Virus record (IMG/VR): IMGVR_UViG_3300031992_000016
Coordinates: 96,001-160,000 of that record
DNA from: a virus
Taxonomy: Duplodnaviria; Caudoviricetes
DNA length: 64,000 nt
Reading direction: 5' to 3' (one strand)
Part shown: positions 1-64,000 of the stretch, piece by piece
Layout of the letters: each line of letters begins with the position of its first letter
Numbering within the stretch: position 1 is the stretch's first letter
The notes under the pieces: model-generated
Databases searched by the model: none
Seen by the model: the letters and a program-made list of their open reading frames with translations, nothing else
What the model was told of the DNA's origin: nothing
Made by a program: the position numbers and the translations under genes

Positions 1-3000
1 GTGTCACCAGTAATAATATTAACATCCGCCGTCATGTTGTTAGTACCATCTAATTTTAAATAAACGGTATTATGATTATGACCAGCAAGAGCAAAGTATG
101 AATCAGGATGATAAGCTGATGCACCAATTGTAGTGCCAGCAATTACTTTACCACTTGAATCAATATAAATTGGCTAAGTAGCAGTACCAACAGCCGCACG
201 CGAATCAGTATATAATGCTTTTACCCAAGGCTACCAGCTCATTGTATTAACATTATCTACCTTCACTGTTTTTCCAAAACGATGATGAATTTGATAACTG
301 CTATCATCAATAAAAATTTGATGTCCATAAGTAGAATGCCATGGAATATCAATAATCATACCGTCATTTGAATTCCAGGTATCATTGTCATTCATTGCAA
401 TAGATGATACTTTCGCAGCTTGAATACCAATACCATTGGTATGGAATGCATCAACTGCTTCTTTAGTAGTTAATTGTGCATGATATTTTAAAATACTAGC
501 AGTATCAGCATTGCCAGTAACATTACCATTAAAAATCCATTTATTATCTGCACCTGCATAAATAATCCATTGACTAGCTTTATCATCATATAAACCATGA
601 TTAACATTTCCAGTTCCAACACCCCACCAATAGCTAATCGTTGAACTATACTACACTTTTATTTCTGCCTAACCGCCTGCAGCGTGTGTTGCAAGTACAT
701 GACCATTTACAATGCCTGCATATAAATTCTTCCAAGCAAAACTTGCAGTACCTAAATTAAATTCATTGTTCTTACCTGGCCGTAATGCGGTTTTACCATC
801 AAATAATGCAATAGTATTATCATAACCAGTAGCAAAACCAATAGCTAAAGAGCCAGTTTCTGGATAACAGATATAACTTGGACCACTATTATCTGCGGTT
901 CTTGTAAATTCAATATGTTTAATCGCGGTTTTGTCACTGAATATTAATCGTTTTACTTCTGCACTATTTAGAATTTTTGTATCTGTCTATACTGTATATA
1001 AATGGTCAGTATATTGATATACTGGATGAGTAGCATAAAGCATAATACAATATGTATTATAAGCACGACCCAACAAAATATAGCAATTACCATCATTAGA
1101 AGAAGGTAATGCCTATACAATTGGACTTGCTGATGCAATTTTACATTTTCTTCCTGTTGTTGGTGTAACTTTCAAATAAACATTCTTATGTGCCGTTAAA
1201 GTTGTACCAGTATTAAACGTATAACGTAAATCTACAGGATAAGAATAATATAATGCGCCAGCACTAATTGCCGCATCTGCATTAACTGTTGTGGTTGTAC
1301 CATAATAATAGATTAAACCATCGAGTAAGAATTCTTGGCTGGTAAGCATTGTCTTACTAGTGCCAGTTGAATTGCTTGTACTAGTAAGCGCGCATAAATG
1401 GTCTTCATCAACCTAAAATAATAACTAATATCTATAAATAACATTTGCAGCAATATGATTGCCATTTGCAATATATAAGTTAGAAATGGTTGTACTATTA
1501 CTGTCATAGTAATTTAATACTCTAAACGCACCGCCAGTTACAGTTGTCGCATTAACAGAATCAGCACCATCTATAGGAGTCATACTCGCTGCTGAGCCAG
1601 CAGCTTCAAACGTTACCCATAAATAATTATTAACAGGATAATGTGTAGTTAATCTACCAGTTCCATTTAAAACAACTGGATAGTAATTAGTACCATTATT
1701 CATGGAAATATAAACGCCCCAAGTGTGACCGGCGACAGGAATTTTAATTAAGAAAGTATCACCATCAGCAACATTTCTACCAATATTATAAGTCCATTTA
1801 ACTGGAAAATAACGCGGTGAAACACCAGAACCTTTATCTTGTTGTGCAGTACCAGTACCAGTAATTAAATTATTAAATACTTTACTATGTACTGTATCAC
1901 TAAATGTGCCATTAGTGCTATATACACCATTAAATTCATGTGATGCATCACCCAAGGAATGGGTTTTAGTTGCATATGAATAAATAGAACCCTAAGTAAT
2001 ATACAATGATTTAGATGCTGTATCCATCGCTGAACCAGTACCAGGACGAAGAAGAATAGCATTAAGCGCATTAATTGCAACATTGCCATTACTTGCTGCG
2101 GCCATATATGCTTGTTCTGTCTTAATTGTACCATTAGAATTAAGAGTGTACCAAGAAATCCTATTATTTGCAGCATTACTAATAGCATCATTAGCAGCAG
2201 TAAATTGAACATTGCCTCTAAATAATCCGCCTAAATCATCTATAATACGTATCCAACGAGTACCAACAACAGCGCCTGCATTTAAACGCTTATAATATAA
2301 ATGATTTGTGCTACCAAAAGGTACTGCTAAATCAGTATAATACCCATTGCTATTGCTATGATGCATTCTTAAAATATGCCACCAGGCTGTAGTTGGTGTA
2401 TCATTTACTTGCGCGGCATGTCCCGCCGTACCATTAATATCAAACCAACGCAAACCAATTAAATTATAATCAGTACCATCATTACGTACTAAACATTTAG
2501 CGCCTGTCGCAGTTCCATCTAAATCACCATGGAACTTATAAGCATATACAGTTTTCCATTGATGCGAAGTATCGCCTAAATCTTGAGCATTATCCGCGCC
2601 TGGACGCACAAGTCCAGTCTTATAAATAACCAACTGTTGATTTGCACTATCTCCTGTGCCAAAGCCAACAGCCAATACAGATGCGGCATTATCAGGATAA
2701 GTAACATAATTCCAACTACTACGGCTAAATTTAATATGTGATTCCGCAGCAGTACTTGCAATGGTTACTGTTTTTGTATTAGTTTCACCATTAATAGTTA
2801 CTTTACCTTTAGCAAAATTAGCAACTTGCGTACCAGTAGTTGCGCGAATAGTATCCCAAGATCCAGATAATGCGGCTTCATAGACTTGAACATCTACCTA
2901 ATTAGCAAACAATCTTATTCTATCAGGACCACTAGTATTATTTACATCATTACCTTTAAATAATAATAATTCACTTTTTTCATTAGCTGTATCTTTTGGT

Positions 3001-6000
3001 CCATAAATAGATTCACCAATATAAGTATGATTAAAACCAGCAGGACCATCACCATATACACCATAAAATGCAATATAGTTATTGCTACCAGAGTCGGCAC
3101 TAGCATAACCGTTTTGCCCGCTCCCAGTACCTGCGGTATCACTACTACCAATTAATAATGGTCCTTGTAACCAAGATTTACCACCAGCGACTTTTAACGC
3201 ATAATTTACATCTGGAGCAATATTAATACCTAAATGAGGTCTAATACTCCAACCAGTTGCCGCATGTCCTTGAATACGACTTGCTGCACTATTAGAACCA
3301 TTATAGCTAATATAAAAATTAGAATCAGTAATATCTGCTGCCGCAGCTGTTGCATTTGCTGGCGTTGAATATGCTCCAACTAGCCAAACACCATTACCAG
3401 TACCATTAAGAGTGCCTTGCGTACCACCAAGAGTTACAACAGACCAACCGTTTGAAGATCTATTAATTCTAATTCCTTCTGAGTATGAATTAGAAGTATT
3501 ATAAGAACCATTAATAACAATATGGCCATTAACAGTAATAAGATTGGCACCATTAGATACTGCTGTTCCACTATCACCAAATTTAATACCTGAACTATTG
3601 ATTTGTGCATATTGACCATTAGGCCCAACTTGGAACGTGCCGTCTGTGCGGAAAGTGCCGCTATCTTGATAAACATTCTTTGAACCGACGGTACGTATCC
3701 AAGTCTCATCAGTCATCTTCCAGCCGCCACCATTTGCAAATATTAAAGTATTATTTGTTAATGCAGTATTAGTATTATAAACTTTAAAACCATTAACTGC
3801 GCTAATTTGATGATCGAAATAGTATGATTTATCTTGACCATTTGTAAAATGTATCCAAGAGCCATTTTGCGCGCCAATTTCTACAGTAATACTATGATTA
3901 CTTATTTTTAATGTACCACCACTAATAGTGTCAGACCAAGTATTATCACCGCGCCAAAATTTAGCTGTCGTGCCGCCTGATGTAGAAATAGTTGCGGCAC
4001 TACCGGTAATGCTAATAGGCCACGTACCACTTGCGCCAGTACCAGTTAAAGTAGGTGTGTATAAATTATAATTTTTATCATCTAAAATAGTTGCCCAAGA
4101 TTTCCAAGGATTTGTACCATCAACTACATTCCAACCTGAACGATAACGAATACCATATGCTTTACCTTGAGCAGCGCTAGCATTATGACTAATATAAAAC
4201 TAAACAGCCCCACCATTACCAGCACGTATTACATATAACGCGCCATAGGCATATGGGGCATTTTGATTAGTCCCTGGATTATTAGTACCAGTAAAACCAT
4301 TACTAGAAGCAACATAATACGCACCTGTCGTAGTAATATCCCAAGAGCTATCAACACCAATATTGGTAGGTGCTTTGATAATATCATCTAAAGTACCAGT
4401 ACCGCCTAAGCTGATAGTTTTGTTGCCAATAGTAATGGATGAATTTTCTAACTTACTATTAGCAATAGAACCAGCTAACATAGCATTAGTTACTTTTCCT
4501 GCCCCAATAGTAGTGGCAACACTCCATCCCTTTGTGCTACTGCTTGACTCACCAGTTACGTCACCAGTTAATTTAACTGTTGTCCCAGAGGTAAAAGCCG
4601 CTGCGCTACCAGCCTTAGCAGTATAATCTTTATAGCTAACAGTTACTCGATGCTCTGTTGGTATAATAGAAGCATCATCTGCCGTATTATCAATGACTGA
4701 CCAGTCTTGTGAATAATCTCTTGTTAAATTGCTTGGCCAATATTCAAACATATCAATATTAAAATGAATATAATATGCTTCTGGTAATACCGCAGTACCA
4801 ATTAAACCCAGACCAATAGCAACATATTCTTGTCCATTTTCAGTATATGAAGATAAAGTAATTACTGGTCTATGTTCAGTGTTAGATGTTGCACTATAAT
4901 TACAAAATTCACCGTTATAAATATAAAAAACCAAACCTAATTCAGTTGGTAGTCCAGGATTATAATTATCCATATGGAAAATCAATTTTGGCATTACGTT
5001 TCCACTAGTATATGGAATTCTTGTTTTAATTAAAATTTCTTTTGGAGTACCAGATGTACCATAATCAATTACATTATGGAAATATCTACCAGTCTATGTT
5101 TTACCTGGCATAATTCCATCGGTACGGAAATGATAATTTGTACCATCATAATATACAATATAATTGCCGCCAGGCAATGTATAGTTTGAAGAAGAAGATG
5201 GCTTGCCGTTAATCCAAACCGGCTTATCTCCTGTTCCGCCAATATTTAATGTAAATGCGCCTTGATAAGTATTATCATAATAATGAGTATAAGGGAACTA
5301 TTTACCTGCTGTTAATTGAAATTTCCAACCGCCAATCGCGATTTTAGCTTGTTTAGCTGCGCCGCTAGTTGAAGTATTCTCATATGGGAACATATAAGAA
5401 TATGTATTATTATAATCAGCATTAGATAAAATCCAATAAGTACCATTATATACAAAAAGTGCGATTGCATCAGCACGCAATTCATTAGTTGATGTTAAAT
5501 TAGCAATATTCGCATTATATAATTTTTTAATATTTTTGGCGCCTTTACCATTAACATTTAAAGTTAAATTAGCAACTGCAGCAGTATTAGTATTACTAAA
5601 TGAAACAACTAATATGTCACCAGTCTATAGCTAATTATAATCTGCACACGTAACTACCTTTGCGGCAGTACCTGCAGCGGTCGCGCACGTACCATAAAAG
5701 ATACGTCCATTACCGGAAGCTAAATTTAAATCACTTAAACTATAACTATTGCCTAATTGTAATGTTTTATTATTTAAAATAAGATAACGACGTTCATCTT
5801 CTGGGGCAGGCGTCCAATATGTAGCTACAGGTCCGCGTTCCAATTTAATATTATTTAATTGTAAAAAATCACCTGCGGCATACTGATTAGTTGTTGTATT
5901 AGTACAATATAATCTAAAATACAACATTGTAATATTCGTTGGCAATACAAATGTAAATTCAACTCTTGTCCCAGTAACTGTTATTCCTTTTCTGGCAGAT

Positions 6001-6605
6001 GTAATTTCTGCAACACGTTTGCTTTGCAAAGCAGTTGTATCAAAAGTGCCAGCTGTCGTTTTATCTACATATAAATCTAAATTAATATAATAAGTAGTGC
6101 TATTAGTTGCACCTGATAATAATTTATAATCTAAATCAAAAGCAAGTGTGTATTCTGTATTAACAGCCAATGCGTCAAGATTATTAATTTTAATTTGATT
6201 AGCATTAGCAGTATTACTACTACTGCCTAAATATAAAGCTGCCTAACAAGCTGCGGTTTCTTTCAAAATTAAACCATGCGCATCGCTCGCTGTTAAAGTA
6301 CAATTACTTGCTGGCGTAAAATGATATACACCATTTAAATTTGGTAAATTATTATTATCTTTAAATAAAGTATTTTGTATTAAGTTTCTACCAGCAACAT
6401 CTGTGCCGACTAAATAATCTGCCGCGCGTGCATTCAGTGGGATACGATTGACACCCACTTGTGCCTAGTTCGCATCAGCAATATCAATATAAAACTTGCC
6501 ATCATCTTGCGTAAAATAGGCATACCCTTCCGTAGCCTTATAAGTAGAGTTACCTGTTTTACCTAGTGCTGATGATGAGCCTTTTAAAATTTTAAAGAGT
6601 GCCAA
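1..6605 (-). CDS. Long modular tail fibre / receptor-binding protein, >2200 aa, 3' end outside the window (TAG read as Gln)
   Basis: TTG start at 6605 behind SD AGGAGG. Track fragments ending at 6243, 5631, 5298, 4200, 2898, 1992, 1425 and 1113 all end in TAG and share one frame, which stays open to base 1. Motifs: N-terminal LFKILKG..YFTQDDGKFYID, GRNL...KLERGPVATYWTPAPED carbohydrate-binding-type domain, GDVTG fibre repeats, GGGWKMTDETWIR, and Gly/Thr/Asn-rich fibre modules. Confidence 0.85.
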
Positions 6606-6680
6606 TCTTCAGCCCCTCCTATCTCATCAAACTCTATATAGTATTATAAAACTAATTAGATAATTTATTAAAAATAGTCC

Positions 6681-6720
6681 AAAAAAAAATAAGGGTTAAG
6701 TGAATACTCACTTAACCCTA
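6681..6720 (-). terminator. Rho-independent terminator
   Basis: Stem AGGGTTAAGTGA / TCACTTAACCCT followed on the minus strand by a T9 tract, directly after the TAA at 6725. Confidence 0.85.
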
Positions 6721-6724
6721 TATA

Positions 6725-7432
6725 TTAAGATATTTCAGTTACATCATTCCAATAGCGACTTTCCATTAATTCTTTAAACTAACGAGTTAATTCGTTATAG
6801 TTCTGTAACATAATTAAATACTAACCATCTTCATAAATGGTTTCTTCTTCTGGAGTTGGTTGTAAAGCATCTAACCCATACAAAATTTTTGTATGTACTG
6901 CTTGTGTGCGCAAATTATATATGTAATGATAATTACTTGGATCATCTTCATCTTCGGCTAAGCGATAAAATCTTAAACCAAATTGAAGAGGTCCAGCAAC
7001 TTTTGTAGCAGCACCTTGAATTATCCAACCAAGTACCATATAGCCAGGATAACTCGTTAAATCTTTAAATAAAATTGGCGAAACATGACTTTCACCGGCC
7101 GCATTTACATATTCAATAACTGCGGTTGTACGATTTAAATCCATATCGTCAAAATAACGAGGTACTTTAAAGAAAATCGTTTCTGCTAAATGGTCTTTTT
7201 CTACACTTAAAAATTCTTTATAAGCAGGTTGATTTTCGATAAGAATTGTTCGGGAATTTAAATCTACGTCAATTAAAGGAGTAGTAGTAGGACATACCCC
7301 GAACAACATCTTATCTTGATAATTCTACTCTATTGTATAAAGAAGGGCTTTTAATACATTTGCGGCACGATTAGTAATCTCAGGATTTGCTACAACTCCT
7401 ACTCCAGTAGCAATTTCTTGTTGAGTTGCCAC
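6725..7432 (-). CDS. BppU-like (baseplate upper protein N-terminal domain) protein, 235 aa
   Basis: GTG start behind AAGGAGG, in-frame TAGs at 7325, 6821 and 6779, TAA stop at 6725. Motif EKDHLAETIFFKVPRYFDDMDL...GPLQFGLRF is paralogous to the upstream gene. Confidence 0.7.
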
Positions 7433-7449
7433 AATAATCCCTCCTTATA

Positions 7450-9435
7450 TTAAGTAATGTTAGGTGGATCTTGTGTAAGTTTATTAACTGCAGCATTGCA
7501 TCTAATTTGAATAGTGCCTGCTTTAGAATAATCAGAGAAAATCTCTTTATCAAACAATTGAGTGCGACCCTTAAATGTAAGCATATAGAAGCCTCTGCTA
7601 CTATCGCGCTGGAAAGCAGGATGGTCTTGCAAGAATTTTAAGAAATCAACAGAAACCACACCAACGTTACTTGTCTGTGCGTTAAGTGCTTCAAATGAAG
7701 TAACATATTCGTCTTCGATAGTAATGTTGAAGGCTAACTCACCAGCATCATTGGATACAAACTGCGCGGTAACGCCAACACTAGCTTTATAGTCATCTTT
7801 ATTTGGTGCAGTTGCTTCATATGTGTCATCACCGATTTCCGCAGAAGCACGGAAATTCATAATCTTACATTCAACCTGAGTACCAGCGGCGTTCAAGTCA
7901 ATGTCAAATGCAGGAGCAACTGGATACAATTGAGCATTTACAGATACGCCTGCGCCCTTCGTTAATGAACTATTCTGATAGGTATTAGTAACATTAACTG
8001 TATATAAACCAGCTTCAGTTGGAGTATATTCTGCGGCAATAGCACCATCAATAGCATTGTTATCTTTATACCATTGATAACTAATTTCGCCATTCTCATG
8101 GTCTTTCTTAGTTGCGCTAACACTAATGCTTTCTTTATCACCAGTACGATTAATAACTAACTCAGTTGGCAATTCTTGTACTACATCAAAATCAGAAGCA
8201 GCAAGAATACTGGTCATATCACTATCAATCCAACGAGTTTCATACTTCCCAGCAGTTTTTTCAACCTTATTACCAATCTTGACATAATAGTCGCCGGGTA
8301 CCTTGGTCTTTAATACGCTGTCCCAAATATTAGTAATAGTAGTAGTTGGTTCATCGCCCTCATTCTCTGCAGGAACAGTTTCAACACGTCTATTGATTGT
8401 ATGATTGACAAGATTAGATTCATTAACTAAATCCCACTCTGGCCAACGCTCTAAGAAACGTGCTTTCATTTCTGAATCAGAAATATCATCAGCGATTGCA
8501 GCACCATTATAATAAAGTTTATAAACAACTTGTGCATCAACAAATTGTCCTTTATTAGCTGCTGCGGCAGCATCTAATTCTGCAACAGTATTATCTTCAC
8601 TTGGAGTAAGTACAACTTCATAATTTTGTACAATATTCTTTTCTCCGAAGCTCTGTACGCCAGCGCCCTTTGGATAATAATTCAAATGAACAATAGGTGC
8701 AGGCATCTGTAACAAACTTGCAGTTCCACTATAGCTTGGACGATTATCTACAATACTAGACCAATCAGTTACATCTTCGGTAAAATCACCAGAAATAGTA
8801 TTCTTTACAGCAACCTTTGCGGCCAATGTGTGCTTTTCAGCAACAACTACTTCATCAATGTTCTTTAAAATAAATGTAACAGCAAAATCAACTGTACCAG
8901 CTACTGAGGCAGGGCCTGACTCATCACCAGAAATGGCCCAACCAAACCACATATGTTCATCATCATAGTCGATATAAAGCGCCTTATCAGTGCCAGATAA
9001 TGTGCCGTTATGCCATTGAATTAAAACTGAACCATGTACGCCGGTATTTTCATCTAAACCAACACAAGCAGCCAAGTCCATTGTATCAAAGTAACGAGGT
9101 ACTTCAAAGAATACAACTTCTGCGAGGTGGTCGCCAACAACTGCAATACCATTCTTTTGGAAATCAGCTGGGACAGTAATAACACCGCTATTTGTATTAA
9201 TAACAAAATACTGTTCATCAAATGGAACTCTCACATACAAAGGTAAGCGAGTCTAATCTATATTAGGCTTATTACGAATAATATCTAATGCTTCGTAATA
9301 TTGAGACAAAGTTTCTACTTGTTGTAACCCAGAGTCAGCAGCCAATTGTTTTCCAATAGTCATTGGCTCTGCATTTTCATTCTCAAATAGAACTCTGTTT
9401 AAACCCCTAGTTAAGGATTCTTGAGTTACTAGCAT
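7450..9435 (-). CDS. BppU-like N-terminal domain plus Ig-like domain baseplate protein, 661 aa
   Basis: ATG behind AAAGGAG. ORFs 9253..9435 and 7450..9240 are joined through a single TAG at 9253. Motifs GDHLAEVVFFEVPRYFDTMDL and Ig-like ISYQWYKDNNAIDGA...GLYTVNVTN. Confidence 0.75.
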
Positions 9436-9460
9436 AGCTCCACTACTCCTTTCTCATAAT

Positions 9461-9490
9461 TCGAGGAGTGCATTAAGATGCACTCCTCGA
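9461..9490. promoter_or_regulatory. Perfect 13-bp inverted repeat without a U-tract
   Basis: TCGAGGAGTGCAT-TAAG-ATGCACTCCTCGA in the intergenic region, just upstream of the SD of the gene starting at 9435. Confidence 0.6.
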
Positions 9491-9524
9491 TATCTATATA
9501 CTTATCAAAAAATTATTAAATATA

Positions 9525-9740
9525 TTATACTACTTCGTCCCGCATACTAATTTCATACCAATTAGTTGCCTCATCTTCTGGCACGGTCACTGTAACCATT
9601 TTGCGCGTACCATCTGTTAATAACTTCCCAGCATCTGCGCGCAATCTAATCAAACGTACATAATATACATCTTCTAAGTGGATAGGAGTTTCTAACACCC
9701 CATTAGTTCCAAGATAGCGATAAATAACTTGACGTGTCAT
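9525..9740 (-). CDS. Small protein (71 aa) following the large LRR/CotH protein; possible fibre chaperone
   Basis: ATG behind AAAGGAG, TAA stop, no TAG. Function inferred from position only. Confidence 0.7.
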   Translation of the reverse strand: MTRQVIYRYLGTNGVLETPIHLEDVYYVRLIRLRADAGKLLTDGTRKMVTVTVPEDEATNWYEISMRDEVV

Positions 9741-9758
9741 TTGAGTATCTCCTTTCCA

Positions 9759-12700
9759 TTAAATATCTCCATTAGGAGTATAAATAATAAAGTCTGGCGC
9801 ATCGACGCGAGTACCATAGGTAGGATTGCTGCTTGGAGAAGTGTCTCTTAAAGAACCCCACAACTAGCTACCATAAGAACCAGTCTGTTCATCAATTCCA
9901 CCGATAATATCATTTCTACTATATTCTGATAAATCTAAGTATAACATAATTGTTTTAGTTCTAACATCATTAGCAAACCAAGCAACCTGGCCATTATTAT
10001 CTACAGGTGGATTAACAAAATTCTCACGACCTGCTTCACCAGTAAAGTCACGTCTAAATGGTGCTTGACTGCCATCTCCACCTTGACCATAACTTACTAA
10101 TGCTGATGTATTAACTGGATTATCTACTGTACCAAATTCAATAGTTTCGTAGCCAATATTTTCAAATGCTCTTAATCCAATCTATGAAATATTAACATTG
10201 GCAGTTAATACAAGACGTGTATTAGCAATATATCTTGCTCCGCCTTCTTTATTAGCAGCATCGTCTCTATTACGTAACAAACCAACTGAGTTCATTTGGA
10301 TAAATGCTCTTGTGCCAATAACCGATGCATTAATTGGATCATGCAATACTAGGCGTGTAGCATAAGCAACTGCGCCAGGTCCAATTACATTTAATGACTG
10401 TGGTATATCAAGATGACGTAAGTTAGGCATATAAGCAAACGCACATGTACCAAATTCTGTAATCCGACAAGGATTTTGTTCATCATTCATACCTTCAAAG
10501 AAGATGTGAGTAATTTGCGCATTATGTGTCTGGCCATTCTCTACTGTTGCTGTTGGTACATTATCTTGGATAATACCATTGGCTGCCATCTTTGTAACAG
10601 TATAATTAACTGTTTCACCACCGCCAACATCAACAGTAATTGTTCTTGGGATACAAATCTTACCGTAAGCTAATGGGCATCCCTTTTTAATACTAATAGA
10701 AACTTCAGTACCTTGAGCATTATTAGTAGCGATATTAAAGTTTTCTGTTGTACCAGGGATAGGATAATCATATACGCTTACTGTTTTGAATTGTGCGAAG
10801 AACGTAATTGGCTTATCTGTTGTTGGAGTACGAGTTGAATTATAAGTATAATATACATCATTAGCTTCTGGTACTTCTTTTGTGGTCCATCCTAAGAAAT
10901 GATAAGTCTGTGCCAATGGCAACATTGAATCATCCTTATATGGATTAACTCTTGAGAATTGAATTGGCTCGCCTGCATAAGCAGTACCAGTTAATACATT
11001 CCCATCAAAATCAGTAGCAGGAGTAGTCGCATTAAACATATACGTAATTAAATATGGTGTTTTAGAATAAACTGCAACTAATGTATAATTAACTAAATTG
11101 CCGCCTGTTGGTTGCAAAGATAAAGAAGACAAATTAACTTCACCCATGCTATTTGCAGGAAGGATAGTACCAGCATCAATTAAATTTAATGCCTCGGTTT
11201 TATCTAATTGAGATGCCTTGGCACGCCATTGCTCAACGGTATATTGATTTTCGCCATCACCAGCAATAGCCCAACCCATAAAGTCATAATGCAAACGACG
11301 TGGTTTTTCAAAATTCTCTGAATAAGATACCTGTGCATTACCAAATCCATTTGCATACTTTTGAGTGCCAAACTCATGCATGCTCTTACCTTCATCATCT
11401 AAGAATTCAATAAAGCGCGCACGATTAGCTTCTGTTACGTAATTTGCGGTAATATCAAGTTTATTGAAATTACCAGTAGCCTGATAGTAAGCAAAAATTT
11501 CTGCTTCATTTACTGGCGTACTTGAAGTATTATTGATATGTACTTTACCAGTAATAGTAGGAATTAATTTTTCATTCTTATTTGTAACACTATCTAGCAA
11601 TGGACGGAAATGATAATTTTCAATGCTGCCTTGACTAATACGGTCTTGGATGAAATTATTAAACAATGATAAATTAGTGATTGGGCTTTCACCTTTTTCA
11701 GTATCATATAGATATAATAAACCATCACGTTTATCTTGTTCAAATTGTGTAATATTAACACTAGGATTAATATTACCAGCACCAAAATAACGCACATATT
11801 TAATTTGATCTCTATAGTAATAATTTGCTTGCTGTGATTCATCATAGCTTTCATCAACAGCTACTTGATGATAAGGTGTCCAATCAGCATTTAAAACTTG
11901 GATACGCAAATCTGCAGAAGTACCAGTGTGTGCCGTCGTTGGATTAGCAATACGTTCTCTCTTTAATTTTACCAAATAAGCTAGCATCTTATAAGTATCA
12001 TAGCCTAATAAAGTATCATCCATTTGATAATATTGAATAATAGAATTGTATTCATCTGGAATTGCAGAAGTAGTTAATGCATAATCTAACTTATCAGTTA
12101 AATCTTCTATATATAAACCTTCTTGATTATTTCCAGCACTTGTCTATGATTTGCTCGTTAAAATTCTAGTTAATTTCAATGGTGAAATCAAAGACAAATT
12201 ACCAATAGTCTTTGGCAAATAAACTGTAGTTAATACATTACCTGCAGGCATTGGCGCCTGTGCAATTTCAGTACCTAATAGTTTTAAAACTTCTAACTTC
12301 GGACAATCTTTAATATCTGGATCACCAGTTAATTGTTTTAAATTACTTAAATCAACTAAGCGTAATAATCCACGTGGTCCAATAGCAAAGCTGGTTAAAT
12401 TATTGTTGTAATAACCTTCCCTATCATCACCAACTTTTAGCTCACGAATTCTGTCTGCAGAACCAAGCACAAATTCATTCAAATATTTAGGAGCTAAATC
12501 GCCTAAACTTGAAACATATTGTGGGCCTCTTACATAAGCTAATTGCTGCGTTAAAGCAACACCCAAAGATGCACGCTTACCAATTGAACTTGGTGGCTCA
12601 ATAGTAACGTTTTCAGCAGTGCCGCCTAATTTAAATTTAACACTTGGTGCAGCAGTTTGGTCATATAAGACTGTAACATACTGTGATAAATATGGTGTAA

Positions 12701-15700
12701 TTGTAAATGTTGCGTTAGAATCAAATTGTTCATGGCCAACCATATTGTCATCAGATGTTCTATCCTTATCATTTAAATTATAACGCATTTTAATTTGAGC
12801 ACTTGTATTAATTGGGTCATATGCCGCAGCACTCCAGTGAGAATCAAGATAATTAAATCTATTACGAATTAAAGACTAACGTTGTAATGAACGGTCACCT
12901 TGTAAGCAATAGAAATAATCAGATGTGATAACTGTTGAATGGTCAGGAGCAACATATCCTAAACCATTAATAGCTGGAGCAATATATTTATAAAATGCAT
13001 CGTAGTTCTTCATAGATTCAGACCATCTGTTACTACTTGCAGTTTCATAATATTGCGTAATCGCTTCTTGTGTTAAAGATTCACGAATTGCTTTATACAA
13101 GTTAGCAATTTCACGAGAGAAACACAACTGAACGTTATTCCATAAAACCGAACCATTACCAGAGAAAATAGAGTCTGTAGTTCCACTGGCAGAATAAACC
13201 TCAATATTAGCGACACCATTGTCGTCAAATACGGTTCTTGTTGTTAAAGGAGGAGTTGCATCAACATCATAATCCCAATAAACCTGACCAGAGTTATTAA
13301 TACCTAACTGCGTATCTAAGTCATAGAAAATAGGATACCAGATATAATCTCCGCCCTCACGTTCAGGACCCCAAGAAGCAAGCATCATATTCTTTTGACG
13401 AGAGTCATATAGTAAGAAGAATTCAGTGAATACAAAATAGAAAAGTACATAAGCCAAATTTAAATGTTCGCTAAATTCATTGCGGAACTTAGCTAAGCGG
13501 TATCTGTCATTATCAATAGTAAATTTCTCATATAATACGCTAGCATCAAAACCATCAATATCAATACTTAAATTTAATGTTATATATTTGACCCAATAAG
13601 TTGAATCACTATTATTAACATTAACAAAGGTAATACCTAAGTCATTTGCTAAATCAACGACATGAGAACCATAATGCCAACGCCAATTTGGTTCTTCATT
13701 AGTACCATCGTTACTATAAATAAAGCCTTGCTCACCAACATATTCTTCATTAGTATGTTCTTTATCATCGGTTTCTAAAGATTTTAAGAAACTCCAAATC
13801 TTACTTGAATCAGTAATTTCAAAAGTAATGTCTGCAGAATCTTTTAGGTTACTATTTTTAATTTCACCAGTTTTTGGATCAAGAGTTAAATGGTCTGTTA
13901 AATACGCACCCTTTTTAGTTACATGATTTGCAACTGTAATGGTAGCAGGAGTGTATTCATTTGTATCACTATCATAATGATAATATTCTACACCTGGTTC
14001 ATACTCAGTAGATAATGTACGATAATATTTTGTACCAATATCACGTACTGGCTGAGAAGCTTTTCTGCCAATATAAGAAGTAACGTCAGTCTAACGAATC
14101 CAATCCCAAAGTCTATGCAAGTTTTCAGTACGATTTACCCATTCAAAGGCATTACCATCGCCATCTTTACCAGAAACAACACCTGTACCTACCATTTCTG
14201 GATAACGCTGTTCAAAATGTTCAGAAATTTCATAATATTGAACTTCTTGTCCATTAATAGTAGTTGTACTTGTTGCTAACCAGTTATCTGCCACAGAGTC
14301 ATCTTGGAACTTACCATGACCAGCTTGATTTTGACGGAATTCCCAACATTCACAAACATCAGCATATGTAGGATTGGTAATTGTTTTCAATGTACCAGTC
14401 TTCATATTTTCTTTATAGTTAGGATCATCTTCATCATCATTGACTTTAGTTACTTGCAATGTGTGCAAATATTTATGAGTTGCTGGAATTACAGAAGGAT
14501 TATCATCAGATTCTTCTTGTGTAGGATCAAAATCTGGATTAGCCTTTTCCTCATAAGTAAAACCAAAAGTGTTTTCACATTCTTTATGAGTATTAATATT
14601 GTAACGTCCAACAAACTTAATGTCGCCTGCGCCATTTTCCCAGAATAATAAGATTGGGAAACCAAAAACAGTAGTACGATAATTTTCAGTAGCACCTTCT
14701 GGATCTAATCTCTTTAATGGGTGCCGCAAATCATAACCAGCACCTGAATAATTACCTGCCAAATAAGCAACTAAATTTGCGCCGGGAGTATTATGAGAAG
14801 AAGCACTATCCATATAATCAGCTTTTAATACTAATGACTTATTTTGCATACTGAATGCGAAATCTTGTCCATTAATTTTAGTACCAATAACTATTGTACC
14901 TTTATTCTTATTTGGGTCAGTAGCATTAGGTTTAAACTTGATATATTTATTTTTTACTTTTAAATCCGCTTCGGTAATTGCAATATTGGCTTCATCACCA
15001 TCCCACCAACAAATTTGGAATGGATTTGGTTCTGCTACTTTATCTTTATCATTCCAGTCTGCTGAACCTTGCTTTAATTTAAGCTAGAAATTACGACGTG
15101 GATAACCTTGTGAAGAAGTACCTTGTACGTCAATAGTAACATTTGTAGCTTTCCAACAACGTTCTGGATCAAATGGATCATAATAACGAATATTACATCC
15201 GTACTTATCGCCCTTTTTATATGGCAATTCATCCATTAATTTTTTAACGCCGTCAATTTTATCAGTTTTAATTACCATAATAGGAATTAATTTTTTTGCT
15301 TTAGCGTTAGCGTATTCGATAAAGTTTTGCTTAGGATCTAAAATACCCTGGTTTTTATCATAACGCTCTTTTTTAATTCTCAATGTTGGGCCATCTGCGG
15401 TCCAGTTTTGAGTAATACTACTGAAAGGCAAGTCATTCTCATAAATACGAATATTATAAAGGTCAATATCGCAATAATCAGAATAAATATATAAACCTTC
15501 ACGACGTGTATTTGGATCCAAATTCTGCGCAAATGATTGCGTAAATGAAGAGTCTGCTGGGAAGGTTAAAATATTTGTAATAACGCCATTAATATAAGCA
15601 AAAATTACAGGCTTACCTAATGTTTTTGTTGAACCATCTTCCATCTTAAATGCTGGATTTTGAGAAACAACAAAAGAAACTTTAACACGAACATCATCTG

Positions 15701-17804
15701 TATAGCGTGCATTAACCAACAAAGATTTAGATAATGCCAAGAATGCTTCTTGAGTACCTAAGATTAAACCTTTATCAGAAGCATAATACTGTAAGAACGT
15801 GCCGCGGCCGTTAGTAGTAACTGTACGAGCAAGAACTTCACCACCAGTAAGCGGATTTTCTTGAGGTACTAAATTACCATCTTGATCAACAGCAAGACCT
15901 TTCTCATTAGCATGGTATTTACTCTCATCATAAGCAAATGCTTCTTGCAAATCGGAATCATAATATTTATATTTTCTTTCGCCATTCTCATCTACTTCAG
16001 TTAATTGCTCATAAGTTAAATAAACTGTTCTTGTTTCAATTAATCGTGAATAGTCTGTTGCATTATGAATAGCAAATTCAAATTCATAAGTTTGGTTACC
16101 GCCAGCACTAAAAACTGAGCAAGGAATAAATACAGATGCGCCATTAGATACTCTTAAACAAGTATTACCATCATCATCTTTCAACCAACCATTATTGTAC
16201 CAGTTAAAATTATTTAATTCAATTGGTGCATTTTCATATGATTGAGTTGTAAGATTATATGTCTTTAATATATTGTTGCTTGCTTTCTTTGCTGTATTAT
16301 TCCATTGAGCACGCTTAATTTTTGATTCATTATTAGAACGTCCAGTAGCAGATAATTCTAATACAGCATCTTTTTCAGGTTCAAGAGTGTATTGTGAATT
16401 ACGTGTTATTGTTACTTCAGTCGTCCAAGAAGTTTGACCAGCAACAATAGTAAATACGTTTTGTCCTAATTGATAATTACCAACTTCCCAATAGTTATAA
16501 TCATTAGGATTATATGCTACATCTAAAGAACTAACTTCTTCACCATTAACATAGAAGAAGACTTCTGTAGAAGCATTATTAGAAGGATCAACTACCATAT
16601 AAGGAATGGTAATTAAAGTATAGTTTTCAAAAGTCGCTTCATGTTGGAAAGGAGACCAAATAATTGGTGTTAAATTACCAGTAACGAACCAACCGATTTC
16701 ATAATGTAAGCCACTTGTAATAGGAATGGTTACACCATTTAATGTCATTGTCGCTTCGATGTCTAATGAATGATTACCGTGTGCGGCGTCAATAAACAAA
16801 TCTGCCAAAGGAACCGCACCACTGGCTGAAGTAACGTCTCTTGTAATAGTGCGTTCTGTCGTAAGTCCGCGATCAATGGTGGCTGATATTTTCATATTTG
16901 ACGTATCAATTAAAGCATTAAAATCAGTTTGACTCATAGAAGTATCATAGGTTACAGTATATGCATAATCAAAGTCATCTAAGGATTCTGCATTTTTTAA
17001 CTCACGAGGCTTCCAGAAAATTTCATTTGCAACCAAATGAATATCAATAACTTGAACATTTTCCCAACTCTTAGGAGATTTACGTCCATTAACAGTTGCA
17101 TATAGTTTTAAAATATTAGTACCTACACGCAAATAGTTATAAGGAATTTCAACCGTAGTTTCACCAGCATTAACATCGCAACGACCAATCATCATGGTTT
17201 CACGGAATGGTGCTACTGCTTCTTCGCTAGCATAGAACTCTACATATAAAGTACCATTATGACCTTCACGTGTTAAGCTATCTAAGATACGAGCTTTCAA
17301 AGTAATGCTTGTACCAGAAACAACCATTGCTAATGGACTTTCAGTAACTAATACGGTAACACCAGAAGATTGCTCGCCTTCTCCACCACCGCCACCAGTA
17401 CCAGCAACTAAAATTTTTGTAACATAGCAATTTTCATCATCAATATCTATAATACGATATAATGAACCATCTTTGTTTAAAATAATATCATTCGCTCCAT
17501 AGGTCTCCTATTTAACTCCCATTTCTTCATATGCTTCAGCAATACTTGAGCGAGGGAAGATATTTGATGCTGCACCGTGACCACTTGGAGCAGGCAATAA
17601 ACTTTCTACTTGTGAGCCATAGACAAATTTTATCCCAGATGCGCCAACAGAGTGTCTTAATCCGTCAGCATCATCAAAATAAAGACGCTCTGTGTCTGTA
17701 GTAAAATATACAGCGCCAGGAGTAGTTGGTAATCCATCAATCGCATGTTCAGTACCGCGATAAACAGAAAACGCATCTTGGGAAACAGAAGCTTTACTTG
17801 CCAT
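9759..17804 (-). CDS. Giant tail-region protein, 2681 aa: N-terminal docking motif, beta-sandwich/LamG-like region, CotH-like kinase domain, LRRs, InlB-B-like repeats, BspA-type LRR
   Basis: ATG behind GAAAGGAG. Fragments ending at TAG 17508, 15084, 14091, 12876, 12144 and 10182 share one frame, TAA stop at 9759. Motifs DVQGTSSQGYPRRNF, LKADYMDS, GRYNIN, YDSRQKN, WYPIFYDLDT. LRRs LRLVDLSNLKQL, LEVLKLLGTEI, AFAYMPNLRHLDIPQSLNVIG. Confidence 0.8.
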
Positions 17805-17826
17805 ACTTGTACTCCTTTCCTCTAAA

Positions 17827-17864
17827 TATCATAGCCATAAGAATGAATTCTTATGGCTATGATA
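17827..17864. promoter_or_regulatory. Perfect 18-bp inverted repeat without a clear U-tract
   Basis: TATCATAGCCATAAGAAT-GA-ATTCTTATGGCTATGATA between the stop at 17879 and the SD of the gene starting at 17804. Confidence 0.6.
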
Positions 17865-17878
17865 ATCTATATAATTAA

Positions 17879-19606
17879 TTAAAATGAACCCCAAACTAAA
17901 TTAATAGCAACACCATTACTATTTGTGCCTGCACTTAATGCCAATGAAGAAGATTCAATATAATGTGATGTCTTCTTATTGTTAGAACCATCGGCCAAAG
18001 TAAAGGTACTAATTAATTCAGCAGAATTTACATCAAGATCAACACTGTTGGCAATGTTAGTGATACCGCTACGAGTATCAGTAATAGTCATTGTCTCAGT
18101 TGTTAAACCATTAATATGACCAGAAGAATCATAAGTAACTCCAGTAACAAATGTTTTTTGCATTTGTACAACGCCATTAGTAGCTGTTGCGCCTACCATG
18201 GTTGAAGTAGAAGTAACTGGAGTAAATGTACTAGCAGCATGTCCAACACTTACAACTCTACCGGCACCAGAGCCAGTTGAAGATACAGTAAATTTATTAT
18301 CAAAATTAATAGTACCATAAGTATTATTATTACGAATTAATGTAATTTGGTTAGAATCGCTATCTGCATTGAACATATAAGTTGCAGTAACGTCTTCACC
18401 TGATCTTACATGAGTCCATTCAATACCATTCGCTGGTAAATAACCAGTAGTAGCATTTTCTGAATATCCATCTTTCGCACTCGCAATAACAATATCACCT
18501 GGTAAATATTGGTCTGCGCCAATAGTGAAACCTGACTAGACAGCATAAGTATCGCCAATTGAAATATTAGATGTCGGTAAAGCCGTAGTTGTAGAAGTCA
18601 ATCCACCTTTAAACGTCATCGCATTAACTGCGCCTAATAAAGAATCAACTTGGCTTGTACTATAAACATCTAAATCCCATGTTAAAGTAGTAACACGAGA
18701 CGTGCCATTACCAGTAGAATTTTCAGTTGCTTTAACAGTCGTTTTACTACCAGCTTGACCATACGAAATTTTTGGTGCCAATTTTGCACCAGACATATAA
18801 ACAGTGCCTTGAGGAGTACCACTAGAAGGTAAAGAAGCATACCATTTACCTTGTAAAATACCCTCTTCACCATCATAAGTTAAATACTCATCTTTACCAG
18901 TGGTAATAGTAACTGTACCTTTGGTATTTGTTGCATTAGACTCACTTAAACTAACGGCTGCACCGCCAGCACCTTTAATAGTAATATTACCAAGATTATC
19001 TCCACTACGGGTATTAGCTTGACCATTGCCAATTTTATACTCGGTTCCGATACTCAATAAAGTACCACCAGTTACCGCGGTAGCAGTTAATTTTGCAGTA
19101 TCTACTTCTGATTCTGCCGTAATTGCAGGAGAAGCAGTAGTGCTACTACTGTCCTAGGTAAATTTAACAGTACTGCTATCAACTAATCTATAATTAGTGC
19201 TTCTTAAAACATCATTACCATTCTTTAATGCTTGAGTAATAGTAATTTGCCCACCATCGGTATCTAAAGATGTTATAAAAGCACTGACATATTCAGTAAA
19301 TTCTTTTTGAGCATTAATCTGCTTCCATCTGGTTCCATCCCAAGCGCACAAAATATTTTCTGCTGCGATATAATAAATTGCATCTTTAGCTTTTGTATTA
19401 CCTTGTGTATCAGCTTGGAATGTAGCCCATGACTATGTTACTCTGACAGTATCGCCCAAACGAATACGTTGGAGACCTTTTGTGCCGCCAAAGTCATGGT
19501 CTAAATATATGGCTTGTTCATCAGTAGTAATTAAAATCTAACCATCTACTAGAGCAGCGCTGCTTAGATTATCTAACAAGCCTTTTTTAAAGACTACATT
19601 ACTCAT
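17879..19606 (-). CDS. Tail fibre-associated protein with Mtd/hyaluronidase-like N-terminus, 575 aa
   Basis: ATG at 19606 behind AAAGGAG. Fragments ending at 19154, 18536 and 17879 share a frame, TAA stop. N-terminus NVVFKKGL...ILITTDEQAIYLD, Thr/Ser/Gly-rich, ends NLVWGSF. Confidence 0.75.
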
Positions 19607-19623
19607 GTACCATTCATCTCCTT

Positions 19624-20877
19624 TTAATTATTAATCGCTTCCCAGCGAAGCACAACCGCATCAACAGCAGTCTATACATATTCTTCTACAGTATTATATT
19701 GAATATTGTTAATAGTTAAATCTCCAATACGAGAATCCATACCACCAGCACCGCCAGCAGTAACCCATTCGCCTAAAGCATTTAATACTAAAGAAGATTT
19801 ATTGCCATTGCCACTATACACCGGAACAAGACCACTAGCTACGCCATTAAACGTTGGTAAAGTAACTGTATTATTAGTTTTAATTAAATTAATGTTTCCG
19901 ACTTTAACATTTGAAATATAATCTGCAAATAATCCTGTCGCAGGTTTCATCTCACCAGAAACACTATCTAATTCAGCAGGCTTACCAACTAATGATTCTA
20001 AAGTTGTAATTTTAGAATCTACTGCCGCAACCTCGCGGTCAGTTGCATAGCCAGATAATACATCAGCAGTTTCAATCCACTCAGTGCCATTCCAAACATA
20101 GTTTTTATTATCAACAGTATAAACATCGCCATTAACAGGAGATAATTCATTTAATTCTTCTGCTTCTCCACGATATGTAAAAATTGAACCAACTGTTGAT
20201 TCTAACGCAGAAATGCGCTGAGTATTACTAGCATTTAGAACTTGTAAATCTGCAACCTCTCTCGCAAGGGCCGAAACATCTTCCGCAACTACCCATCCAA
20301 AAATTAAATTATTGTTATAGGTAATAATACGAGGAACAAGCCCATCGCGCCAAGGATGAGTGGCATCTACTGTAACCTTAACGTATTGTTGAGTTGAAGT
20401 ATTATAAGTATAATACTCAACTTCAAATCCTTTAAGACTTAAAGCATTGTTATGATTGACAATAGTTTCATCATCAACGGCACCCAAAGCACTTTCAGAA
20501 AGGGCAGTTTCCAGATTTTTACCATTAGAAAGAATAACATTCTAAGCAGCAATTCGCTCATTTAAAATAACCCAAGTAGTACCAGTCCATAAACCAGTCA
20601 TAATTGTATTATTTTTTCGCCATAAAACAATATCACCAACTACTTTTTCTGCATCCGCGCCAGCTGCTAAAATAAATACATCCGCTGCCGTTGCTGTGCT
20701 AGGTACAATCGCAGTATAATTAAATACACGCTATTTCGTTGAAATAAGCGTAGTACCCTTATATAATTCACCAGTGTCAGTAATAAAATATAAAATATTA
20801 TTTAACTTTTCTTCTAATGCATTATAATCCGCTTTTGTACCAACCCGAAATAGAACACGCTCTTCGTTGTCAGGCAT
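19624..20877 (-). CDS. Tail fibre-associated protein with short coiled coils, 417 aa
   Basis: ATG at 20877 behind AAGGGAG, in-frame TAGs read through to TAA at 19624. N-terminus VLFRVGT...LYFITDTGELY, plus GDVYTV..YVWNGTEW module. Confidence 0.75.
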
Positions 20878-20948
20878 AACATTTTTCACTCCCTTTCTAT
20901 ATGGCTTGGTCTTTCTATTATATTCAAAATCACATAAGACAGATTAGT

Positions 20949-22697
20949 TTATCTCGCCCACATTGCTCCACGTACTTTATTATTTTCATCCATAGCCACA
21001 AACGTATTCCCAACAACAACAGGATAAGCAGTTGCCAATACTCCATTCTCACCAAGAACCCAATAAGAACTTACTTCTTCTTGCCAGTCTTCTAGCGCTG
21101 CCAATCTGTTTAAAATTGTGTCTTCATCTGCGTGTTTTTCTCCACGACCTAATAAAGCAATAACAGATGTTAAATCAATGCCTGATAAACTATTATAAAT
21201 ACCCCAAATAGTTGGTTCAGCATTTTCATTCATAGTATCTTGCGGCGTGCCAATTTGTGCCTATACATCAGCGATATCCTATGATAAAACATTCAACATA
21301 CCATAAATTGTAGCGGTATCTACATTTTCACTATCATTTTCACCAAGTAATCCTTCAATAATTTCTAAATCTTCATTGGCTTTAATTAATGTAGCATCTA
21401 AATGATCTAATTGATCAGAAACTTCCATACCTTTTGCTAATAAGCCACGAACAGTTGTTAAATCATATACTGGTGTCCATCCCTCAGGAGGTATTTGGTC
21501 TTTAGGAATGTATTGATCTGCATTATCTAAATCTTTATAATGCCATTCTCCGCGACCATTTTCTTCACGTTCGTGTCCCTCATAGCCAATTAATTCTAAC
21601 ATAGTATTCGCAATACCACGTAAAGTATAAGTATCTTTACCACCTGGGTCATTATGCGCAACCTCATAAGTTGAATTAATAGTAGTATCTCTTGGCGTTC
21701 TTCTTGTAACAAATTGACCTGAAGTTGTCTCGGTTGCAACACCCACTCCACTTCCATATACTACGTCCCATACCTAAGCAATAGTATTACCTATCTCAGC
21801 AAAATTAATATGTATGTCATATACATCTGGTAATGCCCCTGTTGCCGATGGGGAAGCAGAGCCTGAAGCAGCATTTATGTCGCGTGCATTATAAGGATAT
21901 GATTTATAATGAGTAGGTTGATAAGTAAGCCCAACATTTAAAAAAGAATTTTCTATTAAATTCTTATCACAATGCTCAAAAGGAGAAAATCCTTCCGTAT
22001 TATATTCTTTAATACTACCAATACGATACAATGGAGTTTGTGACATATGTAATTCATATGTCAAACCACTTTTAAGTAAATAAGGCGCACGAAGACGCTC
22101 ATTATTCATATTAACATTAACATAGCCACCAGTGAATGGAGCATCAATAATACATTCTACTTGTGGTAAATATTCATTCAAACTAGCGATTTCTCTATAA
22201 TAATATCCCTAATCTTTAGAATATAATTTAATAAATACTGAGTTATGCGCAGGTTCTAAACTATGTGTAATATCTTGAAATATATTATCAAAATATGTAT
22301 ATAAAGGATCAGCTTCATCAATTTCGGCTAAATTAAATTCTGCTCCCTCTTCCATACTACACATATGATAGCCACTATTTGTATAATAATAATATCTTGT
22401 TCTCCAAGAACCAGCCAATAAATTTTCATATACAACACCTGGTTTTGGATCAATTACATTATCAAATTGCGGACTTACTTGTGTATTCTGTGTATATGTA
22501 TGATAAAATGTTTTATTGTTATTATTATAATAACCTAAAACAGTTTCTGCTGCACCATAAGTCACTAAGGCATAACGACCTACTAATACTCCATCATCTT
22601 GATGCTGCATCAATTCCCACCGTGATGTATAAACCTTATCAAATACAAAAGTAGGTTGCTAAGGAGTTGTTAAATTACCATAAAAATTTTCAGGCAT
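20949..22697 (-). CDS. Tail/baseplate structural protein, 582 aa
   Basis: ATG at 22697 (MPENFYGN...) behind GGAGG. Fragments ending at 22209, 21774, 21279 and 20949 share a frame, TAA stop. Confidence 0.7.
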
Positions 22698-22698
22698 A

Positions 22699-23046
22699 TT
22701 ATGATATTCCCTCCCCCGCATACATCATATCAATTATAATTGAAGGCACTGATTGCGCGGTTATATTTAAGTCAATACTACTATTATCAAATTGTAATAA
22801 ACGAATTAATGCTCCCGCACTTGCATCAATTTCCCAAATGCCAGATGGACCAATCATAATTGGATAGACATCATTATTAACAAAAAAACGTGTGCCTGGC
22901 GCAGCCTAAATGCCTAAACGAGTAATTGGATAAAATGGTTCAAATGCGGTGCCATTAACCAACTGCTCTCTTGTAATACCTGCAGGAACATTAATTAAAT
23001 TAGAATCTCCACCCCAGGTAATCTGATAAAAATTAATTGCATCCAT
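22699..23046 (-). CDS. Small beta-rich baseplate-region protein, 115 aa (absent from ORF track)
   Basis: ATG at 23046 behind AAAGGAG, one TAG (RLGI-TAG-AAPGTRF), TAA at 22699 abutting the next start. Confidence 0.7.
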
Positions 23047-23064
23047 AAATTTTAAACTCCTTTA

Positions 23065-25449
23065 TCACAAAATATCATCAGTTACTCGTGTAGCCTAAAT
23101 CGACATTAAACCATCATGAGTAAAACTATAATTAAATGATTTAATTAAATATTCACCATAAATTTTAGTTTTTTCATCTTTCACAATTATTTTTGTATTA
23201 GGCTCTAAATAATATACTGGTACACACTATAAATTGATTGTTTCTTGATAAAAAGTATGTTGATATAATAATCCTTCTAATGTATCAACACAACTCTTCC
23301 CTCTTGTGCTAGTACGTAGTAAATTTTTAGCCCAATCTGGAATACGCAAAATGACATAATTAATAGTATCGTCAGTAGTGGTATAATTCTATATTAAATC
23401 TTCTGTATCAGTATCTTTAATATCTTCAAAAATAACATTTGGTACAGAATGATATGAAATTGCACGTACCTTATCATCGGTCAGCATTTGCTAACGATGA
23501 CCAATAACAGAACATTTAAATTTCTACATATCAGGATTGTCTTCCATAAAATCAAACCAAAATAATAAATTCTATGGATTAACTAATTTAACATATTCTT
23601 TACCATTAACTTGACCATACGTAAAAGCATTCGGATTCCATTTACCATTATTTATCCAGTTATTATATTCTGCCTAAGCATTTTCATATGCACTATAAGC
23701 GTTTTGATATTTTTTATCACTAGGATTTGGTGGCAATATATCTACATTATGTACTAAAGGCCAAAAAGCCAATACATCAGCATAATAGTCTTTATAACCA
23801 GTAGTATCTGTTGCTTCCCATCTTTCAACTTCTTTTCTACCAATAGACCATAATGCAGAACCAGCATTATTATTTGCCAATTTAGTAATTGTTGATTCTT
23901 TAACATGACTATCTTTCTATTGACGATCATAAGCCATAAAATAAATTAAATCACGCCAATCATAAGGCGTCTATACAACCTATTCTGTAATAGGTATCGC
24001 GCAAGGATCATGTGGGTCCGCAGCAATACGATCAAAATATTCCTAAGTACAATACCATTTTAAGTCTTCAATAATACCTGCTGTCGTGGGTTTTACTAAA
24101 CGAAAATATTTTAATGGCTTATCATCAATAGCATAACGCATATGAATTTTTCTTGTGCTATAAGAAGTAGTCTATTCTCCCCAAATAGAAAAATCATTTT
24201 TAATATTATCTAACTTAGGTGTATTCTAAAAACTACTAATTAAATTTGCAGAAGTAAATTGATAAGAATACTTACTTACATCCGCTGCGCTAGCATAATA
24301 ACGCTCTTTCCGCGCTTCACCTGTATTAGTAACTACTTCATTAGTAAAAGCAATATTACTATATACTAATTTGCGGCGAAACCGAAAACGACCATATACA
24401 TCATAAAAATATTCAAACTCACCGAGCATTTTTACAATCATATCTAGTGCTTTTGTTACTGGGTCACCAACAGATAAAGTTAAATCACCAGCATATGTTA
24501 AATCTGTCGGACGATAACCAATGGTTTCACCATATTCAGCACCAACTTCAAAATGATAACCAATATGATTATGAATAAAATTACCAGTTAAACTTTCATG
24601 ATATTTCATCCAAACTAATTTTTCTTCTAGCTTTTGACATTGCGTAAATGGAATTGTTTTTGCATACGCATATTTTTCATCATCAATCAACATCATTTGT
24701 GTTGTTTCACTTGATAAATCAAACATATTGTTGCCGTCTAATAACTCACCATACTCAACCGTTGAAGTAGTATTTAAAGTATAAATATTAAATACATAAA
24801 CATTCACATTTTTTGAGTTATTATCTAATAATTCAACAGCTACATCATCTACGTCTTCAATGATTATGTTACTATAAGGCTCACCTGCATAATCATGTGC
24901 AATACCTTTAACGATAGTACGTATATCTTCTTTTTCTTCTCCTTTATACATACCACCTTCATAGATATAAGTAGTGCCAAAATCATGTGCAGCAAAAACT
25001 TTCCCGCCAACAGTTCCATCTAATAAACACATTTTATCTTTGCCAGTAATATTAATCGTATATGTTTTATCATTTAATGTATGAGCAAAATTGGTAATTA
25101 CAAATGTGCCTTGCGGGAACCAAATAATATCAGGATATTTATCGTTAATAAAATTCTATAGTCCTATATAACATTTAAATTTTGTTTGTAATGTCCAATC
25201 AATTTCAGTGAAATTAATTTTATCATATTCACAAGTTAATTGAATTTGACAAGTGCGTCGCATTGCACTTTCACCTGTGACGTTAATAGAACCGCTAACT
25301 ACCTATCCTTCTAAAATACCTTTCGCTCGTTCATCAAAAGTTAATGCAATTAATCGACAATAAATAACTCGTACTGGATATTCGTCTAACTATTTCAAAA
25401 ACGTTTTATCCAATAGATACATAGAAGGATCATTTAATGCTGCTGTCAT
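23065..25449 (-). CDS. Baseplate hub / Tal-like tail protein, 794 aa
   Basis: ATG overlaps the upstream TGA (ATGA) behind AGGAGG, TGA stop at 23065 followed by TAA. Hub-like motifs GSINVTGESAMRRTC, INITGKDKMCLLDG, EYFYDVYGRFRFRRK, YYLEPNTKI...GEYLIKSF. Confidence 0.7.
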
Positions 25450-28256
25450 AATGAGGTTCCTCCTATATTTTTACGTGTCGGTTTTTTCCCGCTATCTGCA
25501 TAAGTTACACCAGTTGTATAAGCATGATTATTTAATATCAAAGTTTCATCTGCTAAAGAATTGTCTTTATACGCATCAATATTATAAATATCAATATCTG
25601 ATAAAGCAGATGTTATATTGCCCCAAATTGCTTTCAAGGCTTTAGAATAATCATATAAAGCACGATTATATGTAATAATTAATTCATTGTAGTGCGTAAC
25701 CCACTGATACTGTAAAGCATGCAAACTTTCATCGGTATTCTCCCAACTTTGTGGAGAATGAATAAAAGTTTGTAATTCTCGTTTTGCGCGAATATAATTA
25801 TCATAGTAATGTTGAGTATCATCTCTATGAGTTTGGTAAATTGCTTCTTGTGTTTGACAAGAAATTTCTACCAAAACACCATTACCAGCAGTAATTTTCG
25901 TTGGAATTGATTTAAACTATGTAAATAACTAAGTCCCTCTTAAAGAATCTAAATTTAAATTAATTACACTGCCATCTTCAAACTAAAGCTAAGCGGTATA
26001 ATCAATATGGGAACCTGCGCCATATCCATAATAATAATACGTATTTTCATTTTCTTTATCTGGACCTTTTGTCACAAAAATGTGTGGATCCATTGTGGTT
26101 CCTACACTATCTAATACAAAATAAGGTATTAATATATCGCCTCGATAATATACTCCATCATGATACTATAATGTAGTATTATCTTTAATATATTCAGTTG
26201 CCTAAACTGACTAACCTGTAAAACGTGAAAATTTTAATTTATATAAACGTGAAATTGGCAACATGCAATCCAATAAATTGACTTGTGGCCCTAAGCCCCA
26301 ACGTTGAATACAAAGTTCTTCTACTGGGTTACAATAATTTACGGTATTAAAATCAGATTTTGTAATTGCGCCTACCGTTACTACTCCATTATATAAAGTA
26401 TCGTAAATGGAAGCTGGCTCCTAAACACGTCCAATAGTAATCTCTTTAATTAAAGACCCTGTTGGTAATGTTAAAGCATAATACCCAGTTGCGCCAATAG
26501 TAATATGTCGATAATCAGTAGTTATACCATCTACCCCAACGATACGTAAATTAAACATAGTGCCAGGAACACAATTTTCAATTTTTAAAGAGCCAACACC
26601 CTCATATACATTTAAACTTGGTGTTTCTACATTTTGATTTTTAAATACGTCAGTTAATGAAATAGTATAATATGTAAATGTTTGATGTACCGCGGCACTA
26701 GTAGAAGTACCATCATAAGGTGCTTTATATAACCCAAATTTAATTAAATCATTTAAATCATCAGCATTACCGCATTCACTAGCTTGTGACTAAAACGTAT
26801 GTAGCATACGTGAAACACTATCATTAGGTGTTAATGAACTATTCATTAGATATACAATATAATTGCCTTCACCTGGGCTTTTTAATAATTTTGGTTTGCC
26901 ATTACTTAACCACTATAAAGCTGTCATATTAAAGCGTCGTTCAAGTGTAAGATTTTCATCTGTAATATCTGTTTCATCTTCATGATTACCATAGCCTAGT
27001 TCTTCTCTTGAATAAAAATAGCCATCTCTATCCATGAGATAACTTAATAAACCAGATAGCTAAAATTCTTTATAATCTACAACGCCATTTCTAAAATATT
27101 TTGGATATTTAGAACCTATTGTATTTTTTTTCGATTCATTCAAAGTGCGTTTAAATGCAGTAACTTTAGGATTAAAACGTATATCTAATTGACGTTCTCC
27201 ATCCCATAAAAATAAATCTTCAAAATATGCAGTTACATCATTTGAAATAGTACGACGTGAGTAAAGACCACGACTATTATACTGTCGCACTGAATAACGA
27301 TATGTTACACCATGTTCTACCATAAAATCAGTATAAAAATACTAACCAGTAACCATATCTTCTGTTAAAGAAAAATTAAATAATTTGGTCCAACTACCAA
27401 AATTATCTTTTGAACTAGAACGTGAAAATTCATATCGTCCAGCATTTGTGTCAAAAATAGCATTATATTTAATTTTGATAAGACCATTGTCATAATCTAA
27501 AACTGCTTTTAAAGGTGCGCGAGTATCACTTGGCAATCCTGTCCCGGCAATAATAGTATACCAAGGAGAAGATATTTCCTAGAATGAATTAGTCTATACT
27601 ACATAACGTAAAAGATAGTATTCATCAACAATTAAAATTTTACCAAGAGACCAATGATCTTCACTACGCCCAGCTTCTGTATCGCCATATTCAGCATGAG
27701 GCTACCATCCACTAGATTCTATTAATTCATATGATGATGAATATAAATCAAATTTATATTGATAAACAACTTCCGTGGTATCACTATTTAAATATTCACC
27801 AGTAAATTCTTGGAAGTCATAATTATTACCAAAAGAATCTAAACCAACTATATTGACAGTAATATCATTTGTACATTTAACAATAGCAACAGTCGAATAA
27901 TATCCACAAGCGTTATCTTTATCTATAAAAGCAATTTGTATTTTATATGATTGGCCTATTGATAATCTCTGTCGCCAAGGTAATAAAGAAAATACTGCAA
28001 CTAATGAATCTTCCGCGGTACTTGTACTAGTAATTGGATATATGTTTGGCGCTTCAGTATTAACATTTAAATCTACTTCACATAAAATGGTATCAGTATT
28101 TGTTGTACGTAATCTCATACGCAAACCTGTTACTTGTGATGCCGCAACCGCACGATTCATTGAAAAAGGGACCCTTAATAAGGGTCCCTTTGAATAAATC
28201 ATTGAAGGTAAAGTACCAGCTATAACAGGCGGATAAAGCTTTGTTGTAGCCGGCAT
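25446..28256 (-). CDS. Tail-tip protein with Fn3/Ig-like and distal-tail (Dit)-like regions, 936 aa
   Basis: ATG at 28256 behind GAGGAG. Fragments ending at 27702, 27342, 27060 and 25446 share a frame, TGA stop. Motifs DFMVEHGVTYRYSV, TIGSKYP, WLSNGKPKLLKSPGEGNYIV. Confidence 0.65.
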
Positions 28257-28259
28257 CGC

Positions 28260-28649
28260 TTACTCCTCCTCATCAATTATCAATTCTAAACCTGCAACCT
28301 GTTTAGGTGTAAATTCAAATTTTTCAAAGTCCTCAGCTTTAAGTTTCTTCAAATCTACATCTACTGTAAAATCATTTAAAGCTTTTCTGGCTTCTTGACA
28401 TTCTTCAATCATGTCCTCTTTAATTTTGAAAACTCCAGGCGCAGATTCAACAAATTGCTGCGTCTCAGGATCAATCTCTAAATACTTCATTGCAAATTCA
28501 CGTTCTTGTTCAGTGAAAAATTCATTTTCCTTTTCTAATAGTTTAATATTCTTAGCAAATACTAAACTAATCTTAAAAGGTAATTTCATCTCTTGCAATT
28601 CACGTAAAGTATTAAGTAAATCCATTGTTTGAATACTATTTAAAGTCAT
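28260..28649 (-). CDS. Small acidic helical protein, DUF1617-like putative tail assembly factor, 129 aa
   Basis: ATG behind AGGAGAAAAGG, TAA stop, no TAG. KLPFKISLVFAKNIKLLEKE pattern. Confidence 0.65.
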   Translation of the reverse strand: MTLNSIQTMDLLNTLRELQEMKLPFKISLVFAKNIKLLEKENEFFTEQEREFAMKYLEIDPETQQFVESAPGVFKIKEDMIEECQEARKALNDFTVDVDLKKLKAEDFEKFEFTPKQVAGLELIIDEEE

Positions 28650-28679
28650 ATCCTTTTCCTCCTAAAAGTAGTTATAATA

Positions 28680-31600
28680 TTAACCTGCTGCTTCTGCTAT
28701 ACCATTAATTGAACCATTACATGTTCCATGTTCTGGGACAGAAACTGAACATGCACCACTAACATGATGCGCATGTGATTTATTTGCTTTGTTACTAATA
28801 TCGCTTTCAGTTTTAGTAACTCGTGTTTCAAGCGATGTTACACCTGATTTTATTTCTTGTGCAGTTTGAGCCGCGCTGTCTGCGGTTGATTTACTATCTT
28901 GCATCATGCTCCAGATGTCATTTTTAGTATGCTCTCCATCAAATGATAAACCTTTGCCTATAATTTCATTTAATCCCTCTGGACCACCGGCAAGTGCCTA
29001 AATGACTTTTGTTAGATTACCCATACTACCATTTATTTTACTTGCCAATGATGAAATTTGTCCCGCTAAATCAGCCAATTTTTGATTAACATAATTTAAT
29101 GATGCATAAATGCCATCTGGTCCATAACAACCTAAACCAGCATAAACTTTCTAAGTAGCATTAACCCACTATGCTGCTAAATTCCACTTATATAATAAAC
29201 CATAAATTTCAGTTGAATAATTAATTAAATTACTAGTTGGTGTTAAAATGATATGCTATTTACGAGTTTCTTCACTATCACTCGCTGTTTCAGCATAAGA
29301 AATAACATTACCTTCATTATCGACATATTCTTTCCATCCTGCTACGGCAGAAAAACCTAAATATTGATGGTCATGAGAAAGATTATGCGCTTTCATATAT
29401 GAATTGTCAGTATTTAAAATAAAACGTAATTCAGAACCATATAATACATAATTACCAGAAACAATCTTATCAGCATCAGTTAAAGTTATTTCAACACCTT
29501 CCGCGGTCGTACCAAGCCCTTGCTCTGTATCCCATGTTGTTGGTAACTATGTGCGACCTAAAATTGCCATTAATACATCATTCTCAGAATAATCATATGT
29601 ATGACTATCAAAACCATTACCTACTTGCTAACGAATTAAACCAGCTGTAACTTTTGTAGTTCCACTACTATCTGAGGAATATGTCGTACCACTGTAACTA
29701 CTTGGACCCAACGTTACTGCGCTTTTTTGATTCCATGTAATATATTCAAATGGTCCGCTATAGTCCTGACTTGAAATTTTAAATCCGACCAATTCAATTT
29801 CACCATTATCATCATATACACCAATAGATACTCTATTTTGTTTACCATCTAATACCACATTATTATGATAAAGATTAATAGTACCAGATTGACCATTTAA
29901 TTCAATAGCAGGATAATAATTCGTATCATAAATAGTTTCGCCCCATTCATCTTTTGCAGGCACCATTACTGGCTAATCATTTTCATCTACCATAGGCTGA
30001 TTATTATCATCAACAGCCTATACCATATGCACTTCACGTTTCATACATTCGCCTAAACGAATTGTACCTTTTGTACCGTCAATTGCTATGTTATATCCAC
30101 CGGTCTATACATAAGTCGGTCCATTAACATGTGGTTCAATATCAACGACATACGACTCTAATAAACCATTATGATAATACTCAAGAGGAATTTGTGTAGC
30201 ATATACAATGTGTCCAGTTTCAGCATGTATCTCATATGGAATATCTGGTAAATCAATACGCCGAAGCATACGATCGGCATAATGAAGAGTTGGATCATAA
30301 TAAAATCCCATACGCGCAAATGTATTTTCTGCTCCACCAGCACCACTTTCTAACAAAATAGATTTATTAAGTAAAGCAAAATAAGGGTATTTAACGCCTG
30401 CGCTGCCGTTAATCATGCCTACATCTAATTCTGCAACAAATGAATTAGATTCTGTACGAATATATTGTCCTAAAGAATTCTTTTTACGACGACCAGTTTC
30501 ATCATAAACATAATCCTACAATCTTATTGTACTGTATAATTTTGTATCTGTAAAACCCCAGCCACCAATAGTACCACTTTCAGCATATAAATCACCGTTA
30601 TAATCTACACTAAAAGTGCCTCGATTCTATTTAGACATTGGTTGTCCTGCTGGACCACTCCAAATATAATAATTACCTACATCATCTGCATTATTTAAAC
30701 TACTACTTGAATTTAAAGAAGCATAAACTAAATCAATTTCTTTTTCATGTTCTTTTAAATTGATAATTTCTCCATTATTTATATAAATAAACTTATATCT
30801 GTATTGCTCAATATAACCATCAGTATATAATATTTTATGTAAAGGAATCATTGTATTTAAATAATAGAAAATATTTGTTAAATTTTCTGGCTAGACCCAT
30901 CTGCCTTCTTCTACTTGTACTTGCGCAACATCATCTCTAAATAGTAGATAATTAGATTTTATTTCACCCTCAGCCTAGTGTGTTGCAATGGCAGGGAAGA
31001 AATGCTCTAATAATGTTGGTATTTCAGGATATTCATTTCGTAATATAATTAATAAATATTTATGAACATACTATAAAATTGACTCATATGTAATACCAAT
31101 CTAAATACCACTAGTTAAAACTTGCGTCGTAGATCCATCTTGTAATGTAATAGAAGAAGTTAATAATTTATTAATTTCTGTTAATAAACTATGATCCTCA
31201 CAAATCATGCCAAATTTACTTAAATTATCAGGCGCTAAATAGATTTCTTTAATAAGATATAAATATAATTCTTCGGCAAATTCTCTATTAGTAGAAGTCT
31301 TATTTCCAACTCCTAGATATATTTTACTATTATTTTTTTTCTTTGTCAAGCCTGCGTCAGTAATCTACCAGCCGCCGATATCACCCCAACCAGCACGAAT
31401 ACCGCCGCTCATAAATACACCACGATGTGGATCAACAGCGAATACATCTTTAGTTTCTGCTATTGACAATAAATCATTCCAATTTACATTCGCTGCATTT
31501 ATGTCGCTCTTTTCACTTTCAGTGTATAAAAAATAAGGGCTATATCCTTTTGATTTAATATCATATAAATTATCAGTAATTATATCAGTCTTTTTAGGAT

Positions 31601-34600
31601 TTAAATTAATATAAGACGTCATGTTAGCGTTGCTAATAATGCCAGCATGCTTATTAATATAAATACGTCCTGCGCCAGCAGCACCAAAAAATGCTTCACC
31701 GCTAGTTAATAATCCATATGTTTGTGCGCCAGCCTTAAAACCATAAATACCAGGAGTATCAATACTACCATCGTTAATATCACTAGACCAATCACCCATC
31801 AACATACCAGTAAAGGCATTATTTGAATCTTTAGAGCCAACGACAATACGTTTAGACAAAGATGTATTGTTATTATTATCAATGGTAATTTCTGTACCGC
31901 CCCAAGCATTTACTAATGAAGAACAATAAACTTGCCGTTCAAATACAATTGCTTGAGTAACCCAAGTACCATCACGCAATTTTACACTTAAATAAGCGTG
32001 TGCATCTCGTAATTTGTCTTCCCACTAAGTATTTTCACCATCTACTAATAATAAAGAATAGGTAGTGCCCAATTCAGAATCATTAGCTTTAATGCGAATC
32101 CAATTATCTACATTTAAAGCATTCTCATAACTGCCAGTATCTAAATTTATAAAATAATTAGTACCGATATTATTTACGATCATACCAACGCTTGTATTTA
32201 AAGCATCTGCAATACTATCTGCATCGCGATATTTGAAAGTTAAAGACCATACTGGAGCCATATCTAAAGTGACAGGAATATAACCTGTTTTCAATGATGC
32301 TTGATATTCATCAACAATTGCTTCTTTTACTTCACACTCATGATCAATCAATGCACGTTGTTCAGTTACATAATTAAATCTTTGATCATTTTCTTCTGGT
32401 ATTAACTCCGCATTTGCATCAATAACAGCATAACGCTAACGCCGCCATGTCCAATTTGCATATTCTAAAGATGGATCAAATTCAGTGGCATATTCTGCGT
32501 CAGGCAAACGAATTGCTCTACGCAATTCAATTAAATTAGTAATAAACCCACGTGCATCATAAATAATTTGCTTACCAATAGATGCCGCCATCTCTTCTAT
32601 ATTAATATAAATATATCTATTATTATGATCTACAACTTCAAATGCACTTTTATCATAAGCTGGATTTGTACCAGATGAATTAAAAGCGATACGATTTGGA
32701 CAAGAAATACTATAACTATTCACCTATAAATTATCTAATGCATCTACTGCTTTCCATACCTAAAATGGTACAGAATAATATAAGCTATAATTTTCTAATC
32801 CATCAACTCGCAATGTAATAATAGGCGGTACAATTGGCTAATCTACTGTAAAGAAGTCCATTGATAATGGCTAAATATATAAAACACCAGAAGCATCAAT
32901 ATTAATCATATAATAATTGTCTTCTGTATTAGCATTTAAACCAGAATTTAAATACCAATAAATCTAACACTTTGCACGTTCTTCATCAGATAGCGGTAAT
33001 CCATTTTTCTTTCTGATATTAGCAATTAAATCATAATAATAAGTACCTAACGAATCTTCTGCAGTGCCTTCTAAAGTAATCATATGATATTTATCTAATT
33101 TTAAAATTGGCGCATTAGTTAATTCATTACTATGATCTCTTACCATAATAGAGATATTATAATTACTACCCATCGTACTGGCATTACCAAAATGGAATTC
33201 GCGTTCGGCTATATAATTAACATTCCCATAATTGATATTTAATGCTAATCTATCTATTGGTCGCGCACTACTTAAAGAATACGAATCTTTAATTCTAAAC
33301 TCTAATACAAATACTGTAGTTTCAGGCGCAAAATGAAATCCAAAACGTTCATTCACTTGCTCAGTAGTCATACGATGTAAATAATTAAACATCGTTGGTG
33401 AATCAGGATTAACTTCATTCGCAGTAATATCCATATTCCAACTGATTGCATACGCTGCCGTTAAGTCATCAGCAATTTGCTAACGTACTGATGCAGTTAA
33501 TTGTGTAATTAATTCTTCTTTCCCCAATGTAGCATAAGCATCATCAAATGAAGTAATATTTAAATAAGCAGCTATAACTTTTTTATCCCAATCGTTTAAA
33601 TAGCCTTGTGCTACTTCATCTGTTATTGTTGGATCATATGCTTTTAATTTTTCTAAGTAACTTGATTCTGTTGCAATTGCTTCACGAATAGGCTAATTAT
33701 ATTGTACAATACTATAATTAGCTTCTTCTTCAGAATCATCAGACCGCATCATCAAAAACGCATAATATGTAACGCTGTCATATGGGATTCCATCTGGATT
33801 TTCTATTGCGTGCCCGCGTTCATCAAAAACAAAAAATTCAGATATACTATCATCAGCTATAAATGATCCACCAAATAAATTTTCTGATGGTACTTTTTCA
33901 TTTAAACTTTCGTATCGTGGTCTTACTAATTGTACTTTAAATTTAGAATTTATGTCAGAAAATTGTTCTACTAAGTAATCAGTAGATTGATTTGTAAAAG
34001 TAACTTCATTACTAGTAATAAAAGTATTATCATATGAAGCAATCGCTTTAAATGTTTGTTTTGATTTTTTAGGATTTAAATCGACTTCTGCCAATGTAAA
34101 TAATTCTTCTGGTTCATCTAATACATATTTAGCTGGTTCATTAGTTTGTTCTTCAACAGTATAAATTTCTGATAAATACTAAAATTCTACTGCATTTAAT
34201 GGTATAGCAGTATTACGATCTGCAGTGAATGGTAATGTATCGCTTTCAATTAATACTAATTCATTACTATCGTTTCGTGTTACTAATTGATAATCAACTA
34301 AATTAATCCAATAGCCGTAAGGGTTATTGTTATCCAATTTATCAGCAAAGTCTTGTATCTCTACTGCATTACCAAAATTTAACGTCCAACCTGCTATTTC
34401 ATCATTCCAAGGCTATAAAATAGTCGGCGCATTACCAGTTCCGCCAGAAGTCAATGGTATATAATAATAAGCACCTACTTTTGGTTGTACAGAATGATCA
34501 AAACCATACATATTAGTTAATGTATAAATCATTGAATCAAACTTCCAATAAGTAGGTAAATAACCAGGAGCTTCCACCGTAGAATCGTCACATTCAAAAA

Positions 34601-35633
34601 TTGTCTGACCTAATTTAAATTGATATAATGGATGCAATACCCAAGCATCAATATCTTTTACTGGATCAACTATATGCTCCTATCGTTCTATATGGCCAAT
34701 ATACTATACAACTGGCGCCCATTTTTCATTATCATTAATTAAAATTGATTTTAATTGTGCATAAGTCACAACTTTTGTAGCAGTTTTATCAATACTACCA
34801 TCAGGTCGTATCGTATCATTTAATGGTTCCCATCCTAACCCAGCCTATTTATCAATAGTGCCGGTATAATCGGTATTTTTTCTGAACCATTTAATTTTAT
34901 AACGCTAATTTAATAAATCTTTATATTGATTAATTAAATTATATAAATCTTCCTACTACTAAATAGTTGTAATATCATCAAATAAATTCTCTGGATCATA
35001 TAACATCTAATTAAAAATGTCTTTAAAAGCATTGCCATCCGCCCAATCTTCTTCAGTCATATCATCAAATAAAGTTAAACCATATTGATTATATAGGGCT
35101 TCCATACGATTATATAAATAAGTTAAATAATTCTTATTAACTAAAATGCGCTCAGTGCGCTAAACTGCTTGAGCTTCTATTAATAATGCTTCTTCCATCA
35201 TACGAGTTAGCTCTTGCAATTCATATGTTATTGCTTCTAAGCGAGCGATATAAGCTGCTAATTGTTCATTTGCATCTTCAATTTCTTCTTCTACATCTTG
35301 TCGTATTGCAGTAATGAAATCATTAAGCATTTGCGTACAATTCTTTTTAAATTCTTCTTCTATATAAGTATATACATCTTTATCCTGTTGTTTAGCTTCT
35401 TCTTCTAAAACTTCACGCTCTTTGCCTTTTGTTCTATCATAAATAACATATGCAGCATAACGAGCCGCTTGCTCTTTTGCTTCACGTATTGCACGATCGC
35501 GCGCCAAAGCCTAAGCAGACAATGACACTGACGAATAAATAGTTTTTGCAGTTTTTTCAAAAGCGGTAGTATTAATACTTAAACCACCGCCACCAGCTTC
35601 TAACGGTACAGTAACAAAACTCAATAATCTCAC
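28680..35633 (-). CDS. Large tail-tip / central spike-like protein, about 2317 aa
   Basis: Twelve track fragments (35160 to 28680) share one frame, including three consecutive TAGs at 34953-34961, TAA stop at 28680. Probable GTG start overlaps the upstream TGA, with a weak SD. Gly-rich beta-helix-like segments (GIYGFKAGAQTYGLLTSGEAFFG, GDIGGW, SGTIGGW), then a coiled coil and C-terminal HAHH. Confidence 0.7.
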
Positions 35634-38600
35634 CCCAATCTAGAGATGTCCCAAGACAACTTAATTTTTGCAGGTTGCCAAGCACTAAAAGTAAAATGTC
35701 GTTCTTCTTTTATTGGTTTTTGCATATACTCTGCTGCTTTTTGTCGTACTAATTCAGCAGCCAACTATTCTTGCATTTTACCATACTAATAAAAATCACG
35801 TGAGGTCGGTTTTTTTACTGTTGTCGTTGTAGTTTCATTCCCATCTGGATCAGTAGTAGTAACGGTAGTTGTGCTTTGTTGTTGCAATTTTTTTTCTTGT
35901 AATGCTATCTAATAATAGCAATATAATATCTATCGAATTAAAGTATTTACTAAAGAATCGCCTGTTCCAGTAATCATATAACCAGAAGCTACTGATGCGT
36001 GCTCTGCATCTTTGATAATTGATTTTCCTGGACATAAAGCATATAATCTTAAAAAATGTAAATGCGCCGTACTATCAGGGTTAATTACCATATTAGGAGA
36101 AGTTTCATAAGAGCGCATTAAATAAGGATTTGCAATTTTATTACAAAAAACATCATCAGTAGCAAACATGTCTTCTGTAAAAATAATTTCGTCTTCAAAC
36201 TACATTAATTCATTAACAACCGCAGTGGATAAAATATCTAAATTATATTTTAATAATAAAGGATTATTAGTCTAATCAATCATAATTAACTGTTGTAATT
36301 TATCACTTAATTTTGAACGAGCTTCATCAATTTCTCTTTGTGTATATAATGTGATATTATTTAATACACTTAAATCAGCAATTGAGTCAATAGTTGCTAA
36401 CTAATTTTCTAAGCTCGCTAATTTAGCATTTAAAGCATCAACCGCAACAGTTATATTGTCTTGCTCTTCTGTTAATTCATTTTGTCTTGCGGTAATTTTT
36501 TCACGTTCTAACTAAATTGCTCTACGTTCATAAATAAGCCATCTATTTACAACGTCAATAATAACTTTTTGTTTATTCGCGCGCGTAGCATCAAATGGAG
36601 TATTATATAACTCACGATAGCCTTCAATTAAAGCACTTAAATCTTTTTCATCATCACGGCTATAAAATAATGCACGTTCAGTTGGCTATAATTCAATTAA
36701 TGTTTGCGTTTCAGCATCCATCTCCCAAGAAGGGTAAATATAAATACCGTTATTTACATCTGCTTTTACCCAAATAGCTTTTAAGTTACGAGTTTCAACT
36801 TGGTCTCTTAATTCTGCCCCACCTAAGCCATATTCAAGAGGTTCTTCAGTATATAAAATTAATTTTCCTTCTGCTAATTCCTAAACTGCAAAACCTAAAC
36901 CTAAATATGGATTATGTAATGCTAATGTCTCTGGTACCGCAGCCTCGCAGCCTTCAATTAAGTCATCATAAGATTCATTACTTCTGACATATAAAATTGT
37001 TTCATCTACTCCAGGTAAAGCATATTTATATTCTACTGTCATATTGCCTTCGGCAGACCATCCAGGAATTAAATTATTTGCTAAATCATAACTATCAAAA
37101 TTCTAAAAAACAAATAATGTAATTTTACTAATTGAAATATAGTCTTCAATATTTAATAATTTCTATTGAGAGTATGGAATAGTATAAGCATAACTATTAC
37201 CAATAAATTCCGCATTTGTAAATTCGTCATCAAAAATAATATTATTTTCTTCATTAATAATGCCATATTCATTAGAACCGGTATCAATCAAATGAGCATC
37301 TAATTTACGCCATAAATCATCATAATGAATATCTAAACGAGTTAAAGCTAACTATTTATTATATTCATCATTGGCATATTGTTCTGTAATCGCCGCAACG
37401 TCAGCCGCATATTGTGCTTCTAATGCAGCTTTACGTTTATTATATTCATCCGCAGTGTAAGTGCTTGTAGAAGATTCTTCATCAGTTGTTTTTTTAACGC
37501 CTTCGACCACAATTTTTACACCATAAGTACCTTTTAATCCAGGATATTGATTTAAGAATGATTCTACATCTATCTATAAACCAGCTTTAGTAAAACCTTC
37601 TATTGTTGCCGCGCCATTAGCAGGAACAAAAGAACATAATTTAGTAAATAATTTACTGTAATGACCAGTTAAAACATCATAAAATTTTCTATTAGCCCAA
37701 AATTTATATGATACTTCTGGTCCGCCGCAAATAGGTGTTATACGATATTCATTATAAATCTATTCTAAAGTACGTGTTTTTGCATATTTGGCTTTAAATT
37801 GTAGCCAAGCCTAAATGATATTATCACGTACTTCATCACTTACTCCTTCTGTTGTGACCATAGCAAGCATATCTGGATAAGCTAAGTCTCTCGTTAATTT
37901 TTTCCAATCAAACACTTTAGTATTTAATGATTCCCATTTAGAAGTTAAATTTGTAATAAAATTATTAATGCTAGCATACTAATGTGCAGCATTTTTAATT
38001 GTATGTAATGTGCCATTTTCTAAATAGTTATAATCAGCATTATCATCTATATTCGTTGTATCAGAAAATTTTGCATATTCTTGTTGATAGTATGCGGATA
38101 ATCTAGCATTATCTTCCTATAACCAAGCAATACATTGCTCGCGAGTGTTTTCTGTATAAGCCGGATCGGCTTCAATTGCACGTCCAACTTGCGCGACCAA
38201 TATTTGTAATTCTGATAACGTATAATATGGTGCATGATTCTAACTCAAATTATTAACAGCATTAGTTAAAGCAGCATATTCGTGGTGTATGCAATCATAA
38301 ATCGTATTCACATTATCAAAAGCGATAAAATTATTCATACGCTATTGAATAATAGCAATTTTTTCTTCACGCATAGTTTCGATTATACGAGTACATTCAT
38401 ATGGAGTTATACCCCATACATATTCTTTATCTTGATTCTACTCATAACGATGCTATTTTTTTAATTCAATATCTTCTTCTGCGTTGCCTAAAGCCGCTAA
38501 ATCAGCAATATAAACAGGAACACAACCAGTTAATAAGCTATATAAATCTTCAACCTCAAGCGCAGCAACCTAAACGAAATCATCAAAAGGCCATTTAAAA

Positions 38601-38899
38601 TTATACGCCGCACTGCTACCTGTCATTAAACGACTTACAATGCGTTTCTAATTGTCCCAATTATTCTATGGAACTAAAACTTGTACCTATTCGCCCGCGA
38701 AAAATGACTATTCTGAGTATGCTTCAAAACGAGTATTTTCATATTCACAAGTGTAAATATTTTTATCCTCTTCCGAACGCGAAATGATAGTACAAGGCGA
38801 ATAAGTTTTATCAAATTTTAAATCACTTAATGCTTTTTTAGTCAATAAATCAACTGCACTTAAAACGCCATTTGCAACACTATCATTAAAATTAGCCAT
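35630..38899 (-). CDS. Tail protein after the tape measure, OB-fold-like N-terminus, 1089 aa (almost invisible in ORF track)
   Basis: ATG at 38899 behind AAAGGAG. Hand translation of most of the frame shows only TAG interruptions until TGA at 35630. N-terminus LKFDKTYSPCTII...YTCEYENTRFEAYS...GEQVQVLVP. Confidence 0.75.
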
Positions 38900-38941
38900 A
38901 TCTTCACACTCCTTTTACTCTATAACTCTATAACATAATGT

Positions 38942-38976
38942 AAAAAGGGCCGGATTCTTTAATAGAATCCGGCCCT
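38942..38976 (-). terminator. Rho-independent terminator after the tape measure gene
   Basis: Stem AGGGCCGGATTCT / AGAATCCGGCCCT followed by a T tract on the minus strand. Confidence 0.8.
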
Positions 38977-38982
38977 ATATTT

Positions 38983-41900
38983 TTATCTATAATTATTAAT
39001 ATATTGTGACGCACGATTATTAAGTTCATCAAACGCCGCAATAATTTCGTTTCTATCAGTTGCATTCGGGAACTCAGCGGAAATATGAACATTCTATTCT
39101 AGCCCGCCTAGACCAGAGAAAATGCTAGCACCATTGGCTGAAACTCCACTACTTGACATAGCGGCAGCCAAACCACCAATAAATCCTAACAAATTTTGAA
39201 CAGCAGATGTATCAATAGAATGTAACAGATCAATCGTATTTAGCAAATTAGGCGTGTCTGCCGCATTAAGCATAAGCTCTGGTTTATTTGGTGTGCCATC
39301 AACCCAAGCAGGTCCAGTATAATCAACCAAACCGCCAGAAGCATACCCACTTAATTTTGAATTATATCTCATTGCAGCAGCCTTTGCCGCTTCAATTTTT
39401 GATTGCCAATCACTTGAAACCTTTTTACTTTTAGTAGATGATACTGTTGTACCGTTAGAACTAGCAACCGTACCATCAGTATAACCAACCATATTATTTT
39501 GTACTGGTACTAAACGATATTGAATAAAACCAGTAGCATTAGGTGTTGCAATGTCTCCTTCGGTACCACCAATCTGCCATAATAATTCTAAATTTTTTGT
39601 ATTTGCTGCTTCAATAGTAGCAAAAATATCTGAAATAACTTGTTTTTGTCTATACCAAGCATCAGTCACTGCATCAACTTTAGCCGCTTCATCGCCCAAT
39701 TCCTCATTTAAAAGACTGACTTGCGATGCAGCTAATGATGTAGTAGAACCAATGATTTCATCAAAATTGGTCATGTCTGCTAACCCAGTACGATAAAGAG
39801 ATGTATCTAAAGCATCACTGAATTCTTTTAATTTAGGTAATAACCAATCAATCTATTCTGCTAAACTCATTGCCATACTATCTTGTAATTCAATAGCAGC
39901 TTGAATAGTAGGATTGATACCTTCTGTTGGGTCTTTAAAAGCACTATAATAAGCATCGCTATATGCATCCATACAAGCTTCATTATTAGTGGTTAAATTA
40001 GCATATGCTTCTTTCATTTGATCGACAAAATATTTATCGTCTTGTTGAGCCATTTCATGTAATTCACGTAATTTTGCTGCTTTTTCTTCTTCATTCAATA
40101 AATCATCAAGAGCAATAGCTTTCGCCTATTCCACATACCATTTGCGCTTTTCTAACATTTGTTCTTCTAATTCCCGCACTCTGTCTAATGATAATTCATT
40201 AATTTCAATTAATACATCATTATATTCCTGCGTTGCTTCATCAACTTTTTCTTGGTCTGCAGTATATTGATACATATAATTACCATTTTCATCTCTTGTT
40301 AATCGTACAGTATCTTTTGCGTTCTATGCATCACGTAACGCTGTCTGTTTTTCTAATAGTTCATACTATTTTTGCATCATATCAACATCATATTGAGTTA
40401 ATTGACCACTTTTAGCTTTTTGATTAATAACATTCTATAGCTCTTCATATTGATTCTTTAAAGCCTTATCCATAGTATCTGCCATCGCTTGTTCAATTTG
40501 TCTATTTAATTTATTAATATTATATAACTAATGAGCTGTATTTAAATATCTATCTTGTACTTCAATGTCACGATCATATTTACCTTGTAAGTAATCTAAT
40601 GTCGTTTCTCCCATCGCCAATGCTCTATCTAATTCAGTGCCCATTTCTTCAACATCGGCTTCCCAACGTTGTCTAGCTAAATCCGCCATACTTGTTAAAT
40701 TTTCATAATAAGTATTTTGTGTATCTTTTAAGCGAGCTAATAAACTATAATAATCTGCCTATTGCTGTGCGTCTAAATTTTCTAGACCATCAGCTTCAAT
40801 AATTTTTTGATCAAATAATTCTTTTTGAGCTAAAACAGTTTCATATACATCTTTATAAATATTTGCCAATGCCTAAGTTTGATTATATTGTTCTGTCAAA
40901 TTTGCTCTTGTTGTTGTAAATGTTTTATGAACTCCTATTAAATCACTAATATCTTTAATAGTCTATAAAGCAGTAATATTCTTATCTAATAAATCAGTAT
41001 TTCTTGATAATTCGTCATCGTATTTAGACCACATATCTTCAAATAATTCCTATATTTCTTGACCTTTATCAAAGATGTCTGACATATCATCATTTAAAGC
41101 TTCCATAATATCCTATGAATGTTCTGCCATAGTTGCACCATCAATTTCGCCTGCTTTAAATGCTTGCTATAATTCATTTAATTTAGTCATTTCTTCATTA
41201 AGTTTAATAAAACTCGCACCATCTAAATTTACTCCATCACTACCAAATAGTGCCTCTGCTATTAAACTTGCTCTTGTGCTAAGATTAGTTAATATATCTT
41301 CGGTACGATCAAGTTGCCCTTCTAATGCATTTAATTCTAAATCTGCTAATTCAATTTTCCATTCGTGCGCAGTTTCTACGGTTTCAGCAGTTTTTTCAGA
41401 AATTTCATGTTGCTATTCAAGAATTTTTTCTTGATATTCTTCTATTTGAGCTAATGAATCTTCATAATCTTCAATGACTTTCAACATACGTTGATAGGCA
41501 TCATCAGGTCCTTCCATCCCGCTTTCTGCTTCATCATCTTTATGTTCATTATACCAATCTATTAATTTTTCCTAAAGAGCTTCCCAATTTTTAATAGTTC
41601 CATCTTCATCAAAATCAAGAGTAATACCAAGCTATGCTGCTAAGCCTTCAACATTTGATCTATCTTTGCTAGCATATGCCGCAGCTTCATTTAATCGTTC
41701 TTGATAATTGTCCATTTGTTTATTTAATTTTTCAATTTCTTCACGCATCAATTTAACTTTAGTTACACCAAATGCCATTTCTTCTTTTTTAGCGACCTAG
41801 CCTAATTTGGAATCATATCGTTTAATTGTTTCATCAACTTCATGGTAGCGTTTAAGATCGGCTTTGGATTTACCTTTCTTCTTCTTTTTGCCTCCACCGC

Positions 41901-44900
41901 CGCCGCCTCCGCCGCCACCACCAGGTGCAGAAGGTGCTCCGGCGCCAGGTCTTGCTCCAGTAGTACCAAAATCTGGTACGGCAAGACTAGTTGTACCTGA
42001 ACCTTGTAATTGACCTTCAGCAGTAGCAGTCATAGAGCCGCCACCTGGCATAGTAACTGTCATTGTTGAAGATGCAGGTACATCAATTTCGTTTTCTCCT
42101 GTAACTGTCTTTAAACTAGGAGGAGGAGGAGCTTGTACAGTATATGTGATTGTGCCATCTTGATTTAATACTGCGGTTATAGCATCTGCATTTTGAATTA
42201 AGTATTCTACAGGTATCTATACAGCCTAGCCTGTTTGTTCGCTTAAAGTTGCACTTAACTAATCTGCTAAACCTTGCATATCAGTTCCCATCATTGCCGC
42301 AGCGCCTTGGGCATTTGTTGCTACATACTAAAAACCATCACCAACTTGCTAAACTGCAAGTCCCATATCATTTAATACTTCATTTGCTTCATCTAAGTTA
42401 TCAAACTAACTAACAAATTCTTCAGCAGTTTGTTGAGTTTTTTCTCCCCACTTTGAAGCTAGACCCATTGTATCCATTAACTATCGCATTTGTTTATTGG
42501 TTAAGTTTAAATCTTTTTGCAATTGTCGTAATGCTTTGCTATCTTCTTTTCCAAGTTTTTCACCAAATTTTAACCCGTTACCAATTTTGTTAAATTCTGC
42601 TAACTGTTCTGTACAATCTTCTATAGATTGACCTGTTTCTTGGAACATCTCATCTAATTGTTTAGTTAAAATTTTTGCTTCTAACTATTCCATTGCTTCA
42701 ACAGAACCATTAGCCCATTGTGAAATTAAATCTTTATTGTCTTTGATAAAATCCATGCCAACTTCTGCATCTTTAAAGAAATTATTAACTATATCTACTA
42801 AATCTTGATAAGCTGCCATTTGTTCTTTAATAGATTTTGTTTGATCATCAATAGTAGCTAAAGACCCATTTTCTTCTCTAGCTTTTTGTAATGCATCTAA
42901 TGCTTCTGTCGCTTTATTATATTCAACAGCTGCTTCAGACATTAATAACTTGTCATCAGCTTCTAAATCTTGCCATTCAAGCATTACTCCTTCATAAGCT
43001 GCAATACTTTCAACATAATTTTCCATTTCTTGTGCTTCAATACCAAGCTATTGCGCATAATTAGATAATAAATCTGTTAATGCTTGTACATCACCATGTA
43101 ATGCCGCAGTCACTTTGTCTCCTGCAAATGCTTCATTAGCTAAATCTGTACCCAATTCTACTTCATCAGTATTAAATAAAATTGGATGTTCTAATAGATA
43201 TTGATCTACAGCTTCTTGTTGTGCTTGCTGAATTGCAGCAGCTCTTTTATTCATATATGCAAGTTCACTTTTTGTAACTGCATTACCATTATCATCTAAA
43301 AGTAATAAATCAGGTTTATTCGGGTTACTTATTGGTTTAGGATTAGTTTTATCAAATTCTGCACCTGCTTGTCTTGCTGCATCTGCTTGTATTCTTGCGA
43401 TTTGGTCCATCTAGGCCTAATTTACTGCAGTATAACCCTTTTCCTAAAATTGCTTTAATTCCTCTGCGCTATTAGCGTAATCCTAGTTTTTAACAGTAAC
43501 TTTTCCAGTCTTTTGATCAATTTCAAAACTACTTGCAGTACCATCTTGTAACATTTTCATTGCTGCCATAATCTGTGCCGCTGCAGCAGCCATAGCGGCG
43601 GCTAACTGCATGGTTGCACTTTCCAATTGCACTAAACCGATAGAAGCAACTGTGGCATCTTCACCAACAATTCCCATGTCCTATAAAGTTTTTAGTACCG
43701 CTGCCTAATCTGCTTCTGACATACCTGCGAGAGTGCCTTTTTCAATCATTTGCTATTGAGCAGTCTATAATAATGTCATTTTTTGCTATTGACTATCTAT
43801 ATATTGCTCACCTTCTTGTCGAGCTTTGTCAGCCATATTAGTTCGTTTGGTTTCTACTTCTGTAAATGCTGCCGCTAAGATTTCAGCCAATTCAGAATCA
43901 GAATGTACATACATTGAGTCTTTTATCAAAGATAATACCGCCTCGAAATCCTCTTGTTTAAGTGTATAACCTTGCGCAGCTTCACTAACATGATAATTAC
44001 CAGTCTAATCTGCAAAAACAAGACCATGACGTTCTAATCCTGCCAAAATTGCTATACTATTTGCGTCTCCGGCTTTAGCTTTATCATTATATTCCCCAAT
44101 TAATTTAGGATTTAATGATTTTCCAATAACATCACGCAATTCACCGGCTAAATATTTATCTACATATTTTCTAACATTTTCATTATATTGATCTTTTGTA
44201 GTATCTAAATATTCACCATTTTCACTATTTAAAAATCTTTGTCGCCCTGATTTATTATAAGTATCAAAATCAAATGGTCTATAATCAACTCTTGCATCAG
44301 GATTGTTTATATGTTCTTTAATTTCTTGTAATGTTTTACCTGCTTCTAATAATGTTTGCACATATGCTGCTAATTCATCAGGACTACCGAACATTGATTC
44401 TAAGATACTTTTTCCTTCTGCTAATCCTGCTCTCATATCAGCAATTGCTTGGAATGTTTGCTCCCATAATTCTAGTACTGCTTGTGCAGTAGCTTGTTCC
44501 TAAGCATATATCGCCTGTAAACCACTTGCCCATACATCTTTAATAGTATTCCATGCTTCTTCAACGGCAAATTCAATTTCCGTTCCGCTATGATTTAAAG
44601 CTTGTTGTACGGCAGCTATAAATTCTTCGTTATGATTATTAATTGCATCTGCTAAATCTGTTGCTCCAACTGTAGCAATTGCAGAATTAACTGCAGCGTC
44701 TATATAAGATTTTTGAGCATCAGACAATTTATCACTTTGAGCATATTCTTTATTACGATAATAATCTTTTTCACGTTCAGCAATTGCTTTTTGCATTTCT
44801 TCATTGAAGTTCTCATTCATTTTTACCAAAGCATCAGCCCGAGCTTGTGCAATATCTTTTGGACGTTTAGAATCTTTTTCTGCCTACGCTTTTAATGCTT

Positions 44901-47900
44901 TTAAAGCTGATTGATATTCATGTTCAAATTCTGCTGTCCATTCTCTTCCAGGCATTTCTTGTGAAACCAATTGTTTTGCTTTTTGTTGCAATTTTTGTTC
45001 TTCATCTTTCCATTTAGCTTCTGCATCATCTTGAACTTTTTGTTCATAAGCCTTCCAAATTTCCTAATCAGTTAATTTATCTTTATTATCTGGATTGGCA
45101 ATATAATTATCTCTAAAAGCTGCGTAATCATATAATGTACTATACTTTTGATGATCCGCATCAGTACCACCTAACAAGCTATCTAAAACATCTGTAATAG
45201 ATGTATCTTCAGAAATTTTTCCAATAGCATTTTGAATTTCATCTAAAATACTTCGTGCAATTTTATCTCCTAAACCATCAACATTTGGCTCCCAACCAGC
45301 AATAGACTATGACAAACCAACTTGTAGACCTTGGATTAAGAATGGAGCCAAAGCCATAGTTAGTTTTGATGGTGATGCAATACCAAGAGCATGAGCAAAT
45401 GCTGCAATAATTTCATTACCAATTGGCGCAAAATACGCTGCCCAATCTACATCTGTATTTTGTAATCCAACAATTAAGCCATCCATTAAATGCATAGCTA
45501 ATGACGCCGTTGCGGAATCAGAAGATTGAGATGCTTCATCTAATGCTCTAAAATAATTATTTAAAACATCAGGTGCCAAATCTTTAAAATCATCTGGAGA
45601 CATGGCTAAAATTTTATTATACATAAGTTGAGCCTTATATTTTTGTTCATTTGACCAAGTATTATGGCTACCTTCAGCATTAAATTCGAACATAGCACTT
45701 TGTATATCTTGTATACTCTATAAATTATTATGTCGCTATCTAAAGTTTGTCACATGCTATTTTTCATTATTAGCAATAAATGGTATATCAATTCCACCTA
45801 AATAAGAATACATTTTATCAAGATCTTCTGCGCCCTTTTGCTATAAATTGCTTTTATCCATCAAAGCTTTAACTTTAACAAAATATTCTTGTCCTTGTAA
45901 CTGTTGTTGAATAGTGTTATTTCCAAGACTCGCATCAGCTTTAACATGATATTCATTTGGTTTATCTTCTGCTCCATCAATTGCTCCCTATAATTCTGCA
46001 GCTAAAGTTACTTCTGTACCATTTGCTAATCTTACTTTAATTTCTTTGCCTTTTCCATCTGCTCCTTGTAATATTTGAGAAATTTGCGATTCAATAATAC
46101 CAACATCTGTTTGAATTTTTAGTTTTCGTGGTTGACCATTTTCATCTGTTTCCATTTCCCATGCGCTTATTTTAGATGCTAAATTAAATTCTTCGCCTTT
46201 ATCATCAACGCAATTAATTTTAATATTATGACCAGTTGCATCAGTTTCATAACTTTTAATCGTTGCCGCAAAATCTTCGTCATCTTTTCGAATTAAAATA
46301 GTTTTAGTGCCTGGAAGCATTAAAGCTGCGACCGTTACCGTAAAACCTAATGTATTACCTGCATTAATTGCAATTTTCTTTTCCTCTGGAACACTATCTA
46401 ATAAAGTAGTATAAGTTACTTCAAAAGTGCCATTTTCGCCATCAAACATAATAGTTTTATGGTCTGTAGTAATTGCTGTATTATATTTTGCAGTATAAGT
46501 ACCAAATTCACCTTGGAAAGTAATAGTTTTATCTTCTCCTGCAATTGCTGTATCATATGTTGCAGTATAGGTACCAAATTCACCTTGGAAAGTAATAGTT
46601 TTATTTTCTGTAGCGGTTGCTTCTTTAACTGCAAAAGTATAAGTGCCACCATCACCTAAAAACGTAATCGTTTTATTCTCATTCATTATAGCTTCTTTTA
46701 CTGTATCTGTATAAGTTCCAAATTCGCCCTAAAATATAATTGTTTTATTGTCATCTAAAGTTGCAGATGTATAAGCCGCCTAATAAGTTCCATCTTTAGC
46801 ATAAAAAACAATATTCTTTTCTCCATCAATCTGTACAGCTTCTAATGAAGAAGTATATTCACTACCTGTTTCACCAACAAATGTAATTATTTTTGAACCA
46901 GGATGACTTTCAATAGCAGCAATTGTATCACTGTATTCTTTATCATCAACAGAAAAAGTTACTTGTCCATCAGGATGTAAATTAAAATTCTCAACTGCCT
47001 AAACTACTTCTTTACCATCAACGGTATAATAAACTTGACCATCTTGATAAAGCCAAGTCTAAATTTCATCTTCATTTTCCATCTCGGCTTCAACTTCAAT
47101 TACACTATGGTCAACTGGAGTTGTATCTAATTCTGTTACTAATCCAACATATTCTTGTTGCCGTTTTTCTAAAGTACTTAATTGCATTAATGCTGCTTCT
47201 GTTGCGGCTACCATGCCAGCCTTAATTTGCTCTTTATCTCCATCAGCATTTTGAATATCTTCAATAATTTCTTTAACTCTTTCAGCTGCAACACCAGCTC
47301 TAATTAAAGATTGTTCTAATTCACCAATTGAAGAAAAAGATAAATTATCTAATGAAGTTAAATTTGATTGAATGAACTAAATCGCACTTTTAGCCGCGTT
47401 AATTTTTTCATCGTCCTAACTAGTTTGACTATCAACTCGAGACTATATTTGTTCCATACGCTAGTCATTTAATGCACGCTCTTGAGCTTCGATTTTTCTC
47501 TACTAAATTTGAACCTGAGTATCATCATATCCTTTTTCATCGCGCATGTTCTATAATTCTTCTAGCTTTTGTTTCATTTGTTCCAATCTATATGTTTCTC
47601 GTTCTAGATCAGACATTCCTAGCCATTCCTCAAATGAGGGAGTATCAGCCTTATTTAAGCCCAATAATAATTGATTCATTGCTAATTCAGTATCTTTCCA
47701 TTTTGTCGGGTCTAATTCTGCACCAGATAACCATTCTAACTATTGCGATTTACCAGACGCAGTTTCAATAAATTTAGTTGCAGTTTGTAACGCCGTAGTA
47801 ATATTAGTATATTCTGCTTCTTCATCACTTAAACTTGTTAATAATCCTCTAAAATCACTATTGTTATTTACTGTACCTTTATAAGATATACCCCAATCAT

Positions 47901-50900
47901 TCATATATGTACGTAAAATATCACTTGCAGAACCTGCAGTAGCATATTTGTCACCAAACATAGCAAGCATAGTATTACGTGTATCTTCGTTGTTTAATAA
48001 TTTTCCATTTTCATCTATGTTTTCTGATAAAAAACGCTAAAAAGTACGCTAATGCTCCCATTGCTATTTAGCCTAATCAACATCTTCTACACCCATTCGT
48101 TCTTGCATAAAAGCATTCTATGAATCTGTAATAATAGTATTTAAATCTACCATTCCATCTTCATATTGTTGCCACCAATTATCATAACCTGTGCTTATTT
48201 GCTCCATTAAAGTCGCCATTTGTGCGGCTTTTTCAGAAGAAGACATTTTATTCCATTCTTGAGTATTAAAAATTTCTCCTAATCCTAATAAATCACTTAC
48301 TATTGGTAGCTATGCCGCAAAACTATCTATATCAAATTCACCAGAATATCTATTACCCCATTGAGCCAATAAGCCTGTTGCAGTTTGTGCTTTTGCTTGT
48401 TGCTATAATAATTGAGGAACTCGTTTGTCCATTAAATCACCATTATTATCTAAAAATGGTGCTATATTAGCCATATAAGACCAATCTTTATCAGTAAAAC
48501 CCCACTGCTCTAATTTTTTCTACGCTTCTTCTTTTGTCATTTTTTTATTACGAGTTGTCATTGCAGTTACAGCAGATTCTTTATTAGCAACCGTTGCATC
48601 TGCCGCAGCTATATCACTTTCTGATACACCGACTAATCCTCTGGCATAAGTAGTTACTAATTGACTAGCTTGTTTTTTAGCTGCTCGAGTAATAGCATCA
48701 TTTTTATTACTATCTATGCCCCAGTCTGCTAATAAACCTTCAACTAAACTCTCCTATACATCAGAACTCCATCCTTCAACATTTTGTTGTTTTAGCCAAT
48801 CCTAGCCTTTTAATTCTCTCATACTCTTAATAGCATTAAGATATGGAGAAATCATTTCAGTGATCATGTAATCAATATCTTCAAATGATTGATCATGTAC
48901 TAAAGCTTCTAACTATGATTTCATTCCAGGGTCTTCAATAGTTTTTGCTGCTTCTTTAATTGCTTGTAGCTAATTATAATAATGTAACAATGAATCTAAA
49001 TCAGATTCAATAACTAAGTCATCGGCAGTTCGTGCCATCCCTGTTCCACCCGCGCGCGCACTACCGCCTAAGAATGATTGAATCAAATTATTTTCTTGAT
49101 CGCCTGTTGCATTACCACTAAGCCAATAATCATATTTTCGACTACCAGCATAATCAATATTAATACCATATTGATTAGCTAACATATCTCTTATATTTGC
49201 ATTCTATAAACTTTTTAATAAACCAGATTGTTTCATATTAGTATTAAATGAACTTAATATGTCATTATAAACAACTCCGGTTTTATTCCCTTCATTATTA
49301 TCTCTATATTTGTCTCCCATATTTTCTTTTGCTATTTTAGTAACCTAATTTTCTAAACCATGTTCTGCGCGTCTAACATCAGATTCTGCAGTTTCAATTT
49401 GTTGTTCACGTGCAGCCTCAATAGATTCTTGAATAGCTGCAGTTAATCCTTGATAATTACCAGTAAGTGCCATAACTGCAGCACCCTAAATGCCTAAACT
49501 AGATGCGATATCAGCTAAAGCACTACTATATTCTTGAACAGATAATGCACCTTCTGCAAACTATTTGTTTAATGAGTCAAAAGCATTACTATTAGTCATT
49601 AATTCTTGATTTGATTGTTGATGTTCTTCTAAAATTTTATTTGTAGTTTCTGCCATTTTAACCATTTCTTGTTCACGTTTTTCTTGCTAATCTTTCATAT
49701 ACGTAAATACACCAGCAATTGCCATACCAGCCGCTTGAATGCCTGCCATCAATGGTCCTTGTGTTGCAAATGTATTAAGTAATGAACCACCTGCACTAAC
49801 AATAGAAGTTACACCTGCTAATGTATCACCACTTTCAAATGACTTCATAATACCTTGCATAGAAGTAAAACCTTGAACTGCAGCCATGGCTCCTTCTGCA
49901 ACTGTTGCCAAACCCTTAGACAATTTTTGAGCTGCAGCTTCACGAGCATTCAATGCTTGCTCTTCTTCATCTTCCATATCAAAGCCTGCAGTAATCTCTT
50001 CTTGGCCTACCTAACGACCATATTCCTAAGCTCTATGAGCAGAATCTTCACCAACAATGCTACGCATTTCCTGATAAGCTTCATCTAAGTCATCATCAAT
50101 TTGATCACGTAAATGCTCTGCAATAACTCTTCCACGATCAGCTTTAGTAGCTTGATTTTGTTCATTAAAACCAGCACTTTCAAGCCAATCATTCATTTCA
50201 TTTTCGTCTTGCGGTAAAAAATCACGTACTGCTTGAGCCATTGGATTATTCTCATCCATCATAACAGACTCAAAACGCTCTGCAGCCGCTGTACTATCTG
50301 TGTCCTCATTAAAAATTTGATCTATCTATTGATTTACTGCACCACGTAAAGCATTTCCTCTAGCTTCTTCTTGTACTCTATTACCTAATCCACGTATCGC
50401 TGTATTTTGTACATTCTTATCATCTGATTTAAAATCTGCTACCATGTCATCAAGATCACTACCACTATAACCCTGATCAGCATAATAATTTAAAGCATTA
50501 ATATAAGCATCATCACGTAATTTATCAGCAGTACCTGTACCTTCTAATTCAACTAAAGAACCAATTGATAATTCTCTACGAGCTTCATCTGTAATATTGG
50601 CTAAATTAGTTTCATGACCTGCCATGGTTTGCTAACGCTAATTTAAATAATCAATATGCTATTGTAAACGCGCAGCTTCTTGTCCACTCATATGCCCTTG
50701 TCGTAATAATAATTCTTGTTTAGCTATCGCACTTTCACTTCTTGCGTCTGCACTTAATAAACGCATTGTATTTGCAGTATTTGCACTTGTATCTGGTGTT
50801 AATTCACTTTCTCGTCTATCTAAAGCGCTATTATATTCCATATCTGCCGATCTACGTAAAGTTGTTAGATTATCAAATAAATTTCGCTATTGAGTGCCTT

Positions 50901-52641
50901 GTGCAAATTTTTGAGCACCATACTAAGAAATTGCTTGCATCCTTCCGCCATAATTATTTGAATTATTTTGCATATAAGCATTAAATTTTCTATAAGTAGG
51001 AATACCACCAATTGGATGCCCTTCTGAGCCTTTTGCTGCTTTCATGTTGCCCCATGCAGTCCGCAACGTACCACCTTTGCCAAAGAAATTTCCAAATGCC
51101 ATGCTAATACCTGTTAATTTATCTAACATCTATGGTTTAAATGCAGTCATCATCATCTAAGAAATTTTTGCTAATATACCAGGGATACCTCCAAGACCAT
51201 TAACTAAACCTCTAACTGCAGATAACGCTGTTGCCAATGCATTATTAAATCCAACAAGGAATTTATCATTAATTAAATCACCGAAAATAGCTTCTTTACT
51301 TGCTTGTACTCTTTGTTTAGATGCTTTAACAGAATCTTCATAAATTTTCTGCATTTTTTCTAAGCTGCCAGCTGAATTTTGAGCATTTTGCAAATCTTTT
51401 TGATACGTATCCCAGTTTTCAAATAATGCCATTAATTGCGTATATTGACGTTTACCAGCAACAACCTGCGCGATAGCAGTTTTTTGCGCACTGCCCATGG
51501 TCTACCATTTATTACCAAGATCAGTAATAACATCGCCCATATCACGCATATTACCAGTAGCATCTAAAACCTATACACCAATAGAATTTAATGAGCTTGA
51601 AACTTTACCTAAATTAACACCGTCTTCTAATGTTTCACCTAATTTTAAGTCACCCATACGTGCTAAAATAGTTTTAAAAGATGTACCAATTGATTCAGCA
51701 CTTTCACGAGTAACAGAAGATACAGTTGCAACAATAGAAGACATTTGTTCCATACCGACACCAACAGTACTAGCAGTCGCGGCAACTTTCTATAAAGCTG
51801 TTGCAATTTCTTCCATGCTAGTAGCAGTAGTAGAACCTAATTTTGCCATTACATCTACATAACCTTCAAGCTAATCACCGCCTGCTTTATAAGAATTCCA
51901 AACGGCGGTTAGCATTTCTGACATTTCCGCAGCATTAGCTTTGAATGCAGTATTTGCAGCCTTTAAAGTAATTTGTGCTTTCTTTTGTACATCTCTATCA
52001 TTATCACCCTATTGATAATAAATTAATGCTGCATCAGCATATGCTTTTGTTGATGTACTTAAACTTTTTGCCATTACATTTGCTTCTTTTGCAAAATTGC
52101 TCATATCAGAAATAGATTTGCCAGTAACAACACGAATATTATTTAATGAAGTATTTAAATTTTCAATATAGCTAACTGCTCCACTCATAGCAGACTATAA
52201 GCCATGAACCATTTGACTAGCTGCTTGCCATTTCACAGTATTCATTAAAGTTGTGCCAAACTATGCAATAAGACCAGTCGCTTTTTGCGCGGGAATAGTT
52301 GCCTAAGTTAGAACAGAAGACAACTATGAAATTGCCTATTGTCCAGTTGTACCGGCGCGCTAGAAACTGGCAATTAACGTTTGAACATTTGTATTAGCAC
52401 TCGCCAAGCTATTACTTAATGCACTAAAATTAATTTGCCCAGTATTAACATTAACTGCCTATTGTAATGCCTACTATAATTTTGCTGCTTGCTACGCGGC
52501 ATCTGCCATATTTGTATCAATTTTTAAATTTAATCTACTGTTTTGCTGCAATCTTTGTAATGAAGAACTTAATTGTTCAACCTACCGCTATGCAGCACTG
52601 GCATCAGCCTAAATATTAATTTTATACTATACACCAGCCAC
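38983..52641 (-). CDS. Tail tape measure protein (TP901-type core), 4552 aa
   Basis: GTG start behind GAAAGGAG. About 19 track fragments from 51571 to 39094 all end in TAG in the same frame, TAA stop at 38983. TMP motifs LNNIRVVT, ATVSSVTRESAESIGTSFKTILARM, VAGKRQYTQLMAL, and C-terminal YASGGLVDYTGPAWVDG. Confidence 0.9.
46440..47040 (-). repeat. Degenerate tandem repeat of about 72 bp (24 aa) within the tape measure gene
   Basis: ACCAAATTCACCTTGGAAAGTAATAGTTTTAT occurs at 46501 and 46573. Protein unit xKTITFQGEFGTYT..., about 9 increasingly degenerate copies. Confidence 0.8.
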
Positions 52642-52671
52642 GTTGCAAACTCCTTTCTCTCTTTATATAAT

Positions 52672-52706
52672 AAAAAAATCGTCTAATATTATGTATTAGA
52701 CGATTT
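52672..52706 (-). terminator. Rho-independent terminator between the chaperone and tape measure genes
   Basis: Stem AAATCGTCTAATA / TATTAGACGATTT with a T7 tract on the minus strand. Confidence 0.75.
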
Positions 52707-52715
52707 CATTTTTTC

Positions 52716-53240
52716 TTAACCTATTTTATCTAAAATTTCTTTAACCGTAGTTAATTTTTCTGGGTCTTCAATTTTTTCAATTGTTTTATCAATATCATCT
52801 TTTGCAATCGCATAATCTGCATTAATCATATTAATCATACCAGCTAATGAATTATTATAAGAAACAATATTATTCGCACATTTCTAAGCAGCGTCCCATA
52901 ATAATTCATGTTCTCTTGTGGGAATTGCTTTAATTACACTATCATAAACATGATTAAGTTCTAATGCATCAAATACTTTACTAATATTTTCTAATTGCTT
53001 ATCAGTAATATTAATATTAGTATAATAACGAATTAATAAAACTTTAAACCAAATTTCTAATCGCATTGGGTTATAAGCACCAGTAGAATCAATAGTATAT
53101 GATAATAATTCACTAATCAACTGTGCTTTATCATCTACTGATAAATACTAAATTACATTAATTTCTGTATCTCCTATTTTTATAATCACAGGTTCAACTG
53201 ATTTAATGGGTGTTACTTTTGAAAAAGCAACTTTCGCCAT
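52716..53240 (-). CDS. Putative tail assembly chaperone, 174 aa
   Basis: ATG behind AAAGGAG, TAGs at 53148 and 52884, TAA stop at 52716. Helical protein immediately upstream of the tape measure gene; function is by position. Confidence 0.65.
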
Positions 53241-53273
53241 AATAACATCTCCTTTATCTCAATACTTATTTAT

Positions 53274-53302
53274 AATATACCATATTTTTTTTATTTTGTC
53301 AA
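53274..53302 (-). promoter_or_regulatory. Sigma-A/sigma-70-type promoter
   Basis: Minus strand reads TTGACA-N17-TATATT with an extended -10 TG, 33 nt upstream of the ATG at 53240. Confidence 0.75.
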
Positions 53303-54544
53303 TTATGAATCTGCGATAGACGCTAAAGTAGATTTTGAAATTTCAGTTATCCAATCTCCTTTTTGTTTATGTATCATTTCATTAACTTGAGTATAGATTT
53401 TGCTAATAATTTCTGCTGTACTAATAACATAAATGTTTGCACTACCAGGATCATTATATACTAAATAATTAGCACCTAAATCACCAATACCATCTTTCTT
53501 TAATTCATTTCTAATAATTTCGTCTACATAAGTTTGACCTCGACCTGTTAATTCATAAATAACACGTAACTACTATAAAGCTAATCGTACATCTTCACGA
53601 TGAGTATTACGAGCATAATAAAAAATACTAATTGAAACACCATAAGGAAATCGAGTATTAAGCAGATCTAAATAAACACGTTTACTTTTTGTCTAACCAA
53701 AATGAACTGAACGTACTCTTGACTAAATGGCATTTGTAATACCTGTCGCGGCGTCTTTAATATATGATAAACTATTATAGTTTTTTGCAGTAAAATAAGC
53801 TTTATGCAATAATTTAGCAATATGCATTAATTTAGATCCGGCGGTTGCAGTAATTGTTAATTCAACTGCATGTCCATTCACATCGACTTTACCATTAACA
53901 GTAGTTGTTACAAAATCATCGGCAGATGTTCGTTCATCAAACAGGCGTTTAATTTTATCTGCTTCCTCTTGTACTGCAGCATTAGCAAGATCACTTATTG
54001 CTCCATCAATCATACTACGCAATGGAGTATGCGCACCTTTCGTACTTACTGAATGCCCCATAACATTTACTTTTGCGGCACCAAAAATAACATCATTTAA
54101 ATTGGCATTTTTTGCTCCTCCAAACTACTAAGTCGCCATACTGATAGCCGCCAATTCGCCTTCTAAAACATCACCTTGCGTCCAACCTTTAGACTTCAAA
54201 CCAGTGCGAGTAAAAAAACCTCTGCCACTAGCGCCAATAACAGAACCCGCTTCTTGTAAAATCTAACTTAAAGCTTGTTGCTAAATACCACTTTTTAATG
54301 ATATATTCTCAAAACCCTTATTACCTTTATTAGATAAATTTTTTAAATCACGAAAAAAATCTTGCAATTCTCTTGCTTCAGCAGCACTACCTGCTCCTTC
54401 AACTGCTCCGTGACTATTACCAAGACCATTCATAATATTATTATACTCGCTCATTAATTCATCACGCATCGCAGTTAATGCTTGATAAGGATCTAATCCT
54501 TCATATGCTTTATATCGTTCACCTAAGTGTAATAATCTTGGCAT
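53303..54544 (-). CDS. Hypothetical tail-region protein, 413 aa
   Basis: ATG at 54544 behind GGGTGA. Fragments ending at 54281 and 53723 are joined through TAGs, TAA stop at 53303. Confidence 0.7.
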
Positions 54545-54562
54545 TTATGTCACCCGCTTAAT

Positions 54563-54601
54563 AAAAAAAATGGGGACGAGCTTTTTTGCTCGTCCCCATT
54601 T
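54563..54601 (-). terminator. Rho-independent terminator after the major tail gene
   Basis: Stem AAATGGGGACGAGC / GCTCGTCCCCATTT with a T8 tract on the minus strand. Confidence 0.9.
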
Positions 54602-54616
54602 GTATTATATCAATAA

Positions 54617-55699
54617 TTATTCACCAAAACGCTTTGGAGGTTCCTTACCAGAATCTTCATAAATGTCGCCTGGGAATTTAGTATCACCCTCAACTGCGCC
54701 ACGAGTTGAACCATCATAAAGTGCAGTATCTTCAACAATCTGAAGAGCAGCAATTACTTTCTTGGTCTTATCAAACTTAGTATAGTCTGGGAAAGCATCC
54801 ATTGTGAAAGTAAAGGTAGAAGGATCACCAGTAGGTGCCATTGTGAAGGTAAAGTTAGACTGAACCTTGCAGTTAGGAATGATAAATTCAGCAGGATAGT
54901 CTTCACCAGTTGCTTCATCACGGAACAAAGTAGAAGCTTCAAGATAATAAGAACCACCGAACTTACCAGCTTCAATATCAATCTGCTTTACATACTGAGT
55001 GCTCTTTACATAATAGTCAATATAAAGAACAGAACCTGGATCATCGCCCATGCCATTAACGTAGTCATATACTTCCTGTGGATTCTTAGCATCCTTATAA
55101 GCATCTACGTTTGCTTGGAACTCAGTGCCAATAGGAGCATGAGCATCCATGATCTTACCAGCGACCAATAATTCATTATGAGCAGCATTATAAGCAGCAG
55201 CCCAATGAGCAAAGATTTCTTCAACGTTCATTTCCTTAGCAATATCATCACGTTGAATTTCCATAGGAATACGATTGGTATTAATAGAACCATCAGCATT
55301 CTTCAACATAATATACATGCTACCACCCTTGGCTGGCTCATGAGCAAGAGTAATCTTACCTGCTTTAATCTGAACCTGCTCAGTAGTATGTACATAAATA
55401 GGATGATCTTCATCAGCATCCATGAAACCAGCACCAGAAAGAATTGAGAAGCTTTCTGGACTAATCAAAGCATCTTCCATTGTAAATGTTACAGTACGGT
55501 CGCCTTCCCAAGCTACCAAGCGAGGATTACCTTTACCGCCCTGAGCATAAACAGTTGTGCTCTGGCCTTCCAAAGAAGAAGTCTTCAATGTTTCAAAATA
55601 TAACACAGGCATATCCTTGTCAAGATACAACTTACCGAAGAAACCTGCTGCCTTACGACGAAGTACAACATCGCAAATTTCGCGTACGCCAAATCTCAT
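54617..55699 (-). CDS. Major tail (tube) protein, 360 aa
   Basis: ATG at 55699 behind AAGGAGG, preferred over the track start at 55738. Motifs MRFGVREICDV, AQGGKGNPRLVAWEGDR, FTFTMAPTGDPSTFTFTMD. No TAG, followed by a strong terminator. Confidence 0.8.
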   Translation of the reverse strand: MRFGVREICDVVLRRKAAGFFGKLYLDKDMPVLYFETLKTSSLEGQSTTVYAQGGKGNPRLVAWEGDRTVTFTMEDALISPESFSILSGAGFMDADEDHPIYVHTTEQVQIKAGKITLAHEPAKGGSMYIMLKNADGSINTNRIPMEIQRDDIAKEMNVEEIFAHWAAAYNAAHNELLVAGKIMDAHAPIGTEFQANVDAYKDAKNPQEVYDYVNGMGDDPGSVLYIDYYVKSTQYVKQIDIEAGKFGGSYYLEASTLFRDEATGEDYPAEFIIPNCKVQSNFTFTMAPTGDPSTFTFTMDAFPDYTKFDKTKKVIAALQIVEDTALYDGSTRGAVEGDTKFPGDIYEDSGKEPPKRFGE

Positions 55700-55716
55700 A
55701 TGCGTTTCCTCCTTAA

Positions 55717-56475
55717 TTAATGTAAACTTTTCATCCAATCGTCTGGTTTACTGTCGGGTTTTCCGCCAGCCAAACGTGATCTTATATCTAAATCCCACCC
55801 GACATATAAGCCGTATCTCTCAATCAAATCATAGAGCTGATAGACCGTAAGATTAAGGCAATCATCCAGACTCATGGATTCCAGAGCAATGGTGAGAATA
55901 GAAACATATCTAGATAAAACACCATCATTACCACCCGAGCCTCTACGCCGAGCAGCTTCACTACGACCCTTCATTAATTTCGCCGCAATTGCAGCAGCTT
56001 TATTACCTTTTGGATTATAATTTGAGTTCTAACCACCAGTCGCATTATTTAATCCACACACTTCTGTTAGAATTGCTTGCACAGTATCAAAATTATTTTC
56101 ATCAAGAGTAAAAGAATGTTTTGTCGTAGCGTTATTAAAAAAAACTCCCATAGGTAAAAACTATGCAGTATATCCTGGGAAAAACAACATAAACAGTTGT
56201 TCGATGGTATTTTTCCGCTTCCCCGAATCCTAAATATTCGGGTTAGCTACTAATGTCATAAATATCTAAAAATTATTAAGGGCGGCTAAACTAGAAGCGC
56301 CCTATCCTGTCTAAGATGCTAAAAGCACTTTTCGATTAAAACACACTAACTATAAGGCTAAAAAATATTCTTCTTCACCAATTAATGCAATTTCCGCGAT
56401 TTTAGGCTAGTGGATTGTAGTCTATAACTCAACTACTGGGATATTAGTCCCAGCCATTAAAGCTAATGAATTCAT
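55717..56475 (-). CDS. Tail assembly protein (chaperone-like), 252 aa
   Basis: ATG overlaps the upstream TGA (ATGA), many TAGs, TAA stop at 55717. C-terminal LNLTVYQLYDLIERY. Confidence 0.65.
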
Positions 56476-57005
56476 AATAATGGGTTCCGCTAATCTTCTT
56501 CTCCGTGAATAGCTTCATAAGTTAAACATAAACCCATCAACTAATCATTAAGTAAAAGATTGCGCCCAGTTAAGAATTGAGTTTCCCCAATTCCAGTTAA
56601 TTTTTTCTTATTGAAAAGACTATCAATTTCACCAGCAATCTTATAAGGACGTAACTAAAAATTGCCTAAATTCCAATGATCAGGATGACAAAGAATGTCA
56701 AATTCAATAATACAATCTCGATACACTGGATTCTTTTTATTTGGCTAAAAATTATCCATTGAAATTAATACGTAATTAGGACACTCAGTAGAAACTTCTA
56801 GCTAAGGAACTATACGTATCTACTTATGAATCATAGAATATTTTTGTTCTTGTGTTAAATCATTTGCTTTTAAACAATCTTTTTCAGTATAATAAAGTAA
56901 TTTCATTAAACGTTGATCTTCCATCATTTTTTGAATAATCAACGCCAAATCTTTATCGACCGCCAAGAAACTTGATTTAGGAAAATAATCTTGCCCAACA
57001 ATCAT
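56472..57005 (-). CDS. Putative tail completion/terminator protein, 177 aa
   Basis: ATG behind AAGGAGGAG, TAG read-through to TGA at 56472. IEFDILCHPDHW...RPYKIAGEIDSLFN motif and neck position. Confidence 0.65.
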
Positions 57006-57022
57006 ATTAACTCCTCCTTTAA

Positions 57023-57988
57023 TTAAAACAATGATTCAACAACAATAGTTTTATGTAAATCTTCAATTAGCATATCATTATGAAATACAATTTCAAATTC
57101 ACCACTAACCATTGGCAACCATTTTACAATTAAACCATTATCTTGTTCATCTACTCGCCATTCAACTACATCATCAATATCTTTATTCTAAGATGTTGAT
57201 ACTACTGACCAGTCACCGCGAATACGACGATTTACATTATATTTAACTTCCTATCTTGGCTTAATAAATACTTCACCATCAATAGAAACATCAAATATAT
57301 TCTGCTTAGGAGGATTAGGATCGGTAGGCTCAATTATATATTCATCTCCATGACATTCATAATCTTCTTCTGCGACTATTTCTAAAATACCGGGTGTACT
57401 AATACTGTCAGGAGCCTGAACTTTCCAATATCTACCTTCAAATTCAAAGCGTTGATAACGTTCTAGCGCACGTATTGTTTCCTCAGTGCGTTTTACATAT
57501 ATGTCAAGAGTTAAATTAGGTACATCAGCAGCAATACCGTGCTTTTGAATTGTATTAATTTTAGTTTCAACAGGCCCGCGCACAGCCATCCATAAACCAA
57601 ATTTTTCTTTAGTTTCTGGATCAGTAACTTCAACCCACTAGGCTCTGCGGCAATTTCCTCTAAAATATGCCAATTCAGTTAATTCTTGTTTGAGTATTAG
57701 CCAATGAATACCAGACTCTTTTGGCCATTCAAAACTATCTCCTGGCTTAAAATCATATCGCCAATCAACAGAGATAATCTTTTCATCATAGTCAAATTTT
57801 ACTTTATCAGGATTAATTAATGCTAATACCCATTCACTGTCTTCTTCATCTTTTTTAATCCAAGCATGTTGATAAGAATAAAGAAGCGCACGATGGAATG
57901 AACGTCTTTTATCTCGAACCATGCGGTCATGTTGGCGGTCATTAACCGCGGCACGTGCGCGAGCGCGCAAATTATCTAGTGCGTCCAT
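57023..57988 (-). CDS. Putative head-closure / neck protein, 321 aa
   Basis: ORFs 57638..57988 and 57251..57589 are in frame through TAG and continue to TAA at 57023. Tandem beta-barrel-like motifs FKPGDSFEW...WLI and QRFEFEGRYWKV. Confidence 0.65.
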
Positions 57989-58301
57989 CTAACTAATTCG
58001 CTAAATCAGTTAATAGTGAAATTGCACTAAAAACTGTTTTGCGATATATCATAAAATCGGCTTCGTCAAGCAGACCATACAATTCAGTAACAAATACTAA
58101 AAAGTCTAATTCACCGCCAAATATTTTGTCTAACCCACGAAGTTCAAGTAATACAGTTTTAATCTATCCTTGCCAATCCTCTTGATTTTCACGCATCGGC
58201 AATAATTTCCAAATCTGATTGACCAGACGACGCAAATCGGTCACTACAACACCTGGTTCAAATTTGAACTCAGTTGTTTCTGATTGCTTCCCACTTGCCA
58301 T
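57972..58301 (-). CDS. Small neck-region hypothetical protein, about 109 aa (absent from ORF track)
   Basis: Hand translation MASGKQSETTEFKFEPGVVVTDLRRLVNQIWKLLPMRE..., two TAGs, TAA at 57972. Fills the gap between neighbours. Alternative start at 58313. Confidence 0.6.
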
Positions 58302-58851
58302 AATCAATACCATTATCGCTATCTGCGTCGCCAGATCCTTCATGAATAATCTTAACAGTACCAGCTAATGCAGCTTCTTCTTGCTTTGGAATAGCACTAT
58401 CATTAAGCATATGCCAATTAGACATAACATGTCCAGTTTCTGGTACAATTTTACGCCGCTTATATAAACGTTGTGCGTGAATATTCTCGCGCCACACCTC
58501 AGTCTTTAAATTTAAAAGCTTCGCAAGATGATTAGCTTGCGAAGTAAATTTAAAATCTGAACCGCTATATTTCATGCGTGTATTTTCAATAGAAGAAATC
58601 TGTCGGTCCAACCATACGACTTTCATTAAAATAGCGAAAATATTAATTTCTTCTCTGGTTAAATCAACATTGTATTGCTCTTGATCTGCGTCATAATCAT
58701 ATAGAGCAAATCTTGGAAATTCAAAGTAGGATATGGCATCTAATAGAATCTATTTACAATCACGAATAGTATCTTCCTCAGTCAATTCCAAATACTAATC
58801 ATCTGTAATTTTACCAAGGAAGGCATTATAAATAGTTTCAAATGATGTCAT
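58270..58851 (-). CDS. Putative head-tail adaptor, 193 aa
   Basis: ATG at 58851 behind AAGGGGGAG. MTSFETIYNAFLGKITDD...YSGSDFKFTSQANHL, two TAGs, TGA stop. Confidence 0.65.
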
Positions 58852-58852
58852 A

Positions 58853-59452
58853 TTACTCCCCCTTTGCCTCTTCTTTCTGCACTACTTTATACTGAGGAGT
58901 AGTGCGGCGACCACTAGTTTTAGTTTCGGCCTATACTCTACGGGTAGGTGCAGCCTTTACTTCCATACCACTATCAGTAGTATTTGCTTCTTCAGCCTGC
59001 GCAGCTTCAACTTCTGCCTTATGCTGCAAAGCAAGCGTTATATCAAAACCAGTCTTTGCTTTAAGAGCTTCGCGCTTACGCGCATCATTGCAAGGCAATT
59101 CATAAGAATATTTCTTGATTAAATCTATTACACCATCAGGCGCAAAATCAAGGCAATCAAGGAATGCTTCAACGCTACCATTTTGAATTAAATCAATAAC
59201 GCCTTTTTCATCCAAATAATATTCAGGTTCAATCCGAATAGGCATTTCCTTCACTACTTCTGTATCTTCAATAAATAGACTATCACGAAGCATTACAGTA
59301 CCACCTGGAACAAAACTTAAAGCATCCAACTCTTCACGAGTAAGATTTTTTACTTCGCCAGGCTACCATTCGCGGCGAATGCCCATATCTGGAATCGTAT
59401 AAATAAGCATTCTACTACTGCGATTACGCACTTTAATTTTATTGTCTGCCAT
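58853..59452 (-). CDS. Hypothetical protein after the major capsid gene, 199 aa
   Basis: ATG at 59452 behind AAAGGAG, TAGs at 59363 and 58931, TAA stop at 58853 abutting the next start. Confidence 0.75.
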
Positions 59453-59480
59453 ATTTTTTTACTCCTTTTTCTCTTAAATT

Positions 59481-59506
59481 AGGACCGCCGCACTGGCGGC
59501 GGCCCT
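59481..59506 (-). terminator. GC-rich hairpin after the major capsid gene (weak terminator or stabiliser)
   Basis: Minus strand AGGGCCGCCGC-CAGT-GCGGCGGTCCT followed by a poor U-tract (AATTT). Confidence 0.55.
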
Positions 59507-59518
59507 TATATATGATTA

Positions 59519-60574
59519 TTAATCGCCCGTTTCATTTGCAGAACGTGTAACATTCAATTGACCTTTAAGAGCATCGTCGATATATACGCAGATGTCTGGA
59601 GTCATAACAACACCAACGCCTACTTTCTTATAGACCTGAATTTCACGGCTGCGATCCTTATTGACATATTCATCAACAATAGTGCTACCTTCCATAACAA
59701 CCTTGGCAGGCTTTACAGCACCTGGAAGAATATAGCAATAACCTGGGTCAATAACCTTTGTCTGATGAGTTGCATCAGTGAAGCCCTGTGGAAGAATAGT
59801 AATAGGATGATTCTTATAAGAAGCAAAACGACCATTATTCCAAATAGTATCCTTCATATTGTCAGAATACATAGCAGCATTAGCAGGACGAATCTTAGAA
59901 GCAAATTCTTCAGTGCAATAAATGGTAGGAGTACCATAAGCTGCAGCGATAGAAATTAAACGATCAAATGCTGCTTCATCCCAACCAGTAACTTCAGCAG
60001 TATTAAGAGCTGGAAGCTGATTCAAACCAGTCTTCAAAGCCTGACCGATTTCCCAATAAATGAGTTCGTCAAGACCTTCCATAACAATACGAGTTACCTC
60101 AGCAAAATCAGCACGACCATCAAGGAACTCTTCCAAACCAATCTGAGCGGCACCGCCGATAGCACTGGTCTGTACTTCGATAGGCGTATCTTTACCAAGC
60201 TTAAATACTTCGTAAATACCAGCCAAACCGACCTTGGTGATGAACTGCTTTGCACGCTGACGATCATGCCAACGCATAAAGATAGCCTTGTCACCCTGAG
60301 CCATGGTCTTTACTTCGGCAAACTTGCCATATTCCTGCTCAACTTTACGAGGAAGAACATCATCCATGGTCTGTTCGATTAATTCAAAGATAGTATTCTT
60401 ATTTTCACGATAAAGAGCAAAAGTGCCTGCATACTCATTGAGTTCTTTACGAAGGGTCTCATTGAGTGCATCATAGGTGAGATTCTCACCATTAAATGAA
60501 TATGCAACAGGAGCAGAGCGATCGGCCTTAGCTGTTGCCTTCATCAATTGAAGAAGTTCTTTCTTATCCAACAT
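59519..60574 (-). CDS. Major capsid protein (probable HK97 fold), about 351 aa
   Basis: SD AAAGGAG, ATG at 60574 (alternative TTG at 60580). IFELIEQTMDDVLP, AIGGAAQIGLEEFLDG, YKKVGVGVV. Position after the protease/scaffold genes, no TAG. Confidence 0.8.
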   Translation of the reverse strand: MLDKKELLQLMKATAKADRSAPVAYSFNGENLTYDALNETLRKELNEYAGTFALYRENKNTIFELIEQTMDDVLPRKVEQEYGKFAEVKTMAQGDKAIFMRWHDRQRAKQFITKVGLAGIYEVFKLGKDTPIEVQTSAIGGAAQIGLEEFLDGRADFAEVTRIVMEGLDELIYWEIGQALKTGLNQLPALNTAEVTGWDEAAFDRLISIAAAYGTPTIYCTEEFASKIRPANAAMYSDNMKDTIWNNGRFASYKNHPITILPQGFTDATHQTKVIDPGYCYILPGAVKPAKVVMEGSTIVDEYVNKDRSREIQVYKKVGVGVVMTPDICVYIDDALKGQLNVTRSANETGD

Positions 60575-60594
60575 TGTCAATCTCTCCTTTCCTA

Positions 60595-61344
60595 TTACTG
60601 AAGTCTCATAATTTTAACAGCTGGTTGCATATCGCCAAGATTATAAACCTTAACTACCTGCCATACCATACCAGCAGGAAGAGCAGGAGCATTTTCACCA
60701 CTAGGAGCGGTAACCTTAACAAGATAACCATCTTCGCCTGGGGCCAAAAGATCACCACGAGCTAAAGAACCTGGATCTGCTTTAATGCAGTTAGTAGTAA
60801 AAATATCACCCTCATGAGTCTTAAAGAGACGAGGTACCATAATACCCTGGGTATCAGTAAAGAGCTGTGGCTGATTTAATACTTCAACTTCATACTTGTT
60901 ACCAATAGCAAAATGATTACGACCAAAATCTTCACCAGGATAGGTTTCGGTATGTCCATCTGGATAAATCTCACTATTAGCACCAATAGTCTTCATCAAA
61001 GGATTAAGATCAACATTATTAGCACCGGTTACACCAACTGGGCTATAAACAGAGCCGGTATAGTCACGACGGATCATTGCGAAGTCCTGATCGGTTTCGC
61101 CCTTGGCATAAACCTTTACTTCGTTATAAACTAACATCCACTCGCCCTTGCCGGTAAAATTGACTACATTATTAGCATAGTCATACTTTGCAAACTGACC
61201 ATTCTCAAGAATCTTAATATTCTTAGCTGCTGGCAACTGTGCATAAATCTCGCCAGTGCGCTGTGCAGACAAATGGTTAGGTTCAACCTGACCGAAGCCA
61301 TAAGTTACATAAGTGGCTACCGGTGAAAGTCTTTTAAAAGCCAT
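60595..61344 (-). CDS. Capsid-associated (decoration/cement-like) protein, 249 aa
   Basis: ATG behind AAGGAGG. GFGQVEPNHLS, ILENG and GDIFTTN motifs. Lies between scaffold and MCP, no internal TAG, stop TAA followed by TAG. Confidence 0.65.
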   Translation of the reverse strand: MAFKRLSPVATYVTYGFGQVEPNHLSAQRTGEIYAQLPAAKNIKILENGQFAKYDYANNVVNFTGKGEWMLVYNEVKVYAKGETDQDFAMIRRDYTGSVYSPVGVTGANNVDLNPLMKTIGANSEIYPDGHTETYPGEDFGRNHFAIGNKYEVEVLNQPQLFTDTQGIMVPRLFKTHEGDIFTTNCIKADPGSLARGDLLAPGEDGYLVKVTAPSGENAPALPAGMVWQVVKVYNLGDMQPAVKIMRLQ

Positions 61345-61365
61345 TGTAGCTTCCTCCTTTATTTA

Positions 61366-62703
61366 TTACATATTTTTGGCGGTTTCGCGCACGGCCTTAA
61401 TCCAGGCAGGAGCGTTATCTGACTCGCCCGTTTCATCTAAATTGAAAGTGAAGTCTTTTTCAGGCTTCTTTTCAGTATCAAGGTCGAAACTTACCTTGTT
61501 ACGAACACAAAGAATACATAATTTAGCTTCAATATCGTCCAAAGAATATTCATCAATCTTTGAAACTACATCAGCCTTATCGGCATCTGTAAGCATATAG
61601 AAACTATCAATCATGTCTTGCTTAGCCTTGCGATCGGCATCAGCCTTGAACTTGCGCAATGGCTCAAGTTCAGCAGTAAGAGAATTTACCTGCTCTTGAA
61701 GAGAAGCGAACTGTGATTGAAGATCCTTGTAAAGTTCAGACTCAGTAATCTCTTCATCAGAAAGAGAATGCTTGGTCTTTTTCTTCTTTTTATCTTCGTC
61801 TTCATCATCTTCTGGTTCAGACTTGTCATCCTCACCATCGCCTTTATCAGATGCGGGCTTGTCTTCTTCCTTCTTCTTTTCATCAGAAGGATCTTCGCCT
61901 TTATCTTCTGGCTTGTCCTCGTTTTCTTCCTCGTCCTTGGGCTTCTTCTTAAATTCAGTATCATCGTCCAAGGGGAGGTTCTCTTCAACAGGAGGATTTA
62001 ATTTTTCATTCTCATTGTCCATGTGAGCATTTCCTCCTTTTTCCAGCATTGCTTTAATTTCCCCGACCATAGCATACATTGTCTGCTTAAAGTCATCATC
62101 TAGGGAGAATGTTGCAGCAATTCCGGCGCCTTCAAAGCAAGGTTCGCAATCCTCACCGAGAATGCAAAGTTTGGAAATTACTGCCTCATTGATTATAAAA
62201 AATTCAGGCCATCCATTATCGTCAAATGACCAATCTCCGTTAGTAAGACTTTCATCTAACTCCATTGATTGATTATTCCCATTTGTTAAAATACGCTTAG
62301 ATTCTGGATATGCCCCAGTCCAAATCCACCCTTCGGTCATTAGATACTCATGATCTACGCCATCATCAGTGAATGTTTGAAACCATACTTTTGCGTTCAT
62401 ATCTACAAATCCATAAGGACGTGTAGTATCAACAATTCTTATGCCATCGCCACGAATTTCTAAGTTCTTATTATGCTGCTCAAAATCATCTTTGTTTTCA
62501 TTATAAAAACCAACGATTGGGCAGCCCGGCAAAGACTTAGCCATTTCAGTCGCAACAGCCTTGGTGATAACACTACCATTGCGGTTAGGTTCATCACCCA
62601 CATAACATACTTTAATTTCACAATGTGAAATTAAAGGATTAACGGGAGTAAAATTCAATAATGAAATTGTATTTTCCCGCGGTATGCTTATATGACGAGC
62701 CAT
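61366..62703 (-). CDS. Putative prohead protease / scaffold fusion, 445 aa
   Basis: ATG behind AAGGAGG. N-terminal NRNGSVI...PIVG...QSMEL...LCILG.D.EPCFEGA, then an acidic/Lys low-complexity linker and C-terminal coiled coil. No TAG. Confidence 0.75.
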   Translation of the reverse strand: MARHISIPRENTISLLNFTPVNPLISHCEIKVCYVGDEPNRNGSVITKAVATEMAKSLPGCPIVGFYNENKDDFEQHNKNLEIRGDGIRIVDTTRPYGFVDMNAKVWFQTFTDDGVDHEYLMTEGWIWTGAYPESKRILTNGNNQSMELDESLTNGDWSFDDNGWPEFFIINEAVISKLCILGEDCEPCFEGAGIAATFSLDDDFKQTMYAMVGEIKAMLEKGGNAHMDNENEKLNPPVEENLPLDDDTEFKKKPKDEEENEDKPEDKGEDPSDEKKKEEDKPASDKGDGEDDKSEPEDDEDEDKKKKKTKHSLSDEEITESELYKDLQSQFASLQEQVNSLTAELEPLRKFKADADRKAKQDMIDSFYMLTDADKADVVSKIDEYSLDDIEAKLCILCVRNKVSFDLDTEKKPEKDFTFNLDETGESDNAPAWIKAVRETAKNM

Positions 62704-62715
62704 TTTACTCCCTCC

Positions 62716-64000
62716 TTAACCTTGTGAATTCTTATTAGCGATAGTTTTATCTGATTTTTCACTATCAGCTTTTTCTGGTCGCCCACCTGTATTACTATCA
62801 GATTTGGCCGTTTTACTCTAACTTACTTCGCCCGCAGTTTTACCACTAGAACCAACTGCTTTACCAGACATAGTAGAAGACATCATTGGCGGTATCATAA
62901 TATCAGACAAATGAAGTATCTCATTCTCGAAATGAGCAGTAGCTAAAATAGAACTCTGCCGTTGTCCCATAGCAACAAGAGGTAACATTTTAGAATAACC
63001 AATCTGCACTAATTCTTTATAGAATTTCGCAACTTCTTGGTAATTATAAATGGTAGTTTCTAACATATAGCTGCGGAAACTATACCGTTTATTTGGGGGA
63101 CACTTTTTAGTTATCATTTTATTAAGGAAGGCTTCATACTGTAACAATAAGTTACGCATAGTGGCTTCATCGTTTAAAATAGATGATTGCAAAGCGATGT
63201 TTCCATCACTATTGAATAAATTTTGTGAAACACCAAATTCATTATAGACTTGTCTCTCAATCTTCTCCAAACCATCCGCCGCGGCAGCAGTGCTATTTGA
63301 GTCAGCCATATCTGCAACATCAACGTCCGCAAAGGTAGTTAATACATCAACACCGACCGCACGTTTTAACATACTAACTGCATTATTATGAATATCACGT
63401 GCTTCATCAACGTCGAATATTAAATCACCATTTTTATCAAGAGGCAATTTCTAAATCAATACTTTTAATAACTATTGCATGGTCTTACGACGGTCTAAAT
63501 CCTGCGCCTAGTCTAAATCAATTAATGTAGGAATAGAATTAACCAAAATTGGCATATCCGACCCATTTAAATTAAATTTAAACGCGGCAGCTGTATCCAA
63601 CAAATACCAACCTTCACTATCACCAATGCCATCGCCCATTAGCTTATGCCGCTTATATAATAAATATCCTTCTTGGAAATCTTCTGGGAACATTTTCAAA
63701 ATCTTCATACGATAAACCGCATCAGGAAATTTATCATCAAAGAAGCGCATATTAAATTCAATAGCCGGCATCCCAGCTTTAAAATAGCGACTGCGGCAAT
63801 AATCAGTTGGTAGCTCTTGAATTGTCATACAGTCTTTGGTATCAACCCAATAACCATAATAACAACCATCTCGAATAACCTTTAATGCAATATCGCCAAA
63901 TACTTTTTTGAGATTAGAATTATCTAAATAAGTAAGTATTCGCGCAAATTCTGTCAGCACTTTATCTTCTTTTAATTTATCATCTTCGATAATATATGGC
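62716..64000 (-). CDS. Portal protein, 5' end outside the window
   Basis: ORFs 63508..63960 and 62818..63447 join through TAGs (LIDLD*AQDLDRRKTMQ*LLKVLI*KLPLDKNGD) and end GGRPEK...IANKNSQG at TAA 62716. Position upstream of the protease gene. Confidence 0.75.

Follow-up and report, generated by a model that had tools for sequence, protein, structure and literature searches.

Under the standard genetic code, most genes in the 64,000-nucleotide stretch of viral DNA analyzed here (hereinafter the window; positions 96,001 to 160,000 of the IMG/VR record IMGVR_UViG_3300031992_000016) are cut into fragments by TAG codons, which raises the question whether these genes are defective or are read with a different code. 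The genome is complete (168,960 bp, with terminal repeats), and we consider it highly probable (roughly 93%) that the window is the late block, encoding virion and tail proteins, of a gut siphovirus in which TAG is a Gln codon (NCBI code 15).

To compare the possible codes, coverage was measured with stop-to-stop frames 100 or more codons long. Under table 11, such frames cover 62.2% of the window, compared to 98.9% with TAG as a sense codon and 66.1% with TGA as a sense codon, in agreement with the near-complete coding density that an earlier note on this DNA had reported for TAG readthrough (62% to 99%); for the whole genome, the respective coding densities are 66% under table 11 and 93% with TAG as sense. 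Reading TAA as sense also yields a high window coverage (92%), which is due to 230 short, spurious frames and is an artefact of the AT-rich sequence. With TAG readthrough, the minus strand becomes a near-continuous row of genes, the largest of which encode proteins of 4552, 2681, 2324 and more than 2201 aa and contain 103, 7, 38 and 17 in-frame TAGs, respectively (the last number refers to the part of the gene within the window); none of these frames includes a TAA or TGA codon, compared to 41-123 per 1000 codons in the off-frames. The 281 in-frame TAGs of the window are spread over 21 of its 27 genes. The claim of the earlier note that TAG is reassigned across the whole structural module goes slightly too far, the remaining six genes being TAG-free (9525-9740, 28260-28649, 54617-55738, 59519-60580, 60595-61344 and 61366-62703).

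The distribution and context of the TAG codons are those of a sense codon. The TAGs are spread evenly along the genes, with two in the last 10 codons against about five expected, so that there is no C-terminal excess, and the base that follows TAG resembles the base that follows CAG (A.28, C.18, G.29, T.26) but differs from that after true stops (T.50). Each of the 163 called genes ends with TAA or TGA (by construction of the gene calls), with neither codon found in frame between the fragments, as the earlier note had stated; TAG is never needed as a terminator. AGGAG-type Shine-Dalgarno cores are located 8-15 nt upstream of 17 of the 26 called starts, a feature that the note had also reported, and 4-nt gene overlaps are present at 25446-25449 and 56472-56475 (derived from gene coordinates rather than from reading the bases). 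That the TAGs are real stops, in a decaying or defective genome or through an assembly or sequencing artefact, would account for the disruption of most late genes under table 11. However, this explanation, to which we assign a negligible probability, is refuted by the frame statistics: the frames are interrupted by TAG alone, the 27,178 codons of the late block including 352 in-frame TAGs (approximately 13 per 1000 codons and 30% of the Gln-type codons) but not a single in-frame TAA or TGA and no frameshifts. Furthermore, the genome is complete, TAG shares its base context with sense codons, and the same pattern is found in two independent contigs (G001 and G003) and in the phage phAss-1.

All genes of the window discussed below are on the minus strand. 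The portal protein (62716..64000, extending past the right edge of the window; 533 aa, 5 TAGs, 4 of these in the window) is identified by a match to the phrog_2739 portal family (E 6e-79). It is followed by a TAG-free head-assembly block (59519..62703; 353, 249 and 445 aa; phrog_4088, phrog_35301 and phrog_3313) in which Gln is encoded by 26 CAG and 8 CAA codons; judging from the position after the portal, these proteins are probably the capsid, scaffold or protease. The head-tail connector and completion region (55717..59452) encodes proteins of 252 aa (9 TAGs, a share of 0.75), 177 aa (6), 321 aa (3), 214 aa (3) and 199 aa (2), with matches to phrog_4051, phrog_6123 (virion structural), phrog_31155, phrog_3853 and phrog_30998. 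The next protein, of 373 aa (54617..55738), resembles major tail proteins: it matches phrog_2729 (virion structural protein, E 3e-58), and Bacillus phage Thrax5 has a homologue that carries the annotation major tail protein; the gene contains 9 CAG and 2 CAA codons and no TAG. The tail chaperone position, bounded by the major tail gene on one side and the tape measure gene on the other, is occupied by two genes, for proteins of 174 aa (2 TAGs) and 413 aa (8 TAGs) (52716..54544; phrog_30570).

The tape measure protein (38983..52641; 4552 aa; GTG start with AAAGGAG upstream) contains the PF10145 PhageMin_Tail domain at residues 186-394 (E 1e-26), and its gene is cut by TAG into 104 segments, 31 of these of at least 60 aa. 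Directly after it, in the distal tail position, is the gene for a 1089-aa protein (35630..38899) in which 27 TAGs make up 48% of the Gln-type codons, followed by the gene for a 2324-aa giant protein of the tail or baseplate region that has no assigned family (28680..35654; 39 segments between TAGs, 15 of at least 60 aa). The counts in the earlier note, about 19 and 12 fragments for the tape measure and the giant protein, respectively, were thus understated. Two tail proteins, of 794 aa (16 TAGs) and 936 aa (15 TAGs), are encoded by genes that overlap by 4 nt (23065..28256; phrog_32343, phrog_1887 (tail protein) and phrog_30026), with TAG shares of 0.53 and 0.42. Four more late genes (17879..23046) encode proteins of 575, 421, 590 and 115 aa with 4, 3, 5 and 1 TAGs, the 421-aa protein showing a weak match to Phage_tail_C. 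Within the late block, the stretch 7450..17804 is TAG-poor, with genes for proteins of 661 aa (1 TAG), 71 aa (none) and 2681 aa (9759-17804; phrog_14959; 7 TAGs); its TAG share is 0.04-0.07 compared to 0.30 for the late block (p = 0.002 and 5e-8), and among the four relatives that we fetched, homologues were found in G001 only. The leftmost region (3..7432) includes a 235-aa gene with 3 TAGs and the N-terminal 2201 residues of a late protein of 2612 aa, which extends past the left edge of the window (3-6605; 17 TAGs in the window and 20 in total). Most virion proteins, among them the presumed capsid, the terminase and the giant proteins, have no Pfam match; most of the PHROGs matches are to families of 'unknown function', and the support for TerL is weak (phrog_5909, E 3e-5).

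To identify the residue inserted at TAG, we compared the phage with four relatives, two recoded (G001 and G003) and two that use the standard code (G002 and G004); 151 and 159 TAG sites fall within tblastn alignments to relatives. In each of the two standard-code relatives, the tape measure is encoded by a single table-11 ORF without interruptions (3872 and 2883 aa), and both ORFs match the 4552-aa protein at its two ends (residues 6-526 and approximately 3000-4547). Alignments that span about 150 TAG sites, together with such single ORFs, bear out the proposal of the earlier note that the proteins do not end at the TAGs. Opposite the 151 sites in the standard-code relatives, the most common residues are Q (54), K (31), E (23) and S (23). 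The log-likelihood against these relatives is -659 for Q and -738 for E, and against the recoded pair, -657 for Q and -734 for K, so that in each of the two relative sets Q leads the next candidate by approximately 78 units. The two standard-code relatives have the same residue at 23 sites, and at 12 of these it is Q; these relatives mostly show CAA or CAG at TAG sites; across 13 portal-region loci from IMG/VR, the codons opposite TAG include CAA (112), CAG (41) and TAG (28). Conservation is lower at TAG sites, 21% of which have Q opposite, than at ordinary Gln sites (31%). In NrdD, the TAGs occupy variable columns, with L/N/Y and T/T/I opposite, and are therefore uninformative on the residue. 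Taken as statistical inference from alignments, Gln, the residue named in the earlier note, is the best-supported reading of TAG.

The window itself contains no tRNA genes detectable in our search. The tRNA(CUA) that the earlier note suggested seeking elsewhere in the genome is present as a single gene at genome positions 37355-37447, 58.6 kb before the window start, within an array of 33 tRNAs detected by ARAGORN, which labels it 'Pyl' by a naming convention for any CUA anticodon. This tRNA scores 55.8 bits against the Rfam tRNA family RF00005, is found in both recoded relatives and is absent from both standard-code relatives; it is 91% identical to one phAss-1 tRNA over positions 14-83, including the extra arm, and an identical copy is present in the closely related IMGVR_UViG_3300021400_000485. 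Its length is 93 nt, of which approximately 20 nt form the variable region, an unusual feature for tRNA-Gln. It has G73 and a mismatched 1:72 pair, and its D arm and anticodon stem resemble those of the phage's own tRNA-Gln(CUG). The extra arm copies the Gln anticodon loop, with the pattern YU-YUG-MA in all 14 distinct family members, and its stem shows compensatory changes; in the register with a 7-nt loop, at least two pairs are formed beside the loop in 14 of 14 sequences and three pairs in 13. An alternative fold with a 4-bp stem and a 3-nt loop, predicted by RNAalifold from the MAFFT alignment, the columns of which are out of register at the extra arm, fails in L062, L071 and G003. A search of the literature for a 'second anticodon' in the variable arm yielded nothing relevant, and the spare-arm design is undescribed in the papers found.

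A different amino acid at TAG, namely Ser, Leu, Tyr, pyrrolysine or Glu, appears very improbable. The class-II-sized variable arm of the 93-nt tRNA hints at Ser, Leu or Tyr, the printed label names pyrrolysine, and after Q, the residues most often aligned with TAG are E and K; a Glu variant of this explanation would involve a non-discriminating GluRS in the host and failure of the amidation step. Against these indications, Q is ahead of E, K and S by 78 to 100 log-likelihood units with two separate sets of relatives, and TAG is seldom aligned with Ser, Leu or Tyr (S 23, L 10 and Y 2 of 251) although these residues are 35-57% self-conserved in the same alignments. Moreover, the D arm, the anticodon stem, G73 and the weak 1:72 pair of the tRNA(CUA) are Gln-like and unlike the phage tRNA-Ser and tRNA-Leu, and TAG in the late genes replaces the CAG of the early genes.

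The use of TAG differs substantially among genes, with a share of 5.8% for the early block compared to 30% for the late block, where TAG is used at the expense of the CAG found in early genes. The replication genes for DNA polymerase III alpha, gyrase A, gyrase B, DnaB and RecJ are TAG-free, whereas the TAG-bearing late genes include those for the tape measure, tail proteins, portal, terminase, the lysin and a sigma-factor-like protein that heads the late block. Within the late block, the genes for the 373-, 353-, 249- and 445-aa proteins together have no TAG among 45 Gln-type codons (p = 2e-7) and prefer CAG; these genes probably encode abundant virion proteins. The recoding is graded rather than uniform across genes, and the early/late split is not clean: TAG is also present in NrdD (2 TAGs), a xanthine/uracil permease (2) and a number of small left-arm genes, so that either some early translation of TAG may be needed or these genes are not early. 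A host that itself reads TAG as Gln, with the phage simply matching its code, would be compatible with the lack of need for a TAG stop in any phage gene and with the presence of TAG in some non-structural genes. We nevertheless find this scenario hard to credit: TAG is avoided in the replication genes, a tRNA(CUA) is encoded by the phage itself, and G002 and G004, relatives with 54-59% portal identity, retain the standard code and have no such tRNA. No bacterium is known to use code 15. Standard-code hosts have been predicted for TAG-recoded phages (Borges et al., bioRxiv 10.1101/2021.08.26.457843).

Six-frame searches of the complete phage genome revealed no match to RF1/RF2 (PF00472, PF03462) or to GlnRS/GluRS (PF00749), with control genomes positive, and no RF2 or RF1 inhibitor was found in it; neither the Gln-tRNA synthetase nor the RF2 for which the earlier note suggested a search is encoded. 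Returning to a phage-specific reassignment of TAG to Gln, the host would use the standard code, and the early replication genes could be translated as they stand. As it accumulates, the phage tRNA(CUA) would outcompete the host RF1 at UAG, allowing completion of the TAG-bearing late genes. Given that the phage lacks GlnRS, GluRS and a release factor, the tRNA would be charged with Gln by a host enzyme, and the YU-YUG-MA motif of the extra arm may supply the anticodon signal that is missing from the CUA loop. TAG would have arisen mainly from CAG by C-to-T changes in genes that tolerate slow or gated translation, whereas the most abundant virion proteins would have kept CAG. We offer, as a tentative scheme that is somewhat less likely than its alternatives combined, that the code change is a translational gate dependent on one tRNA, with the additional hairpin enabling a host enzyme to attach Gln without a phage synthetase and with TAG replacing CAG in the gated genes only. 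The genes gated under this scheme would include the sigma-factor-like gene, the lysin and the tail genes; those for the abundant capsid and tail-tube proteins would retain CAG.

By its sequence matches, the phage is a large siphovirus and a relative of phAss-1. The best portal matches in the phage collection are OQ749652 (phAss-1) and MT836163, a 12-kb human-faecal contig (58%); the portal is 41% identical to that of phAss-1 (OQ749652) and 30% identical to Enterococcus phage portals, and the major-tail-like protein is about 42% identical to its counterpart in OQ749652. Because of this low identity of the portal and the major tail protein, the phage probably falls outside the phAss-1 genus. It encodes Pol III alpha, as is the case in the phAss-1 group, for the large siphoviruses of which Clostridia are the predicted hosts (Babkin et al. 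2023, PMC10607447). The Lak or crAss-like connection drawn in the earlier note gives way to these phAss-1-group siphoviruses: the 83 portal matches and the 69 major-tail matches come from phages of Bacillus, Lactococcus, Enterococcus, Staphylococcus, Brevibacillus and Clostridium or from phAss-1, and none from crAss-like or Lak phages.

Under the standard code, approximately one third of the genome would be fragmented, including nearly all virion genes, with the tape measure in 104 pieces, and therefore, re-annotation with code 15 is required. The phAss-1 group and its TAG-to-Gln change are already published; the present phage is an additional member, large, complete and more divergent, of these recoded siphoviruses. 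Together with the two recoded and two standard-code relatives, it forms a clean comparison set for the origin of recoding. Across this set, the standard-code kin have almost no TAG stops, late genes have TAG in place of CAG, and the genes for what are probably the most abundant virion proteins lack TAG. This is biology of a known kind, and the part that is worth an experiment is the spare Gln-anticodon arm of the suppressor tRNA.

The classic amber suppressor supE (glnV44) of E. coli is a tRNA-Gln with the anticodon CUA. Like supE, the phage molecule is a Gln-type tRNA with an anticodon that reads UAG. However, supE differs from the normal tRNA by a point mutation, has the usual short variable loop and suppresses only partially, whereas the phage tRNA has an added hairpin with a loop resembling the Gln anticodon and serves hundreds of sense TAGs. 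TAG-to-Gln reassignment is shared with the crAss-like phages of Peters et al. 2022 (PMC9523058); code 15 was validated by proteomics in those phages and is supported here by sequence comparisons, and there is no relationship in phage order or host phylum. Borges et al. (bioRxiv 10.1101/2021.08.26.457843) described TAG-recoded gut clades including Lak, crAss-like, Garnet, Amethyst, Agate and Topaz phages, which resemble the present phage in the use of code 15, a suppressor tRNA, recoded structural and lysis genes, and spared replication genes. The standard-code kin of our phage, like those of these clades, hardly end genes with TAG (3 of 111 and 3 of 128 genes in the two relatives), which fits the 'stop codon loss first' path proposed by these authors. 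In contrast to some Lak and Agate phages, there is no RF2 gene, and in contrast to Lak and crAss-like phages, the closest relatives are siphoviruses of Bacillota.

The closest parallel is phAss-1 itself, with the human-gut siphoviruses for which the group name Phassvirus was proposed (Babkin et al. 2023, PMC10607447; GenBank OQ749652). Both phages have TAG as Gln in the terminase, portal, tape measure and tail genes, a tRNA-Sup(CUA) within a large tRNA array with no phage aminoacyl-tRNA synthetase, and DNA polymerase III alpha, and the published list of recoded genes does not include the capsid and polymerase (PMC10607447). In both cases, too, a single clade mixes standard-code and recoded members (PMC10607447). 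The tape measure is giant in both phages but longer here (4552 aa vs 3149 aa in phAss-1), the genome is larger (169 kb vs 136 kb), a single tRNA(CUA) is present instead of two or three, and the genome described here encodes several additional proteins of 2000-2700 aa.

The window covers bases 96001-160000 of the studied genome, a 168,960-bp IMG/VR virus record that ends in direct terminal repeats and has a completeness rating of 100%. GC content is 37% in the genome and 34% in the window, and all real genes of the window are on the minus strand. We compared the coverage of the window by stop-to-stop frames no shorter than 100 codons under alternative sets of stops: 62.2% is covered with the standard code (table 11), 98.9% with TAG as a sense codon and 66.1% with TGA as sense; reading TAA as sense yields 92%, a figure owed solely to 230 short frames of the sort common in AT-rich DNA. 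When TAG is read through, a tight row of minus-strand genes emerges, with open reading frames (ORFs) of 4552, 2681, 2324 and more than 2201 aa. The late block of virion and tail genes (genome 82-165 kb; 38 genes, 27,178 codons) contains 352 in-frame TAGs and not a single in-frame TAA or TGA, the off-frame frequency of these two triplets in the block being 41-123 per 1000 codons. Thus, the near-complete coding density and the lack of other stops between fragments, both claimed in the earlier note, are borne out, and its statement that starts are preceded by Shine-Dalgarno sequences holds for 17 of the 26 called starts. Four-nucleotide overlaps, derived from the ORF coordinates, are located at 25446-25449 and 56472-56475.

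TAG is a sense codon in this genome rather than a leaky stop. The TAGs are evenly distributed along the genes, with 2 observed in the last 10 codons compared to about 5 expected; the base following TAG is distributed as it is after CAG, unlike that after true stops; and tblastn alignments cross 151 to 159 TAG sites in comparisons with four related phage genomes, complete or nearly so, two of them recoded (G001 and G003) and two using the standard code (G002 and G004).

The residue opposite TAG in the standard-code relatives is most often Q (54), with K (31) next, ahead of E and S (23 each) and A (20). We scored this profile against those expected from the substitutions that the same alignments show for all 20 residues. 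Glutamine gave the highest log-likelihood in both sets of relatives (standard-code: Q -659, E -738, K -751, S -761; recoded: Q -657 vs K -734). The two standard-code relatives agree at 23 of the 100 TAG sites that both cover, with Q in 12 of the 23, and across 13 IMG/VR portal-region loci, the codons opposite TAG are CAA (112), CAG (41) and TAG (28). Together with the gain in coding density and the alignments that span TAG sites, this tabulation supports the interpretation of TAG as Gln (code 15) proposed in the earlier note.

Among the 33 tRNA genes at genome 26-39 kb, there is one suppressor tRNA(CUA) (genome 37355-37447, 58.6 kb before the window start; Rfam tRNA, 55.8 bits), which has G73 and a mismatched A·C pair at 1:72, and whose D arm and anticodon stem resemble those of the phage's own tRNA-Gln(CUG). 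Its length of 93 nt reflects a variable region of about 20 nt; a class-II identity, at which this size hints, is ruled out by the scarcity of Ser, Leu and Tyr opposite TAG. No RF1 or RF2 domain, no GlnRS and no GluRS is encoded anywhere in the complete genome, so that a host enzyme would have to load the tRNA(CUA) with its amino acid; RF2 and the Gln-tRNA synthetase were among the items for which the earlier note proposed a search.

The loop of the extra arm, CU-CUG-AA, is a copy of a Gln anticodon loop. The tRNA, including the arm, is shared with the published TAG-to-Gln human-gut siphovirus phAss-1 (91% identity), both recoded relatives and 33 IMG/VR contigs, which range from 8 to 412 kb and exceed 50 kb in all cases except one. 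A 7-nt arm loop is present in all 14 distinct family members (CUCUGAA in 9, CUUUGAA in 4, UUCUGCA in 1), with the consensus YU-YUG-MA centered on the Gln anticodons CUG or UUG. The short stem has at least two loop-adjacent pairs in 14 of 14 members and a third in 13 of them; the compensatory changes are C-G to G-C in three, U-A to G-C in one and C-G to U-A in one. The spare arm might supply the anticodon signal that is missing from a CUA tRNA. A literature search found no paper describing a suppressor-tRNA arm with a Gln-type anticodon loop, and this arm, which lies outside the window, is the sole element with real potential for novelty.

Several other observations pertain to this region and tRNA family. 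In eight IMG/VR loci, a second, ordinary tRNA(CUA) of 75-78 nt is located beside the long-armed one. A different long-armed tRNA(CUA) in the 412-kb contig IMGVR_UViG_3300011989_000257 (L070:149-240), which has A73, a large D loop and a variable-arm loop lacking the Gln motif, may serve a jumbo phage as a suppressor with a different identity. In the studied genome, the suppressor tRNA is immediately followed by a match to the Y RNA-like YrlA (genome 37466-37572; 32.4 bits, short of the gathering score, 69), and a DUF2828/DUF7788 (Ro60-like) protein is encoded at genome 43627-45159.

The recoding is unevenly distributed. TAG accounts for 30% of the Gln-type codons in the late block vs 5.8% in the block on the plus strand (39-81 kb). 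The genes for DNA polymerase III alpha, gyrases A and B, DnaB and RecJ are TAG-free, but the anaerobic ribonucleotide reductase NrdD (genome 76288-78525) and a xanthine/uracil permease (genome 42238-43524) contain two internal TAGs each, within full-length Pfam or homolog alignments; therefore, recoding extends to metabolic genes outside the structural block and is genome-wide but graded. Within the window, 281 TAGs occur across 21 of the 27 genes, so the claim of reassignment across the entire structural module holds for most genes but not for the six TAG-free ones. Four of these, all on the minus strand, stand out: a major-tail-like gene (54617-55738, 373 aa) and three genes adjoining the portal gene (59519-62703; 353, 249 and 445 aa). 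None of their 45 Gln-type codons is TAG (p = 2e-7), and they use 35 CAG and 10 CAA, the preference opposite to that of all other late genes: the tape measure has 230 CAA, 18 CAG and 103 TAG, and the rest likewise strongly favor CAA. TAG appears to be avoided where the encoded virion proteins are probably the most abundant ones. Given that CAG comprises 34% of the Gln-type codons in early genes vs 11%, plus 30% TAG, in late genes, TAG looks like a C-to-T replacement of CAG. A TAG-poor minus-strand stretch (7450-17804; TAG share of 0.04-0.07 vs 0.30 in the block, and more CAG) includes the 661-aa and 2681-aa genes, with homologs only in G001 among the four relatives, and may be a cassette that was acquired recently or is expressed differently.

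The 4552-aa read-through ORF (38983-52641, minus strand; PF10145) is a single tape-measure gene because uninterrupted table-11 ORFs of the standard-code relatives (3872 and 2883 aa) align to both of its ends, at residues 6-526 and ~3000-4547. It consists of 104 inter-TAG segments, and the gene at 28680-35654 of 39, the earlier counts of about 19 and 12 fragments being too low. The tape measures of the relatives span 2883-4306 aa, with conservation limited to the two ends and a variable middle, and a 72-bp tandem repeat is present at 46449-46677. Under the rule derived from phage lambda, about 0.15 nm of tail per residue, the 4552-aa protein predicts a tail near 680 nm long.

Two late-block genes outside the window also carry six in-frame TAGs each. 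The first gene of the block encodes a sigma-factor-like protein (genome 163612-164682, minus strand; phrog_5767, E = 2e-47) whose C-terminus is HNH/endonuclease VII-like; if late transcription is driven by this protein, the suppressor tRNA would be required to make it. The penultimate gene encodes a lysin (genome 82405-83850) with SpoIID, NlpC/P60 and SH3 domains, a set pointing to a host among Gram-positive bacteria (Bacillota).

The portal protein is best matched, in the set of deposited phages, by those of a human-faecal contig of 12 kb (MT836163, 58%) and phAss-1 (OQ749652, 41%). By identity, the major-tail-like protein is nearest to a human-faecal contig (52%) and phAss-1 (42%), both matches covering just 62% of the query, its full-length matches being Enterococcus phages (38-39%). 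Next come large siphoviruses of Enterococcus, Lactococcus (949 group), Bacillus (Tsamsa) and Brevibacillus as well as SPbeta-like phages; no phage of the crAss-like or Lak groups, which the earlier note named as examples of TAG-to-Gln phages, is among the portal and major-tail matches.

The standard-code relatives G002 (134 kb) and G004 (138 kb) contain only 1-2 TAGs within 15-18 thousand aligned residues and lack a tRNA(CUA), and TAG read-through adds almost no coding density to them; few of their genes end in TAG (3 of 111 and 3 of 128; loci L037-L043, L052-L058), so that, within the same lineage, they represent the 'stop codon loss first' state. In the model of Borges et al. (10.1101/2021.08.26.457843), low-GC phages lose the stop codon, then gain a suppressor tRNA and finally recode structural and lysis genes, with codes mixed within clades; the studied genome agrees on each point. 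PhAss-1 and its relatives form a monophyletic group of human-gut phages, several of which use TAG as Gln and encode tRNA-Sup-CTA with no dedicated synthetase, with tape measures of ~3150 aa and Clostridia as predicted hosts (Babkin et al. 2023, PMC10607447). The studied phage has the same tRNA(CUA) but a larger tape measure (4552 vs ~3150 aa), and it adds a new member, larger and divergent, to this published kind of recoded phages rather than representing a new phenomenon.

What the first reader, a model, noticed from the sequence alone, without database searches (positions are those of the whole stretch)
12800..15150. Apparently intact CotH-like protein kinase domain inside a giant tail-region protein
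Seen: QGTSS..YPRRNF, LKADY, GRYN, D-x4-N (YDSRQKN, about 13389-13409) and YDLD (about 13314-13325) occur in the expected order, flanked by beta-sandwich/LamG-like and LRR domains. Known: CotH is an atypical kinase that phosphorylates spore-coat proteins in Bacillota and uses D-x4-N and WD-x-D motifs. Inferred: a virion-borne kinase or ATP-binding adhesin that could modify phage or host surface proteins or engage spores. I know of no established function for this in phage tails. The domain is only complete if the TAGs at 15084, 14091 and 12876 are read through.
Basis: partly seen in the sequence, partly recalled or inferred. Interest (0 to 1): 0.78.

Follow-up and report, generated by a model that had tools for sequence, protein, structure and literature searches.

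The report
CotH kinase domain in phage fibre
A 2,681-residue tail-fibre-type protein of a stop-codon-recoded 169-kb phage really does contain a complete CotH-type kinase domain with its catalytic residues intact, but it belongs to a very large family of giant phage proteins that has been noticed before and never tested.

Summary
Read with TAG as a sense codon, window 9759-17804 (-) is one 2,681-aa gene. Residues 851-1660 fold as a CotH kinase: VIA-align Z 22.7 to B. cereus CotH 5JD9, with 340 of 358 residues aligned. Pfam CotH misses the window sequence itself, which carries about 400 residues of insertions. It does hit 35 of 73 relatives, and a profile of compact relatives matches canonical bacterial CotH (hhalign probability 92-98%).

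The D-x-R-x-K-N catalytic loop (D617-N622) and Y-D-x-D (Y644-D647) are invariant in about 148 cluster representatives. The window copy deviates at only 2 of 73 highly conserved columns. A suppressor tRNA(CUA) in the genome supports TAG read-through.

The gene lies downstream of a 4,552-aa tape measure gene, among fibre genes. A ConA-like lectin fold lies upstream of the domain, and leucine-rich repeats lie downstream.

This is not new. CotH plus LamG plus LRR giants of about 2,000 aa in gut phages, including the Hankyphage DGR target, are described in at least four papers as unstudied, and this scan has flagged them in 39 or more other genomes. This copy lacks a DGR. Kinase activity, substrate and site of action remain untested. 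The spore link is unsupported.

The parts
9759..17804 (-). Whole gene: 2,681-aa giant fibre-type protein (P0001). Seven in-frame TAG codons are read as sense; the stop is TAA at 9759-9761.
   Evidence: Full-length relatives of 2,200-2,700 aa align along the whole length.
17805..17875 (-). Upstream signals: TATATAGA, then a hairpin, then the Shine-Dalgarno sequence AAAGGAG 6-7 nt before the ATG at 17804.
   Evidence: Read directly from the sequence.
15255..16517 (-). ConA/LamG-like lectin jelly-roll module, residues 430-850.
   Evidence: AF2 model with pLDDT 81.6. Foldseek top hits are lectin-like receptor-binding domains, E 1e-7, 7-10% identity, fold only. Laminin_G_3 hits 12 of 63 relatives. 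There is no direct Pfam hit.
12825..15254 (-). CotH-type kinase domain, residues 851-1660 of P0001 (P0002 residues 1-810).
   Evidence: VIA-align Z 22.7, rmsd 4.2 A, 340 of 358 residues of 5JD9 aligned. Foldseek top hits are 5JDA and 5JD9. Pfam CotH hits 35 of 73 relatives. hhalign of compact relatives against canonical CotH gives probability 92-98%. A weak direct PF08757 hit of 13.6 bits lies at window 13266-13493.
13389..13409 (-). Catalytic loop Y616-D617-S-R619-Q-K621-N622, of the D-x-[R]-x-x-N type.
   Evidence: D617, R619, K621 and N622 are invariant in 148 of 148 representatives and in alignment A2. D617 aligns with the conserved Asp of canonical CotH.
13314..13325 (-). Y644-D645-L-D647, the counterpart of the W-D metal-binding Asp motif of CotH.
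   Evidence: Y644, D645 and D647 are invariant in 149 of 149 representatives. The motif aligns with GPvWD of canonical CotH.
15084..15086 (-). In-frame TAG at P0002 residue 57, inside a beta-strand of the N-lobe.
   Evidence: Relatives have K or R here in 135 of 136 cases.
14091..14093 (-). In-frame TAG at P0002 residue 388, at the end of a helix.
   Evidence: Relatives have Ser here in 105 of 127 cases.
12876..12878 (-). In-frame TAG at P0002 residue 793, inside a C-lobe helix.
   Evidence: Relatives have Q, E or K here, and five relatives also have TAG.
13530..14057 (-). Largest lineage-specific insertion in the kinase domain, P0002 residues about 400-575. Smaller insertions lie at 14850-15071 and 14355-14537.
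   Evidence: Alignment coverage is low and pLDDT is low to moderate here. Compact relatives span the same domain in 421-470 aa.
11250..12749 (-). Region downstream of the kinase with a leucine-rich-repeat-like pattern.
   Evidence: The consensus of alignment A4 shows LxxLxL periodicity. LRR_4, LRR_5 and Flg_new are found in relatives only. There is no direct Pfam hit.
10299..10466 (-). BspA-type LRR_5 match, residues 2447-2502, below the Pfam threshold.
   Evidence: E 0.005 and 0.00024; 17-21 bits against a cut-off of 27.7. Relatives score up to 1e-39.

Best explanation
The gene encodes a giant distal-tail or fibre protein of a long-tailed, TAG-recoded phage. Its parts run in this order: an N-terminal fibre-attachment region, Ig-like and ConA-like lectin modules, a central CotH-type (CotH/Fam20-like) kinase domain, and then leucine-rich-repeat and BspA-like binding modules. 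Shown here: the CotH fold is complete, and the residues matching PKA D166, N171 and D184 (here D617, N622 and D645) are present and invariant across the family. Inferred: the domain is a working phosphotransferase. The most likely setting is the infected cell, where ATP is available. There it would phosphorylate itself or neighbouring fibre or virion proteins during tail assembly, much as CotH phosphorylates structural spore-coat proteins while the coat is built. The protein would then ride on the virion, where its lectin and LRR modules bind the host surface. Unlike the Hankyphage-type relatives, this copy is not diversified by a retroelement. The confidence of 0.55 is for the whole statement: about 0.9 for an intact CotH-fold domain in a fibre-module protein, about 0.6 for real phosphotransfer activity, and about 0.3 for action during assembly in the producer cell.
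For: One ORF with a strong SD. A suppressor tRNA(CUA) is encoded in the genome. Codons opposite 198 family TAGs are 8.5-fold enriched for Gln. CotH fold: Z 22.7, 340 of 358 residues aligned, against the next best HipA at 9.3 and PI3K at 7.8. Pfam CotH scores above its cut-off in 6 of 6 compact relatives and at E<=0.01 in 35 of 73. hhalign gives 92-98% probability against canonical CotH over the full domain. D617, R619, K621, N622, Y644, D645, D647, K144, D146 and K224 are 100% conserved in 141-149 cluster representatives. The window copy deviates at 2 of 73 conserved columns, against a family median of 1. The kinase C-lobe is the best-conserved part of the whole giant protein. For tail context, a 4,552-aa tape measure gene lies upstream, a tail-protein PHROG hits a neighbour and a portal gene is present. 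The ORF continues at least 420 aa upstream and at least 500 aa downstream of the domain in 70-71 of 73 relatives. No RT is found in the complete genome. The CotH active-site description is taken from PMC12189002 and PMC7821199.
Against: No biochemical or proteomic data exist for any family member; the literature calls the family 'unstudied' (PMC8008677). Pfam CotH and PDB sequence searches give nothing significant for the window sequence itself. The model coordinates could not be inspected, so active-site geometry and the adenine-sandwich residues (Y142 and W245 of CotH) are not mapped. Two of the three in-domain TAGs sit at positions where relatives have K/R or Ser. The amino acid inserted at TAG in this particular genome is only weakly supported as Gln. 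No Ser-rich, CotB/CotG-like substrate is evident among neighbouring genes. The site and time of action are pure inference.
Confidence: 0.55

Rival explanations
1. The CotH fold here is a non-catalytic ligand-binding or scaffold module, that is a pseudokinase or adhesin. Its nucleotide pocket binds a host-surface ligand or simply holds the fibre together. The fungal CotH proteins of Mucorales act this way, as invasins.
For: The domain sits between lectin-like and LRR binding modules on a presumed extracellular fibre, where ATP is scarce. It tolerates 400 or more residues of insertions. Fungal CotH proteins are reported as cell-surface ligands (PMC9973265, title and abstract level only).
Against: Every residue expected for phosphotransfer is absolutely invariant across sequences only 30-40% identical overall: D-x-R-x-K-N and Y-D-x-D. 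Pseudokinases usually lose one or more of these residues.
Confidence: 0.2
2. The kinase acts outside the cell at adsorption. Displayed on the fibre, it would phosphorylate a host envelope protein or glycan using extracellular ATP, in the way some Fam20-type relatives phosphorylate sugars. This would aid binding, penetration or superinfection exclusion.
For: Carbohydrate-binding-type modules flank the domain. The fold is related to secretory-pathway kinases (Golgi casein kinase, Z 7.3). Earlier authors speculated about manipulation of the host (bioRxiv 10.1101/2020.04.01.020958).
Against: There is no evidence for an ATP source at the cell surface. No substrate is known. A 2,681-aa fibre protein is unlikely to enter the cell. 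Nothing in the sequence separates this reading from action during assembly.
Confidence: 0.12
3. The region is a decayed gene interrupted by stop codons, or the motifs are a chance resemblance.
For: Under table 11 the region breaks into ORFs of 193-747 aa. Pfam finds no CotH in the window protein.
Against: All late genes carry in-frame TAG only, for example 103 in the tape measure gene. A tRNA(CUA) is encoded in the genome. Conservation and the confident fold run straight across the TAG positions. The copy is as close to the family consensus as other members are.
Confidence: 0.02

Closest known systems
Giant CotH-containing phage tail or variable proteins. These are DGR target class f1 of Wu et al. 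2018 (PMC5758913), PC_00012 of Roux et al. (bioRxiv 10.1101/2020.04.01.020958) and 'domain group 3' of Macadangdang et al. (bioRxiv 10.1101/2024.11.15.621889). They include the 2,245-aa DGR target of Bacteroides Hankyphage p00 (BK010646, 31489-38226).
   Same: More than 2,000 aa long. Same module order: N-terminal region, ConA/LamG, CotH, LRR. Direct sequence homology: tblastn E 7e-19 to p00, and phmmer E down to 1e-276 to uncultured relatives. Same position after the tail genes.
   Different: The complete genome has no reverse transcriptase, so there is no DGR. No C-type-lectin variable tip was detected; the C-terminus is BspA-LRR-like instead. The kinase domain is inflated to about 810 aa by insertions, against about 420 aa in compact members. 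The gene is TAG-recoded in a 169-kb phage whose portal resembles those of large siphoviruses of Bacillota.
Bacillus spore-coat kinase CotH (B. subtilis CotH; B. cereus CotH, PDB 5JD9 and 5JDA)
   Same: The same fold over the whole enzyme: Z 22.7, 340 of 358 residues. The catalytic-loop Asp and Asn and the metal-binding Asp preceded by an aromatic residue are conserved (PMC12189002).
   Different: About 13% identity. The domain is embedded in a 2,681-aa phage protein rather than standing alone as a roughly 360-aa protein. It carries three large insertions, has Y-D-x-D instead of W-D, and has an invariant D-S-R-x-K-N loop. No sporulation context or CotB/CotG-like substrate is present.
Other atypical kinase-fold enzymes (HipA, PI3K catalytic domain, Fam20C Golgi casein kinase)
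   Same: General bilobal protein-kinase-like fold (Z 7-9).
   Different: These matches are much weaker than the match to CotH, and there is no sequence relationship. They serve only to place the domain in the kinase-like superfamily.

Membership tests
CotH kinase family (Pfam PF08757) | Sequence match to the PF08757 profile above the gathering score (23.8 bits) | tested here: inconclusive
   The window protein itself gives no hit in hmmscan and 13.6 bits, E 0.002, at the catalytic region in the six-frame search. Its homologues pass the cut-off: 6 of 6 compact relatives score 26-43 bits, and 35 of 73 relatives score at E<=0.01. A profile of compact relatives against canonical CotH gives hhalign probability 92-98%.
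CotH kinase family (Pfam PF08757) | CotH three-dimensional fold covering both lobes | tested here: met
   The AF2 model (pTM 0.75) aligns to 5JD9 at Z 22.7, rmsd 4.2 A, over 340 of 358 residues. The next unrelated fold scores Z 9.3.
CotH kinase family (Pfam PF08757) | Active-site residues equivalent to PKA D166, N171 and D184 (B. subtilis CotH D228 and D251) | tested here: met
   D617-x4-N622 and D645 are present and 100% conserved. D617 and D645 align with the conserved Asp residues of canonical CotH. The definition is taken from PMC12189002 and PMC7821199.
CotH kinase family (Pfam PF08757) | [quoted passage not shown] | tested here: inconclusive
   The invariant Y644 immediately precedes D645, where canonical CotH has W-D. 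W304 is a candidate for the second aromatic residue. No residue-level structural superposition was available.
CotH kinase family (Pfam PF08757) | Ser/Thr phosphotransfer to structural proteins | not testable with these tools
   This needs a biochemical assay.
Giant CotH-LamG-LRR phage proteins (DGR class f1 / PC_00012 / domain group 3) | Phage protein of more than 2,000 aa that aligns along its length with family members | tested here: met
   The protein is 2,681 aa. It shares 49% identity over 2,580 columns with the relative in L178. There are 1,203 representative hits, mostly of 2,200-2,700 aa.
Giant CotH-LamG-LRR phage proteins (DGR class f1 / PC_00012 / domain group 3) | CotH domain preceded by a ConA/LamG module and followed by LRRs | tested here: met
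   The ConA-like fold of the window's own flank is shown. LamG and LRR Pfam hits occur in relatives. The LRR in the window protein itself is below threshold.
Giant CotH-LamG-LRR phage proteins (DGR class f1 / PC_00012 / domain group 3) | C-terminal C-type-lectin variable region diversified by a DGR reverse transcriptase | tested here: not met
   No RVT_1 match is found anywhere in the complete 168,960-bp genome. No CLec-type domain is found by Pfam in the C-terminal part. This copy is therefore a member of the protein family but not of its DGR-diversified subset.

The most novel reading that the evidence does not exclude
The fibre-borne CotH domain is an active enzyme that works on the virion, outside the producer cell. 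It would phosphorylate a host surface protein or glycan, or the phage's own fibres, at the moment of adsorption. That would be a previously unknown enzymatic step in phage-host recognition, shared by more than a thousand lineages of gut phages.
Probability: 0.1. Interest if true: 0.8.

Novelty: new member of a known kind. Interest (0 to 1): 0.3.

Why it matters
CotH-bearing giant fibres are among the most widespread conserved modules of gut and rumen phages: 1,203 clusters at 50% identity, in phages of Clostridia, Bacteroidales, Coriobacteriia and Mollicutes-type hosts, and under three genetic codes. Their catalytic residues are absolutely conserved, yet nobody has shown what they phosphorylate. 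This window adds a DGR-free, TAG-recoded, insertion-rich example. It shows that the kinase core, not the binding tip, is the constant element. By itself it does not open a new way of testing the function.

Tried and rejected
- Direct Pfam scans of the whole protein and of the domain found no CotH.
- phmmer of the domain and hmmsearch of the family profile against PDB sequences found nothing. The relationship shows only through relatives, profile-profile comparison and fold.
- hhalign with the insertion-rich alignment was weak (E 0.006-0.009). The alignment of compact members was needed.
- Foldseek alone gave only E 0.075 to CotH because of the insertions.
- The first full-length alignment was too large for the PDB profile search and for folding. 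One align call failed internally.
- I tried to establish which amino acid TAG encodes in this genome. Five distant genomes share too little sequence. In the three closest contigs only 6 of 85 window TAGs face Gln codons (5 of 31 in the closest). This is suggestive but not conclusive.
- A DGR was sought and none found.
- A tail-module phosphatase partner, as seen in crAss-like phages by this scan, was sought. The only metallophosphoesterase lies 45 kb or more away in the early region.
- Ser-rich, CotB/CotG-like substrates among neighbouring genes were sought and none is evident.
- The spore-engagement idea was rejected because the family is common in Bacteroidales phages.

Full report
**Gene and genetic code.** Under table 11 the region breaks into ORFs of 193-747 aa. 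With TAG read as sense, window 9759-17804 (-) is one 2,681-aa ORF with seven in-frame TAGs. A strong Shine-Dalgarno sequence, AAAGGAG, precedes the ATG.

The window is part of a complete 168,960-bp virus record with terminal repeats. All late genes carry in-frame TAG and no other stop codon, for example 103 in one 4,552-aa ORF. The genome encodes 33 tRNAs, including a tRNA with anticodon CUA.

In an alignment of 73 domain sequences, the real codons opposite 198 TAG codons are 8.5-fold enriched for Gln. For this genome alone the evidence is thinner: 5 of 31 TAGs face CAA or CAG in the closest relative. Read-through is therefore well supported, and Gln is the likely but unproven residue.

**The observation.** YDSRQKN lies at 13389-13409 and YDLD at 13314-13325. 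The TAGs lie at 15084, 14091 and 12876.

**Is it CotH?** Direct searches fail. Pfam gives no hit for the whole protein or the domain, and PDB sequence searches give none. A six-frame search with PF08757 gives only 13.6 bits, placed exactly on the catalytic region at window 13266-13493.

The domain has 1,203 cluster representatives at E<=1e-3, most of them proteins of 2,200-2,700 aa. Some relatives span the same domain in about 420 aa. All six compact relatives tested pass the Pfam CotH cut-off at 26-43 bits. In a domain-only alignment built from IMG/VR loci (A2), 35 of 73 members hit CotH at E<=0.01.

A profile of 17 compact members matches a profile of seven canonical bacterial CotH domains (fetched) over the full length. 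hhalign probability is 92% in local mode and 98% in global mode.

The AlphaFold2 model of the window domain has pLDDT 69 and pTM 0.75, with pLDDT 85-95 around the catalytic loop. Its top Foldseek hits are B. cereus CotH 5JDA and 5JD9. With VIA-align it aligns at Z 22.7, rmsd 4.2 A, over 340 of 358 residues. The next folds are HipA at 9.3, PI3K at 7.8 and Fam20-type Golgi casein kinase at 7.3. The fold and the homology are therefore established. The window sequence escapes Pfam because it has about 400 residues of insertions, at P0002 residues 62-135, 240-300 and 400-575.

**Is it intact?** CotH keeps equivalents of PKA D166, N171 and D184 and stacks adenine between two aromatic residues (PMC12189002). 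The B. subtilis mutants D228Q and D251A are inactive (PMC7821199).

In the phage family, D617-S-R619-x-K621-N622 and Y644-D645-x-D647 are invariant in 148-149 cluster representatives. So are K144, D146, K224, N309 and Y606. D617 and D645 align with the conserved Asp residues of canonical CotH.

The window copy differs from the consensus at only 2 of 73 columns that are at least 90% conserved. The family median is 1. Two caveats apply. TAG57 lies where 135 of 136 relatives have K or R, and TAG388 lies where 105 of 127 have Ser. I could not inspect model coordinates, so active-site geometry is untested.

**Context.** Upstream in the direction of transcription lie a portal gene and a 4,552-aa tape measure gene (PHROG E 5e-45). 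Large distal-tail genes follow, one of which matches a tail-protein PHROG, and then a run of fibre-like genes. The portal resembles those of large siphoviruses of Bacillota and the gut phage Phass-1.

The 421 aa before the kinase fold as a ConA-like jelly roll (pLDDT 81.6). Their best Foldseek matches are lectin-like receptor-binding domains, at fold level only. Laminin_G_3 hits 12 of 63 relatives. Downstream, relatives show LRR_4, LRR_5 and Listeria-Bacteroides repeats. The window protein has only a sub-threshold BspA LRR_5 hit. In 70-71 of 73 relatives the ORF continues at least 420 aa upstream and at least 500 aa downstream of the domain, so the kinase is always embedded in a giant protein.

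**What is known.** Four papers describe CotH in phage proteins of about 2,000 aa and note that they are unstudied:
- Wu et al. 2018 describe roughly 2,000-aa DGR targets with CotH and Laminin_G_3 (PMC5758913).
- Benler et al. 2021 note phage CotH kinase domains fused to hypervariable C-type lectin domains and call them 'currently unstudied' (PMC8008677).
- Roux et al. describe PC_00012.
- Macadangdang et al. describe variable proteins of more than 2,000 aa with CotH active-site motifs, carbohydrate-binding motifs and LRRs.

The Hankyphage p00 DGR target is a direct homologue. NCBI already labels fragments of the family 'CotH kinase family protein'. This scan has noted the family in at least 39 other genomes.

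This copy differs in four ways. It has no reverse transcriptase and hence no DGR. Its domain is insertion-inflated. It is TAG-recoded. It has no adjacent phosphatase partner.

The family occurs in contigs binned with Clostridia, Erysipelotrichaceae, Mollicutes-type, Coriobacteriia and Bacteroidales genomes. The proposed link to spores therefore has no basis.

**Mechanism.** Shown: a complete CotH fold, with invariant catalytic residues, inside a fibre-module protein. Inferred: it is an active phosphotransferase. Absolute conservation of the D-x-R-x-K-N and Y-D-x-D motifs across sequences 30-40% identical argues against a pseudokinase.

ATP is available in the producer cell and scarce outside it. 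The simplest model is therefore phosphorylation of the protein itself or of partner fibre proteins during tail assembly, by analogy with CotH patterning the spore coat. The lectin and LRR modules would then provide host binding on the virion.

Rival readings are a non-catalytic binding module, and extracellular action on host envelope proteins or glycans. None of these can be separated by sequence analysis.

**Verdict.** It is a further member of a known, widespread and functionally untested family, so interest is modest.

Noticed in passing
G000:C1:37355-37447 (outside the window; the window is G000 96001-160000): The suppressor tRNA(CUA) is 93 nt long. Its acceptor, D and anticodon arms resemble the phage's own tRNA-Gln(CUG) at 26969-27042. 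It also carries an extra arm of about 20 nt and an A1-C72 mismatch with G73. A long extra arm is typical of Ser, Leu and Tyr tRNAs, not of Gln tRNAs.
   Followed up: partly
window 15084-15086 and 14091-14093 (-): Two of the three TAG codons inside the kinase domain fall on positions where relatives almost always have K/R (135 of 136) or Ser (105 of 127). That is unexpected if TAG is simply Gln. The amino acid inserted at TAG in this genome is not firmly established: 5 of 31 TAGs face Gln codons in the nearest relative.
   Followed up: partly
window 38983-52641 (-): The tape measure gene is 4,552 aa long and carries 103 in-frame TAG codons. If length scales as usual, this implies an exceptionally long tail.
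   Followed up: partly
L019:2501-4645 and the other loci: The same giant CotH gene family is found in phages with no recoding, with TAG recoding (up to 13 TAG in the domain) and with TGA recoding (10 in-frame TGA in L019).
   Followed up: no
window 15255-16517 (-): The lectin-like module before the kinase has its best Foldseek matches to the receptor-binding (Hc) domains of clostridial neurotoxins (E 1e-7, 7-10% identity). This is a shared ConA-like jelly-roll fold, not evidence of any toxin relationship.
   Followed up: partly
window 9525-9740 (-) and intergenic 9440-9524, 17805-17878: A small gene with its own strong SD starts about 18 nt after the giant gene's stop. TATATAGA followed by a perfect hairpin and then the SD recurs before consecutive late genes (17866-17873, 9493-9500).
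   Followed up: no
G000:C1:51434-51916 (+), outside the window: This is the only metallophosphoesterase match in the genome (22.9 bits). It lies in the early region, not next to the CotH gene. The kinase/phosphatase gene pair that this scan saw in crAss-like phages is therefore absent here.
   Followed up: yes
window 3-6605 (-): A second giant late ORF, more than 2,201 aa with 17 TAG, runs off the window end. It has no PHROG match and may be another fibre protein.
   Followed up: no
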